Shown here: positions 1 through 64,000 of the stretch, one piece after another
Position numbering within the stretch: the stretch's first letter is position 1
How the letters are laid out: every line of letters starts with the position of its first letter
Origin: a bacterium
Lineage (GTDB): Bacteria; Zhuqueibacterota; Zhuqueibacteria; Residuimicrobiales; Residuimicrobiaceae
Direction of reading: 5' to 3'
Length of the DNA stretch: 64,000 bases
NCBI GenBank assembly: GCA_035353815.1
Contig: DAOQAG010000001.1
Span: forward strand, 17,159 to 81,158
Made by a program: the position numbers and the translations under genes
Notes under the pieces: model-generated
What the model saw: only the letters and a program-made list of their open reading frames with translations
Told to the model about the DNA's origin: nothing
Databases searched by the model: none

Positions 1-617
1 CCCTCATCGGCATAGCGCAGGATGGCGGGGGTGATTCCCACGGTCGAGATGACGATATGGCGGTGGCCAATGGCGATGCCATCGGCGGCGTTGATCACGG
101 CCGCAGCGGCCATGACCGCCTCGTAGTTAACCAGGGGTTCGCCCATCCCCATAAAGACGATGTTGGTCGGCAGTGCACCGCTATCCCGCGCGGCCTGCAG
201 CACCTGATCGACGATCTCGCCGGCGGTCAGGCTACGCTGGAAACCCAGGGCGCCGGTGGCGCAAAAGGTGCACCCCAGGGCACAGCCCACCTGGCTCGAG
301 ATACACAGGGTGCGCCGCCCCGCCTCGGGGATATAGACCGCTTCGACCAGGGCCTTGTCTTCCAGCCGAAAGAGATACTTGACCGATCCGCTCGCCGCCG
401 AGACCTGTTTTTGCGCCAGGTCCATCCAGCCCAGTACCGCCTCCTCCTCCAGCCGCTGCCGCAGCGGCTTGGCGATATCGCTCATGCGGTCAAAGCCGCC
501 GGCCTGTTTGGTGTAAATCCAGCTGAAGAGCTGCCGGCCGCGGAATTTCTTTTCCCCGAGCGCCTCAGCGTAGAGCTCCAGATCGGTGCGGTTCATGCCG
601 ACAAGATGGGTTTTCAT
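1..617 (-). CDS. rlmN: 23S rRNA m2A2503 / tRNA A37 methyltransferase RlmN (radical SAM), N-terminal ~205 aa; the C-terminus lies beyond the window start
   Basis: Minus-strand translation from the ATG at 617 gives 'MKTHLVGMNRTDLELYAEALGEKKFRGRQLFSWIY...' followed by the radical-SAM cysteine motif 'CISSQVGCALGCTFCATG'. An in-frame alternative ATG lies at 650. It is absent from the ORF track because there is no stop codon inside the window. The plus-strand ORF 57..668 is its antisense shadow. Confidence 0.85.
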   Translation of the reverse strand, partial: MKTHLVGMNRTDLELYAEALGEKKFRGRQLFSWIYTKQAGGFDRMSDIAKPLRQRLEEEAVLGWMDLAQKQVSAASGSVKYLFRLEDKALVEAVYIPEAGRRTLCISSQVGCALGCTFCATGALGFQRSLTAGEIVDQVLQAARDSGALPTNIVFMGMGEPLVNYEAVMAAAAVINAADGIAIGHRHIVISTVGITPAILRYADE

Positions 618-819
618 GTAAGTACTTTGCCCTTGAACAGGATCATGGCCCCCCATTTCTTCCCTTAAATTACGCGATCCGGATCAATTTTCCAATCTTT
701 TCCGCAAGGCGGAACAACCGCCGGTATTTGCCGGTTATAAAAGAACATCGCGGCAGTGAACATTTGCTGTGACTGTTCACCTTTGTACCCGTTACCTTAC
801 TCTAGGATCAGGAGGCGGC

Positions 820-1818
820 ATGGAATCTCGCGGCGACCGCGATCTGGATGCAGTGGCTCAACTGAAAGCGGCTCACCAGGCGATCAGGGACGAAATCGGC
901 AAGGTCATCATCGGTCAGCATCAGGTCATCGACGAATTGCTCATCTCGCTCCTCGCCCGGGGCCACGCCCTGCTGGTGGGGGTCCCCGGCCTCGCCAAGA
1001 CCCTGCTGATCAGCACGTTGGCGCGTGTTCTGGACCTGCAGTTCAAACGCATCCAATTCACTCCGGATCTGATGCCCTCCGATATCACCGGCACCGAGGT
1101 GATCGAGGAGGAACCCGGCAGCGGCCGCAAGACCTTCAAATATGCCAAGGGCCCGATCTTCGCCAACATCATCCTCGCCGACGAGATCAACCGGACGCCG
1201 CCCAAAACCCAGTCCGCGCTGCTCCAGGCCATGCAGGAACATGAAGTCTCCGCCGCCGGCGTCACCTACAAGCTCGACGAACCTTTTTTCGTCCTCGCCA
1301 CCCAGAATCCGATCGAACAGGAGGGCACCTATCCTCTGCCCGAGGCCCAGCTCGATCGTTTCATGTTCAATCTGTGGGTCGATTATCCGGAGGAGGCCGA
1401 GGAAGAGCAGATTGTGCGCGCCACCACCAGCGCCTATCATGCCGACCTCAAGGTGATCCTCAAGGCGGAGGATATCATCGCACTGCAGGAATTGGTGCGC
1501 CGTGTGCCTGTTGCCGACAATGTGATCCACTATGCCGTACAGCTGGCGCGCCGCACCCGTCCCGGTCATGCCAGCGCCCCCGGCTTCATCCGCGAGTGGA
1601 TCACCTGGGGCGCCGGCCCGCGTGCCTCGCAATATCTCATCCTCGGCGCCAAAACCCGGGCCATCCTCGACGGCCGACCCACCCCCGATATCGCCGATGT
1701 CCGCGCCCTGGCCAAACCGGTGCTGCGCCATCGCCTCGTCACCAGCTTTAACGCCGAGGCCGAGGGCGTCACCACGGCCCAGATCATCGACCGGCTCATC
1801 TCGGACCAGGAGAGCTAG
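820..1818 (+). CDS. MoxR-family AAA+ ATPase
   Basis: Walker A motif 'LLVGVPGLAKT', and the MoxR signatures 'IQFTPDLMPSDITGTEV' and 'ILADEINRTPPKTQSALLQAM'. The start ATG at 820 has an AGGAGG RBS; the ORF's upstream extension from 769 has none. Confidence 0.85.
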   Translation: MESRGDRDLDAVAQLKAAHQAIRDEIGKVIIGQHQVIDELLISLLARGHALLVGVPGLAKTLLISTLARVLDLQFKRIQFTPDLMPSDITGTEVIEEEPGSGRKTFKYAKGPIFANIILADEINRTPPKTQSALLQAMQEHEVSAAGVTYKLDEPFFVLATQNPIEQEGTYPLPEAQLDRFMFNLWVDYPEEAEEEQIVRATTSAYHADLKVILKAEDIIALQELVRRVPVADNVIHYAVQLARRTRPGHASAPGFIREWITWGAGPRASQYLILGAKTRAILDGRPTPDIADVRALAKPVLRHRLVTSFNAEAEGVTTAQIIDRLISDQES

Positions 1819-1821
1819 ACC

Positions 1822-2730
1822 ATGGCCGCCGCTGCGCCGGACTACCGGCAGTTTCTCCAGCCCGGCACTGTCTCCAAGCTGGCCAATCTCGACCTTGTCG
1901 CCCGCCTGGTCGTGGAAGGCTTTATCACCGGACTGCACCGCAGCCCCTACCACGGCTTCAGCGTCGAATTCGCCGAACACCGCCCCTACATGCCCGGCGA
2001 CGACATCCGCCACATCGACTGGAAGGTCTACGCCAAGACCCATCGCTATTACCTCAAGGAATTCGAGGAGGAGACCAACCTCAAAACCTATCTCCTCCTC
2101 GACGCCTCCGCCTCCATGGGATACAGCTCGGGAACGGTCACCAAGCTCCGCTATGCGACCTATCTGGCGGCCGCCCTGGCCTATCTGATGATCGGCCAGC
2201 GGGACGCCGTCGGCCTGGTCACCTTTGATGACAAGATCCGCCGCTACCTGCCGCCACGCTCAATATCCAGCTACCTGACCCTGCTGCTGCAGGAGATGCA
2301 AAATACCCTCCCCGCAGCCACCACCGATGTCGCCCAGACGCTGCACCAGATGGCCGAACGCATCCATCGCCGTGGACTGGTGATGCTCTTCTCCGATCTT
2401 CTCGACGAGCCCCAGAACATCATCTCCGGACTCAAGCACTTCCGCCATAATCACCACGAGGTGATCGTTTTTCACCTCCTGGACCCCCTGGAACGGTCCT
2501 TTGATTTCCGGCAGGACGGACTCTTTATCGACCTCGAAAGCGGCGAGCGCATGGCGACGCAGCCCTGGCATATCCGCAGCGATTATCGCCGTCTGATCGC
2601 CGGCCACATCGAGTCGCTGCGGCGGCAATGCCGCGAAAACCGCATCGATTATGTGCTGATGGATACTGGAACATCCTTCGAGGGGGCGCTGCTGCAGTAT
2701 CTCGGCAAACGCCAGCGGATCGGTGGGTAA
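1822..2730 (+). CDS. DUF58-domain (vWA-fold) protein, the usual partner of MoxR ATPases
   Basis: 'VEFAEHRPYMPGDDIRHIDWKVYAKT' is the DUF58 signature. It lies 3 nt downstream of moxR. Confidence 0.8.
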   Translation: MAAAAPDYRQFLQPGTVSKLANLDLVARLVVEGFITGLHRSPYHGFSVEFAEHRPYMPGDDIRHIDWKVYAKTHRYYLKEFEEETNLKTYLLLDASASMGYSSGTVTKLRYATYLAAALAYLMIGQRDAVGLVTFDDKIRRYLPPRSISSYLTLLLQEMQNTLPAATTDVAQTLHQMAERIHRRGLVMLFSDLLDEPQNIISGLKHFRHNHHEVIVFHLLDPLERSFDFRQDGLFIDLESGERMATQPWHIRSDYRRLIAGHIESLRRQCRENRIDYVLMDTGTSFEGALLQYLGKRQRIGG

Positions 2731-2791
2731 GGGCGCGGGAACCAGGGGCAAAAAAAAAAGCCCGGAACCCGGGCTCAAAAAAAGAGGCTTT

Positions 2792-3208
2792 TCAGCGGAA
2801 CATCGCCTTGATGCTGCCCCAGGTCTGCCGCGCAGAGGAGATCTGCGGCGTCAGATGCAGGATTTTGTCATACTCGATGACCGAGCCATCCTCATTGACC
2901 AGGCGCAGCTTGTAATAGAATTCGTGATTGCTTTCCTTGAAAACGCTTTTATCGAGATAGGTATAGGTCTTTTCGCCGCTCTCGAGCTTTTTAGCCTCAA
3001 TGGTGGCGATGGCTTCGTAATCGCGGTTATCCAGAGAACGCAGAAGTTGATAACTGCGCAGGTTGTTCTCAGCGGCAACGATCCACTTGATTTCAACCTG
3101 ATTGTACCCGGCTTCCCCCTGAAAGGTGGAAATAATGGCGCCGCCGAACAGAAGCGAATTCAGCACGACCAGAACGATCAAGACGGCATATACGGAAGGC
3201 TTCAACAT
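2792..3208 (-). CDS. Small membrane-anchored or secreted hypothetical protein (N-terminal hydrophobic helix, then a beta-rich domain)
   Basis: Starts at the internal Met 'MLKPSVYAVLIVLVVLNSLLFGGAII'. The gene lies in a locally AT-rich island (about 50% GC) and is divergent from the sigma-factor gene. I recognise no family. Confidence 0.4.
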   Translation of the reverse strand: MLKPSVYAVLIVLVVLNSLLFGGAIISTFQGEAGYNQVEIKWIVAAENNLRSYQLLRSLDNRDYEAIATIEAKKLESGEKTYTYLDKSVFKESNHEFYYKLRLVNEDGSVIEYDKILHLTPQISSARQTWGSIKAMFR

Positions 3209-3343
3209 ACCCCTTTCCTGAAATGAAAACACGGAATCGACTAATAGTAAATATATAACATTTTCCGTCAAAGTCAATTCTTTTCTGCAGCGGCCGTATT
3301 TCCGCATCCGGCGCCGGCGTGAGGAACCTCATGAAATCAGTTA

Positions 3344-3372
3344 TTGACAAAGAGTGTTGCTTTCCTTATATT
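3344..3372 (+). promoter_or_regulatory. Canonical sigma-70-type promoter (TTGACA-N17-TATATT) upstream of the first sigma-factor gene
   Basis: TTGACA at 3344-3349, a 17-nt spacer, TATATT at 3367-3372, about 50 nt before the ATG at 3423. Confidence 0.5.
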
Positions 3373-3422
3373 AGCGCGAGCAAGCCCGCGGACGCCAAGA
3401 TCTGAAACCAGGGGAGTGAAGA

Positions 3423-4283
3423 TTGGCAGGGACAGGGATGTTATTCCAGATCGCAAACGTCGAGGATTCCCTCGACCGTTATTTGCGCGAAATCAACGAG
3501 ATTCCGCTGCTCACCGCCAGTGAGGAGATCGATCTCGCCGCCCGCATCCGCTCCGGCGATCAGGAAGCGCTGGAGATGCTTACCAAGTCCAATCTCCGTT
3601 TTGTCGTCAGCGTCGCCAAACAGTACCAAAACCAGGGGCTCTCGCTCGGCGACCTCATCAACGAAGGCAACCTCGGCCTGCTCAAGGCGGCCACCCGCTT
3701 CGACGAGAGCCGCGGCTTCAAGTTCATCTCCTATGCCGTCTGGTGGATCCGCCAGTCCATCCTCCAGGCTCTGGCCGAACAATCCCGCATCGTCCGCATC
3801 CCCCTCAACCGCATCGGGGCCCTCAACAAGATCGAAAAGCTCTTCTCGTCGCTCGAGCAGGAATACGAACGCGAGCCGACCAAGGAAGAACTCGCCGAAG
3901 AGATGGACATGAGCCCGGCGGATATCTCCGACCTGATGAGCAACACCAGCAAGCAGCTCTCCCTCGACGCGCCGATCGACGAAGAGGAAGAGAACAAGCT
4001 GATGGACGTCATCGAGGACTATGAGATGCCGGCGCCCGATTCACAGCTGCAGGCCGAATCCCTGCGCATCGAGATCGAACGCGCCCTCGCCTCGCTCGAA
4101 CTCCGCGAAGCCGAGGTCATCCGCCTCTACTTCGGCCTCGGCATGGAACACCCCCTCACCCTCGAAGAGATCGGCCAACGCTTCGCCCTCACCCGCGAAC
4201 GTGTCCGCCAGATCAAGGAAAAGGCCTTGCGCCGCCTGCGCCACAACTCCCGCAGCAACCTCCTCCGCAAATACCTGGGTTGA
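3423..4283 (+). CDS. RNA polymerase sigma-70 family factor; a short (286 aa) sigma-A/RpoD-like protein with regions 1.2-4 (paralog 1)
   Basis: Region 2 '[55 protein letters not shown]' and region 4 '[29 protein letters not shown]'. Its length matches the short primary sigma of FCB-group bacteria. Confidence 0.85.
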
Positions 4284-4331
4284 TCATCTCTATATATTCC
4301 ATGGGCTTACATTTTTGTCAGCACTTTTTCC

Positions 4332-4360
4332 TTGACAATCTTCTTTTTGCTTAGTAAATT
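4332..4360 (+). promoter_or_regulatory. Sigma-70-like promoter (TTGACA-N17-TAAATT) upstream of the M23 peptidase gene
   Basis: TTGACA at 4332-4337 and TAAATT at 4355-4360, in an AT-rich intergenic stretch. Confidence 0.4.
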
Positions 4361-4461
4361 ACCACATTACCCTCCGCATCTATTCCCACCTCAGCGTAAC
4401 AGAAATGGCAACTAGCGTCTAAGGACAGGAGAATTATTAATTTAACTCAAAGGAAATAGAA

Positions 4462-5385
4462 ATGCGCAACAAACAAGTGAAGCTACTCTATTTCTCTTTG
4501 GGGGGAACGGAACTAAAAGAAATAAGTTTAAGCTGGAAAAAGATCGTCGGATTTATTGGGTTAGGTATCGCCGCGATTGTGCTGGTGGTTGTGGTCAGCT
4601 CCACTCTGATTAATATTCTCTTCAGCGATTATCAGGTGGCCAACCTCAGCCGCAGCAATAGCCGGTTGCAGGCCTTGCTTACGGACATGACCTCACAGGT
4701 CCGGACTATAGAAGCCAAACTGCAATCCGTAGAAAAACAGGATGACGATTTGCGGGTGTTCGTTGACATGCCCACCATCAACAGCGACATCAAAAAGATG
4801 GGCGTGGGCGGCAATGTCAATGCCGCAGCAATCGACCTGACCTACGGCTCCGGCAACGTGAACCAGCAGGCCTTTCAGATGAAAAACCTGCTGGATAACC
4901 TGTCGCAGCGTGCGGAATTGGCCGTGGAGAGCCGCCAGGAGATCATGAATGAGTACTATAGTAACCTGCGGCGCCTGAAACAAACCCCCTCCATCAGGCC
5001 ATTGGGCGGAGGAAGAGTAACAGATAAATTCGGGTATCGTCTTGATCCGTTCATTGATCGCTTCAAGCATCACGAAGGTGTCGATTTTTCCGCCCCCCGC
5101 GGCACCGAAGTGTATGCGGCTGCAGATGGCAAAGTGGTTGAGGTGGTCACCAACTACCGGCCCAACTATGATTACGGCAAGTATGTGCTGATCAATCATG
5201 GCTTTGGCCGCCTGACCCGCTATGCACATCTCGAATCCATCGCGGTCAAACCCGGCCAGACCATCAACCGCTACACGGTGATCGGCCGCGTCGGCGATAC
5301 CGGGCGTTCCACAGGTCCTCATCTCCATTACGAGGTGATCGTGGACGGCAAACCCGTGGATCCCTTCCAGTACATTATGGATTAG
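4462..5385 (+). CDS. M23-family metallopeptidase (murein DD-endopeptidase-like) with an N-terminal transmembrane helix and a coiled coil
   Basis: 'HEGVDFSAPRGTEVYAAADGKVV ... GDTGRSTGPHLHYEV' carries the HxxxD and HxH M23 motifs. A membrane anchor 'IVGFIGLGIAAIVLVVVV' precedes them. Confidence 0.85.
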   Translation: MRNKQVKLLYFSLGGTELKEISLSWKKIVGFIGLGIAAIVLVVVVSSTLINILFSDYQVANLSRSNSRLQALLTDMTSQVRTIEAKLQSVEKQDDDLRVFVDMPTINSDIKKMGVGGNVNAAAIDLTYGSGNVNQQAFQMKNLLDNLSQRAELAVESRQEIMNEYYSNLRRLKQTPSIRPLGGGRVTDKFGYRLDPFIDRFKHHEGVDFSAPRGTEVYAAADGKVVEVVTNYRPNYDYGKYVLINHGFGRLTRYAHLESIAVKPGQTINRYTVIGRVGDTGRSTGPHLHYEVIVDGKPVDPFQYIMD

Positions 5386-5403
5386 TTCCAGTCGTTTTTC
5401 ATC

Positions 5404-5433
5404 AAGCCTGTCCGACCGACAGGCTTTTTTTTT
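5404..5433 (+). terminator. Rho-independent terminator after the M23 peptidase gene
   Basis: Stem AAGCCTGTC / GACAGGCTT with a 5-nt loop, followed by nine T residues. Confidence 0.7.
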
Positions 5434-5445
5434 GCCCGGAGCCCT

Positions 5446-6486
5446 ATGCCTCTCTCTCTTTCTCGCTGCACGCAGCTGGCCGCCATCGCCCTCATTCTCC
5501 TGGCTGCATTCGCGCTGCGCGCGTCCCAGCCCGACACTGCGCTGCTGCGCCAGGGTGTGGAATGGGGCGTGACCCACGACTATGAACGCGCCCTTGAGCT
5601 GTTCGACCGCATCACCCGCGAATTCCCCGAGCGGCCGGAAGGACCTTTCTTCCGCGCCGCCATCTACCAGTCGATGATGCTCGATTTTGAATCGGGCGAA
5701 TGGCGAGACAACTTTGACCGCTGCATCGAGTCGGCCATCCGTTTGGCCAAACACCAGCTCCGCGCCGCTCCCACCGACCCCGAAGCGCAGTTTTACGCGG
5801 GCGCCGCCTACGCCTACAAGAGCGCCCAGCTCAGCCGCGACGGGAAATACTGGCCCGCCTACCGCGCCATCCAGTCGGCCCTCGACTATCTCGAACCTCT
5901 GCTCGCCCAGGACTCTTCCTTCTGTGATGCCCGACTCGGCATCGGCACCTGGCAGTACTGGCGCAGCCGTGTCACGGTCCATTTCTCCTGGCTGCCGTTC
6001 TTTCCCGATCGCCGCAGGGAGGGCATCGCCAATATCGTCCGCGCCGGCGCGTGCACCCGCCTCTCTCCCGCCTCGGCCTGGTCCAATCTCACCTGGATCT
6101 ATATCCGTGAGAAAGAGTACGACCGGGCGATCGCCTGGGCCGAGCTCGGTCTGGAACACTACCCCGGCAGCCGCTTTTTCCTCTGGCCCCTGGCCGAAGC
6201 CCGCTTTCTCAAGGCCGATTGGAGCGCCGCACGCGACAGCTATATGGCACTGTTGGGCAGCACCCGCGCCGCCACGCCTAACAACGGCTACAACGAACTC
6301 GTCATCCTCTGGAAGATCGCCCAATGCCATGACCGGCTCGGGAATGTGGCGCAGGCGGCCGCCTGCTACCGCCAGCTGCTGGCGTGCCCGGTGGGGGACG
6401 AAGTCGCCCGGCGGGCGGCGGATAAAAAGAAAAAGGCGGCGGAGTGGCTGCAGGCGCATGCGGGAAATCCGCGCCAGGCCGAGTGA
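5446..6486 (+). CDS. Secreted TPR-like repeat protein (hypothetical)
   Basis: Signal-like N-terminus 'LAAIALILLAAFALRAS'. The rest is helical-repeat-like and rich in A, Y and W. No specific family is recognised. Confidence 0.5.
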   Translation: MPLSLSRCTQLAAIALILLAAFALRASQPDTALLRQGVEWGVTHDYERALELFDRITREFPERPEGPFFRAAIYQSMMLDFESGEWRDNFDRCIESAIRLAKHQLRAAPTDPEAQFYAGAAYAYKSAQLSRDGKYWPAYRAIQSALDYLEPLLAQDSSFCDARLGIGTWQYWRSRVTVHFSWLPFFPDRRREGIANIVRAGACTRLSPASAWSNLTWIYIREKEYDRAIAWAELGLEHYPGSRFFLWPLAEARFLKADWSAARDSYMALLGSTRAATPNNGYNELVILWKIAQCHDRLGNVAQAAACYRQLLACPVGDEVARRAADKKKKAAEWLQAHAGNPRQAE

Positions 6487-6588
6487 GCCGAAGGGTGAGG
6501 AGGGCGCCGGTGTCTTTGGGGAAGGGCAAGGTCCGACCTGGAGCGGAGTGAAACGAAGGGCAAGGTGGGCACAGCGGCAGCCGCGGCT

Positions 6589-7056
6589 TCAGGAGGCGGA
6601 GAGACGCCGCGTACGACGCCACCACAGCACCGCCTCGACCACCGCCATCGTGCCGAGCCAGAGCGGGATCCAGCAGACCGTGGCTTCGGGCCAGATCCAG
6701 CCCAGTTCAAAACTTTTCCAGGAGAAGGGGAAGAACCAGTAATAACCGGCGCCGAGGTGGCATTGCATGAGGTCAAGGGCAAAATGCAGCAGGATGCCAG
6801 CGCTGAGCGCCAGGCGGGCACCGCGCCGCAGCGCGGGAGCCATCCCTTCGGCCAGCAGCAGGCCGCACAACAGGGCGAAGAGCGGGGTATGCAAGGCGAC
6901 GGTGTACCCTTGCCAGCGCGGATTGAGGATGTAAATGGGACGGGAGATGATATCGGGCAGGATGGCGCCGAGGAAAAAGGGCAGCCGTACCTGGCGCCAA
7001 CGTCCGGGCCGCGCCAGCAGCCAGGCGGCGAAGGTATGGGTCACGAGATCCGGCAT
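6589..7056 (-). CDS. Membrane-bound metal-dependent hydrolase family protein (YdjM/PF04307-like)
   Basis: 'MPDLVTHTFAAWLL', repeated His residues and a multi-transmembrane profile. I chose the Met at 7056 as the start. Confidence 0.5.
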   Translation of the reverse strand: MPDLVTHTFAAWLLARPGRWRQVRLPFFLGAILPDIISRPIYILNPRWQGYTVALHTPLFALLCGLLLAEGMAPALRRGARLALSAGILLHFALDLMQCHLGAGYYWFFPFSWKSFELGWIWPEATVCWIPLWLGTMAVVEAVLWWRRTRRLSAS

Positions 7057-7487
7057 TTTTCCCGCTCCTCCCACCAGCCCTTGCGGAAATCAAAGCGGTA
7101 GGCCGCGACCCAGCCGGCGGCCAGCAGCAGCGGCGGCAGGATCGACCAGAGGATCTTGGCGCGGCGGCCCTTGGCGGCGTGGAGCGCTTCCAGTTCCAGC
7201 CATCCCGGCGCATGAAAGCGTGCGATCAGGCTGAGATACTCCCCGGGCTGCGCGGCGCCGGGCGCGCCGACCACGGTGCAGCGCTTTCCCATCTGCCGGA
7301 TCCAGAGACTGTCCGGCCAGGTCCGCACCACCGTGACCTCAGTGGCGATGATAATGCGCTGGCCGTCAAAGCGTGCCGGATCGGCGAGACATTCCTGCAA
7401 GGTGACCGCCGGATTCTCTTCGTAGCCGTACCGGATCATCCCCGCCAGCGCGAGCAGGATCAACGAGATAGAGACCCTCCGCCGCAT
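7041..7487 (-). CDS. Hypothetical membrane protein (hydrophobic segments at both the N- and C-terminus)
   Basis: ORF with 'MRRRVSISLILLALAGMI' and 'ILWSILPPLLLAAGWVAAY'. It overlaps the downstream gene by about 16 nt. No family is recognised. Confidence 0.35.
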   Translation of the reverse strand: MRRRVSISLILLALAGMIRYGYEENPAVTLQECLADPARFDGQRIIIATEVTVVRTWPDSLWIRQMGKRCTVVGAPGAAQPGEYLSLIARFHAPGWLELEALHAAKGRRAKILWSILPPLLLAAGWVAAYRFDFRKGWWEEREKCRIS

Positions 7488-7490
7488 GGC

Positions 7491-8300
7491 TCAAGCCCCG
7501 GCAAAAAGCGGTGCCAGGTGGCAGCGCGTCGTCTGCAGCATCATCTCATGCAGCAAGCCATTGGAGGCGACCACATTACCGGTCCAGACGCCCTGGCCGC
7601 CACCGCTGAAATCGCTGAATCGACCGCCCGCCTCGGTCAGGATCAGGGAAGCGGCCGCGGCATCCCAGGGTGACAAGCCCAGCTCCCAATAGCCTTCGAA
7701 GCGGCCGCAGGCGACATAGCAGAGATCGAGGGCGGCGGAACCGAGGCGCCGCACCCCGCTCACCTGAAGAAAAAGCTCATGAAAGGCTTCCAGATAACGG
7801 CCCAGGTGATGCTTCTGTTTGAAAGGGAATCCCGTGGCCAGCAGGCTCCGGCCAGGATCAGCTGTCGACGAAACCCGGATCGCCTTGCCGTTGCATTCAG
7901 CCCCGCAGCCCTTTTCCGCAATGAAAAGCTCCCCATGCACGGGATCCAGGACCAGCCCGAAGCGGATCTCTCCCTCCACCTCCAGTGCCATCGAGATTGC
8001 AAAAATCGGGATGCCGTGAATATAATTGGTGGTGCCGTCGAGGGGATCGATGATCCAGCGCCAGCCGCCGCCCGCTGCCCGGCTGGACTCCTCCGCGAAG
8101 TAGGTATGGTGTGGAAAGGCGCGGCTGAGCCGATCGATGATAAGCTGTTCCGAGCTTTTGTCGACGAAAGTGACAAAATCGGCCGCCCCCTTGAGATCGA
8201 TCTCCTCCCTGGCGATGGTGCCAAAGTGGCGCAACAGCAGCGCGGCGGCTTCCTGTGCCGCGGCGATGGCCTCCGCCCTCTCCTTTTCGAGCCTCTGCAT
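7491..8300 (-). CDS. suhB: Inositol monophosphatase family protein (SuhB-like)
   Basis: 'WIIDPLDGTTNYIHGIPIFAISMAL' is the IMPase metal-binding signature; 'FAEES' is also present. Confidence 0.85.
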   Translation of the reverse strand: MQRLEKERAEAIAAAQEAAALLLRHFGTIAREEIDLKGAADFVTFVDKSSEQLIIDRLSRAFPHHTYFAEESSRAAGGGWRWIIDPLDGTTNYIHGIPIFAISMALEVEGEIRFGLVLDPVHGELFIAEKGCGAECNGKAIRVSSTADPGRSLLATGFPFKQKHHLGRYLEAFHELFLQVSGVRRLGSAALDLCYVACGRFEGYWELGLSPWDAAAASLILTEAGGRFSDFSGGGQGVWTGNVVASNGLLHEMMLQTTRCHLAPLFAGA

Positions 8301-8392
8301 ATACTCCCTGTGTTGATCCGGTTATTCTGACCGCGCGCGGCGCTCAGTCGGGCCGCAGTTTGCTTCGTTCCAGTTGCCGAGGCGGGCCGCCG

Positions 8393-10765
8393 TCAGTCGG
8401 GCCGCAGCTCCACCACGGTCACCCCGCTGTTTCCTTCGTTCCAGTTGCCGAGGCGAGCCGCCGAGACCCGTGGGTGGTCACGCAGGAACCGGCCGATGGA
8501 GGCGCGCAGGGCTCCGGTCCCCTTGCCATGGATGATCCGCACCTCGGTAAAGCCGGCTATGACCGCCTCATCGAGGTAGCGTTCGACGCGCTCGATCGCC
8601 TCCTCGGCGCGCAAGCCGCGCAGATCCACTTCATGGCGCACCGTCTCGGTCTCATCGAGCGCAATGTGGGTGCCGCCCTGCCGCCGCAGCTCGCGGCGGC
8701 TTACCTTCTGCAGTTCCCCGAGGGGAGCCTTGATCTTGATCCCCTCGACGCGCACCAGCACCCGTCCCTGCTGGTCGGGTTCCGAAACCACCTCGCCGAC
8801 GCTGCTCATCTTCACCCAGCGTACCGCATCGCCATTGCGCACCGGGCCCGGTTCCACCCTCTCCGCCGGCGCGGCAATGACCTCCCGGGTCTGTTCCAGC
8901 ACCGCCTCGACCTGGTGCCGTTGCGCCTCCAGGGCCTGCTTGGCCGCCCGGATGGTTTCGGTCCGGGCCTGGTTTTCGCGGATCTCGCGGATCGTCTGTT
9001 CGACGGTGGTGTTGGTCTGGCGCAGGATCTCCTCCGCTTCAGCCGCCGCCTTGCGTTTGAGGGCCTTTTCCTCACGGTGCAGCGCGTCGCTGCGTTCCTG
9101 ATACAACTGGGCCAGGCCGCGGTATTCGCTTTCCCGCAGGTCCGCTGCACGGCCGGCCTCGTTGAAATGCTGGATCTTGCTCTCCAGCTCGAGGATCAAG
9201 CCCTCGAGGCGGTCCTTTTGCGCTCCGACCAGCTCCTGCGCCCGGCCGATCAAGGCGGGGGTGAGTCCCATCCGTCCGGCGATTTCAAAGGCATAGCTCG
9301 AGCCGGGGATGCCGGAGCGGAACCGGTAGGTGGGCCGGAGGGTCTCGACATCGAAGGCCATCGAGCCGTTCTCCACGCCCGGGGTCCGGTAGGCGAAGGC
9401 CTTGAGGGCGCTCTGGTGGGTGGTCGCCAGGGTCAGAACCCGGCGTGCGGTGAGCTCTTCGAGGATGGCCATGGCGAGGGCGGAACCCTCTTCGGGATCG
9501 GTGCCGGCGCCGATCTCGTCGATCAGGACCAGGCTGCCGGTCTCGGCGGCGGCGACGATCGCTTTCAGGCTGGCAAGGTGGGAGGAGAAGGTGGAGAGAT
9601 CGTTATCGATCGACTGCTGGTCGCCGATGCTGGCAAAAACCTGCGGGATGACGCCGATGCGGGAGTGCGGCAGGGCCGGGATGTGCAAACCGCTGCGGGC
9701 CATCAGGGTGAGCAGGCCCACCGTCTTGAGCGCCACGGTCTTGCCGCCGGCATTGGGGCCGCTGATGATGATCGAGCAGTGGTTTTCCCCAAGGGTAATG
9801 TCCAGGGGCACGACTTCCTTCTCGCCCATACGCAGCACCAGCAGGGGGTGGCGGCCGCCGGCAATTTGCAGGAGCGGCGCCTCCGCCAACTCCGGAGCAT
9901 GGGCATTGAGGCGCCGCGAAAAGACCCCCTGGGCATAGAGCTGGTCGATCTGGCCAAGCAGATCGAGATTCCTCTCGAGCACCGGCAGGGCTTCACGCAA
10001 CAGGTCGGCGAGACGGCGCAGGATCCGCTCCACTTCGCGGGCCTCCTCGGCCTGCAGCTCGCGGATGCGGTTGTTATCCTCCAGCGACTCCAGCGGCTCC
10101 ACAAAGAGGCTCGAACCGCTCGCCGATTGATCCAGGACCAGGCCGCGAACCTTGCGCTTGTACTCCTCCTTGACCATCAGCACCAGCCGGCCGTTGCGGA
10201 CCGTAACGATGTTCTCCTGGAGTACGCCTTGCCCGGCCAGCGACCGCAGCATCGCCTCGATGCGCTGGCGGGCCTGGTTTTGCGCTCGCGCCAGCTGTTT
10301 GCGCAATCCCGCCAGTTCAGGTGATGCCTCATCCTTGATCAGCAGGGTGTTCTCGTCGACGCAGCGGCGGATCTCCTTTTCAATCGCCTCCCGCGCCACC
10401 AGCTGTGCCGTGATGTGGTGCAAGTGGGGGGTCTTCTCCCGGCGTGCGGCAAAATAGGCGAGCAGCCGACGCGCTGCGGCGAGGGTTTGCTGGACGCGGA
10501 TGAGTTCTTCCGGAGGCAGATAGCTGCCGCCAATGCGCAGGCTTTTGAGGTGCGGCGCGAGGTCGTGAATGCCCTCCATGGGAAGCGCCTGATCGTAGTC
10601 GAGGAGATCGCGCATCTCGGTGGTCTGCGCCATACGCTCGGCCAGAAGTGCCGGCGCGAGCGGTTCGAGGGCGAGGGCGCGGCGATGACCCAGATCGGAG
10701 CTGGCGCATTCGGCCAGCTTTTCGCGCACCCGGTCAAATTCGAGGGTGATGAACGTGGAGATCAT
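8393..10765 (-). CDS. mutS2: Endonuclease MutS2 (MutS domains plus a C-terminal Smr domain)
   Basis: Walker A 'ISGPNAGGKTVALKT', 'LVLIDEIGAGTDPEEG', and the C-terminal Smr 'VDLRGLRAEEAIERVERYLDEAVIAGFTEVRIIHGKGTGALR'. Confidence 0.9.
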   Translation of the reverse strand: MISTFITLEFDRVREKLAECASSDLGHRRALALEPLAPALLAERMAQTTEMRDLLDYDQALPMEGIHDLAPHLKSLRIGGSYLPPEELIRVQQTLAAARRLLAYFAARREKTPHLHHITAQLVAREAIEKEIRRCVDENTLLIKDEASPELAGLRKQLARAQNQARQRIEAMLRSLAGQGVLQENIVTVRNGRLVLMVKEEYKRKVRGLVLDQSASGSSLFVEPLESLEDNNRIRELQAEEAREVERILRRLADLLREALPVLERNLDLLGQIDQLYAQGVFSRRLNAHAPELAEAPLLQIAGGRHPLLVLRMGEKEVVPLDITLGENHCSIIISGPNAGGKTVALKTVGLLTLMARSGLHIPALPHSRIGVIPQVFASIGDQQSIDNDLSTFSSHLASLKAIVAAAETGSLVLIDEIGAGTDPEEGSALAMAILEELTARRVLTLATTHQSALKAFAYRTPGVENGSMAFDVETLRPTYRFRSGIPGSSYAFEIAGRMGLTPALIGRAQELVGAQKDRLEGLILELESKIQHFNEAGRAADLRESEYRGLAQLYQERSDALHREEKALKRKAAAEAEEILRQTNTTVEQTIREIRENQARTETIRAAKQALEAQRHQVEAVLEQTREVIAAPAERVEPGPVRNGDAVRWVKMSSVGEVVSEPDQQGRVLVRVEGIKIKAPLGELQKVSRRELRRQGGTHIALDETETVRHEVDLRGLRAEEAIERVERYLDEAVIAGFTEVRIIHGKGTGALRASIGRFLRDHPRVSAARLGNWNEGNSGVTVVELRPD

Positions 10766-11286
10766 TGCCGCGACGCTTCCCCCTGTGAGGAATCGCCGGC
10801 GCCGCGAGCGGGGGGCATGACCTTGTCAACGACAAGCTGGGCGAAACGGGACATATGCGGGAAAAGTGAGGAACGTTGCTGATACTCCTCGAGACGCGCG
10901 CCGAGATCGAGGCTGTTGATGGCCAGGGCGATGATGCTGATGATGAAGGCGCCGCGAACAAAACCGATCAGGCCGCCGCCGAATTTGTCGAGCATGCCTT
11001 GGCCTTTATCGCCCACCATTTTTTTCAGCATGTAGCCGAATGCACGGAAGCCGAGGTGCGTGCCCAGCAGTGCAATGATAAAACCGCTGACCTTGGTGGG
11101 AACCACCTTGATGGCGGGGAGCAAGTTCTCCGCGGTGGCGCCGGCCCAGCCTCCGTACTTGAGCGCCACCAGGGCCGCAATGAGCCAGCCGGTCAGGCCG
11201 ATCAGTTCCTTGGCCATGCCGGTTTTTGCCCCCTGATAGACAAACCAGATCAGGGCGGCGATGATGATGAGATCGAACGGGCTCAT
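10762..11286 (-). CDS. cvpA: CvpA-family membrane protein (colicin V production protein-like)
   Basis: 'MSPFDLIIIAALIWFVYQGAKTGMAKELIGLTGWLIAALVAL'. It overlaps the mutS2 start by 4 nt (ATGA). Confidence 0.75.
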   Translation of the reverse strand: MSPFDLIIIAALIWFVYQGAKTGMAKELIGLTGWLIAALVALKYGGWAGATAENLLPAIKVVPTKVSGFIIALLGTHLGFRAFGYMLKKMVGDKGQGMLDKFGGGLIGFVRGAFIISIIALAINSLDLGARLEEYQQRSSLFPHMSRFAQLVVDKVMPPARGAGDSSQGEASRQ

Positions 11287-11379
11287 TCTCAGGTCCTGTT
11301 GTGCCGCTATAAAAAAAGTGAATAAAGCGCCCAGGGTGAGACGCTCTATCCACTCAATTCAGTTGCAGAAATCCGACCG

Positions 11380-11826
11380 CTACAGATTCAATTTCCGGCG
11401 TACCATTTCGTTGACCATCTTGCCGTCGGCTCTCCCCTTGGTCTGGCTCATGACCAGGGGCATCACTTTACCGATGTCCCGGATCGTCTGGGCGCCCGTT
11501 TCCGCAATGGCCCGGTCGATGATGGCTTCGACTTCGGCGGCGTCCATGGCCGCAGGGAGATAGCCCTGGATAACGGCCAGCTCGGCTTCTTCCTTGGCGG
11601 CAAGATCGAGGCGGCCGGCATCCTGGTAGGCTTGAATGGCTTCACGGCGTTTTTTGGCGGCGTTGGCAAGGACACTCCGTTCCTCATCCTCGGTCAGGTC
11701 AGCGCGCTTGTCGATCGCAGCGTCCTTGATCTGGCCACGCAGCAGGCGAATCGTGCCAAGACGCACGGCTTCCCCTGACTTCATGGCCGTCTTCATATCT
11801 TCGGTGAGCTGGTCAAGAAGAGTCAT
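11380..11826 (-). CDS. yqeY: GatB/YqeY-domain protein
   Basis: Full-length match to the YqeY family: '...AMKSGEAVRLGTIRLLRGQIKDAAIDKRADLTEDEERSVL...'. Confidence 0.8.
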   Translation of the reverse strand: MTLLDQLTEDMKTAMKSGEAVRLGTIRLLRGQIKDAAIDKRADLTEDEERSVLANAAKKRREAIQAYQDAGRLDLAAKEEAELAVIQGYLPAAMDAAEVEAIIDRAIAETGAQTIRDIGKVMPLVMSQTKGRADGKMVNEMVRRKLNL

Positions 11827-11866
11827 GGTAGTTCCAACACGCCAAAAACGCAGGTTACTTGCTGAT

Positions 11867-12061
11867 TTAGCGTTCCATCATCTGCAGCTTGCGCATCTTG
11901 CGACGCGCCGCATTGAGCTTACGTTTGCGTCTTTCGCTCGGTTTCTCAAAGTGCTGATGTTTTTTGATATCAGACATCAAGCCTGCTTTTTCGCAAGCCT
12001 TGGTAAAACGCTTTAAAGCTCTTTCGAAGGGTTCGTTTTCACGAATGCGAACTCCCGGCAT
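11867..12061 (-). CDS. rpsU: 30S ribosomal protein S21
   Basis: A 64-aa basic protein: 'MPGVRIRENEPFERALKRFTKACEKAGLMSDIKKHQHFEKPSERRKRK'. Confidence 0.9.
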   Translation of the reverse strand: MPGVRIRENEPFERALKRFTKACEKAGLMSDIKKHQHFEKPSERRKRKLNAARRKMRKLQMMER

Positions 12062-12284
12062 TCAGAAATCAACCTCCTTTCTGATCGATTTTTTGGACTT
12101 CATTGGGAAATTTAAGAAAAAACAAGCATAGAAGCAAGGAGTTTTTCGCTCTTTCGCAGAGTCCCGCCCGGATGGCAAAATGGCTGGCAGTGCGCTTTTT
12201 TATTGCTTTGTTCACGATTTTGATGTATCCTATAGGGCGGGATCGCCCGAATGGTCCATGTCTGCATCATTACACGGAGGGAGT

Positions 12285-12620
12285 ATGCTCAAGAAAATCC
12301 TGCTGGTCATCCTCATCCTGTTGCTCGCCGGCGTCGCTTACCTCTTTGTCAACAAGGATAAAATTGCGCGCATGGCCGTGGAAAAAAGTGTGCCCCTGAT
12401 CGAATCCTCGCTGCTCGAAAATATCCCCACCGATGTCAACAAAGAGGAGGTCAAGGAGGTCTTTGCCCGCGTTGACAGCCGGATCAAGGAGGGCAAGATC
12501 GATTTTGTGCAAATGCAGGGCCTCATCCTCAATTTCAGGGATGCCCTCAAGGATCAGAAGGTCGATTCGGCCGAGTTCCACAAGGTCTATGAATCAATGA
12601 AAAAACTCGCGGCCCAGTAG
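12285..12620 (+). CDS. Small membrane-anchored hypothetical protein
   Basis: The internal Met 'MLKKILLVILILLLAGVAYLF' is preceded by a GGAGGG RBS; the ORF's N-terminal extension from 12180 has no RBS. The gene is AT-rich locally and no family is recognised. Confidence 0.45.
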   Translation: MLKKILLVILILLLAGVAYLFVNKDKIARMAVEKSVPLIESSLLENIPTDVNKEEVKEVFARVDSRIKEGKIDFVQMQGLILNFRDALKDQKVDSAEFHKVYESMKKLAAQ

Positions 12621-12687
12621 CCGGCGCAGAAGGATTCCGGAATTGCCACATGCACCCCGCAGCGGCGAAATGGGGCCAGCCGGCCGC

Positions 12688-13686
12688 ATGACCGCCGCTG
12701 CAGCCGACAAGCCCGAACGCCTCCTTGTCTTCACGGTCTCGCCGGACCAGGAGAAAGAACGCCTTGACCTCTTCCTCGCCAACCGGCTGCCGGCGGTCAC
12801 CCGCGCCCGGATCAAACGCCTGATCGATGAGGGCGCTGTGACCGTCGATGGCATAGCCCGCAAGGCGGGACACCTCGTGCGCCCGGGAGAGGTCATCACG
12901 GTCTCCTTTCCTCCGGTCCAGTCCGAATCCGTCGCCCCCGAAGCGATCCCACTGGACATCGTCTACGAAGATGAACACCTCCTGGTCGTCAACAAGGAGG
13001 CCGGCATGGTGGTCCATCCCGCCTATGCCAATCTGAGTGGCACCCTGGTCAATGCCCTGCTCGCGCACTGCCGCAGACTCTCCAGCGTTGGCGGCGAGGC
13101 CCGCCCGGGACTGGTTCACCGCCTCGACAAGGAGACCTCCGGGCTGCTGGTGGTGGCCAAGGATGATCTGACCCATGTCGGCCTCGCCAGGCAGCTGGCC
13201 GAACGCAAGATGGAGCGCGAATATCGCGCCATCGTCTGGGGGCATCTGCGCCAGAAACAGGGCACCGTGCAGGCCGCGCTGCTGCGCAATCCCAAGGACC
13301 GCCTGCGCATGATGATCCACCCGGAGGGCAAGATGGCCGTCACCCATTACCGGGTGCTCGAGGAGCTGCCGCTCACCAGCTATCTGCAGCTCAATCTCGA
13401 GACCGGGCGCACGCATCAGATCCGCGTACATATGGCCAGCCTCGGCAACCCCGTCTTCGCGGATGCGACCTATGGCGGACGTTCCGGCCAGCTCGCCGGC
13501 CTCAATCACGAGAAAACGCAGCTCGGCCTGCAGTTGCTCAAGCGCTACACGCGGCAGATGCTCCATGCGCGGACGCTGGCCTTTGTTCACCCGGTCACCG
13601 GGGAATTGCAGCGCTTCGAGAGCGCTATCCCCGCCGACATGCAGGCCCTGCTCGACGAGCTGCATCGCTATCAAGCCGCCGAGTGA
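12688..13686 (+). CDS. rluD: RluA-family 23S rRNA pseudouridine synthase (RluD-like; S4 domain plus catalytic domain)
   Basis: S4 domain 'RLDLFLANRLPAVTRARIKRLIDEGAVTVDG', catalytic 'HRLDKETSGLLVVAKDD' and 'HQIRVHMASLGNPVFADATYG'. The start is uncertain (12643, 12670 or 12688). Confidence 0.85.
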   Translation: MTAAAADKPERLLVFTVSPDQEKERLDLFLANRLPAVTRARIKRLIDEGAVTVDGIARKAGHLVRPGEVITVSFPPVQSESVAPEAIPLDIVYEDEHLLVVNKEAGMVVHPAYANLSGTLVNALLAHCRRLSSVGGEARPGLVHRLDKETSGLLVVAKDDLTHVGLARQLAERKMEREYRAIVWGHLRQKQGTVQAALLRNPKDRLRMMIHPEGKMAVTHYRVLEELPLTSYLQLNLETGRTHQIRVHMASLGNPVFADATYGGRSGQLAGLNHEKTQLGLQLLKRYTRQMLHARTLAFVHPVTGELQRFESAIPADMQALLDELHRYQAAE

Positions 13687-13768
13687 AAACTTTTCCGCCC
13701 ATTGCACGTACAAGAGAGAACCGGGCCAGCTGCGTCGCCCGATCCCAAGGTCCTATCAGGAGGAGTGT

Positions 13769-14626
13769 ATGAAAAAAATGGCCGTGCTTGCGCCGCTGCT
13801 CTGGCTCTTTCTGGGCAGCGCCCAGGCGGAAACCGTCACCCTCGACAAGACCATCAAGGCCGGCGGGGAAATGACCCTCTCGTTCCGCTGCGACGGTGGC
13901 AAGGTCGAGATCTTCCGTAACGAAGAGAGTGATTGCCACGTCTGGGTCGAATATGACCAGCAACGCTGCCGGACCGACCTTAATTATGATGACGACACCC
14001 GGACCCTGGAGCTCTTTATCGACCATGACAACTGGGAGATGACCAAAAAGAGCGGCGACGAGAAATCGAAATATGCCCGGGTGCGCATCGGCCTGCCGCC
14101 CAAGGCCGATCTCAACCTCGACCTGGTGATCAAGGCCGGCGAGCTCACCATGACGCTGGGTGATCTCCACATCCAAAGCCTCGAGGTGCGCAGCTACGCC
14201 GGCGAGAGCCATATCGACTTCGACAAGCCCAACCGCTGCGAAATGAAAACCTTCGATGTCGATTTCAAGGTCGGCAAGGTCCAGCTCATCAACCTGGGCA
14301 ACGCTGACTTTTCCGAAGCCGATATCAACAGCAGCGTCGGCGAAATGACCATCGATTTCAACGGCGAAAAGATCCGCCATGCCATGGCCCGCGTGGACCT
14401 GGAGATCGGCGAGACCACCATCATCGTCCCGGAGGAGATCGGCGTCAAGATCAAGGTTTCCAAATTCCTCTTCCTCTCCAACGTCGATTATCCCAACTGG
14501 TTCACCCAGGAGGGCTCCTATTACTACTCGCGCAACTATGACAAGGAAAAGAATTCGCTCTACCTGGTCGTCTCCACCGGCATCGGCGCGCTCAAGATAC
14601 GTGTCGACAAAGGGGAGGCGCACTAG
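13769..14626 (+). CDS. Secreted hypothetical beta-rich protein (possibly of the DUF4097/GIN-like putative adhesin type)
   Basis: ATG at 13769 with an AGGAGG RBS 6 nt upstream, and signal peptide 'MKKMAVLAPLLWLFLGSAQA'. The rest has a repetitive Asp/Gly beta-strand pattern. The 5' part of the ORF (13463-13768) is spurious. Confidence 0.5.
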   Translation: MKKMAVLAPLLWLFLGSAQAETVTLDKTIKAGGEMTLSFRCDGGKVEIFRNEESDCHVWVEYDQQRCRTDLNYDDDTRTLELFIDHDNWEMTKKSGDEKSKYARVRIGLPPKADLNLDLVIKAGELTMTLGDLHIQSLEVRSYAGESHIDFDKPNRCEMKTFDVDFKVGKVQLINLGNADFSEADINSSVGEMTIDFNGEKIRHAMARVDLEIGETTIIVPEEIGVKIKVSKFLFLSNVDYPNWFTQEGSYYYSRNYDKEKNSLYLVVSTGIGALKIRVDKGEAH

Positions 14627-14671
14627 ATCCTGCCGATGCGCGTCAATCCCATAACTGCAGGAATACACCCC

Positions 14672-17374
14672 ATGCTCACGCTCATTCTTCTGGTTCTCCT
14701 CTCCGCCGCTGCCGCCTTTGCCCAGGGTGATGTGTATCTGGTTTACGGCTCCGATACCAGTGTCTGGGAGGGTCTCGACGTCAACACCTTCGTCTGCCAT
14801 TACAAACCCGAGACCTATTCCAGTCCCGCCAGCAACGCGGCCCTGGTCATCGATCCGGCTTTCCGCGCCAACCTGCTCGATTCCGACAAGCGGCCGCTCC
14901 CCCTCACCTGGTGGATGCATGGCGGCAATGTCTTCCGCTATGCCGACAATTGCGATGTGCCCCTCGCCAATACCTACGCGCTGCACCTCATGAAACGCTA
15001 TCACGGTCAGGCCATCGCCCGCGTCGGTGATGAATTGACGCTTCATTACCATACCTGGGACTGGACCGATGAGAACGGCGACGGCCACTATTACTGGAAC
15101 CAGGCGCAGCACTTCAGTCAATGCCGTGCGGACTTTGACCTCACCCTCTGTCACTATCTGCTGGAGGAGGAGGTCTTTCCGGTCTCCTTCCGCAGCGGCT
15201 GGCACTACATGGATAATGACTGGCAGAATTACCTCAACGAGCTGCTCCCCTTCAGCCTGGACGATGCCTGGCCAGAAAAACGCCTCCAGGATGATGAACC
15301 CACCGACAATATCTACGACTGGTCACAGGCCTCCTCGGAGTGGGTACCCTTTCACCCCTCGCCGGAAAACTATCAACTCCCGGGCACAGGCCGGGGCTGG
15401 AACGTGCGCTGCATCTATATGAACAGTCTCAGCCAGACGACGGTGGACCGGATGTTCGCCAATGCGGCCGCCGGTACCGACCAGCTGGCCTGCTTATGGT
15501 CGCATTTGCCCGAGACCGACTTTCCCGACCAGATCCGCAACGCCTATGCCATGGTGGTTGCCGCCGCCAAACGCTACCCCAGCGTCCGCTTTCATCACAT
15601 GACCGCCGTCAGCGCCTATCAGGCCTGGTTGAAAACGCTGGATCATCAGGCCCCGGCACTGACTTTTACAGACCAGGGCGGCGAGGAACCGCTCTTCCTC
15701 ATCCAGACCGATGAGCCCATCTTCCAGAAGCAGCCCTTCGTCGCCATCAAGGATATCTACAACCACTACCAGATGGTGCCCTGCACCCCCATCGGAGTCC
15801 ACACCTGGCAGGCCGTGTCGCCGGTCAACCGGAGGCAGCTGGCCAAGGCGGGGGTCGCTCTGACCGATACGGTCGGCAACCAGAGCCTGCAGATCATCCG
15901 CTTTCTGCCGGATGATCTCTTTCTCGACAACACCTCCCCGGCCTATCGCGAGCTGGCCGGCCGGTTTACCACGATCAATGCCTATGCCTGGGGTACCGAT
16001 GCCCGTATGGCCCGTGTCGCCGCAGGCGACTCGGCCGTTATCCGCTATACCCTGTCGGTGGCTGAAAAAGGGCTCTATCAGCTTTTCTTCCAGTACGCGC
16101 CCGTGGAAGCGCCGGCCGACACCCTGACTCTGATCCTGGGCCAGTCGGGACGGCAGGAATGGCGCCGCGAGATTACCGGCCCCTGGAAAGCAAAACAATG
16201 GCAGCACGCAGTCACCTGCGAACTGGATCCTGCGGCTGCACCGGCGCTCTACCTGATCGCCCGGCCGCACGGTACTGCCCCACGCAGCCTCTGCGTGGAT
16301 GCGATTAAAATCACACCGCTCATCCCCGATCGCATGATGGCGATCTCGCCGCAGTTCCTCAACTTTGGCGAGGTCAGCCTCCTCACCCAGGCGGAGAAGA
16401 GCCTCGTGCTGCAGAATTCCGGCCGCGAGCCCCTGCACATCCACTCGATCTCCTGCCAGCAGGGCTTGTTCACCATCAGCCCGGCAGACGCCTTCGCAGT
16501 ACCCCCCTTCAGCGAAACCAGGCTGACCGTGCGCTTCTATACCACCCAGGCGGTCACCGCCGCCGATTCCCTGATCATCCTCAGCGATGATCCCCTCACC
16601 CCGCGCTTTGCCCTCCCGCTCACCGCACAGGCGAGCGCTTACTTTAGCGTGGTGGACAATTCGGACAGCACGGGCTATCGCGAGTATGGGGAGTGGCGCA
16701 CCTCGAACGCACAAGCCTGGGGCCCCAGCAGCCGCTACGTCAACCTTAGCGACGGCCAGGGCACCTTCGCCCAGTTCACGGGCCTTCTGCCCCGCTCCGG
16801 ACGCTACAGACTGGAGATCATCGTCCCCAAGACGGCCAATGCCAGCGACCATGCCCTCTACCGTATCCGTTGCGACGGCCAGGCCCTGGACTCGCTTTAC
16901 CTCGATCAGAACAGCAACAGCGGCACCTGGGTGCCTCTGGGTGAGTATGATCTGCCCGCCAACGTTCCGGTCCTGGTGCAAGTGATCCACGCCGGCGGTC
17001 AGAGCACGGGCACGGTGCTGCGCGCCGATGCCATCCGCTTCACCCTCCTCGGCGGCGGCAGCGGCATGGCCCGGCGGGAGTCGGATGCGTTGCCGGATGA
17101 AGCCCGGCTCTATACGGCCTATCCCAATCCCTTCAACGCCTCCACCGTGCTCCGTTTTGTGCTGCCGGCCGCGGGGGATGTCCATCTCGACCTCTATGAT
17201 ATTCAGGGGCGGCGTGTGCGCACTCTGCTTGCCGCCAGCATCGCCTCAGGTGAGCATGAGGTATCCTGGGATGGCAAGGATAACGCGGGCCATCAGGCGG
17301 CTTCCGGGCTCTATTTTGCCGTGTTTTTGGGCAAGGACTTTTTCCTCTCAAACCGCCTGTTTCTGATCCGATAA
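14672..17374 (+). CDS. Large secreted T9SS cargo protein: N-terminal domain of uncertain (possibly carbohydrate-esterase/hydrolase-like) type, an ASH/PapD-like Ig domain and a T9SS C-terminal sorting domain
   Basis: Signal 'MLTLILLVLLSAAAAFAQ', the motif 'HYHTWDWTDENGDGHYYW', an ASH-like 'FGEVSLLTQAEKSLVLQNSGREPLHIHSISCQQGLFTIS', and the CTD 'YTAYPNPFNASTVLRFVLPAAGDVHLDLYDIQGRRVRTL ... SGLYFAVF ... RLFLIR'. Confidence 0.6.
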   Translation: MLTLILLVLLSAAAAFAQGDVYLVYGSDTSVWEGLDVNTFVCHYKPETYSSPASNAALVIDPAFRANLLDSDKRPLPLTWWMHGGNVFRYADNCDVPLANTYALHLMKRYHGQAIARVGDELTLHYHTWDWTDENGDGHYYWNQAQHFSQCRADFDLTLCHYLLEEEVFPVSFRSGWHYMDNDWQNYLNELLPFSLDDAWPEKRLQDDEPTDNIYDWSQASSEWVPFHPSPENYQLPGTGRGWNVRCIYMNSLSQTTVDRMFANAAAGTDQLACLWSHLPETDFPDQIRNAYAMVVAAAKRYPSVRFHHMTAVSAYQAWLKTLDHQAPALTFTDQGGEEPLFLIQTDEPIFQKQPFVAIKDIYNHYQMVPCTPIGVHTWQAVSPVNRRQLAKAGVALTDTVGNQSLQIIRFLPDDLFLDNTSPAYRELAGRFTTINAYAWGTDARMARVAAGDSAVIRYTLSVAEKGLYQLFFQYAPVEAPADTLTLILGQSGRQEWRREITGPWKAKQWQHAVTCELDPAAAPALYLIARPHGTAPRSLCVDAIKITPLIPDRMMAISPQFLNFGEVSLLTQAEKSLVLQNSGREPLHIHSISCQQGLFTISPADAFAVPPFSETRLTVRFYTTQAVTAADSLIILSDDPLTPRFALPLTAQASAYFSVVDNSDSTGYREYGEWRTSNAQAWGPSSRYVNLSDGQGTFAQFTGLLPRSGRYRLEIIVPKTANASDHALYRIRCDGQALDSLYLDQNSNSGTWVPLGEYDLPANVPVLVQVIHAGGQSTGTVLRADAIRFTLLGGGSGMARRESDALPDEARLYTAYPNPFNASTVLRFVLPAAGDVHLDLYDIQGRRVRTLLAASIASGEHEVSWDGKDNAGHQAASGLYFAVFLGKDFFLSNRLFLIR

Positions 17375-17399
17375 CCACCCTCTGGAAGGAGCTGCTCCC

Positions 17400-17681
17400 A
17401 TGAAATCCATCCCCTTTATCCTGCTGCTGGTGCTGCTGACCTTGCTCTTCACGGCCTGCGCTCCGGGCACAGGCAAGTATACGGCCGCCGGGCCGGCGGG
17501 CTTTTTAGCCGGTGTCTGGCACGGCTGGATCGCTCCGGTGACCCTGATCATCGGGCTCTTCGACAACGAAGTGCGCATCTATGAGCCTTTCAATCGCGGC
17601 TGGTGGTATGATTTCGGCTTTTACATCGCCGTGATCTCCGGTTTTGGCGGCCTCTCTCTGACGCGCCGCAAAAAAAACTGA
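17400..17681 (+). CDS. Small lipoprotein / membrane protein (hypothetical)
   Basis: Lipobox 'LLFTAC' and a following hydrophobic segment. The bidirectional terminator lies just downstream. Confidence 0.45.
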   Translation: MKSIPFILLLVLLTLLFTACAPGTGKYTAAGPAGFLAGVWHGWIAPVTLIIGLFDNEVRIYEPFNRGWWYDFGFYIAVISGFGGLSLTRRKKN

Positions 17682-17726
17682 CGGCCGTTCATCGCTGCGA
17701 CGGCTGCAAAGAGATCATGCATGCAT

Positions 17727-17761
17727 AAAAAAAGCCGGATGAAATTCATCCGGCTTTTTTT
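17727..17761. terminator. Bidirectional rho-independent terminator between convergent genes
   Basis: A-tract (7 A), stem GCCGGATG / CATCCGGC with a 5-nt loop, then T-tract (7 T). Confidence 0.75.
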
Positions 17762-17777
17762 ATGCCTCGCCTGCAGC

Positions 17778-19706
17778 TTATTCTGCACTGCCCTCCTCCT
17801 TGGTCGCGTGCTCCTTTTCCTTGACCTCTTCATACCACGCCGGGAAGCGCTCCTCCGCCTCTTCTTCGGTTATCTTGCCGGTAAAGCCGGTAAGATTGAT
17901 CGGATAATCGGCGGGATGGAAAATCGCGAAAAACATATGATAGAGGAGGATGGCCAGAAACGCCAGCCAGGCTTCATAGAGGTGGATGACCTCGGCTACT
18001 TTGACGATCCATGCCGGCAGCAGAAAGGTTGCCGTGGTCGGGAACCAGAGAACAAAACCGGTCAGGGCCATGACCGCGGTACCCCATACCAGGGCCCAGT
18101 ACTCCGCCTTTTCGACATAGCCGTACCGTGCAAAGTTGGCGCGCTCCCGGCTGATCCCGAGATGATATTTCATATTGGCGATGAACTGGCGGACATCATC
18201 GATACCCGGCAACAGGGCTTTGAGTTCTCCGCGGGCGCTGCGCGCAAAGGCAAGATAGCCGAGGTGATAGATACCGGCTGCCAGCATCACCACCGCTGAA
18301 ATGCGGTGGATCAGGCCGCGCAACCCCTCGCTCAGGCCCAGGGTGGTCAGCAGTCGTGCCCATGCGGTGTTGGAGTATTTGAGGGCGAAGCCAGTGATCA
18401 CCAGCAGGGTAAAGGAGATAAAGATCGCCAGGTGCTGGATGATCCATGAACGGTCGAAGCGCTGGATCGTCTTTTGCAATTTTTGCGCCCGCCATTTGGC
18501 GCGGGCATATTTAAGCCAGATGATGAGATTGTGGAGCACCATGCCGCCGATCACCACGACGATCAGCCAGAGATACGCTTTGCCGATATAGCGGGCGAGA
18601 CGGTCGCCGAACGAATCGGGTTTGGCATGGATATAGCTCTGGGAAAATTCCTGGGTGGCATTGGGATGGCAGGAGCCGCAGGTCTTGCTGAGGTTGGCGA
18701 TGTGGATCGTCGAAGCCGGGTTGGACTGGGGCAGAATGGCATGGACGCCGTGGCAACTGGTGCAGTTGGCCGCCACCCGCGAACCCCGGTTGGTGGCCAG
18801 ACCGTGATAGCTGGCACGATAGGAGGTGACGGGATCGAGCGTAATGCCATATTTTTCATTCAACTGGAGCAGTCCATGGCAGGGGGCGCAGATCTTTTCC
18901 GAAACATTGGCCGCAGCGGTGGGTGAGGCCGCATCATCGGGGGAGAGGATTTCATGCTCGCCGTGGCAAAAGGTACACGTGGGCACCTCGGCGACACCCC
19001 GCGCCAGATCCATCCCGTGGATGCTGCCTTCGTATTCAGCCTCGACATCGCCATGACAGGTGCCGCAGGTTTTGGAGATATTGGCGCGAAACACCGGCGA
19101 CTGCGGATCGCTCGCGGAGCGCAAATGGTGGGGTTCGTGGCAGCTGCTGCAGGTCGCCGCCCCGTCATTGCCCGCCATCAAGGCTTTGCCATGCACCCCC
19201 CGGTTGAATTTCTCCACCGGCGCGGCAACGCGAATATCGTGCTTCTCGGCCAACCCTTTGTCGCGGTGGCAGGCGCCGCAGGTGGCCGGGAGGCGGGCCG
19301 GATGGGTGCGGGAGGCGGTCTCCAGGGAGCTGAGGATGTCATGTTTGCCGTGGCAATCGCTGCAGACCGGAGCGTCTGCATCGCCCGCCGCCAGCGCCTG
19401 GCTGTGGAGACCCTTGGCGAACTCGGCCGCGGCTTCGCTATGGCAGCGCGCACACTCCACCCGCTTGAGCGGCGAATCGTGGGGGTCGCCGACCGCATCG
19501 CGATGGCAATCCTTGCAATCCAGCCGGCCGTGCACCGATCGGGCAAAAACAGCTTCATCAACAAAGAGCGTATCTTCACCGCCCGAGGCATTGGGCCGCG
19601 TCATGGTGGAATCACCATGACAGACCGCACACGGGCTTTGCGCCAATGCACCCGCTGCGGCCAGAAGAATCGAGAAGAAGATAATGCTGAGGCCAGGTCT
19701 AGGCAT
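17778..19706 (-). CDS. Fusion cytochrome: a periplasmic 11-haem c-type domain joined to a C-terminal 4-helix dihaem b-type cytochrome (FdnI/HydC-like; the architecture of Geobacter CbcL)
   Basis: Signal peptide; 11 CxxCH motifs (CAVCH, CKDCH, CARCH, CSDCH, CGACH, CSSCH, CGTCH, CTFCH, CAPCH, CTSCH, CGSCH), mostly in a paired spacing. These are followed by 4 transmembrane helices with conserved His ('IQHLAIF', 'GLIHRISAVVMLAAGIYHLGYL', 'AEVIHLYEAWLAFLAILLYHMFFAIFHP'). Confidence 0.8.
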   Translation of the reverse strand: MPRPGLSIIFFSILLAAAGALAQSPCAVCHGDSTMTRPNASGGEDTLFVDEAVFARSVHGRLDCKDCHRDAVGDPHDSPLKRVECARCHSEAAAEFAKGLHSQALAAGDADAPVCSDCHGKHDILSSLETASRTHPARLPATCGACHRDKGLAEKHDIRVAAPVEKFNRGVHGKALMAGNDGAATCSSCHEPHHLRSASDPQSPVFRANISKTCGTCHGDVEAEYEGSIHGMDLARGVAEVPTCTFCHGEHEILSPDDAASPTAAANVSEKICAPCHGLLQLNEKYGITLDPVTSYRASYHGLATNRGSRVAANCTSCHGVHAILPQSNPASTIHIANLSKTCGSCHPNATQEFSQSYIHAKPDSFGDRLARYIGKAYLWLIVVVIGGMVLHNLIIWLKYARAKWRAQKLQKTIQRFDRSWIIQHLAIFISFTLLVITGFALKYSNTAWARLLTTLGLSEGLRGLIHRISAVVMLAAGIYHLGYLAFARSARGELKALLPGIDDVRQFIANMKYHLGISRERANFARYGYVEKAEYWALVWGTAVMALTGFVLWFPTTATFLLPAWIVKVAEVIHLYEAWLAFLAILLYHMFFAIFHPADYPINLTGFTGKITEEEAEERFPAWYEEVKEKEHATKEEGSAE

Positions 19707-19828
19707 GGTTTCGTCTCTCAGTTCCTGGTGGGACTACAAAGAAAAATCTCGCGCCGCCTGGGGATGGCAGCGCGAGAACGAGAGCTGGTGCACTACTTTC
19801 GGGGCGAAGCTATACCCGCCGATCCGGA

Positions 19829-20383
19829 TCAGCTTTTGGGCGCGGGATGCGCGATGAGCTTGAAGGCTTCTTCGGCCTTGAATGGCTTGTAGGTCGGGCT
19901 TTCCTGATTATGGCATTTGACGCAGTTCTTCTTGTCGCCGGGATTATAGGCGACTGCAGCGGCATCCTGGGTCTTGGCGGCCAGCGCTTTCATGACTTTC
20001 ATCGACTGGTAGAGCGAACCAGCGCCATGACAGGTTTCGCAGGTTACGCCCTCTTCCATCTTGTAGGTCGCGGCCTTGGCGGTGGCGGGGGCATCATACG
20101 CCGTCACATGGCACTTTAAACACTTGGCCGATTTCTGGGGATCTTCGACACCGGCCTTTTTGCCAACCGCCTTGGCTTCTTCCGTCGCCAGTGTGGCGAA
20201 GGCGCTGGCATGCTTGCTCTTGGCCCAAATCGCATAGGGCTCGCCTTTGGCTTTCGCGGAATGGCACATCTTGCACTTGGCGGCGCCAATGTACTGGGCC
20301 TTGTCGGTTTGAGCGAACAGGACCATCGAAAAGACCAGCGCCAGCACCAGAACCAGGGTGGTCACGAACACACGCTTGCTCAT
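19829..20383 (-). CDS. Periplasmic tetrahaem c-type cytochrome
   Basis: Signal/anchor 'RVFVTTLVLVLALVFSMVLFA' and 4 CxxCH motifs (CKMCH, CLKCH, CETCH, CVKCH). The start at 20383 has a GGAGGT RBS; an alternative ATG lies at 20395. Confidence 0.8.
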   Translation of the reverse strand: MSKRVFVTTLVLVLALVFSMVLFAQTDKAQYIGAAKCKMCHSAKAKGEPYAIWAKSKHASAFATLATEEAKAVGKKAGVEDPQKSAKCLKCHVTAYDAPATAKAATYKMEEGVTCETCHGAGSLYQSMKVMKALAAKTQDAAAVAYNPGDKKNCVKCHNQESPTYKPFKAEEAFKLIAHPAPKS

Positions 20384-20525
20384 TTTTACCTCCATCAGAG
20401 TTGACTGCTTGCGTCATATCGCTAATAAATAACCAATAAAAGATGAATATTGCAACAGCAAAATGCATCACTTTGGCCTGCTATAGCGATTTGCATCCCT
20501 AATAACGCAAAATCTGATGAAAAGT

Positions 20526-21911
<1,386 letters not shown>

Positions 21912-21923
21912 GCACCCGCCCTT

Positions 21924-23267
21924 CTAGCTGCCCAGGATAATGCGCATGACCGTTCCCCCGCTCGGGGGTTCCACCGCCTCGATCTCGCCGCCATGCGCTT
22001 CGACGATGCGTTTGCAAACCGCCAATCCCAGTCCCGTGCCACTGGCCTTGGTCGTGAAAAAGGGCTCAAAAATCTCCCGGCCGCGGCCCTGCAGTCCGGG
22101 ACCGTGGTCTTGCACTTCGATGACCACCAGCGCCCGGCCGAGCCGGCGCTGTTCCGCCAGACGCAGGGTGATCGCCGCCTCTGTACCCTCACCGAGCGCC
22201 TGCCGCGCATTGATCAGCAGATTGAGCACCACCTGCTCGATCTGCCCGGGATCGCAGCGATGAAAAAGATGCGCCACGCTGCACTCCCACTCCACCGCCG
22301 TCCCCTGGCGCGAGAAACGCGCCGCCAGCCCCAGTAGCAGCGGGACCAGATCGCAATGGCTCATCTCGAGCCGCGGTTCGCGCGCATAAGCGAGAAAATC
22401 GCTGACGATCCGGTTGAGGCGGACGATCTCTTCGTCGATATAGCCGAAAAATTCGTCCGTGCGCTCGGGCTGCGTCTGCTTTTCCCGCAGCACATCGGCA
22501 GTGCTCTTGATGATGGCCAGCGGATTGCGGATCTCGTGGGCGACGGTTGCGGCCATCTGCCCCATGCTCGCCAGCCGTTCCGACTGGTACAGCCGGTTCT
22601 CGGTGCGAACGAACTGGAGCATCGCCAGGGTCAGGAAGACAGCCAGCGCCGCCAGAAGGAGCAGGCTGACCACCACCCCGAGATAGAGGGCCTGGTAAAA
22701 CTGGTCCATCGTGCGCAGGAATCCGGCATTGGCCTCAAGTGCCAGCACCGCCGTTTGCCCATAAACATCGCTCACCGGCGCATAGACGCTTTTGAAATGG
22801 TTGCCGGCAACGGTATGCAGCCGTGAGGCCTGAACCGCCCCGCCGAGTGCCGCACGGATCTCGAGGCTGTCAGCGGCCAGATAGCTGCGCCCGGCCACCC
22901 GCTCGAGTTCACGGCGAGCATCGAGCAGCACACGCCCCTCCGGGTTGATCAGGTAGGCGGCTTCCAGCTCCTGGGCCAGACGGATGCGGTTCAGGCTGAG
23001 CCGCACATCGTCGGCATCGGCGGCATCCGAAAAACTGCTGCCACTGCGTTCGATGAGTTCAGCGGTCAGAGAGGCCGCAGCCATGAGCCGTTGATCCAGC
23101 GCATGCTCAAGTTCCCCTCCCATCTTCCTGAGGAAAAAATAGGAGCTGAGATTGTAGAGCAGGAGGAAAAAGAAGGTGACCATCATCACCATCACCACGG
23201 TGCGCTTGCGGCGACGCAGCAGGCGCAGTTGCGCGGCGGTAAGGGTCATTTTTTCGCGCTGGCTCAT
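21924..23267 (-). CDS. Sensor histidine kinase (two transmembrane helices, a ~150-aa periplasmic domain, HisKA and HATPase_c)
   Basis: H-box 'MAATVAHEIRNPLAIIK' and G-box 'GTGLGLAVCKRIVEAHGGEI'. It is adjacent to, and co-oriented with, the NtrC-like regulator. Confidence 0.85.
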   Translation of the reverse strand: MSQREKMTLTAAQLRLLRRRKRTVVMVMMVTFFFLLLYNLSSYFFLRKMGGELEHALDQRLMAAASLTAELIERSGSSFSDAADADDVRLSLNRIRLAQELEAAYLINPEGRVLLDARRELERVAGRSYLAADSLEIRAALGGAVQASRLHTVAGNHFKSVYAPVSDVYGQTAVLALEANAGFLRTMDQFYQALYLGVVVSLLLLAALAVFLTLAMLQFVRTENRLYQSERLASMGQMAATVAHEIRNPLAIIKSTADVLREKQTQPERTDEFFGYIDEEIVRLNRIVSDFLAYAREPRLEMSHCDLVPLLLGLAARFSRQGTAVEWECSVAHLFHRCDPGQIEQVVLNLLINARQALGEGTEAAITLRLAEQRRLGRALVVIEVQDHGPGLQGRGREIFEPFFTTKASGTGLGLAVCKRIVEAHGGEIEAVEPPSGGTVMRIILGS

Positions 23268-23291
23268 GGCTCCCCTCCTCCTTGCCGCAAC

Positions 23292-24347
23292 TCATTCCGC
23301 CAGGGCGGAGTGCACCTGGTCGAGGACATCTTTAACACCGATGGCCTGCATGCAGAACATATCCGGACAGAGATCGCGGTGGCAGTGGCTGCAATCGACC
23401 GCAGGATAGACGAGGCGGTGGCCGGCAGCTGCAGCGTAGGGGAACCAGATATCGGGTTCCCCGGGTCCAAATATCCCCACGGTTTTGGTGCCGACAGCCG
23501 GAGCAAGATGGAGCGGACCGCAGTCGTTGCTGACATAGAGCGTCAGCTGCGCCAGAACGGCCGCGAGCCGCCGCAGGGGGAGCGCCTCCGGGAGCGCCAG
23601 GGGAAAGGGCAAGGTCTTGAAGATCGCTGTGATGATCTGCTCCTCGCCGGGGCCCATGGTGAAGAGGATCTGCTTCTGCTCGTCGTGCAGGCGGGCCGCA
23701 AGGGCAGCGAAGCGTTCGGGAAACCAGCGTTTGGCCGGCCAGGTTGCACCGGGATGGAGACCGATCAGGGGGCGGTCCGGATCATAGCCCTTGTCCATCA
23801 GCCACTGCCGCGCCGCGCGGTGTTCCTCCGGCGTGATCTCGATATGGGTGGGAAGCGGCGCAGCGTCGAGGCCGAGGGGTGCCAGAGAGCGCAGATGATA
23901 GGCGATGGCGGTCATACGCTCTCCGCGGTCGAGGATCCGGTGGGTGTAAAGCAGGCGCCGGCCACGAAAATCACCGCCGATGCGCCGGCGCGCCCCGCTG
24001 AGGTAGAGTAGCAGCGCGGAGCGGGGATTGCCGAAGAGGTCGATCGCTACATCCCAGGACTTCCGGCGCAGGCTGCGGAGCAGGGCCACCTGGTCGCGGT
24101 CATCGCCGCGCCTGAAGGAATAAAGCTCATCCACCGCCGGATGGTGCTCCAGCAGCTGATCGTAGGGGGTCTCCGACAGGAAACCGATCCGCGCCTGCGG
24201 AAAATTCTGCCGCAGCGCGGCCAGCAGCGGCGTGGTGAGAATGATATCCCCCATAAAGCGTAGACGTGAGACCAGGATTGAGCGAATCTGCTCCGGTACG
24301 ATCCGGGGCCCCCTCCAGCCCTGTTCAATCGGCGTCGCCAACATCAA
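23292..24347 (-). CDS. Glycosyltransferase family 9 (ADP-heptose:LPS heptosyltransferase-like)
   Basis: 'ILVSRLRFMGDIILTTPLLAALRQNFPQARIGFL' is the GT9 N-terminal signature; '...VGIFGPG...' is also present. Confidence 0.8.
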   Translation of the reverse strand: MMLATPIEQGWRGPRIVPEQIRSILVSRLRFMGDIILTTPLLAALRQNFPQARIGFLSETPYDQLLEHHPAVDELYSFRRGDDRDQVALLRSLRRKSWDVAIDLFGNPRSALLLYLSGARRRIGGDFRGRRLLYTHRILDRGERMTAIAYHLRSLAPLGLDAAPLPTHIEITPEEHRAARQWLMDKGYDPDRPLIGLHPGATWPAKRWFPERFAALAARLHDEQKQILFTMGPGEEQIITAIFKTLPFPLALPEALPLRRLAAVLAQLTLYVSNDCGPLHLAPAVGTKTVGIFGPGEPDIWFPYAAAAGHRLVYPAVDCSHCHRDLCPDMFCMQAIGVKDVLDQVHSALAE

Positions 24348-24365
24348 CTCCTCTTCAAACAGCCA

Positions 24366-27300
24366 TCAGCGCATCAACAGCATTTTGCGGGTCAGCGTCC
24401 GGCCGCCCTGGGTCAGGCGATAGAGATAGGTGCCGGTGCTCCAGCCCCGGGCATCGACGCTGATCTGGTGCCGGCCGGCCGGCTGCAACCCCTCTGCCAG
24501 TACCGCCACCTCGCGGCCGAGCAGATCATAGACAGCCAGGCGGACCGGAGCGGCCTGGGGCAGTTCGTAGCTGATCTGCGTCACCGGATTGAAGGGATTG
24601 GGATAGTTCTGCTCAAGGCCGAATCGGGCCGGGAGGGTTACCTCCGCCTGCTCCACCGCCGTGGGATTGGTGGTTTTGAGAACGACCACCAGGTTGTCCA
24701 GATAGATCGATCCGCTGGCGGCTGATCCGGCATCCGGGGCGAGCTGGATACTGTCAATCGTCAATTTGTTGCCGTCCAGGGTGCCGTTGGTCGCCAGCCA
24801 GGAGCCGACCACGCCGGGGTCGCTCATCTTCCATTCCACCAGCCGCCAGCCATACCAGTCGATCTTGACCCACTGGGTCACCTCCGGCAGGGTATTTTTG
24901 GCGGCCACCTCATCGATCGCCAGCCGGAAGAGCGAGCCGCTTCCATCTCCAAAAACCTGGATTTGCAGGGTATAGGTCGTGTCAAAGAAGACGGTGGCCG
25001 GGGTCGTGGCCGGATCGAGATAGACGCGGCAGAGGTGCTCGGCCGCTGCAGTATCCCACTGATAGCGCAGGGCGGCAGAATACTTTTGCGTCCCGAGGGA
25101 GTTGGGCAGCCATACGGTCCGGTCCATTTCAAACAGGGTCTTGGCGGCGATGGTGCCGACCGTCGAGCCGCTATAGCTGGGATCTTTCCAGTTGCTGGCG
25201 CCGAAGAATTTTTCGATGGTTACCTCCTTCAGCGTCCGCTCACCCCGGGTCTTTAAATCCAGATCGATGGGCTGGGGGATGATATTGCCGAAGGTGTCGC
25301 TGAGGGTCGGCTTCAGGAGCAGATGATAATCGGTGTTGATCTCGAGGGCTTTGGCCGGCTGGATCGAAAGCACCGAGCGGTTGCCCATGGGCACGTGCGC
25401 CCACATTGATTTGACGGGCACTCCGCCGATAGATACGAGGATCGTGGAGTCCTTGATGGAGGCGGGCAGGATCCGTTCATTGAACACGAGGTTGATCACC
25501 CCTTCAACCGCCATCGGCTCTTGCGTCCCGGCGGGATAGAGGGCGATCAGTTCCGGACCATTGAGATCGCGGGCATCGGTCGTGAAACGGATTTGAAAGG
25601 ATCCGCCCGCGGCGCCGTCGGCGTCGCCATCGAGCGCCGTGCCGTTGCGATCGCGGGCGGCATCACTCAGAGTCAAAGTATAGGTCGTTGCGAACGCCAG
25701 AGGTGCTGCCGGCTGCAGGGTCAGGGTGCGGTGGTCCGCGCTCCAGGAGATCTTGCCCACCGCGATCGCGGGCGTGATGCTCAGGGCGGCCGCCACCGAC
25801 GTGGAATCCATCCCCTTGCTGAAGACGAGGACCAGGTCATCGCCGACATGCACCGTATCGCTGTTGGCGGGTGTCGAGGCGAAGAGCCGCGGTGCGAAAG
25901 AGGGGACCGGGCCGGCTTCCGCCACATTCGAAGGCAGGGATTCGTTCCAGAACCGGTCCAGGGTCGTGGCATAATAATAGAAGGAGCCGGCGTGATCCTG
26001 CAAGCCATCAAAATGGTCGGTATAGCTGGCGCTGCCGCCGCACCAGAGAATGCGGAGCAGGGGATCTTGGTCCGGTCGCGGGGTATTTTCTTCAATGCGA
26101 TAGAGGGCGATGCGCTGCGGCGTGGTCAGGCCCGCTGGCAGGGTGACGGTCACCTCATAGGTCAACGAGTCGCGCCGGTTGACCGCGACGCCGGGCGATT
26201 CCGGCGTGGCCGTGGACAAAAAGCGCGCAGCACGTATCTTGGTCTTGTTCGAAAAAAAGGATGCTGCAGCCTCGCTGAAAAAGACGTTGTCTTCCCAGGT
26301 GCCATAGCTGAAGAACTGAAAGCCATCCACCCAGGGCACCATGCGGCAATAGTCGACGATCTCGGCATGATGATCCATGATCCGGTTTTCACTGAGGATA
26401 TAGGAGGGCGGGCCGACACTGTAGAGCCGGCCGGCGGCGATACCCTCCTGCAGGAAGGGGCCCCAACTGTTGCTGGGACCGGCGAGCATCTTGTAGAAAT
26501 CGGCGCCGACGGTCCAGTGATAGTGCATCGGCATCAGTTGGTCGACATAGCCGCGGTTGAACCAGAGCGCTGCGTCCTGATAGACCGTGCCGTAGCCCTG
26601 CCAGCCGCCCCAGTTATAGTTGCCGAGGACGGCCGCCGAAAGCCGCACCCAAGGCTTGGCGGCCTGAACGGAATCGTGCAGGGTGTGGACGAATTCGGTA
26701 ACCGACCAGCGCCACCACTCTTCCCAGGAGCCGAATCCGGCGGGCACCCCTGCACTGTAGGGATGCTCGACGTCATAGAGATAGCGCGAAGCCATGTTCG
26801 CCTGGAGATCGGCGAGTTCGGCCTCGCTGATCTGACCATCCAGCTTGGGGCGGGCGGGCTCCTTTTGCAGCGCCGCTGCACCGGATTCCTCGTTCCAGCG
26901 CACATAGTCGAGATGGAGGCCATCGATATCATAGCGGCGCACCAGATCCATCGCCACCGCCACGGTATACGCGCGCACCGCTGCCAGTCCGGGTGAGAGG
27001 GCGCGCGAGGCGTTCATCGGCTGGTCGCTGGAGTTGCGGCAGACCCATTCGGGATGGTCGCCGGACGGCGATCCGGGTGCGGTCGACGAACACTGGAAGC
27101 TGTTGAACCAGGCGTGCAGCTCCAGGCCGCGGTTGTGGGCTTGCTCGATGGCATAGGCCAGGGGGTCGAAGCCCGGATCCATGCTGTCCAGATAGCTGCC
27201 CCACGGTTCAAAGCTGGAGGCATAATAGGCCGTGCCAGCCTGGCGCACCTGCCAGACCACGGCGTTCATGTTGGCTTTCTCGTGATCATCGAGAATCTTG

Positions 27301-27446
27301 CGGATGCGCGCCTTGACTGTCTCGACCGGCTGATGCCCGCCATAGATCTCCCAGGTGATGACCCAGGTAGCGCGAAACTCGCTGGTCTCAGCGGCCCAGA
27401 GTGCACTGCAACAAAAGAGCAGCCCACAGAGAAAATACTTTTTCAT
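24366..27446 (-). CDS. Secreted T9SS cargo protein: N-terminal glycoside-hydrolase-like family 10 domain (GHL10/PF02638), SbsA-type Ig (Big_5) repeats and a T9SS CTD
   Basis: Signal 'MKKYFLCGLLFCCSALWA'; GHL10 'FRATWVITWEIYG ... NMNAVVWQVRQAGTAYYASSFEPWGSYL ... GLELHAWFN'; Big_5-like 'ALSITPAIAVGKISWSADHRTLTLQPAAPLAFATTYTLTLS'; CTD 'QNYPNPFNPVTQISYELPQAAPVRLAVYDLLGREVAVL ... GTYLYRL ... KMLLMR'. Confidence 0.75.
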   Translation of the reverse strand: MKKYFLCGLLFCCSALWAAETSEFRATWVITWEIYGGHQPVETVKARIRKILDDHEKANMNAVVWQVRQAGTAYYASSFEPWGSYLDSMDPGFDPLAYAIEQAHNRGLELHAWFNSFQCSSTAPGSPSGDHPEWVCRNSSDQPMNASRALSPGLAAVRAYTVAVAMDLVRRYDIDGLHLDYVRWNEESGAAALQKEPARPKLDGQISEAELADLQANMASRYLYDVEHPYSAGVPAGFGSWEEWWRWSVTEFVHTLHDSVQAAKPWVRLSAAVLGNYNWGGWQGYGTVYQDAALWFNRGYVDQLMPMHYHWTVGADFYKMLAGPSNSWGPFLQEGIAAGRLYSVGPPSYILSENRIMDHHAEIVDYCRMVPWVDGFQFFSYGTWEDNVFFSEAAASFFSNKTKIRAARFLSTATPESPGVAVNRRDSLTYEVTVTLPAGLTTPQRIALYRIEENTPRPDQDPLLRILWCGGSASYTDHFDGLQDHAGSFYYYATTLDRFWNESLPSNVAEAGPVPSFAPRLFASTPANSDTVHVGDDLVLVFSKGMDSTSVAAALSITPAIAVGKISWSADHRTLTLQPAAPLAFATTYTLTLSDAARDRNGTALDGDADGAAGGSFQIRFTTDARDLNGPELIALYPAGTQEPMAVEGVINLVFNERILPASIKDSTILVSIGGVPVKSMWAHVPMGNRSVLSIQPAKALEINTDYHLLLKPTLSDTFGNIIPQPIDLDLKTRGERTLKEVTIEKFFGASNWKDPSYSGSTVGTIAAKTLFEMDRTVWLPNSLGTQKYSAALRYQWDTAAAEHLCRVYLDPATTPATVFFDTTYTLQIQVFGDGSGSLFRLAIDEVAAKNTLPEVTQWVKIDWYGWRLVEWKMSDPGVVGSWLATNGTLDGNKLTIDSIQLAPDAGSAASGSIYLDNLVVVLKTTNPTAVEQAEVTLPARFGLEQNYPNPFNPVTQISYELPQAAPVRLAVYDLLGREVAVLAEGLQPAGRHQISVDARGWSTGTYLYRLTQGGRTLTRKMLLMR

Positions 27447-27470
27447 TCCCAACCTCAATGATGGTTTGTG

Positions 27471-27525
27471 CAAAAAAATCCGCTGCGGCCGCCCCGGCTG
27501 GGGCTGCAAAATCACAGCGGATTTT
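27471..27525 (-). terminator. Rho-independent terminator after partner gene 1 (compound hairpin with a T-tract)
   Basis: On the minus strand: AAATCCGCTG ... CAGCGGATTT, enclosing an inner GCCCC/GGGGC hairpin, then TTTTTTT. Confidence 0.55.
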
Positions 27526-27536
27526 AACAGCAGCAG

Positions 27537-29729
27537 TTAACGGATAATGACCAGCTTGCGAACGGCGGTGTCGCCTTTCTTGTAGAGCAGGGTATTGGTG
27601 GCCGAATCGTACTGATCCGCCGTGACTTCAAAGTGAACGATGTAGATGCCACTGACCACCACCTGGCGCGAGCTGGTGATGGAATTCCAGCTCTCATCCC
27701 CGCTGCCGTCTTCGTGCGAAATCTGGTTGATCAGATCGCCGCGCTCGGTAAAGATGCGAATGGTGCAGTGTCCGGGGATGTTGAGGAACATGATCTTGTC
27801 GTTCTCGCCGGTGTACTGCAGCACCCGCGATTTGATGTTGTAGGGATTGGGCACGATCCGGATGCCCGGGGTGATCACATTGCCATCGGCATCGACCACG
27901 TCTTCCAGGCTTGAGCCTGCCTGCCGGCGCAGGTAGGCCGGTTCGGTGGTCTGGGTGTAGTAGCGACTGCTCAGCAAGGGTCCTGGCGGATTGCACTCGC
28001 CGCTGCTGTTCTTGCTGCCGTCGTTGAAGGCGGAGACATAATAGTAATAGGAGATGCCGCGGATGGCCGAGACATCGGCAAAGGCATGGATATCCTTGCC
28101 ACCGCTGTAGATCTCCTGAAAGACCGTGTCGGTGCGCCCGACCGCGCGAAAGACCTTGTAGCCCGCAAAGTCGGACTCGCTCTCCGAGGGACTGGCGGAC
28201 CAGGAAACCGTGATGCGGTCGCCGCCCGATTTGACATCGACCAGGGGCGGTGGCTGCGGCGGCTGGGGAATCTTGTACTCGGCGTCCATGGCGCGCTTGG
28301 CGCGGCCGAAGGTCATCAGGATCGAATCCTTGCCGGTGAACACCCACTTGTTCTTGTAGACATCCTTGTCGTTGGTGGTGCTGCCATCGGGCAGGGTGAA
28401 GGGGCCCTTGTCACCCGGATCGAGATAGGCTTTCTTCCAGCGGGCGCCGATCGATTCGCACATCTGCCGGTTGAGGCCGGAGACGCCTTCGGCCTCAACA
28501 AAGGTGACCGACTCACCCGGCTGCAGGTCCCAGGGGCCGTAACAGGCCCAGACATTGGTGCCGCCGCCGTCGTTGTGCACTGTGGAGGGATCGGGATGGG
28601 TGGCCATGTAGGTTTCATCAAAGCGGGTCGTTCCGCCCAGTCCCATGTAGGGATTGCCGCTGAGGACGTTGTAGAGGATGGCCATGGAGGGTTCACCCTC
28701 TTTGGTATAGCTGGTGACACCGGGATAGGAGTCGCCCGCATGCCACCCCAGTTTGAGCAGCTGCGCCGGATCATCGCTATGATCGCCCGCCGACTTGTCG
28801 ACGTGGAGAATGGCCACGCCCGCATGCTGGGGGGAGGCCAGCCGTCCGTTTTTGGAGATGTACGGGCCGCCGATATTATCAAAGGCGTTGACCGGATTCT
28901 GCCCGACGTATTCAAAACCGCAGCGGATCCAGTCGACGATGGGATTGGCTTCGGTGATCTTTTCACCGGCATGCGCCGCATAGTTCTCGCCGCGCTTGGT
29001 AACCCAGCTGAACTTGCCGTAGGTTTGCGCCGATCCCACCGGGCTGGCACCGTCCCGGCACACCGAGTAGCGCACTCCGAAACTGAAGCGGACGCCCGTG
29101 AGGGGGCGTGTCAGCTCGATCTCGGAGTCATAATCGGTATTACCGGTGTTCTCCAGCGTCCAGGTCTGGATGAAATAATTGTTATGGTACTGCTGGGAGA
29201 AGGCATAGATGGTCCGGGTGATGGTAAGGCCGATCAGGGTATTGACCTTGTTGATGACAATACGGTCGGGAATGATCGTGGGATCGATCTCATCGACATC
29301 CGTGGCATACGGAGCGCTGATATCAATGCCGTCCACGTAGACCGTCGGCAGCGCAAATTTGGCGATCTGCTTGAGTTCTACCGGGAAGAGAGCGGTCCCG
29401 ACATTGCCTTCGGAAAAGGTGATCGCGAAATTGTCATAATGTTCATCGCGGGCATTGGTAAAGTTGGTGCAGCCGATCCACTGCCGGCGGATCACCGAAT
29501 TGTCCTGATAGAAATACCCGGCCGGCCAGCGCAGGCCCTCATAATAGGTGTTGTTCCAGGCGCGGTCGGAACCGTAGGCGGTGTAATGGTTTTGCAGCTC
29601 ACCAATACGAATATAGCGCCGGTCCGTAGAGACCACCTGCGAAAACGCCGCGAACCAAATTCCGGTGAGCATCAGGGTGAGGATGATCCCCTTGAGACCG
29701 GGCATTGGGGGGTGATAGGTTCTCTTCAT
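27537..29729 (-). CDS. ~730-aa secreted beta-rich protein with an FN3-like domain and a T9SS-type C-terminal sorting domain; it sits in the 'SusD position' downstream of TonB-dependent transporter 1 (partner 1, uncharacterised family)
   Basis: Signal 'GIILTLMLTGIWFAAFSQ', conserved 'FSQQYHNNYFIQ', FN3-like 'ITVSWSASPSESESDFAGYKVFRAVGRTD', and C-terminus 'VPNPYNIKSRVLQYTGENDKIMFLNIPGHCTIRIFTERGDLI ... SGIYIVHFEVT ... RKLVIIR'. It has no lipobox and no TPR/SusD signature. An RBS precedes the ATG, which lies 17 nt after the transporter's stop codon. Confidence 0.6.
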   Translation of the reverse strand: MKRTYHPPMPGLKGIILTLMLTGIWFAAFSQVVSTDRRYIRIGELQNHYTAYGSDRAWNNTYYEGLRWPAGYFYQDNSVIRRQWIGCTNFTNARDEHYDNFAITFSEGNVGTALFPVELKQIAKFALPTVYVDGIDISAPYATDVDEIDPTIIPDRIVINKVNTLIGLTITRTIYAFSQQYHNNYFIQTWTLENTGNTDYDSEIELTRPLTGVRFSFGVRYSVCRDGASPVGSAQTYGKFSWVTKRGENYAAHAGEKITEANPIVDWIRCGFEYVGQNPVNAFDNIGGPYISKNGRLASPQHAGVAILHVDKSAGDHSDDPAQLLKLGWHAGDSYPGVTSYTKEGEPSMAILYNVLSGNPYMGLGGTTRFDETYMATHPDPSTVHNDGGGTNVWACYGPWDLQPGESVTFVEAEGVSGLNRQMCESIGARWKKAYLDPGDKGPFTLPDGSTTNDKDVYKNKWVFTGKDSILMTFGRAKRAMDAEYKIPQPPQPPPLVDVKSGGDRITVSWSASPSESESDFAGYKVFRAVGRTDTVFQEIYSGGKDIHAFADVSAIRGISYYYYVSAFNDGSKNSSGECNPPGPLLSSRYYTQTTEPAYLRRQAGSSLEDVVDADGNVITPGIRIVPNPYNIKSRVLQYTGENDKIMFLNIPGHCTIRIFTERGDLINQISHEDGSGDESWNSITSSRQVVVSGIYIVHFEVTADQYDSATNTLLYKKGDTAVRKLVIIR

Positions 29730-29746
29730 TTTAATTCCTCGTGCAA

Positions 29747-32700
29747 TTAAAAGTTGATCCTGATGCCGAACGTGATATCACGCGGATTCAGCCACCAGAG
29801 GGAATCGATGTTCGGATTATCGATATAGGACTTGTTCTCCTTGCGCACCTTGTTGCGCGCCGTGATGGCCGGGTCGTTATAGGGATTGAGCTCAAGGGCT
29901 TCATATTTGGTCCCTTCGGGGCGCAGATCACCGATCTTGTCGCTCCCCTTTTCATCCCCCTTCTCCCAGTCAAAATTGAGAGATTCGAGATAATCCACAT
30001 AATCATAATTGTCCGAAAAACCAGCAGAATTGAGATACTTGATATCGAGCACGTTGGTAAAATCAAGATAGAGCTGGCTCTCCATTTTCGCGATGCGGAT
30101 CGATTTGGCCAGACGCAGATCGAGATTATACCAGTTCTTCCAGCGCACATTGTCCACTACGCCCGGGATATTGTTGGGATTGTAGGTGACGTAACTGCCG
30201 GCCCGCCAGTCCCCGAGCAGGCTGACGTTGAAAGATTCGAACGGATGCAGGCCGGAGATTTGCGGACCAAATCCTTTGGGCGTGTGCAGATCGAGGTTCA
30301 TGCGGGCATAGGGGCGCGGATGCGGCCGCTCCTGATAGAGATTTTCGCGCAGGTAGGCCCGCTGTTCGTTGGGATTTTCATAATTGGAAACCAGCCCGAA
30401 ATAGCCGCTGGTGGAAACCTCATAGGTATAATTCACAAAACCGGTGATCCACTCGCCGCTCTGTTTGGTCAGGGTCGCCTCAAAGCCGCGGATATCCTGG
30501 TAGCGATTGTTCTCGGCCTTGTAGTAATCGACCGTGCCCTTGAAATTGTGATAATAGACCCAGCCGGCCTGATTGCTCACGTCCTTGTAATGGGCGGCGA
30601 GATTCAACAGCATCGTCCCGAAAAGACTCTGCGAATAGCCCAGTTCGTAGGAGACGGTCTTTTCCATTTCCATATTGGGATCGCCCAGGTAGGTGACCAG
30701 GCCGCTGCGTTCCTGCTGCATCCGGAACCGGTAGGAGGAATAGGCCTCCTGACGGAAATGGCCATAGTTGAAATAGAGCTTGCTGTTGTCGGTGATGGGG
30801 TGCGAAATGCCCAGGCGCGGACTCCAGTAGGTCCGGGATTTCGATTTCGCCTTGGCCACGTGGGTCGAGATCTCTTTGCCATATCCGGCCCCAAGATTGA
30901 CATCGTAGGCATCGAGTACGAGATAATCGCCATTCGGATGGACCTGATCCATGCGTAAGCCAAGGTTGGCGACAAAACCCTGATACTCGATCTTGTCCTG
31001 TGCAAAGGCACCAATGCGGAAGGGGAAGACGTTGTAGGTCATCGCGCGGTTCCAGGTATCCATGGAAGGGCTCACGGTACTGGATTTGATATCATAGTCA
31101 TTATAGACGGCCTGAACACCCGTCTTGAGCTGGTGCCGTGCGGAGATCTGGCTGGTCAGGTCGGCTTTGAAGGTGGTGGTGCTGTTCACGCTTTTGTCGC
31201 GCCCCAGGTTCATCCAGCCGCCCATCCGGTCACCGTTGATGCTGTTGGTGCCGTAGCCCCAGTACCCGTAGGGCATTTCATCGACAAAATAGCCGGGCAG
31301 GATCTGGTTCGTCCTGGTCGTGTCGCGCAGGCTCATCTGGTAGGTATTGGTGCGGTTGTATTGATACTCCAGGGCGACCTCATAGAAGGTGCGGGGTGAA
31401 AGCATGTGCGTCAGCTTCAGACCATGCACCTGCCGGTAAATGGCGGTGGGGCTGTAGTAGGCGGGCACATAGAGAACGGCCAGGCCATCGGTGCTGTTGA
31501 GCAGATCGGCGATCTCACTCTGATCGCGCAGGACATACCCGGTCGGTGTGGTGGTCCAGTTGTACGGGGAGACCGAGTAGACCTCGCCGTAGAGGCCGGT
31601 ATACATCAACTTCATGTTCCTGGCCGGATCGGAGGTCAGCTTGAGCTGGGTATAGTTCTCGTTGTAGCCGTCACGGGAGAGAGGATAGATGAACATCTCC
31701 TGTTCGCGGAAGTGGCTGAGGAAGAAGCGCGTATGGCCGAACTGATTCAGCAGGGGTACCGGACCGCCGAAGCCCAAATCCGCCACATAGTCGGGTTTGG
31801 TGATATCGCCCTGGCGGCGGTGCTGCCATTCATATACCTTTTTCGCCCCCTCGGCTGTAACGTCATTAGTGGGATTGGCATCCTGCAGGGTCTTGTCCGC
31901 CACCGACTGCCAGCCGTCAAAGTTGGGGTACTGGCTGCGCGTGTACTCATCCCAGGCGCCATTATCGGTGCCCGTGTAACAGACCGCCGGATCGAGATAG
32001 ACGCGGTTGAAATAGGACATGGGATCATAGAGGGAGAGGCCGAAATGCTTGGAGGCCGGGGGACTGTAATTAAGATTGGCGGTAAAATTGTAGCGTGCAG
32101 CATCCCCTTCCTTGGTGATCACATTGACCAGACCGGAACGGACGTTGCCATATTCGGCGTTGAACCCGCCTGTCTGGATCTGGATCTCTTTCACCGCGCT
32201 CATCGACAGCGCGGCGTAGGGAATATTGGAGCGCTCATCGTTCAGCGAGAGGCCGTCGAGCAGCATGATGGTCTGATTGGCGGCACCGCCGCGGACCAGA
32301 AGGCCTTCGCTGCCCTTCTGGATGCCCGCCTGGAGGACGAGGGCTTCACGCACGGTCTGCACCGGCATATTCTCGATCGTCGCGGTCTCGAGATTGGTCT
32401 GGCTGCTCGAGACATCGCGCTTTACCACCGGGCGCTGCGCCACAACCACGACATTCTCCCCTTCGATGGCCACACTTTTTAGGGCGCGGTTGACTTCGGT
32501 GGTGCGATCGATCTCGACGCGCACCTGCCGCACCTGGTAGGTGGCATAGCCCAGCATGGAGAAACGCAGATCATAGGTGCCGGGCGAAAGGTTAATGATG
32601 GTGAAGCGTCCATCGATGTTGGTCACGGCGCCATAGCTGGTGCCCTCGATGATGACATTGACGCCAGGCAGAGGCCCTCCGGTCTCCGCATCGGTGACCA

Positions 32701-32788
32701 CACCGGTCAATTTGCCGGTGGTGCCGGCAAACAGCCCGCAGGAAAGACCGAGTACCAGAATCAGAATCCATGTGTACAGTCTTGGCAT
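29747..32788 (-). CDS. SusC/RagA-like TonB-dependent outer-membrane transporter 1 (CarboxypepD_reg N-domain, plug, beta-barrel)
   Basis: 'FAGTTGKLTGVVTDAETGGPLPGVNVIIEGTSYGAVTNIDGRFTI' is the CarboxypepD_reg domain; the TonB box is 'ENVVVVAQRP'; the plug is 'LLVRGGAANQTIMLLDGLSLNDE ... GGFNAEYGNVRSGLVNVITK'; the C-terminus '...RDITFGIRINF' ends in an aromatic residue. Confidence 0.8.
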   Translation of the reverse strand: MPRLYTWILILVLGLSCGLFAGTTGKLTGVVTDAETGGPLPGVNVIIEGTSYGAVTNIDGRFTIINLSPGTYDLRFSMLGYATYQVRQVRVEIDRTTEVNRALKSVAIEGENVVVVAQRPVVKRDVSSSQTNLETATIENMPVQTVREALVLQAGIQKGSEGLLVRGGAANQTIMLLDGLSLNDERSNIPYAALSMSAVKEIQIQTGGFNAEYGNVRSGLVNVITKEGDAARYNFTANLNYSPPASKHFGLSLYDPMSYFNRVYLDPAVCYTGTDNGAWDEYTRSQYPNFDGWQSVADKTLQDANPTNDVTAEGAKKVYEWQHRRQGDITKPDYVADLGFGGPVPLLNQFGHTRFFLSHFREQEMFIYPLSRDGYNENYTQLKLTSDPARNMKLMYTGLYGEVYSVSPYNWTTTPTGYVLRDQSEIADLLNSTDGLAVLYVPAYYSPTAIYRQVHGLKLTHMLSPRTFYEVALEYQYNRTNTYQMSLRDTTRTNQILPGYFVDEMPYGYWGYGTNSINGDRMGGWMNLGRDKSVNSTTTFKADLTSQISARHQLKTGVQAVYNDYDIKSSTVSPSMDTWNRAMTYNVFPFRIGAFAQDKIEYQGFVANLGLRMDQVHPNGDYLVLDAYDVNLGAGYGKEISTHVAKAKSKSRTYWSPRLGISHPITDNSKLYFNYGHFRQEAYSSYRFRMQQERSGLVTYLGDPNMEMEKTVSYELGYSQSLFGTMLLNLAAHYKDVSNQAGWVYYHNFKGTVDYYKAENNRYQDIRGFEATLTKQSGEWITGFVNYTYEVSTSGYFGLVSNYENPNEQRAYLRENLYQERPHPRPYARMNLDLHTPKGFGPQISGLHPFESFNVSLLGDWRAGSYVTYNPNNIPGVVDNVRWKNWYNLDLRLAKSIRIAKMESQLYLDFTNVLDIKYLNSAGFSDNYDYVDYLESLNFDWEKGDEKGSDKIGDLRPEGTKYEALELNPYNDPAITARNKVRKENKSYIDNPNIDSLWWLNPRDITFGIRINF

Positions 32789-32851
32789 AATGCTTCTCTC
32801 CTGTAATCCATAATACCTTGAGACAAGAGCCGGGTCAGAACAAGAAAAGGA

Positions 32852-35005
32852 TCAGCGGATGATCACAAATTTGCGAAAGGCGCTTTCACCTTTTTTATAA
32901 AGGATCTGGTTGGTGCTGCTGTCGACATAGTCCTGGGTAACCTCGAAATGGACGATGTAGACGCCGGAGACCACCACCTGCCGCGCCGAGGTGATCGAAT
33001 TCCAGCGTTCGTCGCCGCTGCCGTTCTCATGATGGATGGTATCGATCAGATCGCCCCGTTCGGTATAGATCCGGATGGTGCAGTGACCGGGGATATTGAG
33101 GAACATGATCTTGTCGTCTTCGCCCACATATTGCAGTTTCCGCGAGCGGATATCATAAGGGTTGGGGACAACACGAATATCCTCCAGCCTGCCGCCAGCC
33201 TGACGTGAGAGGTAGGCGGGCTGACTGGCGAATCCATAGAATTTACTGCTGTGCAGCGGACCGGTCGGATTGTACACCCCTTCGCTATTGTTGGAGCCGT
33301 CGTTGACCGCAACGACATAGTAGTAATAGGCCTGGCCGCGGGTGGCTTGCTTGTCGTTGTAGATATAGGATCCGGGACCGCCCGAGAATATTTCGTTATA
33401 GAGGGTGTCCGGCCGTCCGATGGCGCGATAGACCTTGTAACCACCAAAACCGCCGCTGCTTTCCGAACCGCTCGGACCCCAGGAAATGCTGATCATGTCG
33501 CCGCCCGACTTGACCTCAACAAAGGAGGGCGGAAGCGGCGGCTGAGGGATATTGAATCCGGAATCAAAATTGCGTTTGGCCCGGCTGAAGGTGAGCAGGA
33601 TCGAATCCTTGCCGGTCGCGACCCAGGTGTCCTTGTACTCGTCCTTGCTGGTCGTCGTGGCGCCGCCGGGCAAGGAGAAGGGCCCGGTATCACTCGCATT
33701 GTTGTAGGCCTGTTTCCAGCGGCGTCCGATCAGCTCGCATTGCTCCCGCGACAGGCCGGCGACGCCTTCCGCCTCGACGATGGTGATGCTCTCGCCGTGC
33801 GCCAGATCCCAGGGCCCGTAGCAGACCCACATATGGGTGCCACCGGCATCCCCATGCGCTGTGAAGGCATCGGGGCTGGAGGCGAGATATTTTTCGTCAA
33901 AGCGTTCATTGCCGCCGAGGCCGCCCAGGGCCGTACCGGCAGTCATGTCATATAACTTGGCCATCAACGGCAGATCATTGTCGGTCATCAAGCCGGTGGA
34001 AAAAAAGCTCTGGGCATCGGCGCCGTGCCACCCGTTCAGCAGGGGCTGCGCGGGATCGTCCGCCTTGTCGGTTCCGCTTTTGTCGACATGCAGGATGACA
34101 TTGCCCGCGTGCTGGGGCGCGGCCAGGCGTCCGTCGCCGTTGACATCCGGCGCGCCGATGCAATCCCAGGCGATCTCCTTCTTCTGCCCGGCCCAGGCAA
34201 AATTGCAGCGCAGCCAGTCGACCGGACCGTCGGCTTCGGTCAGCTGATCCCCGGCATGGGCGGCATACTTCTCTCCCCGCCGCGTCACCCAGCTCTGCTG
34301 CCCCCACTGCTGCGTGCCACTGGTCATCATCGCTCCCTCACGGCACACGCTGTAGCGTACTCCGGTGCTGATGCGCACCGCTTTGAGCGGGGCTGTCAGT
34401 TCGATCTCGTCATCATAGTCGGTATTGCCGGTATTGGTAAAGGTGAAGACCTTGATGAAATAGTTATCATGGTACTGCTGGGTGAAGTAATAGATCTCCC
34501 GCTGCATCGATAATCCCATGGAGGTGTTGATGCGATTGATGATGACGCGATCCGCTACCAGATCGGGATTGACTTCATCCACATCTCCCGAGTAGATCGC
34601 CGTGATGTCGCTGCCATCGACATAGATGGAAGGGGGAGCAAATTTGGCGATCTGCTTGATCTCTATCGGAAAAATCGCCAGCCCGACATTTTCGTCGGTG
34701 GCCATGGGGAAGGCATACTTTTCATAATACTTGTCGTTCTTGTTTTTAAACTCCCGGCACCCCATCCAGATGCAGTTGATGACCGCATTGTCCTGATAGG
34801 AATAGTCAGCCGGCCACATCAACCCTTCATAATAGGTATTGTTGAAGGCGCGCTCACGTCCATACGACTGGAAAAAGCTCTGCAGCGGACCGACGCGGAC
34901 ATAGCGCCGCTCGGTGCCCAGCAATTGCCCCGTGGCATTCTCGACCATCATCAGCCACGCCAGCGCCCCGACCAACACCGCCAGATATCCGGAATTCTTC
35001 TTCAT
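32852..35005 (-). CDS. Partner 2: paralog (~65% identity) of the 27537..29729 protein, with an FN3-like domain and a T9SS-type CTD
   Basis: 'FTQQYHDNYFIK', 'ISISWGPSGSESSGGFGGYKVYRAIGRPDT', and C-terminus 'VPNPYDIRSRKLQYVGEDDKIMFLNIPGHCTIRIYTERGDLI ... SGVYIVHFEVT ... RKFVIIR'. Confidence 0.6.
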   Translation of the reverse strand: MKKNSGYLAVLVGALAWLMMVENATGQLLGTERRYVRVGPLQSFFQSYGRERAFNNTYYEGLMWPADYSYQDNAVINCIWMGCREFKNKNDKYYEKYAFPMATDENVGLAIFPIEIKQIAKFAPPSIYVDGSDITAIYSGDVDEVNPDLVADRVIINRINTSMGLSMQREIYYFTQQYHDNYFIKVFTFTNTGNTDYDDEIELTAPLKAVRISTGVRYSVCREGAMMTSGTQQWGQQSWVTRRGEKYAAHAGDQLTEADGPVDWLRCNFAWAGQKKEIAWDCIGAPDVNGDGRLAAPQHAGNVILHVDKSGTDKADDPAQPLLNGWHGADAQSFFSTGLMTDNDLPLMAKLYDMTAGTALGGLGGNERFDEKYLASSPDAFTAHGDAGGTHMWVCYGPWDLAHGESITIVEAEGVAGLSREQCELIGRRWKQAYNNASDTGPFSLPGGATTTSKDEYKDTWVATGKDSILLTFSRAKRNFDSGFNIPQPPLPPSFVEVKSGGDMISISWGPSGSESSGGFGGYKVYRAIGRPDTLYNEIFSGGPGSYIYNDKQATRGQAYYYYVVAVNDGSNNSEGVYNPTGPLHSSKFYGFASQPAYLSRQAGGRLEDIRVVPNPYDIRSRKLQYVGEDDKIMFLNIPGHCTIRIYTERGDLIDTIHHENGSGDERWNSITSARQVVVSGVYIVHFEVTQDYVDSSTNQILYKKGESAFRKFVIIR

Positions 35006-35035
35006 GGTGCTATTGCTCCTCTGCCGTCTGCCGGG

Positions 35036-38000
35036 TTAAAAATTGAACTTTAGACCAATAGTGATATCGCGCGGATTTAGAAACGTCAGGGCTTCGATGT
35101 TGGGGTTATCGATATACGATTTGTCTTCCTTGCGTTTGGCATTGCGGGCGGAGATAGTCGGATCGTTGTTGGGATTGGCTTCAAGAGGATCATAGGCGAT
35201 GTCATCCGGCCGGTAGGTGCCGATGCGGTCATCCCCGCGGTTGTCGCCCTTCTCCCAGGAGAAACACAGGGACTGCATGTAGAACTCATAATCGTAGCTG
35301 TCCGAAAAACCGGCATAATTCAGGAATTTGAAATCGAAAACGTTGCTGGCATCTACATAAAACTGGACTTGCAGACCCCGGGCCGTGATCTGCTTGGAGA
35401 GGCGCATATCCAGATAATAGGTATCCTTCCAGCGCACATTATCCTGAATGCCGGCCAGATCGTTGGGATTGTAGGTATCATAGGCACCGGCACTCCAGCC
35501 GCCGAGGATGTTGAGATTGATATCGGCCAGCACCGGCAAGCCCAGGTCATGCGGAGTATGCAGATCGAGGTTGATCCGGGCGTAGGGCTGCGGCCGCGGC
35601 TTGGATTGGTAGGTGTTCAAGGCCACATAGTCCCGCTGCCGCGCCGGGTCCTGATAATAGCTCAACAGCCCGAAATAGCCGCTGGTCCGGACATCGTAGG
35701 TATAGTTGATGAATCCCGAGATCCAGCGCCCCACCGTTTTGTTCAAGGTCAATTCCAGTCCGCGGATATCGGCATAGTTGTTGTTCACCGCCTTGCTGTA
35801 ATTCACTGTGCTGTTGACGTTGATATAGTTGATCCAGCCGGGTTGGTTGGTGATGTCCTTGTAATAGGCGGCGATGTTCAGCAGGAAAAGGTCAAGGAGG
35901 TTTTGACTGTACCCCAGCTCATACTGGATGGTTTTCTCCGGCTGCAAATTGGGATTGCCCAGATAGGTCACCGAGCCGTTCTGCTCGCGCTGCAGCATGA
36001 AACGATTGGCAGAAGAGGGCTCCTGCGTAAAGTGGCCGTAATTGAAATAGAGCTTGGAGTTCGCGGTGATGGGATGGGATACGCCGAGGCGCGGACTCCA
36101 GAGCAGCGAGGATTTGGCGTCAGACTTGCGGACCGTTTGCAGCAGCTGTTTGCCCAGACCCTTGCCAAGATTCTCGTCATAATCGCCCAGCACCATATAG
36201 GTGCCATTGGGATCGCTGTAATCCATGCGCACGCCGAGATTGGCGATGAAACCCTGGAATTCGAGTTTGTCCTGCAGATAGGCCCCGATACGGAAGGGAA
36301 AAACATGGTAGAACATATTACGGCTCCAGCCGTCCGGCAGGGCGGGACTGTCGGTGAAGGAGCGGATGTCATAGTCGTTGTACACGATCTGCACGCCGGT
36401 CTTGATCTGGTTGCGATGGTTGACCTGGCTGGTCAAGTCCAATTTGAGATTGGTGGTCGCATTAATGCTCTTGTCCCGCCCCAGATTCATCCACGCGCCC
36501 ATGCGGTCGCCATTGATGCTCGGAGCGCTGTAGCCCATATAGCCGTAGGGCAGTTCGTCGACATAGTAGCCGGGGACCGGCTGGTAGATCCGGGCGGTGT
36601 CTCGATCCGAGGTCTTGTAGGTGTTGTTGCGGCTATAGTTATACTGCAACGACACATCATAAAACGTCCGGGTGCTGACCATATGCGTCAGTTGCATGCT
36701 GTAGACCTGGCGGTAGATCGAACTCGGACTGTAGTACCCCGGCATGTAGAGAATGGCCCGTCCCTCTGTGGCGGTGGGGAGATCAGCGATCTCGCTCTGA
36801 TCGCGCAGGACCCGGCCGTTGGGCAGGGTCGTCCAGTTATACGGCGAAACCGAATGCACCTCGCCGTATAAGCCGGAGAGGACCAGTTTCATTTTCGGGG
36901 TGAGGTCGCTGGTGAGTTTGAGCCGGGTATAGTTCTCGCCATAGTTATCGCGCGACAGCGGGAAAATGAACATATCCTGCTCGCGGACATGGGTGGCGAG
37001 GAAGCGGAGATGACCAAGACGCGATCCGATCACCGGCACGGGACCGCCAAAGGTGCCGTCGATGATATAGTCCGGCTTCTCGATATCCCCCTGCCGGCGG
37101 TGCTGCCACTCATAGAGACGCCGTGCACCCTCCGGGGTCAGATCGTTGCCGGGATCATTGTCTTGCAGGGTTTTTTCCGAATAGGAGTTCCATCCGTCAA
37201 AGCTGGGGTACTGGCGGCGGGTAAAATCGTCCCAGGCGCCATTATTCGTGCCCGTATAGCAGACCGCCGGATCCATATAGACCCGGTTGAAGAAGGAGTA
37301 GGGATCATAGATCGAAGGGCCGAAGTGTTTGGCGGCCGGCGGGCTGTAGCGCAGGATCAGCGCACCGTTGAATCGGCCCGGTTCGCTCTCCTTGGTGATG
37401 ACATTGACGAGACCGGCGCGCAGATTGCCATATTCGGCATTGAATCCGCCGGTTTGCACATTGATCTCTTTGACAGCGCTGAAGCCGACGGCGGTATAGG
37501 GGATATTGGAGCGTTCGTCGTTCAGGGAGATGCCGTCCATCATAAAGGCGGTCTGGCCGGCACTGCTGCCGCGCACCAGGATGCCCTCGCGGCCGGACTG
37601 GATCCCCGCCTGCAAGCTGAGCACCTGCCGCACGGTTTCGACAGGCATGCTCTCGATCTTGGCCGCCTCGATGCTCATCTGGCTGTTGGAGATATCGCGC
37701 ACCACCAGCGGGCGATCGGCGACAACCACCACTTCCTCCCCCTGCAGGGTTTCCGCCTTGAGCCGGGCATCGCTCTGGGTGGTCAGATCGATCTCTACGC
37801 GCACAGCGCGCATCGTGACCGTGGCATAGCCCATCAGACTGAATTTGAGGTCATAGGTTCCGGGCGGGATGTTGAGAATGAGAAAACGCCCCTCCAGATT
37901 GGTCACCCCGCCGTACCCGCTTCCGGGAATGGTGACGTTGACCCCCGGCAAGTTTTCCCCACTCTCGGCATCGGTGACCATCCCCGTGATTTTGCCTGTT

Positions 38001-38062
38001 GTGCCAGCGAACAGCATCCCCGCCGCAAGAAACAGCAGAATACAGAGCAATGCGCGATGCAT
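35036..38062 (-). CDS. SusC/RagA-like TonB-dependent outer-membrane transporter 2 (~70% identical to transporter 1)
   Basis: I chose the Met at 38062 ('MHRALLCILLFLAAGMLFAGTTGKITGMVTDAESGENLPGVNV'), which has a GGTGAGGA RBS; the 72-codon upstream extension is Arg/Pro-rich junk. TonB box 'EEVVVVADRP'; C-terminus '...RDITIGLKFNF'. Confidence 0.8.
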   Translation of the reverse strand: MHRALLCILLFLAAGMLFAGTTGKITGMVTDAESGENLPGVNVTIPGSGYGGVTNLEGRFLILNIPPGTYDLKFSLMGYATVTMRAVRVEIDLTTQSDARLKAETLQGEEVVVVADRPLVVRDISNSQMSIEAAKIESMPVETVRQVLSLQAGIQSGREGILVRGSSAGQTAFMMDGISLNDERSNIPYTAVGFSAVKEINVQTGGFNAEYGNLRAGLVNVITKESEPGRFNGALILRYSPPAAKHFGPSIYDPYSFFNRVYMDPAVCYTGTNNGAWDDFTRRQYPSFDGWNSYSEKTLQDNDPGNDLTPEGARRLYEWQHRRQGDIEKPDYIIDGTFGGPVPVIGSRLGHLRFLATHVREQDMFIFPLSRDNYGENYTRLKLTSDLTPKMKLVLSGLYGEVHSVSPYNWTTLPNGRVLRDQSEIADLPTATEGRAILYMPGYYSPSSIYRQVYSMQLTHMVSTRTFYDVSLQYNYSRNNTYKTSDRDTARIYQPVPGYYVDELPYGYMGYSAPSINGDRMGAWMNLGRDKSINATTNLKLDLTSQVNHRNQIKTGVQIVYNDYDIRSFTDSPALPDGWSRNMFYHVFPFRIGAYLQDKLEFQGFIANLGVRMDYSDPNGTYMVLGDYDENLGKGLGKQLLQTVRKSDAKSSLLWSPRLGVSHPITANSKLYFNYGHFTQEPSSANRFMLQREQNGSVTYLGNPNLQPEKTIQYELGYSQNLLDLFLLNIAAYYKDITNQPGWINYINVNSTVNYSKAVNNNYADIRGLELTLNKTVGRWISGFINYTYDVRTSGYFGLLSYYQDPARQRDYVALNTYQSKPRPQPYARINLDLHTPHDLGLPVLADINLNILGGWSAGAYDTYNPNDLAGIQDNVRWKDTYYLDMRLSKQITARGLQVQFYVDASNVFDFKFLNYAGFSDSYDYEFYMQSLCFSWEKGDNRGDDRIGTYRPDDIAYDPLEANPNNDPTISARNAKRKEDKSYIDNPNIEALTFLNPRDITIGLKFNF

Positions 38063-38280
38063 AGAATCCTCACCTAAAAAGAGGGCATGAACGGGCAATG
38101 ACGCCACGACCATAGGGAGTGCAATCCGTGCTGCACCACCCCCTGGTCCATGATTACAGGCGGCGCGAACAATGACCATCGGGGAACAGCCGCGAGGGTG
38201 CCCCCGGCAGGGAGGCGGCGTGCGCCGCCCTCTTGCCGGAGGTATCCTTGCCCCCGGTCCTGCCGGAGTCAATGACACCC

Positions 38281-38317
38281 GCAGAGAAAAGCCTGTGCGC
38301 CTTGCGGCGCACAGGCT
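38281..38317 (-). terminator. Rho-independent terminator after the 805-aa CBM-like gene
   Basis: Perfect 12-bp stem AGCCTGTGCGCC / GGCGCACAGGCT with a 4-nt loop, followed on the minus strand by TTTTCTCT. Confidence 0.65.
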
Positions 38318-38333
38318 CTCTCCGGAAAAACGG

Positions 38334-40751
38334 CTACTTCATCAGAGTCATCTTCATGGTTTTGGCAAAGCCGTTGCCCTCGAGGCGGTAGAAATAGATG
38401 CCGCTCGGAGCCACACTTCCATCCAGATTGGTGCCGTTCCAGGATACCCGGTAGCTGCCGGCATTCTGTTCGGCGTCAACCAGATTGGCCACAACCTGAC
38501 CCATCGCATTGAAGACCGTGAGGCGGATATGGCTCTTCATCGGCAGGTCGTAGGAGATGGAGGTCGTCGGGTTGAAGGGGTTCGGATAGTTGGCGTTCAG
38601 CGTGAATTCCGCGGGCAGGCCGCTGGTCGGGATTCTCTCGACCTTGACCCACTGCGAGCCGAACTTGTCGGTCGGGACGACGAAGACCGGGTTGGCATCG
38701 CTGATGGTGACGACACGGTTCATCGCAAAACCGGCTTCGTTGTCCATCGGAGTGGTGCCGGCATTCAGGGTGTCGGTGTAACCGGTGGAGTAGATGCCGT
38801 ATTTGTAGTAGTGGCTCGCGGTCGATCCCGCCGCGAACAGAACCTGGGTTGTCCAGATGCCGTCGCCGGCGGTGGCATCGCCGTTGGTGCCATCATCGTA
38901 CATCGAGATCAGGGTGCCGCCGACATCGGCAACACTCCAGCCCGCCCAGCCGCCGGTGCCGATCGGGGCAAAATCGCCGTTGATAACGACTTTTTCGACG
39001 GTCGGGAACGCCTTCTTGTTGTAGTAATCCTTGGCGCCGTTGGTGTTAACCGAGAAGGTCACGGTGACATCCTGGGAGAGCTTCTTCCCAGCCGGGGTCA
39101 CGTTCGGCTTGAAAGCATCCAGGACCATATCCTCGCCGGTGAAGACGAAGGTATGGTTGTCTCCACCTTCCCAACCACCATCCGCAAAGTTGCCTTCCGG
39201 ACGTCCGCGCCATTTCCAGCCCTGGGTCGTGCCGACGATGTCGGTGATGGCATGGGTGGCGGTATAGAGCGTCGGGACCACCAGGTCAGGCTGGGCGATC
39301 CACTCATCATTGTAGGCCCAACCATTGAAACCGCCGAGGACCAGGATCTGATCGGTGCCGGGGTTGAAGCCCTTGGCCAGCATGTCGGTCACATCCGCCT
39401 GGAAGGTGACGTTCGCGGTCTTGGTCTCGGTGTATTTGTCGATGTTGTTGTAGAAGGCCATATCCAGGACCTTGTCGACGCCCGGGACGGTCAGCTTGCG
39501 GTTGTCAATGCTCTCCCAACGATCGCCGGGCATCAGCACGTACTTGAACTCGAGCTGGGTGCCGACTTGATCACCCGGGAAGGTCTTGGTCAGGGCATAG
39601 ACGCCCGCTTCCGCAGTGGGCAGGCACTCATCCGCATCACCCGCCCAGCCGTTGAAGCTGCCGCGGATGACGACCTTGTCGGTGGCCGGATTGAAATTGC
39701 CATACTGCTGCTGAATGCCCATGTTGATGCGGAAGGTGACGTTGACAGGCCCGCCCGCGGTTTTGACGAACATCTGCGCCGGAACATAATAATCCGCGCC
39801 GAAGCAGGAGACGTAGGCGGTATCGCCGGTGACGGTGAAGGTGACACCGCGCGGTTTTTCGCCAGCCGGCTGGGCCGGATCATTGGTCTGCCACTGGATG
39901 CTGTCGGTCGGAGTCAGGGTGACCGGGTCGATCTCATACCAGGTCATCGATTTGTAGGGGCTGGCAGAGGGAGCTTCATCGTTGTTGCCGCCGTCGATCC
40001 AGAGCTTGCCGGTGGCATAGTTCCAGTTCATCGAAGCCGTAGCCGCGCCGCGGCAGAGGGTATCGGGAACCGCGAAGGGGCTGAACTTGTCGGGACGGGT
40101 GTAGCGCAGCATGAACTTTTTGTCATAGCGGGGTACGTAGACGCTGAGACCGTCATCCGAGACCGCCAGGGTACGGCCATAGCCATCCTGGGAATCGGTG
40201 ACATTGCCGAGATAGGAACCGTCGGCGCCGTAGGTCTCGACCGGGTTGCCCGGCAGGACGTAGCCCAGATAGATATCGCCGTCGACATCCGCCACCGGCG
40301 CGCAATACGAGGTCAGTTTTTGCGGGACAATACGCTGCAACAACTCGCCGGTTTTGTAGTCAAAGCGGTAGATATAGGGATAGGCCGTCCAGAGGACATT
40401 ACCATCATGGTCCATGCCCAGTCCGCGATGGGAATTGTAGAGGGTGTCGGTCTGGCCGAAGCCGGTGACCAGGTTCGCGCCGCTCCAGGGCGTGGGGGTG
40501 CCATCCGGATAGAAGCAGAAGATCTGCCGGGTAGCACCGGTCGTGCCATTGGCCTTGGTGATCGTGCTGGTGGCGCCATACATCTGCAGCCAGACCTTGC
40601 CTTCACGGTCAACGATAATGCCGTGCGAACCCATGCCACCGACCGGTTTGAAGTCATCGGCCGGGAAATTCCGGACGAACACCCAGCCAGCCGAGGCCGC
40701 CATAGCGGAGAGCAGAACCAGCGCAATGGCCAATACTAACATTCTTTTCAT
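38334..40751 (-). CDS. Secreted T9SS cargo protein with an N-terminal beta-propeller-like region and three starch-/carbohydrate-binding-module-like repeats
   Basis: Signal 'MKRMLVLAIALVLLSAMAASA'. Three repeats resemble CBM20/25-type modules ('VNVTFRINMG...GSFNGWAGD', 'ANVTFQADVT...GGFNGWAYNDEW', 'VTVTFSVNTN...GDFAPIGTGGWAGW'). CTD 'NANYPNPFNPTTSISYDLPMKSHIRLTVFNAMGQVVANL ... GIYFYRL ... KMTLMK'. Confidence 0.6.
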   Translation of the reverse strand: MKRMLVLAIALVLLSAMAASAGWVFVRNFPADDFKPVGGMGSHGIIVDREGKVWLQMYGATSTITKANGTTGATRQIFCFYPDGTPTPWSGANLVTGFGQTDTLYNSHRGLGMDHDGNVLWTAYPYIYRFDYKTGELLQRIVPQKLTSYCAPVADVDGDIYLGYVLPGNPVETYGADGSYLGNVTDSQDGYGRTLAVSDDGLSVYVPRYDKKFMLRYTRPDKFSPFAVPDTLCRGAATASMNWNYATGKLWIDGGNNDEAPSASPYKSMTWYEIDPVTLTPTDSIQWQTNDPAQPAGEKPRGVTFTVTGDTAYVSCFGADYYVPAQMFVKTAGGPVNVTFRINMGIQQQYGNFNPATDKVVIRGSFNGWAGDADECLPTAEAGVYALTKTFPGDQVGTQLEFKYVLMPGDRWESIDNRKLTVPGVDKVLDMAFYNNIDKYTETKTANVTFQADVTDMLAKGFNPGTDQILVLGGFNGWAYNDEWIAQPDLVVPTLYTATHAITDIVGTTQGWKWRGRPEGNFADGGWEGGDNHTFVFTGEDMVLDAFKPNVTPAGKKLSQDVTVTFSVNTNGAKDYYNKKAFPTVEKVVINGDFAPIGTGGWAGWSVADVGGTLISMYDDGTNGDATAGDGIWTTQVLFAAGSTASHYYKYGIYSTGYTDTLNAGTTPMDNEAGFAMNRVVTISDANPVFVVPTDKFGSQWVKVERIPTSGLPAEFTLNANYPNPFNPTTSISYDLPMKSHIRLTVFNAMGQVVANLVDAEQNAGSYRVSWNGTNLDGSVAPSGIYFYRLEGNGFAKTMKMTLMK

Positions 40752-40918
40752 GCTAACCTCCTTGTTAATAGCCTTTGGGAATTTAGGTAATGCCGTCCAG
40801 CGTCTCTGATGTCTATCAGCCTCCTTTCAGGATTCTTTCAACAACTCCGGAAGGCAGCCTATGCCTCCCATCTATTATGGAAAACCAGATGCATATCAGA
40901 GCGTTACCTCCCCCGCTC

Positions 40919-42142
40919 TCACTGCAAGCCGTAATAGGGGGCACTCTCTTTTTGCGTATTGATGCGAATGATGGTCTGCGCATACTTGATCGTTTCGCCT
41001 TCAAGCACCTGTTCGCGCGTCATGTAGAGATTCGAGCCCGGACCCCAGGCGAAGAGCAGCGTCTTGGGGAAAAACTGCCCGGGATAGAGGGGCTCGTACG
41101 AGCCGGTCGGGCTGACCAAAAAGATGGCTTCGGGGGCATCGGTCCCGACATACATATAGCCATCCGCGGAAAAGGTGATACAGTAGACGCCGTAGCCGCC
41201 GCCCACCTTGGCCGAGAAATCAAAGTACTCTTCCACCGCACCCAGGTCCTGTCCATTGAAGGGGAAGCGCCAGACCTTGTCCGCGCCATCCTTCTTGCCG
41301 GCGACATAGAGATAGCCGTTGTAGACCCGCACCGATTTGAGGTTGGCGGTGAAGGGGAACTTGGTGATGCTCTTGTCCGGTTTGATACGATAGATGTCGG
41401 TATTGTTGCCCACACCCCAAAGGTTGTGGTTAACATCAAAATCCAGGTCATAGATCGTGCCCAGGCCGGAGGAGACGAAAGTGGCCGGCTTGGTCGCGGC
41501 CGCGGCGATCGAGAAGATGCCCTTGAGATTACGCGCGCAATAGAGCACGTTGCCGGGGCCCATCTTCATGGCCGACCAGAAGGTCTCACCGCCTTTGGGG
41601 GCATAATCGACGTATTTCTCAGCGCCCGGGGTGACGATCTTGACGCCGGCACCGGCATTGCTGACCACCAGCGAGGCATAGACATTGCCGGTCGCGTCCG
41701 TCGCAATACCGTAGGGAATCTCGGCGGGGGTGAAAGTCAGGAGATTCACCTGTGCCGCTTCGAGCTTGTAGGGCCACTTGTTGCTAAAGATCTCGGCATT
41801 TTTCACGGCGATGCGGATGGCGATCGAGTCGGAGACATAGATCGGTGCACGCACCTTCAACTGCGTCGCCGAGGCCTCCACCACCGTTCCCTTTTCAGCG
41901 TTGAAATAGACAATATTGTCCTCTTTCACCGTCGAAAAGTTGGAGCCGGTGAAGGTAATCAGGGTCACCCCCGAAAGCGCCACACTGGCCGGCTCCACCG
42001 CCGAGATGACCGCCGGGCTGCTCGTCTTGGCGTTGGGATCGTACAAGCTGGACGGATAGTCGTTACTGTCGCATCCCGCCAGCACAAAGATCAAGGCGGC
42101 CACCAGGAAGATCGCCTGTAAAATGATAAATCTCTTTCCCAT
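40919..42142 (-). CDS. Lipoprotein with an N-terminal IPT/TIG-like Ig domain and a beta-propeller-like (NHL/SMP-30-type) region
   Basis: Lipobox 'LVAALIFVLAGCDSN', IPT-like 'PVISAVEPASVALSGVTLITFTGSNF', and repeated 'G.(V/L)Y(V/C)' blades. Confidence 0.5.
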   Translation of the reverse strand: MGKRFIILQAIFLVAALIFVLAGCDSNDYPSSLYDPNAKTSSPAVISAVEPASVALSGVTLITFTGSNFSTVKEDNIVYFNAEKGTVVEASATQLKVRAPIYVSDSIAIRIAVKNAEIFSNKWPYKLEAAQVNLLTFTPAEIPYGIATDATGNVYASLVVSNAGAGVKIVTPGAEKYVDYAPKGGETFWSAMKMGPGNVLYCARNLKGIFSIAAAATKPATFVSSGLGTIYDLDFDVNHNLWGVGNNTDIYRIKPDKSITKFPFTANLKSVRVYNGYLYVAGKKDGADKVWRFPFNGQDLGAVEEYFDFSAKVGGGYGVYCITFSADGYMYVGTDAPEAIFLVSPTGSYEPLYPGQFFPKTLLFAWGPGSNLYMTREQVLEGETIKYAQTIIRINTQKESAPYYGLQ

Positions 42143-42187
42143 ATGAAACGTCCTCATCTAATGATCAACGGATCAACCTTCAGTGAA

Positions 42188-43195
42188 TTAGATGCCGAGC
42201 CTGCAGGTGAAGCGGTGGACATTATTGAACACATCCATCGGCGAATAGGAGTAATCGATGCTCACGCCGAAATTGGTGTTCACGCCGAAGCCGGCCGTGA
42301 ACCCGTAATCATCCTGCCTGGTGATGTAGCCGGCGCGCAGGGCGAGCAGATCCATGAGCTTGTACTCGGCGCCAAGATTGAGGTATTCGGGAAAATCGCG
42401 CGGATGGACCGCATCGATCGAGAGCAGCAGGTTGTGATTTTTGCCGATCGCCGGAACCAGATCGAGAGCATCCATCGAAAATCCCACTTTGAAGGTCAAG
42501 GGCAGCTGAAAACCCTCACGCTCGTACTTGACTTCCTGAGAAAAATTGCGCACGCACATGCCGAATGCCAGACTCTTGAAGCCGGTTTTGTAGAGTGTGC
42601 CGAAATCAAAGGCATAGACGCTCTTGAGGTAATCCTTGTTATCCGTAACATAAGGCGCGGTATTGTTCAGGGGGATGGTGACATGACCGAGATCCTGATG
42701 CACATACTTGACCTGGCCGCCCACCGAGAAGCGGTCGGTCAGATCGATCGCATAGCCGAGTCCGATGGTCCACGCGCTCGGGCCGAATTTGCCGGTATCC
42801 AGAAAACCCTGCTCGTTATCCGCGACGACCGTGCCATCGAGATCGCCATAATCAATGGCCATGGCGCTGACGCCAAAGGTGCCGTACTGACCGCGGAAGG
42901 GCCGGCCAGCGAGTGAGAGGGCCAGATACTGGATATCTGCGATCCAGGTCATCTGCGTGAATGAGGCATCAAGATTCTTGATACTGCCGGCCATACCGGC
43001 GGGATTGTAAAAGAGCGCGGAACCGGAACCTTCCACCGTGGTGAAGGCCTCCCCCATGCCGGTGGCACGGGCATCGGTGCCGACACTGAGAAACTGGCAT
43101 CCGGTCTGGGCGAGCTTTTTCTGAGCCTGGCCATCCGTATAAAAGGCGCCTAGCACCAGAAGAACGGATACGATACAAACGATCATACGCTTCAT
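42188..43195 (-). CDS. Outer-membrane beta-barrel of the FadL/PorV superfamily (candidate PorV-like T9SS shuttle)
   Basis: Signal peptide, then 'GTDARATGMGEAFTTVEGSGSALFYNPAGMA', which matches the N-terminal motif shared by FadL and PorV/LptO barrels. The protein is amphipathic beta-strand-rich and ends 'FTCRLGI'. Confidence 0.5.
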   Translation of the reverse strand: MKRMIVCIVSVLLVLGAFYTDGQAQKKLAQTGCQFLSVGTDARATGMGEAFTTVEGSGSALFYNPAGMAGSIKNLDASFTQMTWIADIQYLALSLAGRPFRGQYGTFGVSAMAIDYGDLDGTVVADNEQGFLDTGKFGPSAWTIGLGYAIDLTDRFSVGGQVKYVHQDLGHVTIPLNNTAPYVTDNKDYLKSVYAFDFGTLYKTGFKSLAFGMCVRNFSQEVKYEREGFQLPLTFKVGFSMDALDLVPAIGKNHNLLLSIDAVHPRDFPEYLNLGAEYKLMDLLALRAGYITRQDDYGFTAGFGVNTNFGVSIDYSYSPMDVFNNVHRFTCRLGI

Positions 43196-43235
43196 AATCC
43201 ATTACTCCTTTATTGGAATTGCGTGTCTATAGCCT

Positions 43236-45317
43236 TTAGCGGATGACGACAAACTTGCGAATAGCTTTCTGGCCGTCGGGCGTTTCAAAGACCACGATAT
43301 AGAGCCCGCTGACGACGGTCTGAGCCGAGGAGGTAATGGAATTCCAGGCTTCATCACCGCTGCCATTGGTGTGCTCGATGGTATTGATCAGGTCGCCACG
43401 CTCGGTAAAGATCTTGATCGTGCAAATGCCGGGAATGTTATAGAACATGATCCGGTCCGGTCCGCTGTCACCGAACTGCAGGTCCCTGGCGCGAATGCTG
43501 TAGGGATTCGGGACGATGCGGATATCCGACAACGATTCTCCCGCCTTGCGCTTGAGATTGGTCGGATTGATCGTCTTGGCATAAAAGATACCGCTGTGCA
43601 GGGAGCCGCCGGGATTGGCCGTGGTTTGGTTCTTGCTGCCATCATCAAAGGAGACGATATAGTAGTAATAGTCGAAACCGCGGATGGCTGTCATATCGTC
43701 AAAACTATTGACGACCTGGGGATTTTTGGTGCCCTTGCCGCACGCAAAAATCTCCTCAAAAAGGGTGTCGGGGGTATGGATGGCCCGGTAGATTTTATAA
43801 CCGGCAAACCCCGGCCAGCTTTCGGCATTGTTCGACCATTTGAGCTGGATGCGGTCGCCGCCGCCGGCGACTTCGAAAAAGCTCGGGGCCGGCGGGGGTA
43901 CCGGAATCTTGTAGCTGGCCTTGAAATTGGCGGCGGCGCGCTTGAAGGTCTTGATCAGCGAATCGCGGCCGGTGTAAACCCACTTGTCCTTGTACTCATC
44001 CTTGTCGGTGGTCGTCGAACCATCCGGCAGCACATAGGGGCCCTCTTCCTTGAGCCACTTGGCGCCGATGGTGTAGCAGGACTTGCGGTCGAGGCCAGCG
44101 ATGCCCTCGGCCAGGACGATGTGAACGCTGTCGCCCGGCGCCAGGGTATAAGGCCCGAAGCCGGCGCACTGGGAGAAGCCGCCGACCGTGCCCAGATACT
44201 CATCCGCCGCCTGACCCGAGGCGATGACGCCATCGGCATGGCTTTTAGCCGGGTGGCCGGCGGTCATCGCCGCGTACTCCTGGGTCATCTTGGGCTCGTT
44301 GTAGGGATCGTTGCCCGAGGTGATGGTGACATCCGAACCCAGGTACTGCGTCGTCGTCGGCTGGAGCTTGTCATTGCTATGGTCGGTAGCACTCTTGTCG
44401 GCATGAAGCACGGCAAAACCTGCATAATGCGGCGCGGTCAGGTGGCCGTCGCCATTCTCGCGGTTGTCCGGAGCACCGATGCAGTCAAAACCGGCCTTGG
44501 AATGCTGGCCCTTCCAGCAAAAGAGCGAGAGGTACTTCTCGATCCCATCCTGGTCGGAGACCCACATGGTGTCGTTCATTTCATTGTGACCCCAGGCCGC
44601 CGACTGCGGCAGGATACTCAGGCCATAGACGCAGGCCTCCTTGGAGACCGCATAGCGGTGCTGAAAGAAAAAGACCACCCCGGTCAGGGTCTGATTGACC
44701 TTGGTGCCCTTGGTGTCGATGATGCCGGTATTGACAAAAGTGTATTCCTGAATAAAGTAATTGTCATGATACTGCTGGGCAAATTGATAGATCTTGCGCT
44801 TTTCGGTGATGCCCATCTGGGTATTGGCCACCGTGTACAGATAGCGGTCGGCGGTCAGGTTGGGATCGACCTCATCGACGAAATCCATCAGATCAAGCTT
44901 GCCGCCGGAGGTGCCATCGACATAGACCGTCGATTTGTCGTGGCGGCCGTAGAGCTTGAATTGGGAGGGCATCCATTCGCTCAACTCGTTGAGGACGCGC
45001 GGGCCGACATGCACCACTTTGAATGGATAGGTCTTGCCGGCAATCGGATCGTTGTAGTTGGTTGCGCCAATCCACAGGGCCTTGGCCGCCTTGCAGTCCT
45101 GATATTCAAACAAGGCCGGCCACTGCAGGCCGTCTTGCTGATCGGCCACCAAATGCCGCCGGCCGACTTCCTGTTCGTAGCCGGCGCTGGAAAACCAGTC
45201 ATGCAGCATACCCGTAGCCAGCCATTTGGTGTCATCCGCCTGGACCGGATGAAGGGCCAGGAGCAGCGTGGCAACAAGGCTGGTCAGGATCAGTAGTGTT
45301 TTTCGTCTCATATCCAT
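43236..45317 (-). CDS. Partner 3: divergent paralog (~40% identity) of the partner family, with a T9SS-type CTD, downstream of transporter 3
   Basis: Signal 'LLILTSLVATLLLALHPVQA', 'FAQQYHDNYFIQ', 'IQLKWSNNAESWPGFAGYKIYRAIHTPDT', and C-terminus 'VPNPYSIRARDLQFGDSGPDRIMFYNIPGICTIKIFTERGDLI ... SGLYIVVFE ... RKFVVIR'. Confidence 0.6.
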   Translation of the reverse strand: MDMRRKTLLILTSLVATLLLALHPVQADDTKWLATGMLHDWFSSAGYEQEVGRRHLVADQQDGLQWPALFEYQDCKAAKALWIGATNYNDPIAGKTYPFKVVHVGPRVLNELSEWMPSQFKLYGRHDKSTVYVDGTSGGKLDLMDFVDEVDPNLTADRYLYTVANTQMGITEKRKIYQFAQQYHDNYFIQEYTFVNTGIIDTKGTKVNQTLTGVVFFFQHRYAVSKEACVYGLSILPQSAAWGHNEMNDTMWVSDQDGIEKYLSLFCWKGQHSKAGFDCIGAPDNRENGDGHLTAPHYAGFAVLHADKSATDHSNDKLQPTTTQYLGSDVTITSGNDPYNEPKMTQEYAAMTAGHPAKSHADGVIASGQAADEYLGTVGGFSQCAGFGPYTLAPGDSVHIVLAEGIAGLDRKSCYTIGAKWLKEEGPYVLPDGSTTTDKDEYKDKWVYTGRDSLIKTFKRAAANFKASYKIPVPPPAPSFFEVAGGGDRIQLKWSNNAESWPGFAGYKIYRAIHTPDTLFEEIFACGKGTKNPQVVNSFDDMTAIRGFDYYYYIVSFDDGSKNQTTANPGGSLHSGIFYAKTINPTNLKRKAGESLSDIRIVPNPYSIRARDLQFGDSGPDRIMFYNIPGICTIKIFTERGDLINTIEHTNGSGDEAWNSITSSAQTVVSGLYIVVFETPDGQKAIRKFVVIR

Positions 45318-45343
45318 TCCTTCTCGATTAGGGGATGAGAAAA

Positions 45344-48300
45344 TTAAAAATTGTAGTTCAGCGTGATGCCGAAAAAGATCTGCCGTGGATTGAAGAAATT
45401 GAGAAAGGTCTGATTCGGCATATCGATATAGGCCTTGTCGTCAAGTATCTTTTTAATCTTGCTGTCGGCTACTTTTTGCCACTGGCCCTCGACATACTGC
45501 ATATAACGCCCGGACGGCCCTTCATAGTAGACGGCGCGCGTGCTGGGGGCGGTGACCGTATTCACATCCGATACCCACTCCATCGGTACGAACTCGACAT
45601 CATCGTCCCGGTAATCGCCGGGCTGATCGCTGCCGGGGATATTGTTGTAGCCCAGATGACGGGCAATGGACTGGGGCAGATGGAGCGATTTCATGTAGTA
45701 ATTATAATCATAGATGTCGACGTGGGCATTGCCGGAAAGGTACTTGTAGTTGATGGCATTGTAGACATCGACAAAGCCCTTGAGCTCGACCGGGCCGAGA
45801 TCGAAGGTCTTGGAGAGTTTGAGGTTCAGGCCGTACCAGTCTTTATACTGGGTGTTGTAGCTGATGCCGGCGATATCCTGGGGATTCCAGGTCATCCAGT
45901 AGCCGGCAATCCACTGCGCCGTGGTCGTAAAATGCCAGTCGCCGAGGATCGCGCCGAAATCGGTGGGGGTGTTGAAATCCAGATAAGCCTTGACCCGCGG
46001 CCGCGGCCGCGGTTTGGACTGAACCGGATTGCTCTTGTTGTACTCGCGCTGCGCCGCGGGATCTTCATACTGGTAGGCGCGGCCGAAATAGCCGGAGGTC
46101 TCGACGCGGTATTCATAATTGACGTCGCCCACCAGCCACCGCCCCATCGTGCGGGAGAGATCCACTTCAAAGCCGCGGATATCCTCGTACGAGTTGTTGG
46201 TGTTCTTGTAATAATTGACCTTGCCGTCATAGCTGATGTAGCGGACCGAATAGGCCTGGTCGGTGATATCCTTGTAATAGGCGGCCATGTGCAGCAGGAA
46301 ATTATTAAAGAGGGCATGATCGTAGCCTAACTCATAGGCGACCGTCTTTTCAAAGGGCACCGTCGGATCGCCATAGCGGCTCAGGGCATTGATGCCGGTG
46401 CGCTGCACGCGGTAGAGGCTCTCCGAGGTCGGGATCTGCCGGTAATGGCCGTAGTTGAAATAGAGTTTGGAATTCTCCGTGATCGGATGCGAAATGCTCA
46501 TGCGCGGGCTGAGAATCCAGCGCGGCTTGACATCCTTGGATTTGTACTGCGCATCCAGGTTGCTGGTATATCCCTGGCCAAAAAAGGTCCGGTCATAGGT
46601 GGAGACATTATACCACTGGCTGTTGGGGGTATAATAATCGAGGTTGGCGCCGACAGTGGCAATAAAGCCTTCGTACTCCAGCTTGTCGAGCAGATAAAAG
46701 TTGCCACGGATGGGCTTCTGATTGACATTGTTCCAGAAGTTGCCCTCGGGCAGATAGGCGTTGTAGGCGCCGTAGGAGAGCTTGTAATCATCCATGACCA
46801 CTTCGACGCCGCTCTTGATCTGATTGCGGCGATTGACCTGGCTGACCAGATCGAGTTTGCCGCTGTAGGTCATGTACTTGCTGTAATCGCGGGAGACGCC
46901 GACAGCGCCACCCATCATGAAATCACCGTCGATGCCATAGACCGGCGTGGTGCTGAAGCCGAAGGGGGCTTCATCGACGGAATAGCCGGGGATGATTTCG
47001 TATTTGGCGGTTTCGTCACGATAACCGCCGGGATTGGTGAAGTATTTTTTCTGCGAATATTTCAGCTGGAAATCGTAATAGGTGCTCTTGTTGATAAAGT
47101 GGGTCAGTTTGGAGGAAAAGGTCGAATAGAACCGCGAGGTCGGCGAAAAATAGATGTCGGTGTAGATGCGCGTCGGTACGGTGAATCCCGCAGAGGCCAT
47201 CTGCGCCGCAATATCATCCGGGCTGCTCATGATCGAGGTGCCGCCGGAGAGACTGTAGTTGGTGCCATAGGTTTCACCGTAGAGGCCGCTCAGTGAGAGT
47301 TTCATCGAGGGGGTGATGTCGGCGCCGAGACGCAGCAGGGTGCTCTTGTCGAGCAGATCCTTGCGGGACATTTCAAAAAGGTACTTCTCGCTCTCCTGGC
47401 GCCCGGAGATGAAGAAGCGCAGGTTGCCGAGCTTTTTGCCGATGAGCGGCACCGGGCCGCCAAAGCCGAAATCAGCGAGATAATCGGGTTTGGTGATGTC
47501 GCCCTGCTTGCGGTGCTGCCATTTGAAGATGGTCTGGGCCGCTTGCGGGGTCACATCATTGGTCGGGTCGTCGTCGGTCAGCGAGGTCTGCGAGACGGCA
47601 TTCCAGCCGTCAAACTCGGGATACTGACGCCGCGTATAGGCATCCCAGGCGCCGTTCTTGGTGCCGGTCCAGCAGACGGCATCATCGAGATAGGGGCGCA
47701 GCCAGTACGAATCGGCGCCAAAGGGCGAGACATCGCCGAAATACTTTTTCAGGTAGCTCTTGCCGGAATTCCAGGGCTGGGCGTTGGTCCGAAATGTGAA
47801 GGTGCCGCTGAGACGACTGGGATCGCCCTCGCGGGTGACCACATTGACCAGGCCCGAACGGACGTTGTTGTACTCGGCCCCGAAGCCGCCGGCCTGCACG
47901 GAGACCTGCTTGACGGCACTGAGAGGAACCTTGGCGATCGGGGTATTGTCGCGCTCATCGCGCAACGAGATGCCGTCGACCATAAACAGGGCTTCCTCCG
48001 AACCGCTGCCGCGGATCGAGAGGCCCGAAGTAACACCGGCCTGGATGCCGATGGCCTCGCCCACCGAAGAGATCGGCAGATTCTTGATCTGATCGGAAGT
48101 CACCTGCAGCTCGCTCGCCGCCAGGTCCTTCTGGATCACCGGCCGTTCCGCGCGCACCGTGATCTCTTCGCCCACCAGCGATTGTTCTTTCAGCCGGATA
48201 TTCTGGTTGGTGGTCAGGTCGATATTCACCTTGACCCCGGTGACCGTAACCGGGCTGAAGCCGATGAAAGAGATCTGCAGGTCATACGTTCCCGGCGGAA

Positions 48301-48499
48301 CATTCAGGATGGTGTAGTGGCCATCCAGATCGGTAACCGCGCCAAGGCTCGTGCCTTTGATCAGGACGTTGGCCCCGGGCAACCCCTGGCCCGTGGCCGA
48401 ATCGGTGACCGAGCCGGCGATCTTGCCGGTCGTCCCCGCCAGAATCCAGGTTGCGGAACCGAGTACCAGCAGCAAAACCAGTAGCCGACGAAGCTTCAT
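45344..48499 (-). CDS. SusC/RagA-like TonB-dependent outer-membrane transporter 3 (divergent paralog)
   Basis: The Met at 48499 has a GAGGAGAAA RBS: 'MKLRRLLVLLLVLGSATWILAGTTGKIAGSVTDSATGQGLPGANVLIKG'. TonB box 'EEITVRAERP'; plug '...FMVDGISLRDERDN...GGFGAEYNNVRSGLVNVVTR'; C-terminus '...RQIFFGITLNYNF'. Confidence 0.8.
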   Translation of the reverse strand: MKLRRLLVLLLVLGSATWILAGTTGKIAGSVTDSATGQGLPGANVLIKGTSLGAVTDLDGHYTILNVPPGTYDLQISFIGFSPVTVTGVKVNIDLTTNQNIRLKEQSLVGEEITVRAERPVIQKDLAASELQVTSDQIKNLPISSVGEAIGIQAGVTSGLSIRGSGSEEALFMVDGISLRDERDNTPIAKVPLSAVKQVSVQAGGFGAEYNNVRSGLVNVVTREGDPSRLSGTFTFRTNAQPWNSGKSYLKKYFGDVSPFGADSYWLRPYLDDAVCWTGTKNGAWDAYTRRQYPEFDGWNAVSQTSLTDDDPTNDVTPQAAQTIFKWQHRKQGDITKPDYLADFGFGGPVPLIGKKLGNLRFFISGRQESEKYLFEMSRKDLLDKSTLLRLGADITPSMKLSLSGLYGETYGTNYSLSGGTSIMSSPDDIAAQMASAGFTVPTRIYTDIYFSPTSRFYSTFSSKLTHFINKSTYYDFQLKYSQKKYFTNPGGYRDETAKYEIIPGYSVDEAPFGFSTTPVYGIDGDFMMGGAVGVSRDYSKYMTYSGKLDLVSQVNRRNQIKSGVEVVMDDYKLSYGAYNAYLPEGNFWNNVNQKPIRGNFYLLDKLEYEGFIATVGANLDYYTPNSQWYNVSTYDRTFFGQGYTSNLDAQYKSKDVKPRWILSPRMSISHPITENSKLYFNYGHYRQIPTSESLYRVQRTGINALSRYGDPTVPFEKTVAYELGYDHALFNNFLLHMAAYYKDITDQAYSVRYISYDGKVNYYKNTNNSYEDIRGFEVDLSRTMGRWLVGDVNYEYRVETSGYFGRAYQYEDPAAQREYNKSNPVQSKPRPRPRVKAYLDFNTPTDFGAILGDWHFTTTAQWIAGYWMTWNPQDIAGISYNTQYKDWYGLNLKLSKTFDLGPVELKGFVDVYNAINYKYLSGNAHVDIYDYNYYMKSLHLPQSIARHLGYNNIPGSDQPGDYRDDDVEFVPMEWVSDVNTVTAPSTRAVYYEGPSGRYMQYVEGQWQKVADSKIKKILDDKAYIDMPNQTFLNFFNPRQIFFGITLNYNF

Positions 48500-48820
48500 A
48501 ACGGATTTCTCCTCTTGTTGAAAAGGTAGAGTGAATTGGGGGTATACGTGATGGCTGCCGCGTTGCAGGGCGTCCAGGAAGAGTAAAAAAAGCTGCATGC
48601 CGCTCCTTGCCACGCCCCCACAACGTGGAACATCTTGAAATATGGCGGACACCCATGGAGAGGCGTGATGAGCACACCCTGAAAACCTCCGCTGGCAGTG
48701 GAAGGCAGTTGGTCACTCATTGCTGAGAGCAGTAGTTCGGTGCGAGGCTGATGACCCTGAAATATCCTAGGATCAATATTCATAGTCTACCACTTTTCCC
48801 CCACAAAGTCAATACTTTTA

Positions 48821-50167
48821 TTAAAGCAGATCACTCGCCAGTTCGGCCAGCGGCGACCGCTCCCCCTTTTCCAGCGTGACATGGGCATACATCCCATGAC
48901 CGTGCATGCGGTTGATCAGATAATTCAGCCCGGTCGACCGGCTGTCGAGGTAGGGGGTGTCGATCTGCGAGGGATCGCCGGTGAATACCACTTTGGTGCC
49001 CTCCCCCGCCCGGGTGATGATCGTTTTGATCTCGTGCGGCGTCAGATTCTGCGCTTCGTCGACGATGAAATAGATATGATCGAGACTGCGGCCGCGAATA
49101 TAGGCCAGCGGCGCAATCTCGAGCTTGCCGCTCTCGAGCATTTCGCCAATGCGCTGCGCCCGCTCATCACTCTCCTTGAACTGGTTGCGGATGACGCCGA
49201 GATTGTCATAGAGGGGCTGCATATAGGGATCGAGCTTGGATTCGATGTCACCGGGCAAATAGCCAAGATCCTTGTTCGACAGGGCCACCACCGGCCGCGC
49301 CAGAAAGATCTGCCGGTACTCCTTGCGGCGCTCAAGCGCAGCCGCCAGGGTCAGCAAGGTCTTGCCGGTGCCGGCCTTGCCGCTCAAGGTCACCAGCGGC
49401 ACCGCGGGATTGAGCAGGGCGTGCAGGGCAAAAGACTGCTCGGCATTGCGCGGCGTAATGCCGTAGGCCTGCAGCTTTTCGACACGTTCGAGCATTTGGG
49501 ATTGGGGATTGTAGCAGGCAAGCACCGATTTGCTGGCGTTGCGGAGGATAAAGTATTCGTTGGCTACAGGATCTTCGATCTCCGCTTCGGCAGCAGCGAT
49601 TTCAAAGGGGGTGGCAAAGAGTCGGTTAATGATCTCCGGATTGACTTCCTCGATCAACCGCTTGCCGCGGTAGAGTTTGTCGATATCCTTGATCTTGTCG
49701 GTGGTATAATCCTGGGATTCCAGTCCCAGAGCACGCGCCTTGAGCCGCAGGTTGACATCCTTGCTGACCAGAATGACCTGGGCGGCGCGTCCGGATTTTT
49801 GCAGGGAGAGAGCGGCACTGAGGATGCGATGGTCGGGGCTCTGTTCCAGGAACGCCCGATGGACTTCCGGCTCTTCATCAAAGAGGGTGAGAATGGAGAT
49901 ATGGCCACGCCCTTCGCCGAGGCTCACACCCCCCTTGACCAAGGCATCGCCGGGGAAGGTATCGAGCAAACGGACAAATTCCCGGGCGTGATAGTTGATA
50001 AGATCCTGACCCCGTTTGAAGGCGTCGATCTCTTCAATGACGGTGATCGGGATGACAATGTCGTTTTCCTGGAAAAAAAAGATACAGCCGGAATCATGCA
50101 GAATAACATTTGTATCAAGGACAAAGGTCTTCTTCAACGCCTCCTCCTGCGCACACTCCATTAGCAC
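48821..50167 (-). CDS. PhoH-like ATPase with an N-terminal PIN domain (PhoH2/YlaK family)
   Basis: PIN '[11 protein letters not shown] ... [10 protein letters not shown]' and PhoH Walker A '[18 protein letters not shown]'. Confidence 0.85.
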
Positions 50168-50273
50168 GGTAAAATAATAGTAAAATTAAAAATATGCAAG
50201 TTTTTTCTACCCGGCCGCCGCAAAACCTTTCCGGCTGCCACGCCGCTGGGTAAAACCCGGTTTAGCAAGATAG

Positions 50274-50474
50274 CGGGTACGGATACAACCAGCATACCTT
50301 GCCGGATTCCACTTCAGCTAAACCTGCTGCGGTAAAAAGGCGGACACGGGTACAGCCGGCATACCTTGCCGGATTCCACTTCAGCTAAACCCGCTGCGGT
50401 AAAAAGGCGGACACGGGTACAGCCGGCATACCTTGCCGGATTCCACTTCAGCTAAACCCGCTGCGGTAAAAAGG
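50274..50474. repeat. Three tandem ~67-bp direct repeats (copies 2 and 3 identical, copy 1 degenerate at its 5' end), each containing the palindrome CCGGCA-TACCT-TGCCGG
   Basis: The unit CGGACACGGGTACAGCCGGCATACCTTGCCGGATTCCACTTCAGCTAAACCCGCTGCGGTAAAAAGG occurs at 50341-50407 and 50408-50474, with a degenerate copy at about 50274-50340. It lies in the divergent intergenic region directly upstream of the -35 element of the PHP-UvrD gene. Confidence 0.85.
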
Positions 50475-50503
50475 TTGGCACTCTGCGAAAAAATGCGTAT
50501 ATT
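50475..50503 (+). promoter_or_regulatory. Sigma-70-like promoter (TTGGCA-N17-TATATT) for the PHP-UvrD gene
   Basis: TTGGCA at 50475-50480, a 17-nt spacer, TATATT at 50498-50503, about 55 nt before the ATG at 50559. Confidence 0.45.
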
Positions 50504-50558
50504 AAAGTATTCTCAGCATCCCGTCATTTCCTTCCAATCCGCAGAGGCCCCCGGCGTC

Positions 50559-53534
50559 ATGAGGTTTGTCGCTGATCTCCATATCCATTCCCGCTATTCC
50601 CGCGCCACCAGCAGCCAGCTGGTCCCGGAGCAGCTCTGGCGTTGGAGCCAGCTCAAGGGCGTTCAGGTCATTGCCACCGGGGATATCAGCCATCCCGCCT
50701 GGCTCGAGGAGCTGCGCGCCGCACTGGATCCGGCCCCGGCTGCCGAAGGTCTGTTCACCCTGAAACCCGCCATTGCCGCAAATCTCGCCGCGGCTGTGCC
50801 CCCCGCCTGCCACCGGGAGACCTTTTTTATCCTCTCCGGGGAAATCAGCAGCATCTATAAAAAGGATGGCGCGGTACGCAAGGTCCATTCGGTGGTCTTC
50901 CTCCCCGGCTTTGACGCCGCCGCACGGTTCCAGCAGCGCCTCGAACGGATCGGCAATATCCGCTCCGACGGCCGGCCCATCCTCGGTCTCGATGCCCATG
51001 ACCTGCTGGAGATCGTCCTCGAAACCGATCCCGGGGCGCGTCTTGTTCCGGCGCACATCTGGACGCCGTGGTTTTCGGTGCTCGGCTCGCAGTCGGGATT
51101 CGATTCCCTCACGGCCTGTTTCGGCGACCTAACTTCGTATCTTTTCGCGGTCGAAACCGGCCTCTCCTCCGATCCGCCCATGAACTGGCGCCTCTCGATG
51201 CTCGACAACCTGACGCTGATCTCCAATTCCGACGCCCATTCCCCGGAAAAACTCGGCCGTGAGGCCAACCTCTTCGACACCGAGCTCTCCTACCCCGCCC
51301 TCTTTGCCGCGCTCGCCGGCCAAAACGACGGCACCTTTCTCGGCACCATCGAGTTTTTCCCCGAAGAGGGCAAATATCACATGGATGGCCACCGCAAGTG
51401 CAGCCAGATGATGCGCCCCCCCGAGACCCTCCGCCACAGCGGCCTCTGCCCGGTTTGCGGCAAGCCGGCCACGCTTGGGGTCAGTTACCGCGTCGAGGAA
51501 CTGGCGGATCGCCCGGAGGGCTTCCGGCCGGAGGGCGCGCGGGCCTTCCACAGCCTGATTCCCCTGACTGAACTGCTCGGCGAGGTCTATAGCACCGGCC
51601 CGGCCAGCAAAAAGGTGCAGGGTCTCTATCACGCCCTGCTGCGCGATCTTGGCCCCGAGCTGTCGATCCTGATGGAGATTCCCTTGCTGGAACTCGAGCG
51701 CACCGCAGGCCCCATGGTGGCTGAAGCCATCCGCCGCATGCGCAGCGGTCAGATCGACGCCCAACCCGGCTACGACGGCGAATATGGCCACATCGCGTTG
51801 TTCAAACCCGATGAGCGCGCCCGTTGGCTGCAGCAGGCCGCCCTCTTTACCCCACCCTCGGCTCCTGTTCTGGCGCCTGAAGCCGTACCGTCTACGGGCG
51901 ACAACCACTCCCGCAGAAAACGGCAGCGCGCCGCCGAGGAGACCCCCGGCCCCTGGGGCCTCAATGCCGAACAGCTTGCCGCCGTGGCCCATCGCGACAC
52001 CCCCCTCATTCTCCGCGCCGGCCCCGGCACCGGCAAAACCCGGACCCTGACCAGCCGGATCGCCCGCCTGCTGGCGGAGGAGTACGCCCGCCCCGAGGAA
52101 TGCCTCGCCATCACCTTTACCCGCAAAGCCGCCGCCGAGATGCGCTCACGCCTGGAACAGATGATCGGAGCGGAAAAAACCGCCGCCCTGCGCATCCACA
52201 CCTTTCACGGCTTCGGTCAAGAAATCCTCAGCGCGGCCGGCGAGTGCTTTGGCCGGCACCCCGGATTCCACCTCATCGATGCCGAAAACGACGAATCCTT
52301 CCGCCAGGCCGTCTCGACGCGCTGCGGCGAGCGGCTCAGCGCGACCGCCCTGCAGCGCATTTCCGCCCTCAAGGGACTGCTCTACACTCCGGACACCCTG
52401 CCGGAGGAACTCGCCCACACCCTGCCGGCTGCCCTGCCCGCCCTTTTCCGCACCTATGAGAGCCTGCTCGTAGAATGGAATGGCGTTGATTTTGATGACC
52501 TGATCGCCCTGCCGGTACGCCTCCTCCGCTTCGACGCCGAACTGCGCCGCCGCCAGCTCGAGCGGGTCCAGGTCATCGCCGTCGATGAATTCCAGGACAT
52601 CAATACCGCCCAGTACGAACTCTTTCTCCTCTTTGCCCTGCACGCCCGTGATGTCTGCGTCATCGGCGATCCAGATCAGTCGATCTATGGTTTTCGCGGC
52701 GCGAGCCCCGAATTCTTCGAGCGCATGCAGCAGGATTTCCCCACCGCGAGCCGCATGAACCTGCGCCAGAATTACCGCTCCACGCGGCCCATTCTTGCCG
52801 CATCGTCCGCCATGCTGCGCCAGGGCGCGGCGCCTGCCCCCGAGGATATGCTGATCGCCCGCCTCGAGTCGGACCTGCGGATCCAGCTGCACACCGCGCC
52901 TTCGGATCTGGCCGAAGCGATATTTGTCGTGCAGGAGATCGAATCCCTGATGGGTGGGACGAGTCACTTGGCCCTGGACAGCAGCACCGCACCGGCAGGC
53001 GACGGAAGTTACAGCTTTGGCGACTTTGCCGTTCTGCTGCGCAGCCGCTTGCTCGCCGCGCCCCTGGAGGAAGCCTTTGCCCGGAGCGGATTGCCCTTCA
53101 AACGCCTCGATGACGAGTATGAAAAGGATCGCGCCGATTTGGCCCGCGGCGCAACCGCCGGCACCGTGGCAACCAGCGAACCCGCTGCAGCGGGCCTTGA
53201 TCCGCGCGGCGACCGCATTCAATGCCTGACGCTGCATGCCGCGAAGGGGCTGGAGTTCCCGGTGGTCTTTATCATCGGTTGCGAGGAGAACCTCATTCCT
53301 TTTTCCCTCGGCGGCGGTGGCGATCTGGAGGAAGAACGCCGGCTTTTTTATGTCGGCATGACCCGGGCCCGCGAGCGCCTCTACCTGACCAACGCCCGGC
53401 AGCGCATGCTGCGCGGCCAGCGCCATCTCCAGACCCCCTCGCGCTTTCTCGAGGACATCGGCCGCCCGCTGCTGCAACGGCATCATGCTGCGCGGCAGCG
53501 GCGCACCCCCAGCGATCAAATGAATCTTTTCTGA
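50559..53534 (+). CDS. Fusion protein: an N-terminal PHP-family phosphoesterase domain (TIGR00375-like, with a CxxC...CxxC zinc ribbon) joined to a C-terminal UvrD/PcrA-type superfamily-1 helicase
   Basis: I chose the Met at 50559 because '[18 protein letters not shown]' is a typical PHP start. PHP His/Asp motifs 'IWTPWFSV' and '[18 protein letters not shown]'; zinc ribbon '[11 protein letters not shown]'. Helicase motifs: I 'AGPGTGKT', Ia '[10 protein letters not shown]', II 'VDEFQDIN', III '[13 protein letters not shown]', IV 'QNYRS', V '[17 protein letters not shown]', VI '[14 protein letters not shown]'. Confidence 0.75.
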
Positions 53535-53545
53535 CAGGATGACGT

Positions 53546-54586
53546 ATGAAACCTATCGATTTGCGCAGTGATACCGTTACCAAACCGACCCCGGAAATGC
53601 GCGCCGCCATTGCCGCCGCTGAGGTAGGGGATGATGTTTTCGGCGAGGACCCGACGGTCAACCGGCTCCAGGCCAGGGTCGCCGCTCTCTTGGGCAAGGA
53701 AGCGGCCCTCTATGTCAGCAGCGGCACCCAGAGCAATCAGCTGGCGATCAAGAGCCATACCGAACCGGGTCACGAAATTTATTGCGAAGAGAACGGCCAT
53801 ATCTTCAACTATGAGGCCGGCGCCCCCGCCGCCCTGTCGGGCGTGCAGGTCCGCCCCCTGCCCGGTGTGCGCGGGGCCATCACCGCCGCCCAGATCGAGG
53901 CGGTGCTGCGGCCACCGGACCACCACAATCCCCAGTCCCGCCTGGTGGTGCTCGAAAATACCCACAACCGCGCCGGCGGTGCGATCTTTCCCTTTGCCGA
54001 GATCGAAAAGATCCACACCCTGACCCGGCAAAAGGGGCTCGCCCTCCATCTCGATGGCGCGCGGCTCTGGAATGCCCATGTGGCCACCGGCATCCCCTTG
54101 CTGGAGTACGGCCGTCTCTTCGATTCGATCTCGGTGTGCCTCTCCAAGGGATTGGGAGCCCCGGTGGGCTCGGTGCTCACGGGATCGGCTGAATTTATCG
54201 ACCGCGCCCACCGCTACCGCAAAATGTGGGGCGGCGGCATGCGCCAGGCCGGCCTGCTCGCCGCAGCCGGCCTCTACGCCCTCGACCATCATATCGCACG
54301 CCTCGCCGACGATCATCGCCATGCGCGACAGATTGCCGATACTTTTTTAAAATTTCCGCCGATCGAGGTCGATCTCGAAGCGACGCAAACCAATATCGTC
54401 ATCGTCGAGCTGAGAAAAAGTGGATTAAATGCGCCCGATTTGGTTGTTAAACTGAAAGACAAGGGTGTGCTTTGCCTGGCCACGGCCCCGACCCGCCTGC
54501 GTCTCGTCACCCATCTCGACGCCGACGATATGGCGATCACCGAGGCCTGCGGCTTGATCGAGACCGTCCTGCGCAACCTGTTGTAA
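53546..54586 (+). CDS. ltaE: Low-specificity L-threonine aldolase
   Basis: '[38 protein letters not shown] ... [11 protein letters not shown] ... [14 protein letters not shown]' includes the PLP-Lys motif. Confidence 0.85.
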
Positions 54587-54655
54587 GAGCAACCTATAAT
54601 TCACACGCTCCATCATCCATCAACCAACCCTTTTCAAAAAGGCCCGTTTCCACCT

Positions 54656-55540
54656 ATGCCAACGCAAGTGCAGCTCATGACCAAGAAAAAAAAGAAAAAA
54701 CCTGCCGAGACCAGGACCAAGGAATCGATTGAAAAGTACCTGGAGGAGATCGGCGGCTTTTCGCCGCTCCCCCCGGAAGAAGAGATCGCTTTGGCCCGGC
54801 GTATTCGCAAAGGCGACGAAGAAGCCCTGGACAAGCTCGTCAAAGCCAATCTGCGCTTTGTCATCAGCGTCGCCAAGGAATACCAGGGTCAGGGATTGCC
54901 CCTCCAGGATCTGATCAGCGAGGGAAATCTCGGCCTCATCAAGGCCGCACAGCGGTTCGATGAGACCAGAGGCTTCAAATTCATCTCCTACGCCGTCTGG
55001 TGGATCCGGCAATCGATCCTGCAAGCTCTGGCTGAACAGTCCCGCGTGGTGCGCCTCCCCCTCAACCGTGTCGGAGCGATTAACAAGGTCGGCCGCGCCC
55101 TCGAAGCCCTCGAGAAAGAATACGGCCGCGAACCCAGCATGGATGAAATCGCCACCCGCATGGAAATGAGCTCCTTTGAAGTGGCGGATGTCCTCAAGAC
55201 CTCCGCACGTCATCTCTCTCTCGACGAACCGTTCAAGGAGGATGAGGGCAACAGTCTCCTCGACGTGCTCGAAAGCGACCGCTACGAGCCCCCCGATGGC
55301 ACCCTGATGCGCTCCTCCTTGCGTGAAGAGATCGAGAAGGTTCTCTCCACCCTCAAACCGCGCGAAGCGGAAATAGTCAAACTCTATTTTGGGCTGGATG
55401 GCGACCGTCCCTTGACTCTCGAGGAGATCGGCGAATACTTCACCCTGACGCGCGAGCGCGTGCGCCAGATCAAGGAGAAAGCCCTGCGCCGACTGCGTCA
55501 CCGTTCGCGGCTCGAGCCGCTGCGAAAATACCTCGGCTGA
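54656..55540 (+). CDS. RNA polymerase sigma-70 family factor, sigma-A/RpoD-like (paralog 2, 294 aa, ~65% identical to the 3423..4283 product)
   Basis: '[71 protein letters not shown]' and region 4 '[29 protein letters not shown]'. A Lys-rich N-terminal tail '[15 protein letters not shown]' precedes them. Confidence 0.85.
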
Positions 55541-55545
55541 AATGC

Positions 55546-55578
55546 AAAAGCCCTGTCACATGACAGGGCTTTTTTTTG
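55546..55578. terminator. Rho-independent terminator after sigma paralog 2 (between convergent genes)
   Basis: Perfect stem AGCCCTGTCA / TGACAGGGCT with a 2-nt loop, followed by eight T residues. Confidence 0.75.
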
Positions 55579-55595
55579 ACGCGGTGGTCCTGAAC

Positions 55596-56168
55596 TCAGA
55601 CCTTGCGGCTCCCCGGCTTGACGACGGGAATCCCCTGGGTGCAAAGGGGACAGACCTCGGGCGGGTGGGTGACCACCTCCATCCTCAGTGCCGCAAAAAA
55701 AGGCACATCAAACTGCGCCCGGCCGGCACTGCGGTCGACGATAAAGGCCGCACCTTTCACCTCGGCGCCGGCCTCGCGCGCCAGGGCGATCACCTCCTGG
55801 ACCGAGCCGCCGGTGGTCACGACATCCTCGACCGCCAGGCACTTTTCGCCGCGGTTAATTTCAAAACCGCGGCGCAGGGTCATCCGGTTCTCTTCGCGCT
55901 CGGCAAAGATCGCCCGGCAACCCAGCAGCCGTGCCACCTCCTGACCGACGACGATCCCGCCGATGGCCGGCGAGAGCACCACCTCGATCCCCTCCCCGCG
56001 AAAACGCTCGGCGATCAGCCGGCAAAAGGTCTCGGCATGCTGCGGGTACTGCAGCACCTTGGCGCACTGGAAATAGTTGGGGCTGTGCAGACCCGAGGTG
56101 AGGCGGAAGTGGCCCTCCAGCAGCGCGCCGCTCTCCTTGAAAATTGTCAATGCCTCGTCGTTGGTCAT
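55596..56168 (-). CDS. pyrE: Orotate phosphoribosyltransferase
   Basis: From the Met at 56168 (GGAGAA RBS): 'MTNDEALTIFKESGALLEGHFRLTSGLHSPNYFQCAKVL ... LAVEDVVTTGGS' contains the PRPP-binding motif. The longer ORF (to 56555) is an Arg/Pro-rich extension. Confidence 0.85.
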   Translation of the reverse strand: MTNDEALTIFKESGALLEGHFRLTSGLHSPNYFQCAKVLQYPQHAETFCRLIAERFRGEGIEVVLSPAIGGIVVGQEVARLLGCRAIFAEREENRMTLRRGFEINRGEKCLAVEDVVTTGGSVQEVIALAREAGAEVKGAAFIVDRSAGRAQFDVPFFAALRMEVVTHPPEVCPLCTQGIPVVKPGSRKV

Positions 56169-56265
56169 CTTTTCTCCCTTTCCTGCCAGCAAATCGCCGC
56201 AGGCCGGATGGAACCACCCGGTCTTCTTTTTCACCAGATCGTACACCCGGACAAAATCGACAAGC

Positions 56266-57081
56266 TCACCGCCTCTCCCCCGCCCGGTTGAGGTCATCCC
56301 GGGTCGTCCGGGCGGCTCTGGCGGCAGCCTCCCGGAAATCCTCTTCGGCTGAGGCGTAGAGGATCGCCCGGCTGGAGTTGAAGAGGGCACCGCGCCCGGC
56401 GCGGCCGGTCCCCAGCCGCACCGAGGCTTCGAGATCCCCGCCTTGCGCGCCGATGCCGGGGATAAGAAAGGGCAGCTCCGGAACCAGCGTGCGGATCGCT
56501 CCGAGCTGCTCCGGCTGCGTCGCCCCCACCACCAGGCCGCAATTGCCCCGCGCATTCCACTGCTGCACCTTCAGGGCAATGGCTTCATATAACGGGCGGC
56601 CGCCGCAGTCGAGGTGCTGAAAATCGCGCGAGCCCGGATTGGAGGTGAGACAGAGAAAAAAGACGCCGCGCGCTTCCTCCTCAAGAAAGGGCGCCACCGA
56701 ATCGCCACCCATCAAAGGATGAACCGTGACCGCATCGGCCCCCAGCTGCCCGAATACGGCGCGCGCGTACATTTTCGAGGTGTTGCCGATATCGCCGCGT
56801 TTGGCATCGGCGATGCGGATGACATCCGCCGGCAGATAGCGAAAGGTTTTTTCGAGCGCCTGCCAACCGGCGAGTCCATGCGCTTCATAAAAGGCGGTAT
56901 TCACCTTGTAGGCCGCCGCGTAGGGGGCCGTGGCATCGATGATCGCCTTGTTGAAGGCAAAGAGGGGATCGGAGTCGTGTTGCAGCTCCGCCGGGATCTT
57001 GTCGACCACGCTGTCCAGACCGACACAGAGCAGGCTCTGCTTCTCCTGGATCACCCGGTCCAGCTTTTCGGAGAAATGCAT
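56266..57081 (-). CDS. pyrF: Orotidine 5'-phosphate decarboxylase (type 2, ~270 aa)
   Basis: 'LLCVGLDSVVDKIP ... DAKRGDIGNTSKMYA' carries the catalytic Lys/Asp motifs of type-2 OMP decarboxylase. Confidence 0.8.
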   Translation of the reverse strand: MHFSEKLDRVIQEKQSLLCVGLDSVVDKIPAELQHDSDPLFAFNKAIIDATAPYAAAYKVNTAFYEAHGLAGWQALEKTFRYLPADVIRIADAKRGDIGNTSKMYARAVFGQLGADAVTVHPLMGGDSVAPFLEEEARGVFFLCLTSNPGSRDFQHLDCGGRPLYEAIALKVQQWNARGNCGLVVGATQPEQLGAIRTLVPELPFLIPGIGAQGGDLEASVRLGTGRAGRGALFNSSRAILYASAEEDFREAAARAARTTRDDLNRAGERR

Positions 57082-57093
57082 CGCCTCTCCTTT

Positions 57094-58407
57094 CTATCCG
57101 TGGATCTTTTTATGGAGAAATCCCGTCAGATCGCCGATCTTCATGCGCTCCTGCTGCATGGTGTCGCGATCGCGCACGGTAACCGTTTCGTTCTCCAGGG
57201 TTTCGGTGTCGACCGTAATGCAGAAGGGCGTGCCGATTTCGTCCTGGCGGCGATAGCGGCGGCCGACAGCGGCACTCTCATCATAATAGACGGCAAAATA
57301 GGGCTGCAGCATCGCCTCGATCTGGTGAGCCACCTCGGGCATGCCATCCTTTTTGACCAGCGGAAAGATACCGGCCTTCACCGGAGCGATGGCCGGATGG
57401 AAATGAAGCACCGTGCGCGTGTCCTTCTCCAGCACCTGTTCCTCGAAGGCATCGCAGAGGAGGCAGAGCATGGTGCGGTCGACGCCGGCCGAGGTTTCGA
57501 TGATGAAGGGGACGTAGCGCTCGCGCGTCACCTCATCGAAGTAGCTGAGATCGACGCCCGAGTATTCCTGATGGCGCTTGAGATCAAAATCGGTGCGGTT
57601 ATGGATCCCTTCGAGTTCCTTCCAGCCGAAGGGGAATTCGTACTGGATATCAAAGGCCGCGGCAGCGTAATGCGCCAGTTCATCGGCACCATGCTGATGA
57701 AAGCGCGTTTTGTCCGGATTGATGCCGAGAGCCGCATAATAGGCCTGGCGGTCCTGCTTCCAGGTTTCGAACCACTCCATGTCCGTGCCCGGCTTGACGA
57801 AGTATTGCATCTCCATCTGCTCGAACTCCCGGGTGCGGAAGATGAAATTCTCGGTCGTGATCTCGTTGCGGAAGGCCTTGCCGATCTGGCCGATGCCGAA
57901 GGGCACCTTGAGACGGCTGGAGTCGAGGACGTTCTGGTAGTTGACATAAATGCCCTGGGCTGTTTCGGGGCGCAGGTAGACCACACTGGCGCTGTCCTCG
58001 ACCGGTCCCATGAAGGTTTTGAACATCAAATTGAACTGGCGGATATCGGTCATCTGCCCGCCGCATTCGGGGCACTTGCCGGGATCAGGGACCATATCGG
58101 CGCGGAAACGTCGTTTGCAGACCTTGCAATCGACCATCGGATCGGTAAAGCCGGCGACATGGCCCGAGGCCTCCCAGACCTTGGGCGCCATGAGGATGGA
58201 GGCATCCAGGCCGACCACATCGCGGCGGCGGCGCACCATCCAGTGCCACCAGAAATCCTTGACATTGCGCTTCAATTCAACCCCGAGAGGGCCGTAATCA
58301 TAGCAGGCATTGAGGCCGCCGTAAATCTCGCTTGACTGAAAGATAAAACCGCGGCGGCGGCACAGGGAGATGATTTTATCCAGGGTGTTGGGGGTCGGAT
58401 TGGCCAT
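57094..58407 (-). CDS. glyQS: Glycine--tRNA ligase (dimeric alpha2 GlyQS type)
   Basis: From the Met at 58407: 'MANPTPNTLDKIISLCRRRGFIFQSSEIYGGLNACYDYGPLGVELKRNVKDFWW', then class II motifs and the anticodon-binding domain. The ORF's 182-codon upstream extension is spurious. Confidence 0.85.
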   Translation of the reverse strand: MANPTPNTLDKIISLCRRRGFIFQSSEIYGGLNACYDYGPLGVELKRNVKDFWWHWMVRRRRDVVGLDASILMAPKVWEASGHVAGFTDPMVDCKVCKRRFRADMVPDPGKCPECGGQMTDIRQFNLMFKTFMGPVEDSASVVYLRPETAQGIYVNYQNVLDSSRLKVPFGIGQIGKAFRNEITTENFIFRTREFEQMEMQYFVKPGTDMEWFETWKQDRQAYYAALGINPDKTRFHQHGADELAHYAAAAFDIQYEFPFGWKELEGIHNRTDFDLKRHQEYSGVDLSYFDEVTRERYVPFIIETSAGVDRTMLCLLCDAFEEQVLEKDTRTVLHFHPAIAPVKAGIFPLVKKDGMPEVAHQIEAMLQPYFAVYYDESAAVGRRYRRQDEIGTPFCITVDTETLENETVTVRDRDTMQQERMKIGDLTGFLHKKIHG

Positions 58408-59206
58408 ATTCTTGTCCTTGTTCTTCCTCGTTGGATTTTTGCAAATGGGTCTGTAATTTTTCCAGATAGGCGACGCTGCGCAGAAAACGCAGCGGCTCGA
58501 GATGCCAGCGCATGTTGGCCAGCAGGAACTGATCGAGTTCCCGTCCAAGCTCCGGATCGATGCGCAGGCGCACACTTTTTTCCAGGCCGGCATGACCGAG
58601 ATAATGGAGGGCCTGAAGCGCCCGTCGCGAGAGCGGCTGCCCCTCCCCGGCCATCCCCTCGCAATCGCCACAGCGGTAGCCGCCGCTGCTGTAATCGAAA
58701 AACTGCCGCTCACGCAGCTTTTCCTCCCGGCAGCCCAGGCACAACCGGTACTCCCCCCGAAAACCGGAAAGATCCAGATAGCGGAGCATGAAGGCGCGGA
58801 CGATCTGGCGCTGTCCGTGCTCCACTTCGTCCAGCAGCAGCAGACTCTCCAGCAGGAGGCGGAAGAGCGCCGGATTGGGATGCGCAACCGCCTCGTTGCG
58901 TTCGACGATCTCGCAGGGAATCGCCGCCAGGGCCATTCTCCCAAGCTCACCATGGAGCCCGGGGAAGGGATGCACCGCCTCCGCCTGGCTGAGATACTGC
59001 AAGTCCCGCGTTTCGTACCGGTAAAAAACGATCTGGATATGGGTCAGCGGCTCGAGCACACCGCTGTAACGCGATTTAAGGCTGCGCGCCCCCTTGGCCA
59101 TCACGCTCAGGCGGCCGTAATGCAGGGTATAGAGCGAGAGGATTTTACTGGTCTCCCCCTGCTTTCGCGTGTGCAGCACGATGGCCTCGGTCTTGCTCAG
59201 GGGCAT
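58376..59206 (-). CDS. recO: DNA repair protein RecO
   Basis: OB-fold N-terminus 'AIVLHTRKQGETSKILSLYTLHYGRLSVMAKGA' and zinc finger 'CLGC ... CGDC'. The 3' end overlaps the glyQS start by about 30 nt. Confidence 0.75.
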   Translation of the reverse strand: MPLSKTEAIVLHTRKQGETSKILSLYTLHYGRLSVMAKGARSLKSRYSGVLEPLTHIQIVFYRYETRDLQYLSQAEAVHPFPGLHGELGRMALAAIPCEIVERNEAVAHPNPALFRLLLESLLLLDEVEHGQRQIVRAFMLRYLDLSGFRGEYRLCLGCREEKLRERQFFDYSSGGYRCGDCEGMAGEGQPLSRRALQALHYLGHAGLEKSVRLRIDPELGRELDQFLLANMRWHLEPLRFLRSVAYLEKLQTHLQKSNEEEQGQEYGQSDPQHPG

Positions 59207-59216
59207 GGCAGCGGCC

Positions 59217-60014
59217 TCACACAGTCTGTGCTGGCGTCACGTCCACGAGGGCGTTGGCCATGGCGATCCAGTCGCCCACCCCGAGATCCTCCGGCCGTCG
59301 CGTGAGGTCGAAGGCCGCCAGAGCCTCGAGCGCAAAGCGGTCACGCAAGGACTTGCGCAACATCTTGCGGCGCTGCCCGAAGGCTGTCCGCACCAGACGG
59401 CGGTAGAGGGCTTCGTCGCGCAGATCGCGCGTATGGCGGTCGGAAAAGCGCCAGCGCACCAGAGCGGAATCGACCTTGGGACGGGGCTTGAAAACCGTCC
59501 GCGGCACATCCAGGAGTATCTCCGCATCGGCAAAGGTGCGGCTGAAAACCGAGAGGATGCCATACTCCGGATCGCCGGCAGCGGCGACGATCCGCTCGGC
59601 CACCTCCCGCTGCATCAGCAGGGCCATGTCGACCAGATTGCGGCGCCGGTCAAAAAAGTGAAAGATGATCTGCGAGGTGATATAGTATGGAATATTGCCC
59701 ACCACGCGCAAGGGAAGATCCCTGGAGAGCGTCATGGGCTCCATGTCGAGAATATCGCCCTCCACCAGCCGGAAGTTGGCCCTGCCAAAGAATTTCACAC
59801 GCAGGATCGCGGCGAGCTGCCGGTCGATTTCGACCGCCACCAGCTGCCCGACGCGCGGCTGCAACAGCTCCGTGAGCAGGCCGGTGCCCGGTCCGATTTC
59901 CAGCACGGTATCCTCGGGCCCGAGCGCCAGGGCATCGGCGATGTTGCGCAAGACGTTGCCATCGACCAGAAAATTCTGACCAAGACTCTTTTTAGGGCGG
60001 ATGGGGTAGCTCAT
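59217..60014 (-). CDS. rsmA: 16S rRNA (adenine1518/1519-N6)-dimethyltransferase RsmA/KsgA
   Basis: From the Met at 60014: 'MSYPIRPKKSLGQNFLVDGNVLRNIADALALGPEDTVLEIGPGTGLLTELL'. Confidence 0.85.
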   Translation of the reverse strand: MSYPIRPKKSLGQNFLVDGNVLRNIADALALGPEDTVLEIGPGTGLLTELLQPRVGQLVAVEIDRQLAAILRVKFFGRANFRLVEGDILDMEPMTLSRDLPLRVVGNIPYYITSQIIFHFFDRRRNLVDMALLMQREVAERIVAAAGDPEYGILSVFSRTFADAEILLDVPRTVFKPRPKVDSALVRWRFSDRHTRDLRDEALYRRLVRTAFGQRRKMLRKSLRDRFALEALAAFDLTRRPEDLGVGDWIAMANALVDVTPAQTV

Positions 60015-60146
60015 GCCGCGGACCGGTTTTTGGTGACCATTGCCTATAACATAGGAGAATTTAAGCAAAAAAACCACTCTTTTTATGCGCCGCAGCCGCC
60101 GCGCGTGACCATCCGGTGCCCGGCTGCAGTCGCGGCGCAGCGGTTA

Positions 60147-60300
60147 CATCCCCGGCGTTTGTTCATCGGCCCGGTTCGATCCCCTCCCTTGCCGAAAGGG
60201 GTATGCAGGCCGTTGCGATGTCTTCCCCGGCATTTGTTCATTCGCCGGCGCGATCCCCTCCCTTGCCGAAAAAAGTATGCCGGGCAGTGGCGATTTCATC
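60147..60300. repeat. Two imperfect ~75-bp direct repeats (about 80% identity) in the intergenic region upstream of the lamin-tail-domain gene
   Basis: 'CCCGGCGTTTGTTCATCGGCCCGGTTCGATCCCCTCCCTTGCCGAAAGGGGTATGCAGGCCGTTGCGATGTCTTCCCC' versus 'GGCATTTGTTCATTCGCCGGCGCGATCCCCTCCCTTGCCGAAAAAAGTATGCCGGGCAGTGGCGATTTCATCCC'. Confidence 0.6.
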
Positions 60301-60336
60301 CCTTGATTTTATGCGCGCGGATGCTGATATTACAGT

Positions 60337-61212
60337 ATGAAGATCTCCGCCGCACACCTGATTTTGGCCCTGATGGCGCCGGCAGCGCTCCTGGCGCAGC
60401 CGGTCGTCATCAACGAGGTCGCCTGGATGGGCACCCGCGCCAGCGCCAGTGACGAATGGATCGAACTCTGCAACACCACCCCGGCCGCTGTCGATTTGCA
60501 GGGCTGGCATCTGGTGGCCGCCGACGGCGCCCCGGCCATCGCGCTCCGCGGCGTCATCCCGGCCGGCGGCTTTTTTGTGCTTGAGCGGACCGATGACCAG
60601 ACCATCGCCGACCGGCCCGCAGACCAGCTGTTCACCGGTGACCTCAAAAACAGCGGGGAATGGCTGATGCTGCGCGACACCGACTCTGTGCTGGTCGACC
60701 AGGTACGCTGCGATTCAAGCGGCTGGTTTGCCGGCAGCAACACTACCAAAACCAGCATGGAAAAAAAACACCCCGGCATTGATGCCATGCAGCCGGAGAG
60801 CTGGGCGGCCAACGACACCCTGACGCGCAACGGCCAGGATGCCCGGGGATGGCCCATCAACGGCACCCCCGGTGCGGTTAACAGCGCCTACGATCATGCC
60901 CTCCCGGCCGGCCGCAACGACCGCCGCTCGCCCGCCCGCCTGGCGGCGGCCTCCAGCTCTCTGGCTGCCTGGCCCAATCCCTTCAATCCCGACACCATGC
61001 TGGAATGGAACTCCCCTGATGCGGGAGTGATCGAGATCCTCGATCTGCGTGGATGCAGCGTGCGCTCCTGGATCACCCGGCGCGGCCACACCCGCGTTTT
61101 TTGGGATGGCTGCGACTGCAACGGCCGACCGGTGGCATCAGGGATCTATATCTGCCGCCTCCGCCGTGATAACGGCATCGCCGCCTCACTGCGGCTCGTC
61201 CGCCTCCGCTAA
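60337..61212 (+). CDS. Secreted protein with a lamin-tail domain (LTD) and a T9SS C-terminal sorting domain
   Basis: LTD 'VVINEVAWMGTRASASDEWIELCNTTPAAVDLQGWHLV ... GGFFVLER' and CTD 'AAWPNPFNPDTMLEWNSPDAGVIEILDLRGCSVRSW ... SGIYICRL ... LRLVRLR'. Confidence 0.65.
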   Translation: MKISAAHLILALMAPAALLAQPVVINEVAWMGTRASASDEWIELCNTTPAAVDLQGWHLVAADGAPAIALRGVIPAGGFFVLERTDDQTIADRPADQLFTGDLKNSGEWLMLRDTDSVLVDQVRCDSSGWFAGSNTTKTSMEKKHPGIDAMQPESWAANDTLTRNGQDARGWPINGTPGAVNSAYDHALPAGRNDRRSPARLAAASSSLAAWPNPFNPDTMLEWNSPDAGVIEILDLRGCSVRSWITRRGHTRVFWDGCDCNGRPVASGIYICRLRRDNGIAASLRLVRLR

Positions 61213-61322
61213 AGCGCGGGCCCACGCCCGCCGCTGTGCAGAATGAGATTGATTTTTTCCGCGCAAAATTCTAGATTACAGTATCCAAAACCGGGGGCAT
61301 AGAGCTGTCTTGAGGAGGCTGG

Positions 61323-62051
61323 ATGAAACACTACATCCTTTTCATCGTACTGAGCCTGCTGTGCACAGCAGGCGGGAGTAATGCCATGTTCCAGAGCGAT
61401 ACCCTTGCGGCAGCCAAAGGCCCGATCGTTTTAACCTTCATTGGCCATGGCAGCCTCATGATTCAGTTCGGCAAAATGGTGACCTATATCGATCCGGTTT
61501 CGGAGTATGCCGATTATGCCCGCATGCCCCGGGCGGACCTGATCCTGGTCACCCACGCCCACTCCGACCATCTCGATCCCAAAGCAATCCGGCAGCTCCG
61601 GCAGCCCGCCACCCGGATGGTCGCCGCACCGGTGTGCCATGACCTCCTCCCCGAAGCCGACTTGCTGCGTAACGGCGAGAACCTCCGCATCGGGGAACTC
61701 GAAATCTTGGCGGTGCCGGCCTACAATCTTCTCCACAAGCGTCCCGACCAGCAGCCTTTTCACCCCAAAGGCGAGGGCAACGGGTATCTCCTGCACTTCG
61801 GCGGCAAGAGCATCTACGTCGCCGGCGACACCGAAAACATTCCGGAAATGAAAGCCCTCAAGGGCATCGATGTCGCCTTCCTGCCAATGAACCTGCCCTA
61901 TACCATGACCCCGGAAATGGTAGCGGATGCAGCCCGGGCCTTTCAGCCGCTGATCCTCTATCCCTATCATTACGGGAATACCGATGTCCGCAAGCTGACC
62001 GAGCTGCTCAAGGGTGAAAAAATCGAGGTACGCATTCGCGAGCTGCACTGA
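61323..62051 (+). CDS. Secreted MBL-fold metallo-hydrolase
   Basis: Signal 'MKHYILFIVLSLLCTAGGSNA' and the metal-binding motif 'LILVTHAHSDHLD'. Confidence 0.75.
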   Translation: MKHYILFIVLSLLCTAGGSNAMFQSDTLAAAKGPIVLTFIGHGSLMIQFGKMVTYIDPVSEYADYARMPRADLILVTHAHSDHLDPKAIRQLRQPATRMVAAPVCHDLLPEADLLRNGENLRIGELEILAVPAYNLLHKRPDQQPFHPKGEGNGYLLHFGGKSIYVAGDTENIPEMKALKGIDVAFLPMNLPYTMTPEMVADAARAFQPLILYPYHYGNTDVRKLTELLKGEKIEVRIRELH

Positions 62052-62221
62052 CGATCCCCGGAAGAATTGCCGGTGGCGCGGGTGAGGTGAAGAGAGGGGA
62101 TGGGGATTCACAAGCGGCAGGGCAGAAAGGCCTTAAAATAGGAATGGGCTCCTTGCAGAGCCCATTCCTGAAGCAGGGAGCGTTGCCGGATCCACCCCGC
62201 GAGGGGGCCGGCAGGCTGGCA

Positions 62222-63169
62222 TCAGTAAACGCTGGCCGCCGCAAAACCTACCTTGCTGATACCGTATTTGATACGCATATAGCCGGCTTCCCCCCAGCCG
62301 GTCCCCCAGCTGTTGCGCAAGATCCAGGCCCCCGCCGCATCATCCCAGCCGACCAGCAGAATGGCGTGGTTGACGCTTTTATCCGCCGAGCAGCTGAATC
62401 CTCCTCCTTTGGCCTCTTCCTTGTCAAAAACCCCGCCGGTATAGGCCTGAAAGTAGGGACCGACATAGACGGCAGCCGCCACCGGCCCGATCTGATAGAT
62501 GGCCTCTTTGATCTTTTGCGTGTTCGCGATCTGGTTATCCCCGTCGACATACGCCCAGCCGCTCGCCTGGTAGGCATAGGTCAGTCCGGACGGGCAGGGG
62601 ACGTCAGAAGCGACATAGGGGAAAAGGGATTCCAACACCGCGCCGGGGCTGATCAGCATGTCAAAGGCCCACCAGCCGCCGCCACAGCCATATCCCAGGC
62701 TGTTGCAGGAGACCAGATATTGCTCCGAGAGGTCGGCGGTCACGCCGTTCCTAGCCAGGAGGAAGCATTCAAAACCACCGGCGCTGCCAAAGGCCCAGCA
62801 GCTGCCGCAATTCCCCTGATCGCGGATCGCTGTCACCCCGTTGTGATCGCGCCAGTCCCAGGAAGCCGGCAGGGATACCGCCGCCTTTAATCTGGCCGGA
62901 GCCAGTTTGGTCAGATTCTTGTCCCTGGCCGTTTTCCACCATTCCATCGGCGGTTTGGCACCGCACAATTGCGCGATCGTACGCGTCATGGCACTATTGT
63001 AGCCGACCTGGAATGAGAGCTTTTGTTTGGTAATGTCTTCTCGCATCCGCTGCAGCTGCTGGCGCATCGCTGGAAGAGCCTGGCTCTCGTCAAGACCCTG
63101 CGCCTGAACTCCGGCGCCGATCAACAGCAGAGCAAGGCCCAGCAGCACGAACAATCTCTTCATAGCCAC
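62222..63169 (-). CDS. Secreted papain-family (C1A) cysteine peptidase
   Basis: Signal 'MAMKRLFVLLGLALLLIGAGVQA', active-site Cys 'DQGNCGSCWAFGSAG', and a His region '...AVNHAILLVGWDDAAGAWILRNSWGTGWGEAGY'. Confidence 0.85.
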   Translation of the reverse strand: MAMKRLFVLLGLALLLIGAGVQAQGLDESQALPAMRQQLQRMREDITKQKLSFQVGYNSAMTRTIAQLCGAKPPMEWWKTARDKNLTKLAPARLKAAVSLPASWDWRDHNGVTAIRDQGNCGSCWAFGSAGGFECFLLARNGVTADLSEQYLVSCNSLGYGCGGGWWAFDMLISPGAVLESLFPYVASDVPCPSGLTYAYQASGWAYVDGDNQIANTQKIKEAIYQIGPVAAAVYVGPYFQAYTGGVFDKEEAKGGGFSCSADKSVNHAILLVGWDDAAGAWILRNSWGTGWGEAGYMRIKYGISKVGFAAASVY

Positions 63170-63212
63170 CTCCCTTGTTGCATTTCACATGCTGCACCAT
63201 TTCCAGGAAGAT

Positions 63213-63599
63213 TTAGTTGTGGATGACCAGGGTGACGGAAAAGGTTTTGGCGGGTGCGGCATCCCTCTCCCAAGGACGCCGGTATTCCATGATCAGGGGC
63301 GTCCGGCCAGTGGCCATCGCCTGGAAATGGAAAAACTGCTTGCCCGGGGCGCCGAGACGCTCACGCTCCCCGGGAATGAACTCCTCGCGCAGCAGCCGGA
63401 CATGCGCGGTATCGTGCTTGTCTACTTGCCAGGAGAAGCCCGTCGATGGATTGCTCTCGAGCTCGACGACAAATTCCTGACGTACCTGACATTTGAACAG
63501 TTTGCCCTGATCTTCGCGGGTAAGCAGGTTCGCTGGCGGATTCTGGGAGCAGGTCAGCAGGATCATGCCGATGCAGAGCCAGGTCTCGATGAAGATCAT
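63213..63599 (-). CDS. Chagasin-family (I42) cysteine-peptidase inhibitor with an N-terminal signal/anchor
   Basis: From the Met at 63599: 'MIFIETWLCIGMILLTCS ... VVELESNPSTGFSWQV ... FHFQAMATGRTPL' carries the chagasin 'NPTTG(Y/F)xW' loop motif. It lies directly upstream of the C1 peptidase gene. Confidence 0.7.
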   Translation of the reverse strand: MIFIETWLCIGMILLTCSQNPPANLLTREDQGKLFKCQVRQEFVVELESNPSTGFSWQVDKHDTAHVRLLREEFIPGERERLGAPGKQFFHFQAMATGRTPLIMEYRRPWERDAAPAKTFSVTLVIHN

Positions 63600-63803
63600 C
63601 GCTACCCTCCCTTGTGGATTGAACTGGAGGGCGAGGCCGCCCTTCAAGGAAGTGTATCATTATTTTGCATGAAATGCAAGCAAAATCACGCTATTTCGTT
63701 GCGGCTGCGGCGAAAGTGTGATGCAGATCCAACATTGCTTTTTATCTGTCGGGATCGTACATTCTCCCAGCCCAAGACCCCAGTTACTGCGAAAAGGAAC
63801 CCC

Positions 63804-64000
63804 ATGAAACGGATCGCCCCGTCTATCCTCCTCCTGCTGTGGACCCTCCTGCCCCCTGGCGCGCACGGCCAGATCAACATGGAGCGCTTCCGCCGCGCGA
63901 CGCCCAACCGGGGATTCGAGGGCAACCTCGACCTCGATCTTACGATCATGACCGGTAATACCGACTTCCGCATGATCGGACTCAACAGCCGCTTCAACTA
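63804..64000 (+). CDS. Secreted hypothetical protein, N-terminal fragment (runs off the window end)
   Basis: ATG at 63804: 'MKRIAPSILLLLWTLLPPGAHGQINMERFRRATPNRGFEGNLDLDL...'. The signal peptide is clear. It is absent from the ORF track because it has no stop codon in the window. Confidence 0.4.
   Translation, partial: MKRIAPSILLLLWTLLPPGAHGQINMERFRRATPNRGFEGNLDLDLTIMTGNTDFRMIGLNSRFN

Follow-up and report, generated by a model that had tools for sequence, protein, structure and literature searches.

A co-oriented 31-kb gene array probably holds two unrelated neighbours, a T9SS-linked transporter cluster and a respiratory cytochrome module

Does a long run of genes on one strand, with TonB-dependent transporters (TBDTs) and T9SS-linked proteins at one end and a regulator pair and multihaem cytochromes at the other, encode one system? 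We analysed a 64,000-nt stretch of DNA (the window) that contains such a run. Gene calls in the window gave minus-strand genes without a break across 17778-48652. The 31-kb same-strand array reported in a preliminary description is therefore real as an observation, but its reading as one combined locus was supported only in part. The run was unbroken as described, but 15 genes and not 16 lie inside it. The same strand carries on upstream to a PIN-PhoH gene (48821-50167). Because local GC skew in the window is set by the coding strand and terminators split the run, co-orientation alone is not evidence of one unit. The domain contents and haem counts given earlier for the array genes agreed with Pfam, NCBIfam and CXXCH counts. 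We consider the array probably (about 0.6) to be two unrelated modules that lie side by side on one strand in a single KSB1-like lineage, module A for glycan uptake and module B for respiration, a reading based on gene content, folds, synteny statistics and terminators.

Module A contains three TBDTs, each with CarboxypepD_reg, Plug and barrel domains and each followed by a partner protein of 693-730 aa. TBDT 1 (29747-32788, minus strand, as are all genes below) and TBDT 3 (45344-48499) were assigned using Pfam and NCBIfam, and TBDT 2 (35036-38062, called as 1008 aa) using Pfam and the gene call of the source contig, its open reading frame reaching 38278. The open reading frame of TBDT 3 reaches 48652, previously taken as the start of the first TBDT, but its signal peptide begins at about 48499 (MKLRRLLVLL...) and the start was placed there from MKLRRLLVLLLVLG...AGTTGK, parallel to TBDT 1 and TBDT 2. 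The partners are encoded at 27537-29729 (partner 1, 730 aa), 32852-35005 (partner 2, 717 aa) and 43236-45317 (partner 3, 693 aa), each being ~715 aa long. Divergence among the TBDT paralogues is matched by that among the partners (63/59% and 43/43%); by pairwise alignment TBDT 2 is 63% identical to TBDT 1, and partners 2 and 3 are 59% and 43% identical to partner 1. These pairs had been likened to SusC/D, which neither half supported. On TIGR04056, where the cut-off is 368, the TBDTs scored 70-88 bits, over the N-terminus only. No solved-structure match for TBDT 1 was found by phmmer, and the TBDT family profile retrieved no full-length SusC among solved structures, its matches being to plug and N-terminal domains only. 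SusC identity was rejected on the TIGR04056 scores and the profile search. SusD identity was ruled out for the partners as they have no Pfam family match, no lipobox and a beta-rich fold, a galactose-mutarotase-like supersandwich with FN3.

Partner 1 consists of a Sec signal, the supersandwich (about residues 31-420), a helical hairpin, FN3 and a divergent T9SS C-terminal domain (CTD, about residues 612-730). In Pfam and NCBIfam searches the CTD stays below threshold, with weak NCBIfam matches to Por_Secre_tail and the PorZ C-terminus; partner 3, of the same supersandwich-FN3-CTD family, matched the PorZ C-terminus at E 4e-4 and TIGR04183 at E 2.5e-3. Using hhalign against bona fide CTDs the domain aligned with 78.5% probability (E 1.7e-5), including the PNPY / GxY / K-x-x-x-R motifs, in agreement with the earlier proposal that the partners are T9SS-sorted. 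Identity of CTD columns was 0.78 among partners compared to 0.53 among neighbouring cargo, and we regard the partner CTD as a predicted T9SS CTD that is divergent but unusually conserved. The partner family comprises 599 representatives (50% clustering, E<=1e-30). Its members share ~60% identity across phyla, a level well above what binding proteins such as SusD usually show, and in the supersandwich many D, H, R, W and Y positions are invariant. This high cross-phylum identity hints at catalysis or at a tight multi-protein interface.

The remaining members of module A were also assigned. A PorV/PorQ-family outer-membrane barrel (42188-43195) scored 204 bits on NF033709 (cut-off 90), lay under the equivalog cut-offs for PorV (83 vs 250) and PorQ (88 vs 220) and matched F. 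johnsoniae PorV 6h3i_F (E 3.6e-6). The gene at 40919-42157 encodes a lipoprotein (lipobox LAGC) with an IPT/TIG domain (PF01833, 45.5 bits) and an NHL-like beta-propeller whose repeats match Pizza/NHL designs. The product of 38334-40751 has an N-terminal region, three starch-binding-domain (SBD)-like modules and a type A CTD (Por_Secre_tail 28 bits, TIGR04183 35.9 bits). Its repeated SFNGW-type modules belong to the CBM20/48/53 superfamily, and its homologues bear PF00686, PF16561, PF02922 and PF16760, one being named 'starch binding domain protein'. A GHL10 TIM-barrel enzyme (24366-27446; PF02638, 128 bits) carries Big_5 (85.6 bits) and a type A CTD (Por_Secre_tail 32 bits), and its nearest solved structure is Cwp19 (5oq2, E 1.4e-25). 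Both the GHL10 and the SBD-like protein exceed curated cut-offs, upholding the claim that enzyme and binding proteins of the locus are T9SS cargo. No T9SS core genes were found inside the 64,000-nt window.

Conservation of module A was assessed using 80 partner-centred loci from other genomes of KSB1, Calditrichota, Ignavibacteria/Melioribacteraceae, Marinimicrobia/Fidelibacterota, Kryptoniota and Delongbacteria. A TBDT lay directly upstream of the partner gene in 89/94 cases. Among the 36 full-length loci of at least 20 kb, on which members were counted, the PorV-like barrel was present in 33, the IPT lipoprotein in 31, GHL10 in 24 and the SBD/CTD protein in 21. Synteny of the core holds across KSB1, Calditrichota, Ignavibacteria, Marinimicrobia and Kryptoniota, and the upstream ~24 kb stands as a coherent transporter-centred, T9SS-linked cluster of glycan type, as had been suggested. 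Module A is apparently an undescribed, multi-phylum outer-membrane nutrient-uptake cluster, and it is this T9SS-linked TBDT-partner system, rather than a cytochrome link, that is the object of interest.

Module B (17.8-24.3 kb) begins with a GT9 glycosyltransferase (23292-24347; PF01075, 123 bits; TIGR02201, 145 bits, under the cut-off of 170). Its start had been described as overlapping the GHL10 stop; the two are separated by 18 nt (GT9 start 24347, GHL10 stop 24366-24368), and the ATG that does overlap the stop is out of frame. A sensor histidine kinase follows (HK, 21924-23267; HisKA, HATPase_c), with a periplasmic loop and transmembrane segments at residues 22-40 and 189-207. The NtrC-type sigma-54 enhancer-binding response regulator (20526-21911) contains Response_reg, Sigma54_activat (241 bits) and HTH_8, with GAFTGA at residue 222. 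The last two genes encode a periplasmic, c554-like tetrahaem cytochrome c with a signal peptide and four CXXCH motifs (19829-20383; PF13435, 67.5 bits) and a CbcL-like fusion of an 11-haem cytochrome c to an FdnI/HydC-type cytochrome b (17778-19706; PF01292, 51.7 bits). The fusion has 11 CXXCH motifs, five hydrophobic segments and a Ni_hydr_CYTB/FdnI-like membrane domain that matched FdnI 1kqf_C (E 8.6e-9), and alignment revealed seven invariant His in or near this domain. CbcL itself has nine haem c, compared to 11 here, and six helices in its dihaem b domain (PMC9129911). Module B would combine a GT9 of housekeeping type and a two-component pair for sigma-54 activation with an electron-transfer module in which the fusion and the small tetrahaem carrier may perform CbcL-like quinol:periplasm electron transfer in anaerobic respiration.

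The array consists of at least four transcription units, split by four strong hairpin terminators. Three had been named before and proved to be strong hairpins (z -4.1 to -9.0, no shuffle equally good): T1, 3' of the SBD protein (38279-38333, minus strand; -36.9 kcal/mol, z -6.3), T2, 3' of partner 1 (27465-27536, minus strand; -35.8 kcal/mol, z -4.1, then a T7 run) and T4, a bidirectional A7-stem-T7 palindrome (17727-17761; -31.3 kcal/mol, z -9.0). The T1 hairpin is kept in relatives L015 and L006, with both stem sides altered in L006. The fourth, T3, had been overlooked; it lies between the two cytochrome genes (19747-19777, minus strand) and has nine GC pairs in its 12-bp stem and a T run after it (-24.5 kcal/mol, z -5.0). 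A sigma-70-like TTGACT-N17-TAGACT was found at 48784-48812, by TBDT 3. In an alignment of five relatives an element resembling a promoter, CTGTTGCAAT-N-TTGGTTATTTA (20426-20458, minus strand), is conserved 5' of the tetrahaem gene; it reads sigma-70-like (TTGCAA-N18-TATTTA) and not -24/-12. No match of at least 8/11 to a -24/-12 sigma-54 promoter was detected in any intergenic region, and the proposed sigma-54 control of the cytochromes was not borne out, neither cytochromes nor transporters having such a site 5'.

Could the whole array nonetheless be one system, a PUL-like uptake locus whose regulator also drives the respiratory cytochromes, for example for electron disposal during polymer oxidation? 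All genes share a strand, the regulator has the GAFTGA motif of a genuine sigma-54 activator, and both modules stay linked in four near relatives. The order GHL10-GT9-HK-NtrC-tetrahaem-fusion is kept where the fusion is 66-85% identical, and L015 holds it to NtrC, where the L015 locus ends. However, the near relative L086 has unrelated AlkZ-like and NYN genes inserted among GHL10, GT9 and HK. At 60% identity only the tetrahaem-fusion pair remains, and at 59% and 54% the fusion occurs without the tetrahaem gene or any other module member. Outside the close clade the cytochromes occurred in 0/80 partner-centred loci from other genomes, and TBDT, partner, IPT, GHL10 and SBD in 0/80 cytochrome-centred loci at 38-46% identity. 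The modules thus come apart beyond family level, the outcome that the preliminary description had named as speaking against its combined locus, and a cytochrome pair at the end is not a feature of such loci. GT9, HK and NtrC were missing from 79/80 partner-centred loci, the sole carrier being L015, an 88% relative. The heptosyltransferase called embedded is found in near relatives only, and GT9 appears as a neighbour outside the conserved cluster. Terminators also lie between the transporter operons and the remainder of the array and between the two cytochrome genes, a -24/-12 promoter is missing 5' of every unit, the tetrahaem promoter element persists in a relative without the regulator, and the cluster encodes no oxidative enzyme. 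We consider a single system very improbable. Since the reciprocal loci lack the other module and there is no sigma-54 promoter, the cytochrome-glycan link is best read as adjacency. In the source genome the gaps along GHL10-GT9-HK-NtrC are 12-24 nt without a terminator, so the regulator pair could be co-transcribed with the module A enzyme GHL10 and could regulate either module.

Two other readings concern the TBDT-partner pairs. The partner might be a surface enzyme (for example a beta-sandwich-type polysaccharide lyase, epimerase or hydrolase) whose products the TBDT imports. Its exceptional conservation would fit, aldose epimerases use the galactose-mutarotase fold catalytically, and the partner fold also matched polysaccharide lyase chains (PL4, PL15, PL26, PL35). 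The top structural matches, however, align 260-340 residues, well under the full 650-2,600-residue chains, and, going by the architecture known for those families, this part is presumably the non-catalytic N-terminal sandwich adjoining the (alpha/alpha)6 barrel, which the partner model lacks. No sequence family of known chemistry matched and an active site was not assignable, making an enzymatic partner unlikely. Alternatively, the pairs could serve export or surface assembly, or form an accessory T9SS cargo-attachment branch. A dedicated PorV/PorQ-like barrel is part of the core, and all non-TBDT core members except the IPT lipoprotein are T9SS-related. Oar, a Myxococcus TBDT with a CarboxypepD_reg N-domain, is reported to be needed for secretion of the protein PopC (PMC6434023). 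Against this, the core holds a glycoside-hydrolase-like enzyme and carbohydrate-binding modules, and catabolic genes (NamZ, amidase, ROK kinase, NagB-like gene) occur in relatives. Loci carry two or three TBDT-partner pairs, as is typical for substrate uptake. We judge export very improbable.

Returning to two neighbouring modules, we infer for module A (about 24.4-48.5 kb) a TBDT-partner-PorV-like complex importing polymeric glycan across the outer membrane. The partner paired with each TBDT would be Sec-exported and T9SS-sorted, and at the cell surface its supersandwich would bind, or possibly process, this glycan. It would take the role that SusD has for SusC, with T9SS anchoring in place of SusD's lipid. 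The PorV/PorQ-family barrel may receive or tether the partner via its conserved CTD, while the IPT/propeller lipoprotein and the SBD-like protein would capture substrate, to be cleaved by the GHL10 enzyme that T9SS displays. Candidate substrates are peptidoglycan glycan strands or alpha-glucan, the hints being at odds, with starch-binding-type CBMs on one side and peptidoglycan-type enzymes on the other. We take E. coli DigH to be a GHL10 member. Cwp19, the nearest solved GHL10 relative, is a peptidoglycan lytic transglycosylase (PMC6016235), and DigH is a glycosyl hydrolase required in daughter-cell separation (PMC12288456). Clusters of relatives include NamZ, Amidase_3 with Big_5, a beta-lactamase-family protein, a ROK kinase and a NagB-like gene, the peptidoglycan accessory genes occurring in one or two loci each.

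The minus-strand genes between 17778 and 48652 had been read in the preliminary description as one array joining a PUL-like transport locus to sigma-54-controlled cytochromes. ORF listing together with Pfam and NCBIfam scans confirmed the uninterrupted run, and the reading of its genes was accurate apart from small errors: we counted 15 genes rather than 16, and the GT9 gene begins 18 nt beyond the GHL10 stop instead of overlapping it. The same-strand run goes on upstream to a PIN-PhoH gene. In transcriptional order, all on the minus strand, the array starts with the TonB-dependent transporter TBDT3 (ORF 45344-48652, with the start placed at 48499 by the signal peptide MKLRRLLVLL...AGTTGK), followed by partner 3 (43236-45317), one of three proteins of about 715 aa that are each encoded after their transporter. 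A PorV/PorQ-family barrel (42188-43195; NF033709), an IPT/TIG lipoprotein with lipobox LAGC and NHL-like propeller repeats (40919-42157) and an 805-aa T9SS protein with three starch-binding-domain-like modules (SBD protein, 38334-40751) come next. These are followed by TBDT2 (35036-38062), partner 2 (32852-35005), TBDT1 (29747-32788), partner 1 (27537-29729) and a protein made of GHL10, Big_5 and a T9SS C-terminal domain (CTD; 24366-27446). We refer to this transporter/T9SS core as module A. Module B consists of GT9 (23292-24347), a histidine kinase (21924-23267), an NtrC-type activator with GAFTGA at residue 222 (20526-21911), a tetrahaem cytochrome with four CXXCH motifs (19829-20383) and a 642-aa fusion of 11 CXXCH motifs to an FdnI/HydC-type cytochrome b domain (17778-19706). 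The source is a contig of a JGI metagenome, and the nearest named relatives were candidate division KSB1 MAGs.

Terminators were judged by folding energy against shuffled controls and by conservation. Four hairpins followed by T-runs folded far better than their shuffles: T1 after the SBD gene (38279-38333, z -6.3), T2 after partner 1 (27465-27536, z -4.1), T3 between the two cytochrome genes (19747-19777, z -5.0) and the bidirectional T4 at the array end (17727-17761, z -9.0). T1 was kept in two relatives, and in the related locus L006 its stem was altered on both sides. The terminators named earlier all held, and T3 had been overlooked. Together they divide the array into at least four predicted transcription units, namely TBDT3 through SBD, TBDT2-partner 2-TBDT1-partner 1, GHL10-GT9-kinase-NtrC with or without the tetrahaem gene, and the c/b fusion. 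Tight packing (12-24 nt gaps) was limited to GHL10-GT9-kinase-NtrC. Consensus scans returned 15 and 16 terminators (15.0 and 14.6 in shuffles) and 11 and 16 sigma-70 promoters (7.7 and 9.2 in shuffles), counts at or modestly above the shuffle level and so uninformative taken alone. Long same-strand arrays should not be equated with single systems unless both synteny and terminators are checked.

Conservation of module A was assessed with a one-genome-per-species scan that returned at least 567 partner-encoding stretches, and 80 loci were kept with 10-kb flanks and annotated by BLASTP with the window's 15 proteins. A TBDT gene lay directly upstream of 89 of the 94 partner genes whose upstream sequence was long enough. 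Of the 36 loci spanning 20 kb or more, 33 encoded a PorV-like barrel, 31 an IPT lipoprotein, 24 a GHL10 protein and 21 an SBD/CTD protein, and the usual order was TBDT3-P3-(small lipoprotein)-PorV-(IPT)-TBDT1-P1-(PorV)-IPT-SBD-GHL10, where P1 and P3 are the partners. Hosts were labelled KSB1, Calditrichota (including Caldithrix), Ignavibacteriales/Melioribacteraceae, Marinimicrobia/Fidelibacterota, Kryptoniota and Delongbacteria. No published description of this cluster was found in the literature searched, an absence that does not prove novelty. Module A, the PUL-like, T9SS-linked part, appears to be a variant that is widely conserved and so far undescribed. In 21 of the 80 loci the genes for the P3-type partner and the PorV-like barrel are separated by a member of a family of small lipoprotein-like ORFs of about 180-216 aa with no Pfam match (for example L070:5132-5779 and L091:4021-4563); in the window the two genes lie 40 nt apart with no such ORF between them.

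The transporters have SusC-type architecture, with a CarboxypepD_reg-like N-domain, a plug and a large barrel in proteins of about 1000 aa (1008-1051 aa). PF13715, PF13620 and PF07715 were common to all three, and PF00593 was matched in TBDT2. On TIGR04056 (SusC/RagA) they reached 88, 70 and 75 bits against a cut-off of 368, and the match was confined to the N-terminal domain and plug (about model positions 2-282). A phmmer search with TBDT1 found no relative among solved structures. A 20-sequence TBDT profile matched the plug and barrel of Cir, PqqU, YncD and PhuR; of SusC it matched the isolated N-terminal domain of a 'SusC homolog' only, and no full-length SusC structure. On the sub-cut-off TIGR04056 score and the missing full-length match we rejected the assignment of these transporters to SusC. 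The partners were rejected as SusD on three grounds, having no SusD Pfam domain, no alpha-helical TPR-like fold and no lipobox (their signal peptides are ordinary). Because the transporters fail as SusC and the partners as SusD, the array is not a PUL in the strict sense of an adjacent susC/susD homologue pair. The earlier label 'PUL-like, T9SS-linked' survives in function-like terms and not as SusC/SusD membership. By analogy, a TBDT with a dedicated partner is supported as a functional counterpart of the susC/susD pair, given the adjacency in 89 of 94 cases. The paralogous transporters and partners have also diverged in step (63/59% and 43/43% identity).

No Pfam family was found for the partners, even at E 0.1 across 23 members. 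An AlphaFold model of partner 1 from a 23-sequence alignment (pLDDT 76, pTM 0.72) consisted of a large beta supersandwich (about residues 31-420), a helical hairpin, an FN3 domain and a C-terminal beta-sandwich. Foldseek with this model added FN3 tandems, and there was no SusD-like fold among the structure matches. The predicted partner is a beta-rich supersandwich with FN3 and a probable T9SS CTD, whereas SusD has an alpha-helical TPR fold and a lipid anchor. At 90% identity, those word-sharing candidates that were scored fell into 721 clusters; at 50% clustering, the family had 599 representatives with E<=1e-30. The sole name given to members, where they were named, was 'fibronectin'. Some members, P0292, P0296, P0298 and P0299 among them, are twice as long (1450-1600 aa), with the supersandwich-FN3 part (profile positions ~10-600) fused to about 900 more residues.

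The GHL10 and SBD proteins were confirmed as T9SS cargo with type A CTDs, scoring 39.4 and 35.9 bits on TIGR04183 (cut-off 23) and 32.0 and 28.0 bits on PF18962 (cut-off 27). The partners had also been described as T9SS-sorted. On curated models they stayed below threshold: partner 3 alone matched TIGR04183 (17.8 bits, cut-off 23), CHU_C was weakly matched in 5 of 23 family members (E~0.04), and the best weak match was the NCBIfam PorZ C-terminus (E 4e-4 to 6e-3). We compared a profile of the C-terminal stretch of the partners (about 119 residues) with one of 25 bona fide CTDs from GHL10 and SBD homologues. The two aligned end to end with two insertions (78.5% probability, E 1.7e-5), matching the motifs PNP(Y/F), SGxY and a terminal K-x-x-x-(K/R). 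This match suggests that the partners are probably T9SS-sorted. No other segment of the partner is as strongly conserved as the CTD, whose mean column identity is 0.78 compared with 0.53 in the CTDs of neighbouring cargo, a hint that it may be retained for a specific interaction.

The locus barrel scored 204 bits on NF033709, the PorV/PorQ family model (cut-off 90), and failed the equivalogs for PorV (83 vs 250), PorQ (88 vs 220) and PorV2 (48 vs 325), so it forms a separate subgroup. None of the T9SS core genes SprA/Sov, PorK/L/M/N or PorU lies within the 64-kb window. Within the T9SS attachment complex, PorZ works with the barrel PorQ. Module A resembles PorZ-PorQ and SprB-SprF/PorP-like pairs in that a predicted CTD-bearing surface protein is encoded beside a PorV/PorQ/PorP-type barrel, and the partner CTD resembles that of PorZ at the level of its best weak match. 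It differs in that its barrel passes the broad family model only and its cargo is paired with a TBDT; we know of no such pairing for PorZ or SprB.

Like Bacteroidota PULs, module A places a dedicated surface-partner gene directly after a CarboxypepD_reg-like TBDT gene, with several such pairs at one locus, alongside an Ig-like/propeller lipoprotein, CBM-bearing proteins and a glycoside-hydrolase-like enzyme. Unlike them, it has a near-constant PorV/PorQ-family barrel and no conserved hybrid two-component or ECF/anti-sigma regulator, and it occurs mainly outside Bacteroidota proper, some loci being MAGs labelled 'Bacteroidetes' or 'Cytophagia'. We propose that module A is a glycan capture-and-import machine analogous to SusCD and built from different parts. 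T9SS-displayed proteins would bind and cut the glycan, each TBDT would work with its T9SS-sorted supersandwich partner, and the dedicated PorV/PorQ-like barrel would shuttle or tether that partner.

The candidate substrates are peptidoglycan glycan and alpha-glucan. By their group, CBM20/48/53, the SBD-like modules point to alpha-glucan; searches of solved-structure sequences with the TBDT1, SBD and IPT proteins returned little. Peptidoglycan is suggested by the GHL10 domain (PF02638, 128 bits), a TIM-barrel whose closest solved structure was Cwp19 (E 1.4e-25, covering residues 22-181 only). We take DigH to be a GHL10 member, and to our knowledge the family is otherwise uncharacterised. The protein encoded here shares the PF02638 domain with both, a peptidoglycan activity being putative, and differs from them in its fusion to Big_5 and a T9SS CTD and its predicted extracellular display. 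Cwp19 is a peptidoglycan lytic transglycosylase (PMC6016235) and DigH a glycosyl hydrolase required for E. coli daughter-cell separation (PMC12288456). Relatives' clusters occasionally carried a NamZ exo-muramidase, an Amidase_3+Big_5 protein, a beta-lactamase-family protein, a ROK kinase or a NagB-like gene. Each of these peptidoglycan-type accessory genes occurred in one or two loci only, so peptidoglycan is a lead and not a result.

The boldest reading is tentative and, taken as one joint claim, has a probability of roughly 35%. It holds that non-Bacteroidota FCB groups (KSB1, Calditrichota, Ignavibacteria, Marinimicrobia and Kryptoniota) share an undescribed SusCD counterpart, in which a non-lipoprotein, T9SS-exported supersandwich-FN3 protein serves as lid or binding partner, keeps its CTD and docks to the locus-encoded PorV/PorQ-like barrel, perhaps scavenging peptidoglycan strands (necromass) by means of surface GHL10. 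If the core of TBDT, partner and PorV-like barrel does work as we propose, the SusCD principle of a transporter with its own surface partner would extend beyond Bacteroidota, with another fold and with T9SS instead of lipidation as the anchoring route. A large Pfam-less family annotated 'fibronectin' (the 599 representatives at 50% clustering) would gain a function, and orphan PorV/PorQ paralogues a concrete role. It would also give a testable handle on how abundant uncultured heterotrophs (Marinimicrobia, KSB1, Calditrichota) acquire carbon in polymeric form, perhaps the debris of bacterial cell walls.

A combined PUL and cytochrome system was not borne out by the synteny of relatives. None of the 80 partner-centred loci contained a cytochrome homologue, and GT9 and NtrC were found in L015 only, an 88% identical relative whose locus stops before the cytochrome position. 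Seen from the cytochrome side, relatives with fusions 79%, 74% and 66% identical kept GHL10...GT9...kinase-NtrC-tetrahaem-fusion, two of them with extra esterase/GHL10 genes, and in L086 AlkZ-like and NYN genes were inserted between GHL10, GT9 and the kinase. At 60% identity only the tetrahaem-fusion pair remained, among unrelated genes, and at 59% and 54% the fusion stood alone. A further 80 metagenome loci with fusions 38-46% identical had no TBDT, partner, IPT, GHL10 or SBD gene; seven had an NtrC-like and seven a tetrahaem-like gene. From both sides the two modules are thus unlinked outside one family-level clade, the outcome that the preliminary description had named as refuting its reading.

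The NtrC-type regulator has a receiver, a Sigma54_activat domain (PF00158, 241 bits) with GAFTGA and an HTH_8 domain, and by these sequence features is a genuine enhancer-binding protein. Sigma-54 control of the cytochromes or the transporters was not upheld, as no conserved -24/-12 promoter was found upstream of any unit. We scanned the whole window and each intergenic region with the consensus TGGCAC-N5-TTGCA. The best matches in the intergenic regions upstream of all units were 7/11, and the 7/11 site upstream of the tetrahaem gene was not conserved in relatives. A single 10/11 site occurs in the window (24499); it falls within the part of the GHL10 gene that encodes the CTD, relatives lack it, and about 0.7 such sites are expected by chance. 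In L015, TBDT2 is preceded by a good site (GGGCAC-N5-TTGCT) that has no conserved counterpart in the window. The sites found, at chance level or intragenic and non-conserved, were rejected as promoters. A conserved element upstream of the tetrahaem gene, CTGTTGCAAT-N-TTGGTTATTTA, has a sigma-70-like -35/-10 arrangement and is retained in L087, a relative's locus without the regulator. The kinase/activator pair is packed behind GHL10 and could serve module A, module B or neither. The GT9 protein scored above the cut-off on PF01075 (123 bits), which bears out the family; it had been called a heptosyltransferase, and it stayed below the cut-offs of the I, II and III equivalogs (TIGR02201 145 bits, cut-off 170; TIGR02195 98.5, cut-off 134.6; TIGR02193 83.9, cut-off 185.3).

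The fusion carries its 11 CXXCH motifs at residues 26-347 and PF01292 at residues 416-598; the membrane domain matched FdnI (1kqf_C) at E 8.6e-9, and seven invariant His lie in or near it. CbcL of Geobacter combines nine haem c with a dihaem b domain (PMC9129911). The likeness to CbcL of Geobacter sulfurreducens is at the level of architecture, an N-terminal periplasmic multihaem c part and a C-terminal HydC/FdnI-type dihaem b part in one polypeptide (PMC9129911), and a small periplasmic multihaem cytochrome, the likely acceptor, is encoded beside the fusion. The differences are 11 CXXCH motifs compared with 9, and about 5 hydrophobic segments in a crude scan compared with 6 helices. Most likely the fusion takes electrons from menaquinol and hands them on to carriers in the periplasm, such as the tetrahaem protein encoded next to it. 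The cytochrome module, the more ordinary part of the array, would be one more CbcL-like quinol oxidoreductase from outside the Proteobacteria.

Between the tetrahaem and fusion genes the spacer measures 122 nt in the window (19707-19828), where it contains a strong terminator, 11 nt in L083 (L083:9989-10001) and 209-258 nt in L084, L086 and L087, which suggests lineage-specific uncoupling of their expression. L083 and L084 also encode nrfH-nrfA (Cytochrom_NNT and Cytochrom_C552, nitrite reductase; L083:16979-19065, L084:18057-20137) between a pseudouridine synthase and an S21 gene, 6-8 kb from the fusion. In the window (11867-13686) these two flanking genes are about 580 nt apart and nrfHA is absent. 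Tail-to-tail with the fusion gene is a plus-strand 93-aa ORF (17400-17681) with a lipoprotein-like signal (LLFTAC), a hydrophobic C-terminal half and no Pfam family. A 94-aa ORF occupies the same position in L083 and L084. Although its position is kept in these two relatives, we left the ORF out of the cytochrome module, as it is encoded on the opposite strand and belongs to no family.

A 912-aa protein (14636-17374, plus strand) with ASH/HYDIN-type Ig and Golvesin_C domains ends in a FlgD_ig/T9SS-like C-terminus (YPNPFN...LFLIR) and is probably another T9SS cargo; its gene converges on the cytochrome module, a position conserved in relatives. The closest genome relatives, L015 (CAYTCI010000001.1), L007 and L076, with 88% partner identity, are labelled 'uncultured Cytophagia bacterium', and slightly more distant relatives carry the KSB1 label; the Cytophagia label looks like a MAG mis-assignment. 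The window also holds two full-length group-1/2-type sigma-70 genes on the plus strand (3423-4283 and 54656-55540), both with regions 1.2, 2, 3 and 4 and encoding 286 and 294 aa.

Follow-up and report, generated by a model that had tools for sequence, protein, structure and literature searches.

The locus described here raises the question of what assists an outer-membrane transporter of ~1000 aa when the gene directly downstream encodes no SusD-type lipoprotein. The window, meaning the whole 64-kb stretch of DNA that was analysed, holds three copies of a module in which a gene for a TonB-dependent transporter (T) is followed by one for a beta-rich, T9SS-tailed partner of sugar-binding type that is predicted to be secreted (P).

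Gene layout and the three pairs

The six genes of the module are as follows.

27537-29729, minus strand: P1, partner, 730 aa (SPI signal, supersandwich N-domain ~31-485, FN3 ~495-572, CTD ~621-730)
29747-32788, minus strand: T1, TonB-dependent transporter, 1013 aa (N-terminal extension (NTE) residues 25-105, TonB-box region ~110-120, plug ~123-233, 22-strand barrel)
32852-35005, minus strand: P2, partner, 717 aa, without Pfam match
35036-38062, minus strand: T2, TonB-dependent transporter, 1008 aa from MHRALL (CarbopepD_reg_2, Plug and TonB_dep_Rec_b-barrel matches)
43236-45317, minus strand: P3, partner of a divergent subtype, 693 aa, without Pfam match
45344-48499, minus strand: T3, TonB-dependent transporter of a divergent subtype (NTE, plug and barrel), start MKLRRLL (CarbopepD_reg_2 and Plug matches)

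A preliminary description of this DNA had placed four minus-strand ORFs here in the order T2, P2, T1, P1, and re-reading of the coordinates bears this out, as it does the 17- and 30-nt gaps between T and P genes. The motifs it quoted are also present, FAGTTGK(L/I)TG, (N/E)VVVVA(Q/D)RP and RDITFGIRINF in the transporters and F(S/T)QQYH(N/D)NYFI and VPNPY...CTIRI(F/Y)TERGDLI...RK(L/F)VIIR in the partners. Identity between the duplicates had been put at 65-70% but is lower, at 62% for T1/T2 and 58% for P1/P2. Both of the tandem pairs reported exist, but a third, divergent pair (T3/P3, ~40%), situated upstream at 43236-48499, had been missed. T3 shares 41% identity with T1 along the entire protein, and P3 shares 39% with P1 overall. 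BLASTP E-values of 0 for the T1/T2 and P1/P2 duplicates and 3e-154 for P1/P3 place these relationships far beyond chance. A Shine-Dalgarno sequence, GAGGA, stands ahead of the P1 ATG, and the T2 ORF extends upstream to a GTG at 38278.

Promoter- and terminator-like sites in 24000-43900 show no excess over shuffled expectation and do not define operon boundaries. A sigma-54 promoter motif was sought in view of the downstream genes for a sigma-54 activator and a histidine kinase; its 31 matches compare with 31.5 expected, and none is usefully placed.

The transporter

T1 and T2 contain the Pfam CarbopepD_reg_2 and Plug domains, and the Pfam TonB barrel model matches T2. The T1 barrel is confirmed by a structure model, with 22 strands in ~780 residues. 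T possesses the plug, TonB box and 22-strand barrel of a TonB-dependent transporter, and its architecture of NTE, plug and 22-strand barrel within ~1000 aa is of the SusC/RagA type. The label 'SusC-like' given to it earlier is apt at this level but does not extend to family membership. Scores against TIGR04056 (SusC/RagA) are 74.9 bits for T1, 70.2 for T2 and 87.8 for T3, far below the cut-off of 368.25, and the matches are limited to model positions 2 to ~282 of 981, which correspond to the NTE and plug. In a structure ranking, BtuB and Cir come out nearer to T than any SusC/RagA does, and a sequence search of T1 alone against PDB chains returned no match. No SusD/RagB-family gene is adjacent to T, and P1, P2 and P3 are without a SusD-family match. 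T is a TonB-dependent transporter family of its own, outside SusC/RagA.

Two large helical loops of T1 are unusually conserved.

31793-32062, minus strand: residues 243-332 of T1, a helical loop linking barrel strands 1 and 2 (from the secondary structure of the model; extracellular placement predicted)
29780-30055, minus strand: T1 helical loop between strands 21 and 22, residues 912-1003 (from the model and conservation; extracellular placement predicted)

The loop at residues 243-332 is among the best-conserved parts of the family and is the best conserved between paralogues, at 73% for T1/T2 and 58% for T1/T3. Both loops flank the same barrel seam. In the model they would be extracellular, a placement deduced from the standard strand order of TonB-dependent transporters and not from coordinates.

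Fold and signal of the partner

Pfam searches found no SusD_RagB, SusD-like or TPR match in P1 or P2 (E <= 0.1) or in P3 (E <= 0.01). The signal peptides of P1, P2 and P3 contain no Cys and so no lipobox. A lipobox-like motif was seen in 4 of 79 homologue N-termini, whereas an [ASG]↓Q SPI site, typically A↓Q, is present in 46 of 49. The structure model of P is beta-rich, with a galactose-mutarotase-like supersandwich fold in place of an alpha-helical TPR fold, and P also contains an FN3 domain. Pfam, the N-termini of homologues and the model thus agree with the earlier claim that the partner lacks lipobox, SusD and TPR features, and the predicted fold likewise supports a beta-rich protein with an FN3-like module. 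P is annotated merely as "fibronectin" or "hypothetical", and no Pfam or NCBIfam model exists for it. It has an invariant His/Asp/Tyr cluster.

These data bear on two other explanations of the locus. The first is an ordinary SusC/SusD polysaccharide utilization locus with a SusD too divergent to recognise. A divergent SusD as the identity of P is ruled out by the supersandwich fold, which is not a helical TPR fold, and this leaves next to no credibility to such a locus.

The second arises because the supersandwich fold is also found in enzymes (aldose epimerases, PL4 lyases), so that P could be a catalyst and not a binding protein. P would then be chiefly a new T9SS-secreted glycan-processing lyase, epimerase or hydrolase, with T importing the product in a utilisome-like manner. 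The best structural matches of P are, however, the non-catalytic N-domains of GH15, GH94, GH65 and GH116 enzymes. Sequence identity to supersandwich enzyme domains is 6-11%, the (alpha/alpha)6 catalytic domain is absent, and P matches no Pfam or NCBIfam enzyme family. The strict one-to-one, subtype-matched pairing described below is also typical of SusD-type partners and not of PUL enzymes. An enzymatic P is considered unlikely.

The C-terminal domain

The tail of P1 was assigned as follows.

27540-27869, minus strand: P1 C-terminal domain, divergent T9SS type A CTD (hhalign, PorZ-tail match)

An hhalign comparison of 43 partner tails with 72 canonical cargo CTDs of the same loci gave a probability of 94.4% (E 9.1e-8), with an alignment of 76 columns running through the last residue. 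The HMM matches of these 43 tails are to T9SS families only, namely the PorZ tail (36), TIGR04183 (11, E < 0.01) and the PorU tail (10), and the P1 tail matches the PorZ tail at E 2.4e-4. The tail has a beta-sandwich fold of ~80-110 residues and is conserved to the same degree as the rest of the protein; P3 and P1 are 68% identical in this domain. Distant relatives of the partner carry a canonical Por_Secre_tail (33-46 bits) at the same position. A search with the partner-tail profile returned chance-level matches only.

The T9SS-type CTD proposed in the preliminary description is upheld as a matter of homology, but falls below curated cut-offs. TIGR04183 scores on isolated tails are 14.2 bits for P1 and 22.5 for P3, with P2 not listed, against a cut-off of 23, and PF18962 reaches 14 bits, in P3 only, against 27. 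By sequence comparison, the P tail shares homology with T9SS type A CTDs and is most like the retained tails of PorZ and PorU.

Were the tail a mere Ig-like domain, P would not be a T9SS substrate and could reside in the periplasm, receiving or processing what T imports. This is distinctly improbable given the exclusive match to T9SS families, the alignment with canonical CTDs to the very C-terminus, and the canonical CTD at the same position in relatives. Furthermore, the loci of the carrier lineages also hold canonical T9SS cargo and PorV/PorQ genes.

Conservation and pairing

The partner had been expected to be conserved beside the transporter in relatives, and it is found directly downstream. 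In species genomes, a transporter stands immediately upstream of each of the 95 partner genes that could be tested, and in metagenomes a partner comes after 72 of 74 transporter genes. Two T genes of the family stand without a P, one of them with an unrelated 637-aa gene in that position. Pairing is one-to-one and subtype-matched according to a tblastn-based count, and there are several paralogous T-P pairs per locus and per genome. The divergence of T and P is correlated, which partly reflects shared species phylogeny. P3-type pairs are situated at locus edges, and the tblastn count replaced a full-length ORF-pair test of subtype congruence.

The T-P family was detected chiefly in groups other than Bacteroidota, namely KSB1, Calditrichia, Ignavibacteria, Marinimicrobia/Fidelibacterota and Kryptoniota. 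In one-genome-per-species data, the partner family comprises at least 571 confirmed stretches; it forms 636 clusters at 50% identity (E <= 1e-30). Partners share ~60% identity across phyla, and one is present in the cultured Caldithrix abyssi (P0073).

Neighbouring genes

Four further genes accompany the pairs.

24366-27446, minus strand: T9SS cargo with a GHL10 glycosyl-hydrolase-like domain, Big_5 and a canonical CTD (likely start MKKYFL; ORF to 27515)
38334-40751, minus strand: T9SS cargo with weak CBM20/53-like stretches, a choice-of-anchor-X domain and a canonical CTD (HMM matches)
40919-42157, minus strand: TIG/IPT-domain lipoprotein (Pfam TIG E 7.7e-12; lipobox LAGC then DSND, from the translation)
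42188-43195, minus strand: PorV/PorQ-family outer-membrane beta-barrel (NF033709 203.9 bits vs cut-off 90; Pfam PorP_SprF 31.5 vs 22.3)

The 42188-43195 protein scores below the equivalog cut-offs (PorQ 88.5 vs 220, PorV 83.1 vs 250) and is therefore assigned to the PorV/PorQ family and no finer type. A homologue comes after the P3-type partner in 30 of 33 loci. The TIG lipoprotein is present again in most related loci, and cargo of the 38334-40751 type (Por_Secre_tail 28 and FlgD_ig 36.7 bits, cut-offs 27; TIGR04183 35.9 vs 23) is also found in such loci. The 24366-27446 cargo matches GHL10 (E 5e-37), Big_5, Por_Secre_tail (32 bits) and TIGR04183 (39.4 bits), and in many related loci a long GHL10 match follows the partner. 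The JGI call of this gene is 1026 aa. A heptosyltransferase gene lies downstream.

This neighbourhood could point away from nutrient import to a role for T-P in cell-envelope or T9SS biogenesis, for example in handling cargo or the surface layer. The co-located PorV/PorQ-family gene and T9SS cargo, the downstream heptosyltransferase gene and the resemblance of the P tail to those of the T9SS components PorZ and PorU would all fit. Such a role is nonetheless very improbable, as T has a plug, a TonB-box-like strand and an importer fold, paralogous pairs are multiplied within loci and genomes as in nutrient-uptake families, and neighbours carry glycan-related domains (GHL10, CBM-like).

Proposed role of the module

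On balance, T-P is best read as a dedicated two-component outer-membrane module for the import of a polymer, most likely a glycan, in which P is delivered by the T9SS and retained at the surface. The module probably does a SusC/SusD-like job outside both families. This reading builds on gene anatomy, folds, the homology of the CTD, a near-obligate adjacency matched by subtype, and the correlated divergence of T and P, from which we infer the secretion of P, its surface retention, the T-P complex and the glycan substrate.

P, kept at the cell surface, would be the cognate partner that captures or presents substrate to the T encoded just upstream. Its supersandwich domain would bind or handle the glycan and its FN3 domain would act as a spacer. 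Retention of the tail is proposed because it is conserved like the rest of P and its closest resemblance is to the tails of PorZ and PorU, which are not cleaved. The retained tail may hold P on an outer-membrane barrel, either the locus-encoded PorV/PorQ-family protein or T itself. One-to-one anchoring on the former is impossible, as the window has three T-P pairs and one PorV/PorQ-family gene. The T9SS-secreted enzymes of the locus (GHL10 and the CBM-like protein), together with the TIG lipoprotein, may supply and pass on fragments.

A bolder model can be put forward tentatively. In relatives of the Bacteroidota without large SusCD repertoires (KSB1, Calditrichota, Ignavibacteria, Marinimicrobia/Fidelibacterota and Kryptoniota), the main polymer importer might be a stable surface complex of T, the non-lipidated, T9SS-delivered P, and a PorV/PorQ-type barrel docking the retained, highly conserved CTD of P. 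If so, lipoprotein lids and free hemophores would be joined by a third way to equip TonB transporters, and the T9SS tail would have a new, non-secretory use as a permanent docking module. The complex may also be an evolutionary counterpart or forerunner of SusCD.

The two-component import module would itself be of wider interest. P forms a large family without a Pfam or NCBIfam model that is almost always tied to one transporter family. Knowledge of its carriers, Marinimicrobia/SAR406, Calditrichota, KSB1 and Ignavibacteria, comes largely from metagenomes of marine water and sediment. If T-P is their polymer-uptake machine, it would mark substrate use in these largely uncultured groups much as SusC/D does in Bacteroidota, and would be a case of a TonB transporter served by a T9SS-delivered instead of a lipidated partner.

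Comparison with known systems

The architecture had been called undescribed. No account of the T-P pair was found in the literature on TonB/SusC/SusD, the T9SS, lids, Ignavibacteria, Calditrichaeota, Marinimicrobia or KSB1, and the genome papers on Caldithrix and Melioribacter are silent on it. However, a T9SS-sorted helper of a TonB transporter is not wholly unprecedented, given the Flavobacterium hemophore HmuY/HfpY, an accessory of TonB uptake with a T9SS CTD (Por_Secre_tail) that is secreted by the T9SS (PMC9618737). HmuY/HfpY differs from P in its HmuY-like fold, heme substrate and canonical CTD. Published accounts present it as a heme binder that is secreted or extracellular, and not as a partner that is strictly paired, subtype-matched and multiplied within loci.

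As in SusC/SusD (RagA/RagB) of Bacteroidota, a gene for a ~1000-aa NTE-plug-barrel transporter is followed directly by that of its cognate partner, and the pairs are multiplied within loci amid secreted glycan-active proteins. In contrast to SusC/SusD, neither sequence nor structural ranking puts T in SusC/RagA, and P is a protein with an SPI signal, supersandwich and FN3 domains and a T9SS-type tail rather than an alpha-helical TPR lipoprotein. Non-SusD lids of non-SusC TonB transporters are known in Bacteroides (BtuB-BtuG, XusA-XusB, DUF4876 and others), all of them lipoproteins (bioRxiv 10.1101/2023.03.17.533168, Price et al.). P differs from these in lacking a lipobox and bearing a T9SS-type tail, and belongs to none of those families. 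It also matches none of the HMMs for the supersandwich domains of GH15, GH94, GH65 and GH116 or for aldose 1-epimerases.

Retention of the CTD after T9SS export, with attachment to the surface through an outer-membrane barrel of the PorV/PorQ or PorP family, is known from PorZ-PorQ and PorU-PorV of the T9SS attachment complex, and, with a type B CTD, from SprB-SprF and PG1035-PorP (PMC5562754, PMC9143113). P resembles the PorZ and PorU systems in that its tails match theirs best and a PorV/PorQ-family gene is present in the locus. It departs from them in that the rest of P is unrelated and a single barrel gene accompanies the three P genes of the window; retention of the CTD and its binding to a barrel, established in those systems, are proposed for P.

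Gene organisation of the locus

The locus contains three minus-strand pairs of a TonB-dependent transporter gene (T1, T2, T3) followed by a gene for a partner protein (P1, P2, P3), which consists of a supersandwich N-domain, an FN3 domain, and a C-terminal tail. From 48499 to 24366 the gene order is T3, P3, a PorV/PorQ-family barrel, a TIG lipoprotein, a CBM-like T9SS cargo, T2, P2, T1, P1, and a GHL10 + Big_5 T9SS cargo.

Principal genes of the locus
24366-27446, minus: T9SS cargo combining a GHL10 glycosyl-hydrolase-like domain and Big_5
27537-29729, minus: P1, partner gene
29747-32788, minus: T1, transporter gene
32852-35005, minus: P2, partner gene
35036-38062, minus: T2, transporter gene
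40919-42157, minus: TIG/IPT-domain lipoprotein (TIG domain, lipobox LAGC)
42188-43195, minus: PorV/PorQ-family outer-membrane barrel (NF033709, 203.9 bits)
43236-45317, minus: P3, third-pair partner, 39% identity to P1
45344-48499, minus: T3, third-pair transporter, 41% identity to T1

The preliminary description covered T2, P2, T1, and P1, and its coordinates, strand, quoted sequence motifs, and intergenic gaps of 17 and 30 nt were all recovered. Ahead of the P1 start lies a ribosome-binding site, GAGGA. Identity between duplicates had been put at 65–70% but was measured as 62% (T1/T2) and 58% (P1/P2). The two tandem pairs stand, however the interval given for the duplication is too short, as it omits upstream T3 and P3. 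These belong to the same transporter and partner families and form a divergent subtype, with about 40% identity to T1 and P1. JGI metagenome 3300010352 has a 95.7-kb contig that matches the window DNA. Among genomes, KSB1 MAGs hold the closest loci with a candidate-phylum label (64–70%), and a MAG labelled Cytophagia matches the window at 88% in its best segment.

A PorV/PorQ-family gene directly follows the P3-type partner in 30/33 loci and T3-P3-PorV/PorQ triads recur in other genomes; the barrel at 42188-43195 scores below the equivalog cut-offs of both PorV and PorQ. TIG, CBM-like, and GHL10 genes are also recurrent downstream of pairs in related loci. No lipoprotein other than the TIG/IPT protein, whose lipobox is followed by an acidic DSND, was seen in the locus. 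It may bind glycan at the cell surface, and no Pfam family matches its last ~280 residues. Pfam family GHL10 includes the E. coli enzyme DigH/YddW, whose substrate is denuded peptidoglycan; on that basis, cell-wall glycan would be a candidate substrate of the locus.

Just downstream of the locus lie genes for a histidine kinase and for a response regulator of the sigma-54-dependent type (20526-23267, minus), separated from it by a GT9 heptosyltransferase gene; a search of the window for sigma-54 promoter motifs gave nothing above chance. Elsewhere, 14636-17374 (plus) encodes a probable T9SS-type cargo with Golvesin_C, ASH, and a FlgD_ig-type C-terminal domain, and 17778-19706 (minus) a 642-aa protein that joins multihaem cytochrome c domains to a cytochrome b561-like membrane domain. 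Long opposite-strand ORFs of up to 855 aa (38172-40739, 28086-29750, 25521-26996, all plus, and others) are most likely shadow ORFs of ~60% G+C DNA; the single one scanned, 38172-40739, had no Pfam match.

The transporter

T1, T2, and T3 contain CarbopepD_reg_2 and Plug domains (Pfam), and the Pfam TonB barrel model matches T2. The AF2 model of T1 is a plugged barrel (pLDDT 86.8) in which 22 strands were counted. Residues 107-120 form a low-confidence linker bearing the conserved GEEVVVVAxRP strand, at the position where the TonB box is expected. Two helical loops of 90 residues each join strands 1 and 2 (residues 243-332) and strands 21 and 22 (912-1003), and standard strand order would make both extracellular. 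They are as conserved as the barrel strands, with loop 243-332 showing the highest conservation among the three T paralogues.

Spread and pairing

With one genome per species, at least 571 stretches encode a P relative. The best 79 loci carry, by record title, the labels Ignavibacteria-type (16), Marinimicrobia/Fidelibacterota (16), Calditrichia-type (15), "Bacteroidetes/Bacteroidota/Cytophagia" (8), KSB1 (7), Kryptoniota (2), Delongbacteria, WOR-3, and "Acidobacteriota" (1 each), with 12 unclassified. Adjacency of partner and transporter extends to these relatives, as T lies directly upstream on the same strand in 95/95 P genes with enough upstream DNA (median 54 nt from T end to P start). 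The T and P subtypes, P1/P2-type or P3-type, agree in 93 of these 95 pairs. Metagenome contigs sampled independently, starting from the transporter, had P after 72 of 74 testable T genes. The two exceptions, in loci L124 and L125, are family transporters 49–50% identical to T1 with no following partner, and in L124 an unrelated 637-aa protein (5587-7500, plus) occupies the partner slot. The T and P identity matrices of 65 pairs correlate (r = 0.83, reached by 0/999 Mantel permutations), which is partly due to shared phylogeny.

The partner and its tail

P1, P2, and P3 match no Pfam family, and P is annotated publicly as "fibronectin" or "hypothetical protein". As first described, they lack SusD and TPR features (Pfam) and carry Sec/SPI signals with no lipobox; a lipobox-like motif occurs in 4/79 partner homologues. 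An [ASG]|Q SPI cleavage site is predicted in 46/49 P1/P2-type homologues in L001-L079, the related loci. Cleavage there would leave an N-terminal Gln matching the Q-rule, which its authors reported for Bacteroidetes, not the whole FCB group (PMC5837995).

Partner tails
27540-27869, minus: P1 tail
32855-33199, minus: P2 tail
43239-43541, minus: P3 tail

The isolated tails match T9SS-related models only, all under curated cut-offs. The P3 tail scores 22.5 bits on TIGR04183 (cut-off 23), the PorZ tail model gives E-values of 1.7e-5 to 8.5e-4, and the PorU tail and CHU_C match weakly. Among 43 family tails (E < 0.01), the PorZ tail model matches 36, TIGR04183 11, and the PorU tail 10. A partner-tail profile aligns with 72 canonical cargo C-terminal sorting domains (CTDs) from the same loci up to the last residue (probability 94.4%, E 9e-8). 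Distant relatives from a family-profile search (P0242, P0246, P0329, P0343, P0370, P0383) have the partner module fused to BNR/sortilin propellers on its N-terminal side or to C-terminal beta-helices (Chlam_PMP or pectinesterase-like). At the position corresponding to the P tail they carry a canonical Por_Secre_tail (33–46 bits), and such a T9SS tail ends the distant relatives with Pfam matches (6/8 scanned). From these model matches, the profile alignment, and the canonical tails of distant relatives, we assign the P tail to the T9SS type A CTDs as a divergent member, which upholds the initial assignment in this divergent form. That P is instead periplasmic is improbable.

Across the family, the tail is as conserved as the remaining protein. 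Between paralogues it is the most conserved region, with identities of 78% and 68% versus 56% and 33% for the N-domain, a pattern that a plain secretion signal would not be expected to show. In the aligned tails, Cys, His, Trp, and C-terminal Arg residues are invariant, and a GSGD motif is nearly so.

Proposed role and comparison with known systems

The best-supported reading is that T-P forms a dedicated import module. T would be a TonB-energised channel and P its surface-exposed cognate partner, brought there by the T9SS in place of lipidation, with a supersandwich domain that may bind or handle glycan. P being an enzyme is the less likely alternative, although somewhat more probable than a periplasmic location. 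Within the import module, P may retain its tail for docking on the PorV/PorQ-family barrel or on the conserved T loops. Docking is proposed based on the conserved tail, its PorZ/PorU likeness, and the PorV/PorQ-family barrel in the locus. Retention has precedents in PorU and PorZ, which retain their CTDs and have PorV and PorQ as anchors (PMC5562754), and in type B CTD proteins, which bind PorP-like barrels (PMC9143113). A role of the module in envelope biogenesis is very improbable.

No description of the T-P family was found in Pfam, NCBIfam, or the searched literature. The module would work like SusC/SusD, yet membership tests place T, which is SusC-like in architecture only, outside SusC, and P outside SusD; a divergent SusCD pair is the sole rival excluded. 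It would likewise resemble the lipoprotein lids other than SusD described for Bacteroides (bioRxiv 10.1101/2023.03.17.533168). Flavobacterium HmuY provides a precedent for a T9SS-secreted helper of TonB-dependent uptake (PMC9618737), hence the T-P module is not rated as a new category.

Follow-up and report, generated by a model that had tools for sequence, protein, structure and literature searches.

What do the large exported proteins do whose genes lie directly behind those of TonB-dependent receptors (TBDRs) in this locus? We analysed one such protein, P1, and its paralogues P2 and P3 (the partners) within the window, that is, the whole 64-kb stretch of DNA (Table 1). The true start of P1 is likely M9 (position 29705), giving a protein of 722 aa, the length of a 100%-identical database protein (P0001). 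P2 and P3 were 58% and 39% identical to P1 by BLASTP (59% and 42% in a MAFFT alignment), far above chance. None of the three partners matched a Pfam (E<=0.01) or NCBIfam family at threshold, and neither phmmer nor a family profile found a relative of the partners among PDB sequences. Family members are named in databases only as 'fibronectin' (the NCBI name) or 'hypothetical protein', full-text literature searches returned no description of the family, and the genome papers of Caldithrix abyssi and Melioribacter roseus do not mention it. A previous reading of this DNA, made from the sequence alone (the sequence-only reading), had called the family uncharacterised, and these searches agree.

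Table 1. Features of the partner locus, in order of position in the window.
Feature	Position	Strand	Remarks
GHL10 (PF02638) + Big_5 + CTD enzyme, T9SS-secreted	24366..27515	-	homologue of DigH and Cwp19 (which cleave peptidoglycan glycan)
P1 (partner, gene under study)	27537..29729	-	730-aa ORF
P1 CTD, aa 623-730	27540..27863	-	divergent T9SS type A CTD, two insertions
P1 neck joining FN3 to CTD	27864..28004	-	conserved (..PAYLRRQAG..); carries a P1-specific 12-aa insertion, VVDADGNVITPG
P1 Pro-rich linker KIPQPPQPPPL + FN3-like beta-sandwich, about aa 486-575	28005..28274	-	
P1 N-domain, aa 31-485	28275..29639	-	galactose-mutarotase-like beta-supersandwich + C-terminal helical hairpin
P1 Sec type I signal peptide	29640..29729	-	..WFAAFS/QVV; no lipobox Cys; mature N-terminus Gln (sequence inspection)
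TBDR1, SusC-like TonB-dependent receptor	29747..32788	-	CarbopepD_reg_2 + Plug; stop codon 17 nt upstream of P1
P2 (partner, 717 aa)	32852..35005	-	58% identity to P1
TBDR2, SusC-like TonB-dependent receptor	35036..38278	-	CarbopepD_reg_2 + Plug; pairs with P2
T9SS type A cargo, 805 aa, ..FNGW.. repeat modules	38334..40751	-	faint CBM20 match; recurrent neighbour
Lipoprotein, LAGC lipobox, TIG domain + probable beta-propeller	40919..42157	-	recurrent module member
PorV/PorQ-family outer-membrane barrel, 335 aa	42188..43195	-	locus-specific; NF033709 203.9 bits (cut-off 90)
P3 (partner, 693 aa)	43236..45317	-	39-40% identity to P1/P2; separate orthologue group
TBDR3, SusC-like TonB-dependent receptor	45344..48652	-	CarbopepD_reg_2 + Plug; pairs with P3

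The three partners share one layout, as that reading had claimed: a Sec signal peptide, a beta-rich domain of ~455 aa (the N-domain), a Pro-rich linker, an FN3 module and a C-terminal beta-sandwich. The linkers were as described (PQPPQPPPL, PQPPLPPSF and PVPPPAPSF), and the conserved blocks that had been quoted, YYEGL(R/M)WPA.., F(S/T/A)QQYH(D/N)NYFI, SPQHAG..ILHVDKS and GPWDL..GES.T.VEAEG..GL, were found in all three partners in the MAFFT alignment. They were exact in P1 and P2, and diverged yet recognisable in P3 (QQDGLQWPALFEYQDC, APHYAGFAVLHADKS and GPYTLAPGDSVHIVLAEGIAGL). All three signal peptides were of Sec type I and had no Cys (AFS/Q, ATG/Q and LHPVQA/DD, where the slash marks the cleavage site).

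The C-terminal domain is a beta-sandwich in the full-length model (AlphaFold2, Foldseek), and profile comparison supports the T9SS type that had been suspected. The family profile aligned end to end with that of ten canonical CTDs (hhalign 93.6%, E 2e-7), which are characterised by a PNP.. motif, an ..SG.Y.. strand and a basic/hydrophobic C-terminal strand. The partner CTDs follow the pattern IRxVPNPY..TERGDL..HxDGSGDEAWNS..RQVVVSGxY..RKFVIIR. Taken singly, the CTDs of P1 and P2 matched neither PF18962 at E<=0.01 nor TIGR04183 at E<=0.1, that of P3 scored below threshold against TIGR04183 (17.8 bits, cut-off 23), and matches of the partner CTDs to the PorZ tail were faint only. Por_Secre_tail domains that pass the threshold were found on more distant relatives sharing the N-domain. 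Also in the window are genes for a PorV/PorQ-family barrel and for three proteins whose C-termini match PF18962/TIGR04183 or FlgD_ig; none of the core T9SS genes sprA/sov and porKLMN was seen within its 64 kb.

AlphaFold2 modelled the P1 N-domain with high confidence (pLDDT 92.4, pTM 0.92), and likewise the full-length protein (pLDDT 89.8, pTM 0.85). The large domain is indeed beta-rich. On structural superposition it matched known structures at the level of the fold only, through a galactose-mutarotase-like supersandwich core with 5-12% identity, and no Pfam Aldose_epim match was found in the partners. This fold is common to the aldose 1-epimerases and to the N-terminal beta-supersandwich domains of GH15 glucoamylases, GH65 and GH94 phosphorylases and GH116 enzymes. 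Compared with all of these, however, the partner N-domain has ~190 extra residues, including a long C-terminal helical hairpin, and unlike the four GH families the partner has no (alpha/alpha)6 catalytic domain attached. The FN3 module was also recognised by its fold: its strands occupy mature residues 466-539 of the model, and Foldseek matched it to the FN3 tandems of gp130, NCAM and titin (probability 1.00). At the sequence level there was no Pfam fn3 match, and phmmer against the PDB reached FN3 chains only at E about 0.4.

What do the partners work with? In the window, TBDR1-3 are 1013-1102 aa long, and only 17-30 nt separate each receptor stop codon from the start of its partner. We call these receptors SusC-like as a statement of architecture, because they fall far below the threshold of the SusC/RagA model (TIGR04056; 70-88 bits, cut-off 368), to which only ~130-280 N-terminal model positions match. 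They also fall below the threshold of every substrate-specific TBDT model. Clustered at 50% identity, the partner family yields at least 583 groups, from at least 537 species-level genomes of KSB1, Calditrichota, Ignavibacteriota, Fidelibacterota/Marinimicrobia, Kryptoniota and others. Across loci that span at least six phylum-level lineages, 69 of the 70 partner genes with sufficient sequence on that side had a TBDR as their direct upstream neighbour, and a partner followed every such TBDR (73/73). The pairing held by type as well, T3 receptors occurring with P3 partners (6/6) and T1/2 receptors with P1/2 partners (67/67). Pairwise identities in the window run parallel (62.5/40.8/42.2% for the receptors, 58.3/38.9/40.1% for the partners). 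Judged by these comparisons, the receptor and partner families have duplicated together, and the several diverged pairs per genome fit a diversification of substrates.

We propose that the partner is a functional analogue, not a homologue, of SusD, exported by the T9SS rather than as a lipoprotein and serving the adjacent SusC-like TBDT; this is the reading that we favour, with moderate confidence. The partner would cross the inner membrane by Sec, with its type I signal peptide and no lipid, and would display the beta-supersandwich domain over the transporter, with FN3 as a spacer. There the N-domain would capture oligosaccharides freed by co-encoded T9SS-secreted enzymes, such as the GHL10 enzyme of the window, and pass them to the transporter. 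Ligands would then differ among the three paralogous pairs of the window. Paralogues differ most in the N-domain (34-55% identity), as would be expected for a specificity module.

Could the N-domain be catalytic instead? The sequence-only reading had recognised no catalytic signature in the partners and had left both a binding and a hydrolytic module possible, and both statements survive our analysis. No known family of SusD-like proteins, lectins or hydrolases was clearly matched; the only match was that of fold. In the family alignment the N-domain has 69 near-invariant residues. Many Asp, Arg, His, Glu and Tyr positions are invariant, and these could form an active or metal site just as readily as a binding site or an interface. 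The partner might be a T9SS-secreted enzyme (a lyase, an epimerase/mutarotase-like enzyme or a novel hydrolase) whose supersandwich is catalytic and processes the substrate at the mouth of the transporter, which we consider unlikely. A glycoside hydrolase with an overlooked catalytic domain was rejected, because the confident model of the whole 700-aa chain shows neither a TIM nor an (alpha/alpha)6 domain.

How would a SusD analogue that has no lipid be held beside its transporter? The CTD was more conserved than the N-domain in 68 of 84 partner comparisons, with a mean pairwise identity of 66% against 48.5%, and it was the least divergent domain between paralogues (59-78% identity). For the co-encoded GHL10 cargo, the canonical CTD was less conserved than the catalytic domain in seven of eight comparisons. 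The conservation of the partner CTD argues for its retention, over removal by PorU and attachment to glycolipid. There is precedent in PorU and PorZ, which retain their CTDs, and the PorQ barrel holds PorZ on the cell surface (PMC10947112).

The 335-aa barrel of the locus is a candidate receptor or anchor for the partner CTD. It scored below the equivalog cut-offs of both PorQ (88.5, cut-off 220) and PorV (83.1, cut-off 250). Of 47 full-size partner loci, 39 had a barrel of the PorV/PorQ family, and in the reverse test all eight sampled homologues of the barrel adjoined a TBDR-partner pair. By analogy with PorZ-PorQ, the sorting domain may stay uncleaved and bind this barrel, thereby tethering the partner beside the transporter, a suggestion that we make tentatively. 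The barrel might just as well act for the other T9SS cargoes encoded here.

Some TBDTs are fed by free substrate-capture proteins, as in HasA/HasR. The partner might similarly be an ordinary cleaved T9SS cargo with no stable link to a barrel, either scavenging freely in the medium like a hemophore and returning to the transporter, or sitting covalently on surface glycolipid. The window has a single PorV/Q-like barrel for three partners, which would suit such a cargo, and so would the homology of the partner CTD to type A CTDs, whose usual fate is cleavage (PMC10947112). However, no other partner domain is as conserved as the CTD, and the barrel subfamily is linked specifically to TBDR-partner pairs. 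In the model, moreover, the neck before the CTD, itself conserved, is predicted with confidence and does not resemble a flexible linker, and the domains seem to be fixed relative to one another, given the full-length pTM of 0.85. We regard a cleaved, unattached partner as improbable.

Which other genes belong with the receptor and its partner? Beside the TBDR-partner pair there is usually the barrel together with the TIG/propeller lipoprotein, and often a T9SS-secreted GHL10 enzyme, a module of four to six genes. It is complete in Caldithrix abyssi, which is in culture. The fold, the unusually conserved CTD, the size and spread of the family, the pairing and co-duplication with TBDRs, and this module with its barrel all go beyond the sequence-only reading. 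A GHL10 catalytic region was found within +/-6 kb in 24 of 79 loci, and in this locus the enzyme is probably the depolymerase. When the upstream part of the window was scanned with Pfam, no genes for peptidoglycan recycling or sugar catabolism turned up from which the substrate could be pinpointed. The TIG/propeller lipoprotein could itself be the real lid of the transporter. A gene for a sigma-54 response regulator adjoins the locus. No regulatory link can be claimed, because a scan for the sigma-54 -24/-12 consensus gave 31 matches against 31.5 expected, none of them in the relevant intergenic regions.

It is very improbable that the module is not an importer, with the TBDR-like barrel, the partner and the PorV/Q-like barrel forming a surface-structure, adhesion or secretion-related apparatus in which the partner is structural or adhesive, since, although the family name 'fibronectin', the combination of FN3 and CTD found in many adhesins and the sub-threshold scores of the receptors in all substrate-specific TBDT models would suit this, the receptors carry a Plug and a SusC-type CarbopepD_reg N-terminal extension, a secreted glycosidase-like enzyme recurs in the locus, and diverged pairs are what diversifying substrates would call for.

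Extending the SusD-analogue proposal to the whole module is more speculative, and we put it forward as a doubtful possibility. Several FCB-group phyla beyond the classical Bacteroidia may have evolved an independent outer-membrane uptake machine in which the T9SS is the assembly route for transporter subunits. Its four components would be the SusC-like TBDT, the T9SS-exported beta-supersandwich lid, the barrel gripping the uncleaved CTD, and the TIG/propeller lipoprotein. The machine would perhaps be specialised for amino-sugar glycans, for example peptidoglycan strands that the GHL10 enzyme of the locus has cleaved; because the locus encodes GHL10, peptidoglycan-type glycans are the hypothetical scavenged substrate.

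Import by the SusCD 'pedal-bin' is thought to be essentially a speciality of the Bacteroidota and to rely on surface lipoproteins. A survey of alternative lids asked why lids go with Bacteroidota (10.1101/2023.03.17.533168). Our data suggest that sister phyla that abound in sediment, hot-spring, aquifer and deep-ocean habitats met the same problem with another fold and another export route. If this is true, thousands of proteins annotated as 'fibronectin' or 'hypothetical' can be named, PUL-like loci outside the Bacteroidota gain a marker, the T9SS and PorV/PorQ-type barrels acquire further roles, and there is a concrete hypothesis on what is scavenged. This hypothesis is testable in Caldithrix abyssi.

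How does the module compare with known systems? The pairs PorZ-PorQ and PorU-PorV, and type B CTD cargoes that PorP-like barrels anchor, resemble it in combining a surface protein that has a CTD-like beta-sandwich with a barrel of the PorV/PorQ/PorP type. In contrast to PorQ and PorV, the barrel here is a paralogue specific to the locus that scores under the equivalog thresholds for both, and its presumed cargo is a transporter partner and not a component of the T9SS; retention of the CTD is in this case suggested by its conservation only.

Lids other than SusD have been described for TBDTs of Bacteroides, namely the lipoproteins BtuG, XusB/DUF4374, DUF4876 and DUF4625 (Price et al., bioRxiv 10.1101/2023.03.17.533168). 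They resemble the partners in being non-SusD accessory proteins beside TBDTs, many of them of DUF families, and in that conserved proximity is the main evidence, as it is here. However, they are lipoproteins of non-SusC TBDTs, take small substrates and are almost confined to the Bacteroidota, whereas the partner is exported by Sec and the T9SS, pairs with long SusC-like receptors and occurs in sister phyla.

A further parallel is with SusCD. In both, the partner gene lies immediately downstream of that for a TBDT of ~1000 aa with a carboxypeptidase-regulatory-like extension and a Plug, the pair of partner and transporter duplicates and diverges as a unit, and the locus also holds secreted glycan-active enzymes and other surface proteins. 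That the partner is a SusD homologue was nonetheless rejected, as its fold is wrong and it has no lipobox; no SusD-family Pfam match was recorded in nine annotated loci. SusD is alpha-helical and TPR-like and the partner is a beta-supersandwich, with no kinship of sequence or fold, and where SusD has a lipid anchor the partner, which is no lipoprotein, has a T9SS sorting domain. The receptors differ too, those of the partner lying far below the SusC/RagA model threshold. Finally, SusCD is a system of the Bacteroidota, whereas the partner belongs mainly to KSB1, Calditrichota, Ignavibacteriota, Fidelibacterota/Marinimicrobia and Kryptoniota.

The three partners, P1 and its two paralogues P2 and P3, lie in a compact gene cluster on the minus strand at about 24.3-48.7 kb of the window, where each follows a SusC-like TonB-dependent receptor after a gap of 17-30 nt. 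They are alignable over their full length (identity to P1 of 58% for P2 and 39% for P3 by BLASTP; 59% and 42% in a MAFFT alignment). Among the relatives in 79 fetched loci, 70 partners had enough upstream DNA to look for a homologous receptor ending <400 nt upstream on the same strand. Such a receptor was present in 69, the lone exception being a long form of the family (L061), and all 73 receptors of this kind were followed by a partner. Paralogue types agreed throughout (T3 receptors with P3 partners, 6/6; T1/2 receptors with P1/2 partners, 67/67), and identities within the window run in parallel (receptors 62.5/40.8/42.2%, partners 58.3/38.9/40.1%). Therefore, the receptor-partner pair duplicates and diverges as a unit. 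The ratio can depart from 1:1: in one locus (L086 3544-7948) a single receptor precedes a tandem of two P3-type partners. The best-supported explanation is that the partner is a functional analogue of SusD, because of this adjacency and co-duplication, a fold associated with carbohydrates, the absence of a catalytic domain and a neighbourhood resembling a PUL.

Features of the receptor-partner cluster in the window, and long-form relatives of the partners
Feature	Coordinates	Strand	Remarks
TonB-dependent receptor 1	29747-32788	-	CarbopepD_reg_2 + Plug; precedes P1
TonB-dependent receptor 2	35036-38278	-	CarbopepD_reg_2 + Plug; precedes P2
TonB-dependent receptor 3	45344-48652	-	CarbopepD_reg_2 + Plug; precedes P3
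P1	27537-29729	-	~700-aa ORF
P2	32852-35005	-	~700-aa ORF
P3	43236-45317	-	~700-aa ORF
Barrel	42188-43195	-	~335 aa
Lipoprotein	40919-42157	-	412 aa; LAGC lipobox, TIG domain, likely beta-propeller
T9SS type A cargo	38334-40751	-	805 aa; three ..(S/G)FNGW.. repeat modules; faint CBM20 and choice-of-anchor X matches
GHL10 enzyme	24366-27515	-	GHL10 + Big_5 + canonical T9SS CTD
Long-form relatives P0241, P0243, P0250, P0275, P0293, P0300, P0376; L061	5917-10683 (in L061)

Unbiased clustering of neighbouring genes identified two further core genes, a barrel and a lipoprotein. The barrel is present in 39 of 47 full-size loci; the window copy scored 203.9 bits against NF033709 (PorV/PorQ family; cut-off 90) and belongs to that family without being the equivalog of PorV or of PorQ. 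In a reverse test, all eight barrel homologues drawn from long contigs, blind to their neighbours, adjoined a receptor-partner pair. Two loci (L082 and L085) carry two barrels alongside two pairs. A TIG-domain lipoprotein of ~410 aa occurs in 35/47 full-size loci and may serve as another binding protein at the surface, or may even itself be the lid over the transporter, in which case the partner could be an extra surface glycan-binding protein; this variant falls within the general claim made by the SusD-analogue explanation. The GHL10 enzyme and the ~800-aa CTD protein are each found within 6 kb on either side in about a third or more of loci, with relatives of the 805-aa cargo in 28 of 79. 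In an assembly labelled Caldithrix abyssi the complete set is arranged as receptor, partner, barrel, lipoprotein, CTD protein, GHL10. No SusD-family match was recorded in nine Pfam-annotated loci.

The sequence-only reading had described the family as uncharacterised, and our searches agree. Pfam gave no match to P1, P2 or P3 at E<=0.01, and NCBIfam gave only faint, sub-threshold matches of the last ~70 residues to the PorZ tail and, in P3, also to TIGR04183 (17.8 bits, cut-off 23). The PDB held no sequence relative, whether queried with the protein or with a ten-sequence N-domain profile, database names are limited to 'fibronectin' or 'hypothetical protein', and full-text searches of the literature gave no account of the family. 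The conserved blocks reported earlier all appear in the MAFFT alignment, as does every Pro-rich linker; the blocks match exactly in P1 and P2, whereas P3 has diverged forms of them. The proposed layout (signal peptide, beta-rich domain, FN3, T9SS-type CTD) is therefore correct, given a Foldseek match for FN3 and an hhalign match for the CTD. The signal peptides are of Sec type I, without a lipobox cysteine, and the true start of P1 is probably M9 (29705), where the identical database protein P0001 also begins. After the predicted cleavage, P1/P2-type partners start with Gln (QVV.., QLL..) family-wide (29640-29729 and 34928-35005, minus strand), resembling the Bacteroidetes 'Q-rule', which according to PMC5837995 is not valid for the entire FCB group.

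AlphaFold2 (71-sequence alignment) modelled the N-domain of P1 (residues 31-485) with pLDDT 92.4 and pTM 0.92, and the entire mature protein with pLDDT 89.8 and pTM 0.85. The N-domain model matches the galactose-mutarotase-like supersandwich over 200-270 aligned residues at 5-12% identity, the other ~190 residues being modelled as loops and, at the C-terminal end, a long helical hairpin. Foldseek matched the full model to FN3 tandems (probability 1.00), which confirms the FN3 module and shows a beta-sandwich for the C-terminal domain. In glycosidases and phosphorylases the supersandwich is an accessory to an (alpha/alpha)6 catalytic domain that the partners lack. Many charged and aromatic residues of the N-domain are invariant, which would suit an active or metal site as much as a binding site or an interface; we consider an enzymatic N-domain unlikely.

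A profile of the last ~109 residues of the family aligned over its whole length to one built from ten canonical T9SS type A CTDs (hhalign 93.6%, E 2e-7); the alignment starts at the PNP motif, ends at the terminal basic/hydrophobic strand and contains two insertions. As judged by this comparison, the partner CTD is genuinely T9SS-type but divergent. It is also the most conserved region: across 71 members, mean pairwise identity is 66% for the CTD, 56% for FN3 and 48.5% for the N-domain, and the window pairs show 78%, 61% and 59% for the CTD versus 55%, 34% and 34% for the N-domain. The CTD was more conserved than the N-domain in 68/84 comparisons. For the GHL10 cargo of the same loci, the canonical CTD was less conserved than the catalytic domain in 7/8 comparisons (medians 44% versus 64.5%). 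Such conservation would not be expected of a sorting signal that is cleaved and lost, which suggests that the partner CTD is retained and binds something conserved. That the partner is cleaved like any ordinary cargo, or is released as a scavenger, seems to us a little less probable still than an enzyme. A 12-aa insertion (VVDADGNVITPG; P1 residues ~611-622, 27864-27899, minus strand) directly precedes the CTD in P1 and its close orthologues and is absent from P2 and P3.

The family is large yet discrete. Searches with P1 and P3 gave 722 and 1520 matches, respectively (90% clustering), and the N-domain profile gave 583 clusters at 50% identity (E<=1e-3). Carriers include at least 537 GTDB species-representative genomes, labelled KSB1, Calditrichota/Caldithrix, Melioribacteraceae/Ignavibacteriota, Fidelibacterota/Neomarinimicrobiota and Kryptoniota, as well as some MAGs whose labels are less reliable. 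Long forms of 1000-1600 aa also emerged from the profile search. They join this N-domain to right-handed beta-helix/PMP repeats, BNR/sortilin-type propellers or LRRs, and of eight inspected, seven matched Por_Secre_tail, five of these at or above the gathering cut-off. The 1589-aa protein of L061, the sole long form seen in genomic context, has no adjacent receptor. Thus, the supersandwich is a reusable module of T9SS-exported surface proteins, and the version tied to transporters is the ~700-aa form with the special CTD.

What might the substrate be? The only enzyme-like gene in the window cluster encodes the GHL10 protein (PF02638, 128 bits), whose nearest solved relative is C. difficile Cwp19 (5oq2, E 1.7e-25), a peptidoglycan lytic transglycosylase. 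It is 26% identical across 371 residues to E. coli DigH, a full-length GHL10 member (453 bits). DigH is a divisome-localised glycosyl hydrolase studied in relation to denuded peptidoglycan glycans (PMC12288456). From this kinship it is a reasonable guess, though only a guess, that at least one of the three pairs takes peptidoglycan-type glycans from necromass. Against it, the GHL10 group is diverse, and a Pfam scan of the upstream part of the window showed no peptidoglycan-recycling genes.

Several other genes adjoin the locus. Sigma-54-dependent regulators are a recurrent feature near loci of this kind: a response regulator with a histidine kinase in the window (20526-23267, minus strand) and GAF-sigma54 activators at L082/L085 1-960. 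Scanning the window for the -24/-12 consensus gave matches at chance level. Between the two-component system and the GHL10 enzyme is a GT9 heptosyltransferase-like gene (23292-24347, minus strand), conceivably linked to a surface glycolipid or LPS core and hence to T9SS cargo attachment. Further away, a multihaem cytochrome c fused to a cytochrome b561-like membrane domain (17778-19706, minus strand) adjoins a 912-aa protein (14636-17374, plus strand) with Golvesin_C, ASH/HYDIN Ig and C-terminal FlgD_ig domains, probably another T9SS cargo.

Overall, the sequence-only reading of a novel binding or hydrolytic module is supported and sharpened. As a SusD analogue, the partner would pass through Sec and then the T9SS and be displayed beside or over its transporter, where the fast-evolving supersandwich domain would capture an oligosaccharide and feed it to the barrel of the transporter. 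We infer, for the partners, each of surface location, binding, receptor interface, CTD retention and substrate. That the module is instead a non-transport surface apparatus is highly improbable. In a second, less certain step, the retained CTD might bind the PorV/Q-like barrel and so tether the partner, which would account for both the conserved CTD and the dedicated barrel. This tether would be like that of PorZ, held by PorQ (PMC10947112); for type B cargo, the title of a work cited there describes surface anchorage via PorP-like proteins. Non-SusD lids adjoining TonB-dependent transporters also have precedent (10.1101/2023.03.17.533168). This transporter-partner family is widespread in poorly studied phyla: the combination of a TonB-dependent transporter with a surface partner is known, while the protein family, with its different export and anchoring logic, is new.

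Follow-up and report, generated by a model that had tools for sequence, protein, structure and literature searches.

A conserved outer-membrane gene cluster for the probable SusD-independent capture and import of a sugar polymer

Three transporter-partner pairs on one strand

The window analysed here is a 64,000-nucleotide stretch of contig DAOQAG010000001.1 from a member of the Residuimicrobiaceae (Zhuqueibacterota), and all features described below lie on its minus strand. The pair under study consists of T3 (45344..48499; ORF listing and translation, Pfam, AF2, Foldseek), a type-A TonB-dependent transporter (TBDT) of 1051 aa with a signal peptide, and P3 (43236..45317; ORF listing and translation), a type-A partner of 693 aa with a type I signal peptide and no lipobox, located downstream after a spacing of 26 nt. 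T3 starts with the ATG at 48499, preceded by an AGGAGA ribosome-binding site, carries AGTTGKIAGSVTDSATGQGLPGANV at residue 21 and has the C-terminus FFGITLNYNF, with Phe as the last residue. In P3, FAQQYHDNYFIQ is located at residue 179, GYKIYRAIHTPDT at 506, VPNPYSIRARDLQ at 602, CTIKIFTERGDLI at 632, SGLYIVVFE at 670 and RKFVVIR at 687. An earlier sequence-only reading had described a third transporter followed after 26 nt by a 693-aa partner, and its coordinates, lengths and quoted motifs were all reproduced. In public annotation of the identical metagenome contig, one gene call has T3 starting 33 codons upstream (1084 aa); the 1051-aa start is in better agreement with the signal peptide and ribosome-binding site as well as with the family alignment. 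Upstream of T3, an intergenic region of 320 nt (48500..48820) contains one promoter-like site at 48784-48812, and the promoter and terminator scan of this region gave no consensus match above shuffled expectation. A regulatory RNA upstream of T3 was also considered and rejected, as no Rfam family was detected anywhere in the window, this region included.

The other two pairs are of type B: T2 (1008 aa, 35036..38062) with P2 (717 aa, 32852..35005), and T1 (1013 aa, 29747..32788) with P1 (730 aa, 27537..29729). In full-length BLASTP alignments, T3 is 41% identical to T1 and 42% to T2, and P3 is 39% identical to P1 and 40% to P2 (E from 1e-154 to 0), close to the 40-45% proposed earlier; for comparison, T1 and T2 share 62% identity and P1 and P2 share 58%. 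Since the alignments of P3 with P1 and P2 are full-length, the homology extends over the whole partner, not the C-terminal domain (CTD) alone, and is far above chance. Type-A orthologues of T3 and P3 in other phyla show 48-68% identity. Thus, the view of this pair as a third copy of the same cassette stands as regards full-length homology, but T3/P3 is an orthologue of a distinct type, A. It is the more divergent and older paralogue, as the sequence-only reading had proposed; cassettes 1 and 2 stem from a duplication of type B that is specific to the lineage.

Domain composition of T3 and P3

The N-terminal domain of T3 is a carboxypeptidase-regulatory-like beta-sandwich (residues 25-103, 48191..48427; PF13715, E 4e-21; PF13620, E 4e-20), with PDB sequence matches to 6ytc and to the SusC N-terminal domain in 9hfj. 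It is followed by a TonB-box-like motif, EEITVRA (residues 111-117, 48149..48169), within a low-confidence linker (AF2 pLDDT below 50 across residues 106-128). This motif was assigned by inspection only, because a strict TonB-box regular expression matched just 36 of 110 transporters; in the family alignment, A117 is invariant and V115 nearly so (T3 numbering). Profile comparison matched the plug domain (approximately residues 124-240, 47780..48130; PF07715, E 1.8e-9) to those of Cir, PfeA and YncD, and the Pfam domains of T3 are CarbopepD_reg_2, CarboxypepD_reg and Plug. The AF2 model (pLDDT 83) contains the barrel, so that T3 has the plug inside a large beta-barrel that characterizes TBDTs in general, and its Foldseek matches were PfeA, PirA, FusA and FepA at E of about 1e-22, with SusC ranked below siderophore receptors. 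The modelled fold is that of a generic TBDT.

T3 had previously been called SusC-like. It does show the SusC/RagA domain order, with the N-terminal carboxypeptidase-regulatory-like domain, the plug and the barrel, and this part of the description holds; the rest does not, given the generic fold and a TIGR04056 (SusC/RagA) score of 87.8 bits against a cut-off of 368.25. T2 (70.2 bits) and T1 (74.9 bits) also fall below this cut-off, and the TIGR04056 matches cover only the N-terminal part, about residues 24-300 depending on the protein. Searching the PDB with the transporter family profile found no full-length SusC, and no SusD/RagB-family lipoprotein adjoins T3, the downstream partner having no Pfam family.

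The AF2 model of P3 (pLDDT 88.6) predicts a body with a galactose-mutarotase-like supersandwich fold, followed by an Ig-like domain and a divergent CTD of the kind seen in type IX secretion system (T9SS) cargo. The body (residues 29-470, 43908..45233) matches the galactose-mutarotase-like supersandwich fold in structure, and a PDB sequence search with P3 gave no match. The Ig/FN3-like beta-sandwich (residues 476-560, 43638..43892) was delimited from AF2 secondary structure; relatives of P3 carry the source name 'fibronectin', and Pfam fn3 does not match P3. Across P1, P2, P3 and 47 relatives, no Pfam family was detected except for four weak CHU_C matches. P3 has neither a SusD-family sequence match nor the alpha-helical TPR-like fold, and the SusD-type lipoprotein signal peptide with its cysteine is absent from the partner family: a lipobox-like motif was found in 1 of 110 members, and 83 of the 110 have no Cys within the first 40 residues. 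Given that the supersandwich also occurs in sugar-unrelated proteins, such as the YidC P1 domain, the fold does not settle whether P3 binds glycans.

The CTD (residues 600-693, 43239..43520) was identified through matches to the PorZ C-terminus and TIGR04183 and through hhalign. The PorZ C-terminus is the best NCBIfam match of the P3 CTD and matches 29 of 47 members, and TIGR04183 matches 17 of the 47 relatives (E <= 0.01); P3 itself reaches 17.8 bits with TIGR04183, under the cut-off of 23, and does not match PF18962. With hhalign, the partner-CTD profile aligned with the type-A CTDs of the same loci at 95.3% probability (E 2.1e-8, 75 columns). By profile comparison, the P3 CTD is homologous to bona fide T9SS CTDs. 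It is also the most conserved segment of P3, with 29% of its columns at least 95% conserved compared with 14% in the body. Relatives that combine the body with beta-helix or BNR-propeller modules in a fusion have an ordinary CTD, and their genes do not adjoin a TBDT.

Conservation and inheritance of the locus

The conserved locus contains, in order, a type-A transporter and partner, a PorV/PorQ-family barrel, a TIG lipoprotein, a beta-propeller T9SS cargo protein, and a type-B transporter and partner, with a GHL10 enzyme sometimes added. Matching gene order was found in one genome each of Calditrichota, Melioribacteraceae and Marinimicrobia, and in KSB1 genomes. The three genes that accompany the pairs were not part of the earlier description. 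The outer-membrane barrel (335 aa, 42188..43195), located 40 nt past P3, scores 203.9 bits with NF033709 (subfamily cut-off 90), and its scores with the equivalogs PorV NF033710, PorQ NF033711 and PorV2 NF052325 (83.1, 88.5 and 48.0 bits) are all below the respective cut-offs of 250, 220 and 325 bits. In 50 of 51 loci, a gene of this family is located downstream at a distance of up to 9 kb, and when homologues were looked up from the barrel side, all three were in transporter-partner loci. In most loci a single barrel accompanies two partners, a point against the anchoring proposed below, while some have two tandem barrels alongside two partners.

Next comes the TIG-domain lipoprotein (412 aa, 40919..42157; lipobox LAGC; PF01833, E 8e-12), detected in 49 of the 51 loci, followed by a beta-propeller T9SS cargo protein of 805 aa with CBM20-like inserts (38334..40751; TIGR04183, 35.9 bits; weak CBM_20). 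The latter is the orthologue of a conserved gene of about 450 aa (31% identity at the N-terminus, E 3e-28; 43% in the CTD), and its CBM20-like inserts are lineage-specific. The candidate enzyme of the locus is a 1049-aa protein with GHL10, Big_5 and a T9SS CTD (24366..27515; PF02638, E 5e-37; TIGR04183, 39 bits), which is also present in the homologous locus L003 and, within 9 kb, in 5 of the 51 loci.

The partner family comprises at least 1520 homologues at E <= 1e-3 and 528 clusters at 50% identity (E <= 1e-30), and species genomes with relatives number at least 570. In 69 of the 72 related loci that could be tested, the gene immediately upstream of the partner encodes a TBDT, at a median gap of 23 nt. 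Besides types A and B there is a minor third cluster (L064, L067, L071, L082 and L083). Clustering was concordant in all 110 adjacent pairs, transporter type being the same as partner type, and the transporter and partner distance matrices were strongly correlated (Mantel r = 0.90; none of 999 permutations as high). These data bear out the suggestion that the partner is an ancient, conserved companion of the transporters, and they support duplication of the pair as a unit, into A and B, before KSB1/Zhuqueibacterota, Calditrichota, Ignavibacteria and Fidelibacterota diverged. Co-diversification, which the earlier reading had put forward as a check, is seen at the level of types; within types, the transporter-partner correlations (0.88 and 0.76) do not exceed those between genes of the locus that are not neighbours (0.74 and 0.84), which indicates co-inheritance of the locus and not specific co-evolution of the pair. 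The latter is unproven, since the non-adjacent genes correlate equally well.

A putative polymer-capture system and its alternatives

The probable role of the gene cluster is to take up a sugar polymer, from capture to import, with no SusD as the customary partner. On balance, we favour a reading in which T3/P3 is the type-A module of a system duplicated as a unit and inherited with its locus, and in which P3, exported by the T9SS and held by the barrel, passes glycan to the transporter. P3 would cross the inner membrane through Sec, be exported via the T9SS and be kept on the cell surface by its PorZ-like, highly conserved CTD, which would stay bound to the adjoining PorV/PorQ-family barrel. 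This anchoring is modelled on PorZ, whose CTD is uncleaved and which is anchored at the cell surface by PorQ; an outer-membrane barrel from the PorV/PorQ/PorP group can hold a T9SS substrate at the surface through its uncleaved CTD (PMC10947112). The supersandwich body may bind an extracellular polymer, most likely a glycan freed by the T9SS-secreted proteins of the locus, and deliver it to the cognate transporter for TonB-energised import. The whole system would thus be a functional analogue of SusC/SusD built from unrelated parts. The strong conservation of the CTD could have some different cause, and the CTD could simply be cleaved, with P3 then released or attached to lipopolysaccharide.

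As for the substrate, GHL10 enzymes have been reported to act on peptidoglycan and on starch (PMC6016235, PMC9967864). The dependence of Fidelibacter on exogenous muropeptides, together with the action of the GHL10 enzyme Cwp19 on peptidoglycan, prompted the idea of muropeptide uptake, which we leave as speculation because no feature of the locus separates muropeptides from alpha-glucan or other substrates.

More tentatively, the locus may encode a novel nutrient-capture machine, widespread among the non-Bacteroidia FCB phyla, in which a T9SS-exported binder, permanently anchored by an uncleaved, hyper-conserved CTD seated in a dedicated PorV/PorQ-like barrel, forms a complex with a non-SusC TBDT. 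If so, this three-part complex would have evolved independently to perform the task of SusCD, and the interaction between T9SS CTDs and barrels would have a new role outside secretion; if the anchoring holds true, the roles of T9SS components would extend from secretion to stable surface machinery. Mostly uncultured, the phyla concerned (KSB1/Zhuqueibacterota, Calditrichota, Ignavibacteria and Fidelibacterota, or Marinimicrobia) abound in sediments, digesters and the deep ocean, and their polymer uptake has been deduced largely by analogy with Bacteroides SusCD. No published description of the locus was found in the openly accessible literature (subscription journals being outside the scope of the search), and the genome papers on Caldithrix, Melioribacter, Fidelibacter and Zhuqueibacterota do not describe it. 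Conserved across these phyla, and with a central 700-aa protein outside all Pfam families, the seven-gene outer-membrane locus is a strong candidate to be among their main uptake systems, and it would serve annotation pipelines as a new marker of polymer uptake outside Bacteroidia. A transporter homologue is recorded from the cultured species Caldithrix abyssi, where the model may be testable if the rest of the locus is present.

Among the alternatives, P3 might be a T9SS-secreted supersandwich enzyme (a glycoside hydrolase, lyase or epimerase) that degrades a polymer outside the cell, the transporter importing the products. We regard this reading as unlikely; under it, P3 would form no stable complex with transporter or barrel and would have its CTD cleaved as in ordinary cargo. 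Among known proteins, P3 shares the fold of the supersandwich domains of GH15, GH65, GH94 and GH116 enzymes and aldose 1-epimerases; its sequence identity to them is only 7-12%, and it lacks the catalytic (alpha/alpha)6 domain carried by this comparison set.

It is far less probable that the transporter works outward, T3 exporting or helping to display P3, in the manner of the Myxococcus TBDT Oar, on which PopC secretion depends. The N-terminal carboxypeptidase-regulatory-like domain and the length of about 1050 aa give T3 what we take to be a general resemblance to Oar, and the transporter and partner genes are tightly paired. Protein secretion can depend on a TBDT, as one study shows (PMC6434023). 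However, P3 already has an export domain of the T9SS type, the locus encodes many further T9SS cargo proteins that bear binding or enzyme modules, as nutrient-uptake loci do, and neither Pfam nor NCBIfam gave a match to an Oar-specific family. Least credible is that the three pairs are ordinary paralogous SusC/SusD-type pairs which sequence drift alone has made too divergent for the models: the transporter-then-partner order, the N-terminal domain before the putative TonB box and the secreted glycan-related neighbours do resemble a polysaccharide utilisation locus (PUL), but the partner is predicted to be mostly beta and not of the alpha-helical SusD fold and has neither SusD Pfam match nor lipoprotein cysteine, the transporter stands at 88 bits against the 368-bit SusC cut-off, the profile and Foldseek searches did not single out SusC, and a genuine susCDE operon has been reported at another place in the Melioribacter roseus genome (PMC3534657).

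Even so, SusC/SusD (RagA/RagB) of Bacteroidota PULs resembles the reading we favour in several respects. In both, the TBDT gene directly precedes that of a secreted partner, the transporter has a carboxypeptidase-regulatory-like domain before the plug and the TonB box (putative in T3), the locus further encodes glycan-related proteins that are secreted or on the surface, and pairs have multiplied by duplication as units. Unlike SusD, P3 is predicted to combine a supersandwich, an Ig-like domain and a T9SS-type CTD; T3 resembles siderophore receptors in structure at least as much as SusC; and the conserved unit includes an extra PorV/PorQ-family barrel. In BtuB-BtuG, TbpA-TbpB and HasR-HasA, the ligand is likewise caught outside the cell by a binding protein, from which a TonB-dependent transporter receives it. 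The partners BtuG, TbpB and HasA are lipoproteins or free hemophores with folds other than that of P3, and we know of none of these systems with a T9SS CTD or a PorV-like barrel.

The anchoring proposed for P3 was compared with the T9SS attachment complexes PorQ-PorZ and PorV-PorU, as well as with the PorP/SprF-like barrels that anchor type-B CTD cargo. As in PorQ-PorZ, the CTD is one that best matches the PorZ C-terminus, and the barrel gene adjoins that of P3. Unlike in PorZ, the P3 body is unrelated, the barrel scores below the PorV, PorQ and PorV2 equivalog cut-offs, and retention of the CTD is a proposal. Whereas PorQ-PorZ and PorV-PorU belong to the secretion machinery, the module described here is tied to transporters.

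Three related transporter-partner pairs

The TonB-dependent transporter (TBDT) T3 (45344-48499, minus strand; 1051 aa, with a signal peptide and the C-terminus FFGITLNYNF) is followed after 26 nt by its partner P3 (43236-45317, minus strand; 693 aa). AGGAGA lies just 5' of the T3 start ATG. In the public annotation of identical JGI metagenome contigs (L084/L085, 6720-9974), T3 begins 33 codons earlier (1084 aa; the extra segment is 48499-48598). Ribosome-binding site, signal peptide and family alignment all favour the shorter, 1051-aa version. The sequence-only reading had taken T3/P3 for a third, older copy of the cassettes T1/P1 and T2/P2, and the motifs it quoted were all found, each where expected. 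In end-to-end BLASTP alignments, T3 is 41% identical to T1 and 42% to T2, and P3 is 39% identical to P1 and 40% to P2; T1 and T2 share 62% identity, and P1 and P2 share 58%. P3 is therefore homologous to P1 and P2 over its whole length, which rules out that the partners have only the C-terminal domain (CTD) in common.

The sequence-only reading had also proposed a test of whether transporter and partner diversified together. Across 110 adjacent pairs (median gap 23 nt), their distance matrices correlated at r = 0.90, a value reached in 0 of 999 permutations, and average-linkage clustering into four groups (63, 41, 5 and 1 members) was fully concordant, with T3/P3 assigned to one type (A) and both T1/P1 and T2/P2 to another (B). 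Distances between types (~1.0) exceed those within types across phyla (0.52-0.68), which shows that both genes of the pair were duplicated together, ahead of the split of these phyla; the two type-B pairs of the window stem from a later duplication. In 37 loci with both types, correlations were 0.88 and 0.76 for adjacent transporters and partners and 0.74 and 0.84 for non-adjacent ones. Because the non-adjacent combinations correlate comparably, the within-type signal reflects co-inheritance of the locus and is no proof of pairwise co-evolution. A minor third cluster (L064, L067, L071, L082, L083 and also L061), likewise concordant, contains transporters equidistant from types A and B and partners closer to type A.

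Architecture of the transporter and its partner

T3 had been called SusC-like, a description that fits its architecture but not its family. Pfam places a carboxypeptidase-regulatory-like domain at the N-terminus, followed by the plug. The AlphaFold2 model (pLDDT 83, pTM 0.78) predicts an N-terminal beta-sandwich, a disordered linker containing the TonB-box-like EEITVRA, the plug, a helical insert of ~80 residues and a large barrel with a ~100-residue insertion near its C-terminus. TIGR04056 (SusC/RagA) reaches 88 bits where 368 are required, with the match limited to the N-terminus; Foldseek retrieves TBDTs in general, headed by PfeA, PirA, FusA and FepA, with SusC first appearing at rank 16; and in the PDB the family profile finds nothing beyond N-terminal domains and plugs. 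These results place T3 outside the SusC family.

P3 and 46 relatives matched no Pfam family apart from four weak CHU_C matches, and the P3 sequence had no match in the PDB. Its confident AlphaFold2 model (pLDDT 88.6, pTM 0.84) has three parts: a supersandwich body (residues 29-470), an Ig/FN3-like sandwich (476-560) and the CTD (600-693). P3 begins with a type I signal peptide, and a lipobox-like motif occurs in just 1 of 110 family members. P3 is thus unlike SusD in sequence, predicted fold and membrane anchoring.

[quoted passage not shown] Among 47 relatives, 29 match the PorZ C-terminus (best E 1.9e-6) and 17 match TIGR04183. When a profile of 110 partner CTDs was aligned with one built from 72 genuine type-A CTDs of these loci (probability 95.3%, E 2e-8), the match spanned the PNP(F/Y) and SG(I/L)Y motifs as well as the terminal basic one and contained a ~9-residue insertion. 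The CTD is also the best-conserved part of the partner (mean column identity 0.735), with 29% of its columns at least 95% conserved, compared with 14% in the body, across both paralogue types and several phyla. In ordinary T9SS cargo the CTD is a cleaved signal; conservation of this degree suggests that the partner CTD is engaged in a retained, specific interaction.

The partner family is large: one search gave at least 1520 homologues at E <= 1e-3, named "fibronectin" or hypothetical in their sources, and another gave relatives from at least 570 species genomes. When 1.84 billion cluster representatives were searched with a profile, 528 clusters matched at E <= 1e-30. Record titles place the hosts in KSB1, Calditrichota/Caldithrix, Melioribacteraceae/Ignavibacteriales, Fidelibacterota/Neomarinimicrobiota, WOR-3 and Delongbacteria, the nearest named relatives being KSB1/Zhuqueibacterota. 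In longer relatives (P0246, P0248 and P0276, ~1450-1600 aa; P0326, P0342 and P0345, ~1090-1260 aa), the body is joined to modules of the right-handed beta-helix kind (DUF1565, Beta_helix, Pectinesterase-like) or to BNR/Sortilin/YCF48-type propellers, and the C-terminus is a Por_Secre_tail of the ordinary sort that scores above threshold. For P0246, P0248 and P0326 the gene neighbourhood was looked up, and in no case does a TBDT gene lie directly upstream; in one of these loci, a shorter carboxypeptidase-regulatory-domain barrel protein lies ~3.5 kb downstream. The special CTD thus accompanies the transporter-paired form of ~700 aa, and the body is found together with carbohydrate-type modules.

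The conserved locus

P3 is directly followed by a PorV/PorQ-family barrel (NF033709, 204 bits; under the PorV, PorQ and PorV2 equivalog cut-offs), then by a TIG lipoprotein (lipobox LAGC), an 805-aa T9SS cargo (38334-40751, minus strand), T2/P2 and T1/P1 and, last, a protein with GHL10 (PF02638), Big_5 and CTD. This gene order is shared by a Calditrichota genome, a Melioribacteraceae chromosome (GHL10 gene included), a Marinimicrobia MAG and KSB1 MAGs. When window proteins were compared by tblastn, with matches tiled, to 83 loci from species-representative genomes, a TBDT lay immediately 5' of the partner in 69 of 72, and a PorV-like gene was the very next after it in 55 of 74 and within 9 kb downstream in 50 of 51; the TIG lipoprotein (49 of 51) and a type-B partner (42 of 51) shared the locus. 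Conversely, all three barrel homologues looked up (53-55% identity) adjoin transporter-partner pairs. In two of these loci, L093 (6961-9002) and L094 (6955-8996), two barrel genes stand in tandem between the type-A partner and type-B transporter, which would mean one barrel per partner. Between the type-A partner and the barrel, L001 and several Marinimicrobia loci carry one more gene instead, whose product (~190-380 aa) matches no Pfam family.

Just downstream of the cluster are a sigma-54-dependent response regulator, a histidine kinase and a family-9 glycosyltransferase (heptosyltransferase; 20526-23267 and 23292-24347, minus strand). In two KSB1-type loci, the type-A transporter is preceded by a divergently transcribed GAF/sigma-54 activator, in place of which a Melioribacteraceae locus has a Reg_prop/Y_Y_Y sensor kinase and a GerE regulator; regulation seems to be lineage-specific. 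A PIN + PhoH-like ATPase gene (48821-50167, minus strand) lies immediately upstream of T3, with a divergent UvrD-type helicase beyond; both recur on the identical metagenome contigs and are not kept with the locus in other phyla. At 17778-19706 (minus strand), a 642-aa protein fuses a multihaem part with many CXXCH motifs (Cytochrome_C7, c3, Paired_CXXCH) to a membrane cytochrome b561/Ni_hydr_CYTB domain, and a similar cytochrome pair adjoins the transporter-partner locus in L092. Candidate ORFs at 4693-6459, 13625-15205 and 15494-17185 (minus strand; 588, 526 and 563 aa) had no Pfam match at E <= 1e-5. Long ORFs antisense to real genes, up to 855 aa (38172-40739, 43371-45296 and 45335-46330, plus strand, and many others), translate into repetitive sequence of low complexity; most likely they are not genes but artefacts that arise from the 60% G+C content.

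A putative surface-binding and uptake system

Homology, predicted fold, synteny and conservation are the evidence available here, and the most economical reading is that the pair may achieve a SusCD-like division of labour from different parts. The partner would be exported by Sec and then the T9SS, remain on the cell surface, bind a polymer through its supersandwich and hand it to the cognate TBDT. The neighbouring barrel would anchor it in the manner of PorQ-PorZ, in which the CTD is uncleaved and the barrel keeps the protein at the surface (PMC10947112). That the partner is instead a secreted enzyme is unlikely, and a role of the transporter in export, like Oar, is very improbable. Least credible of all is that the pairs are merely divergent SusCD systems.

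As for the substrate of the proposed uptake system, one GHL10 relative is reported to be a lytic transglycosylase acting on peptidoglycan (PMC6016235) and another to degrade starch (PMC9967864). The 805-aa cargo is orthologous to a conserved beta-propeller protein of ~450 aa with a CTD, to which three inserts resembling CBM20 starch-binding modules (FRINM...GSFNGWA-type repeats) were added in the window's lineage; they were seen in the closest relatives L004 and L005 only, and hint at an alpha-glucan for this lineage alone.

No description of the locus was found in the literature searched, relevant genome papers included and subscription literature excluded. In kind it matches known systems in which a TBDT works with an extracellular partner within a polymer-utilisation-like locus, but it differs from them in its partner family, its putative T9SS-type anchoring domain and its dedicated barrel.
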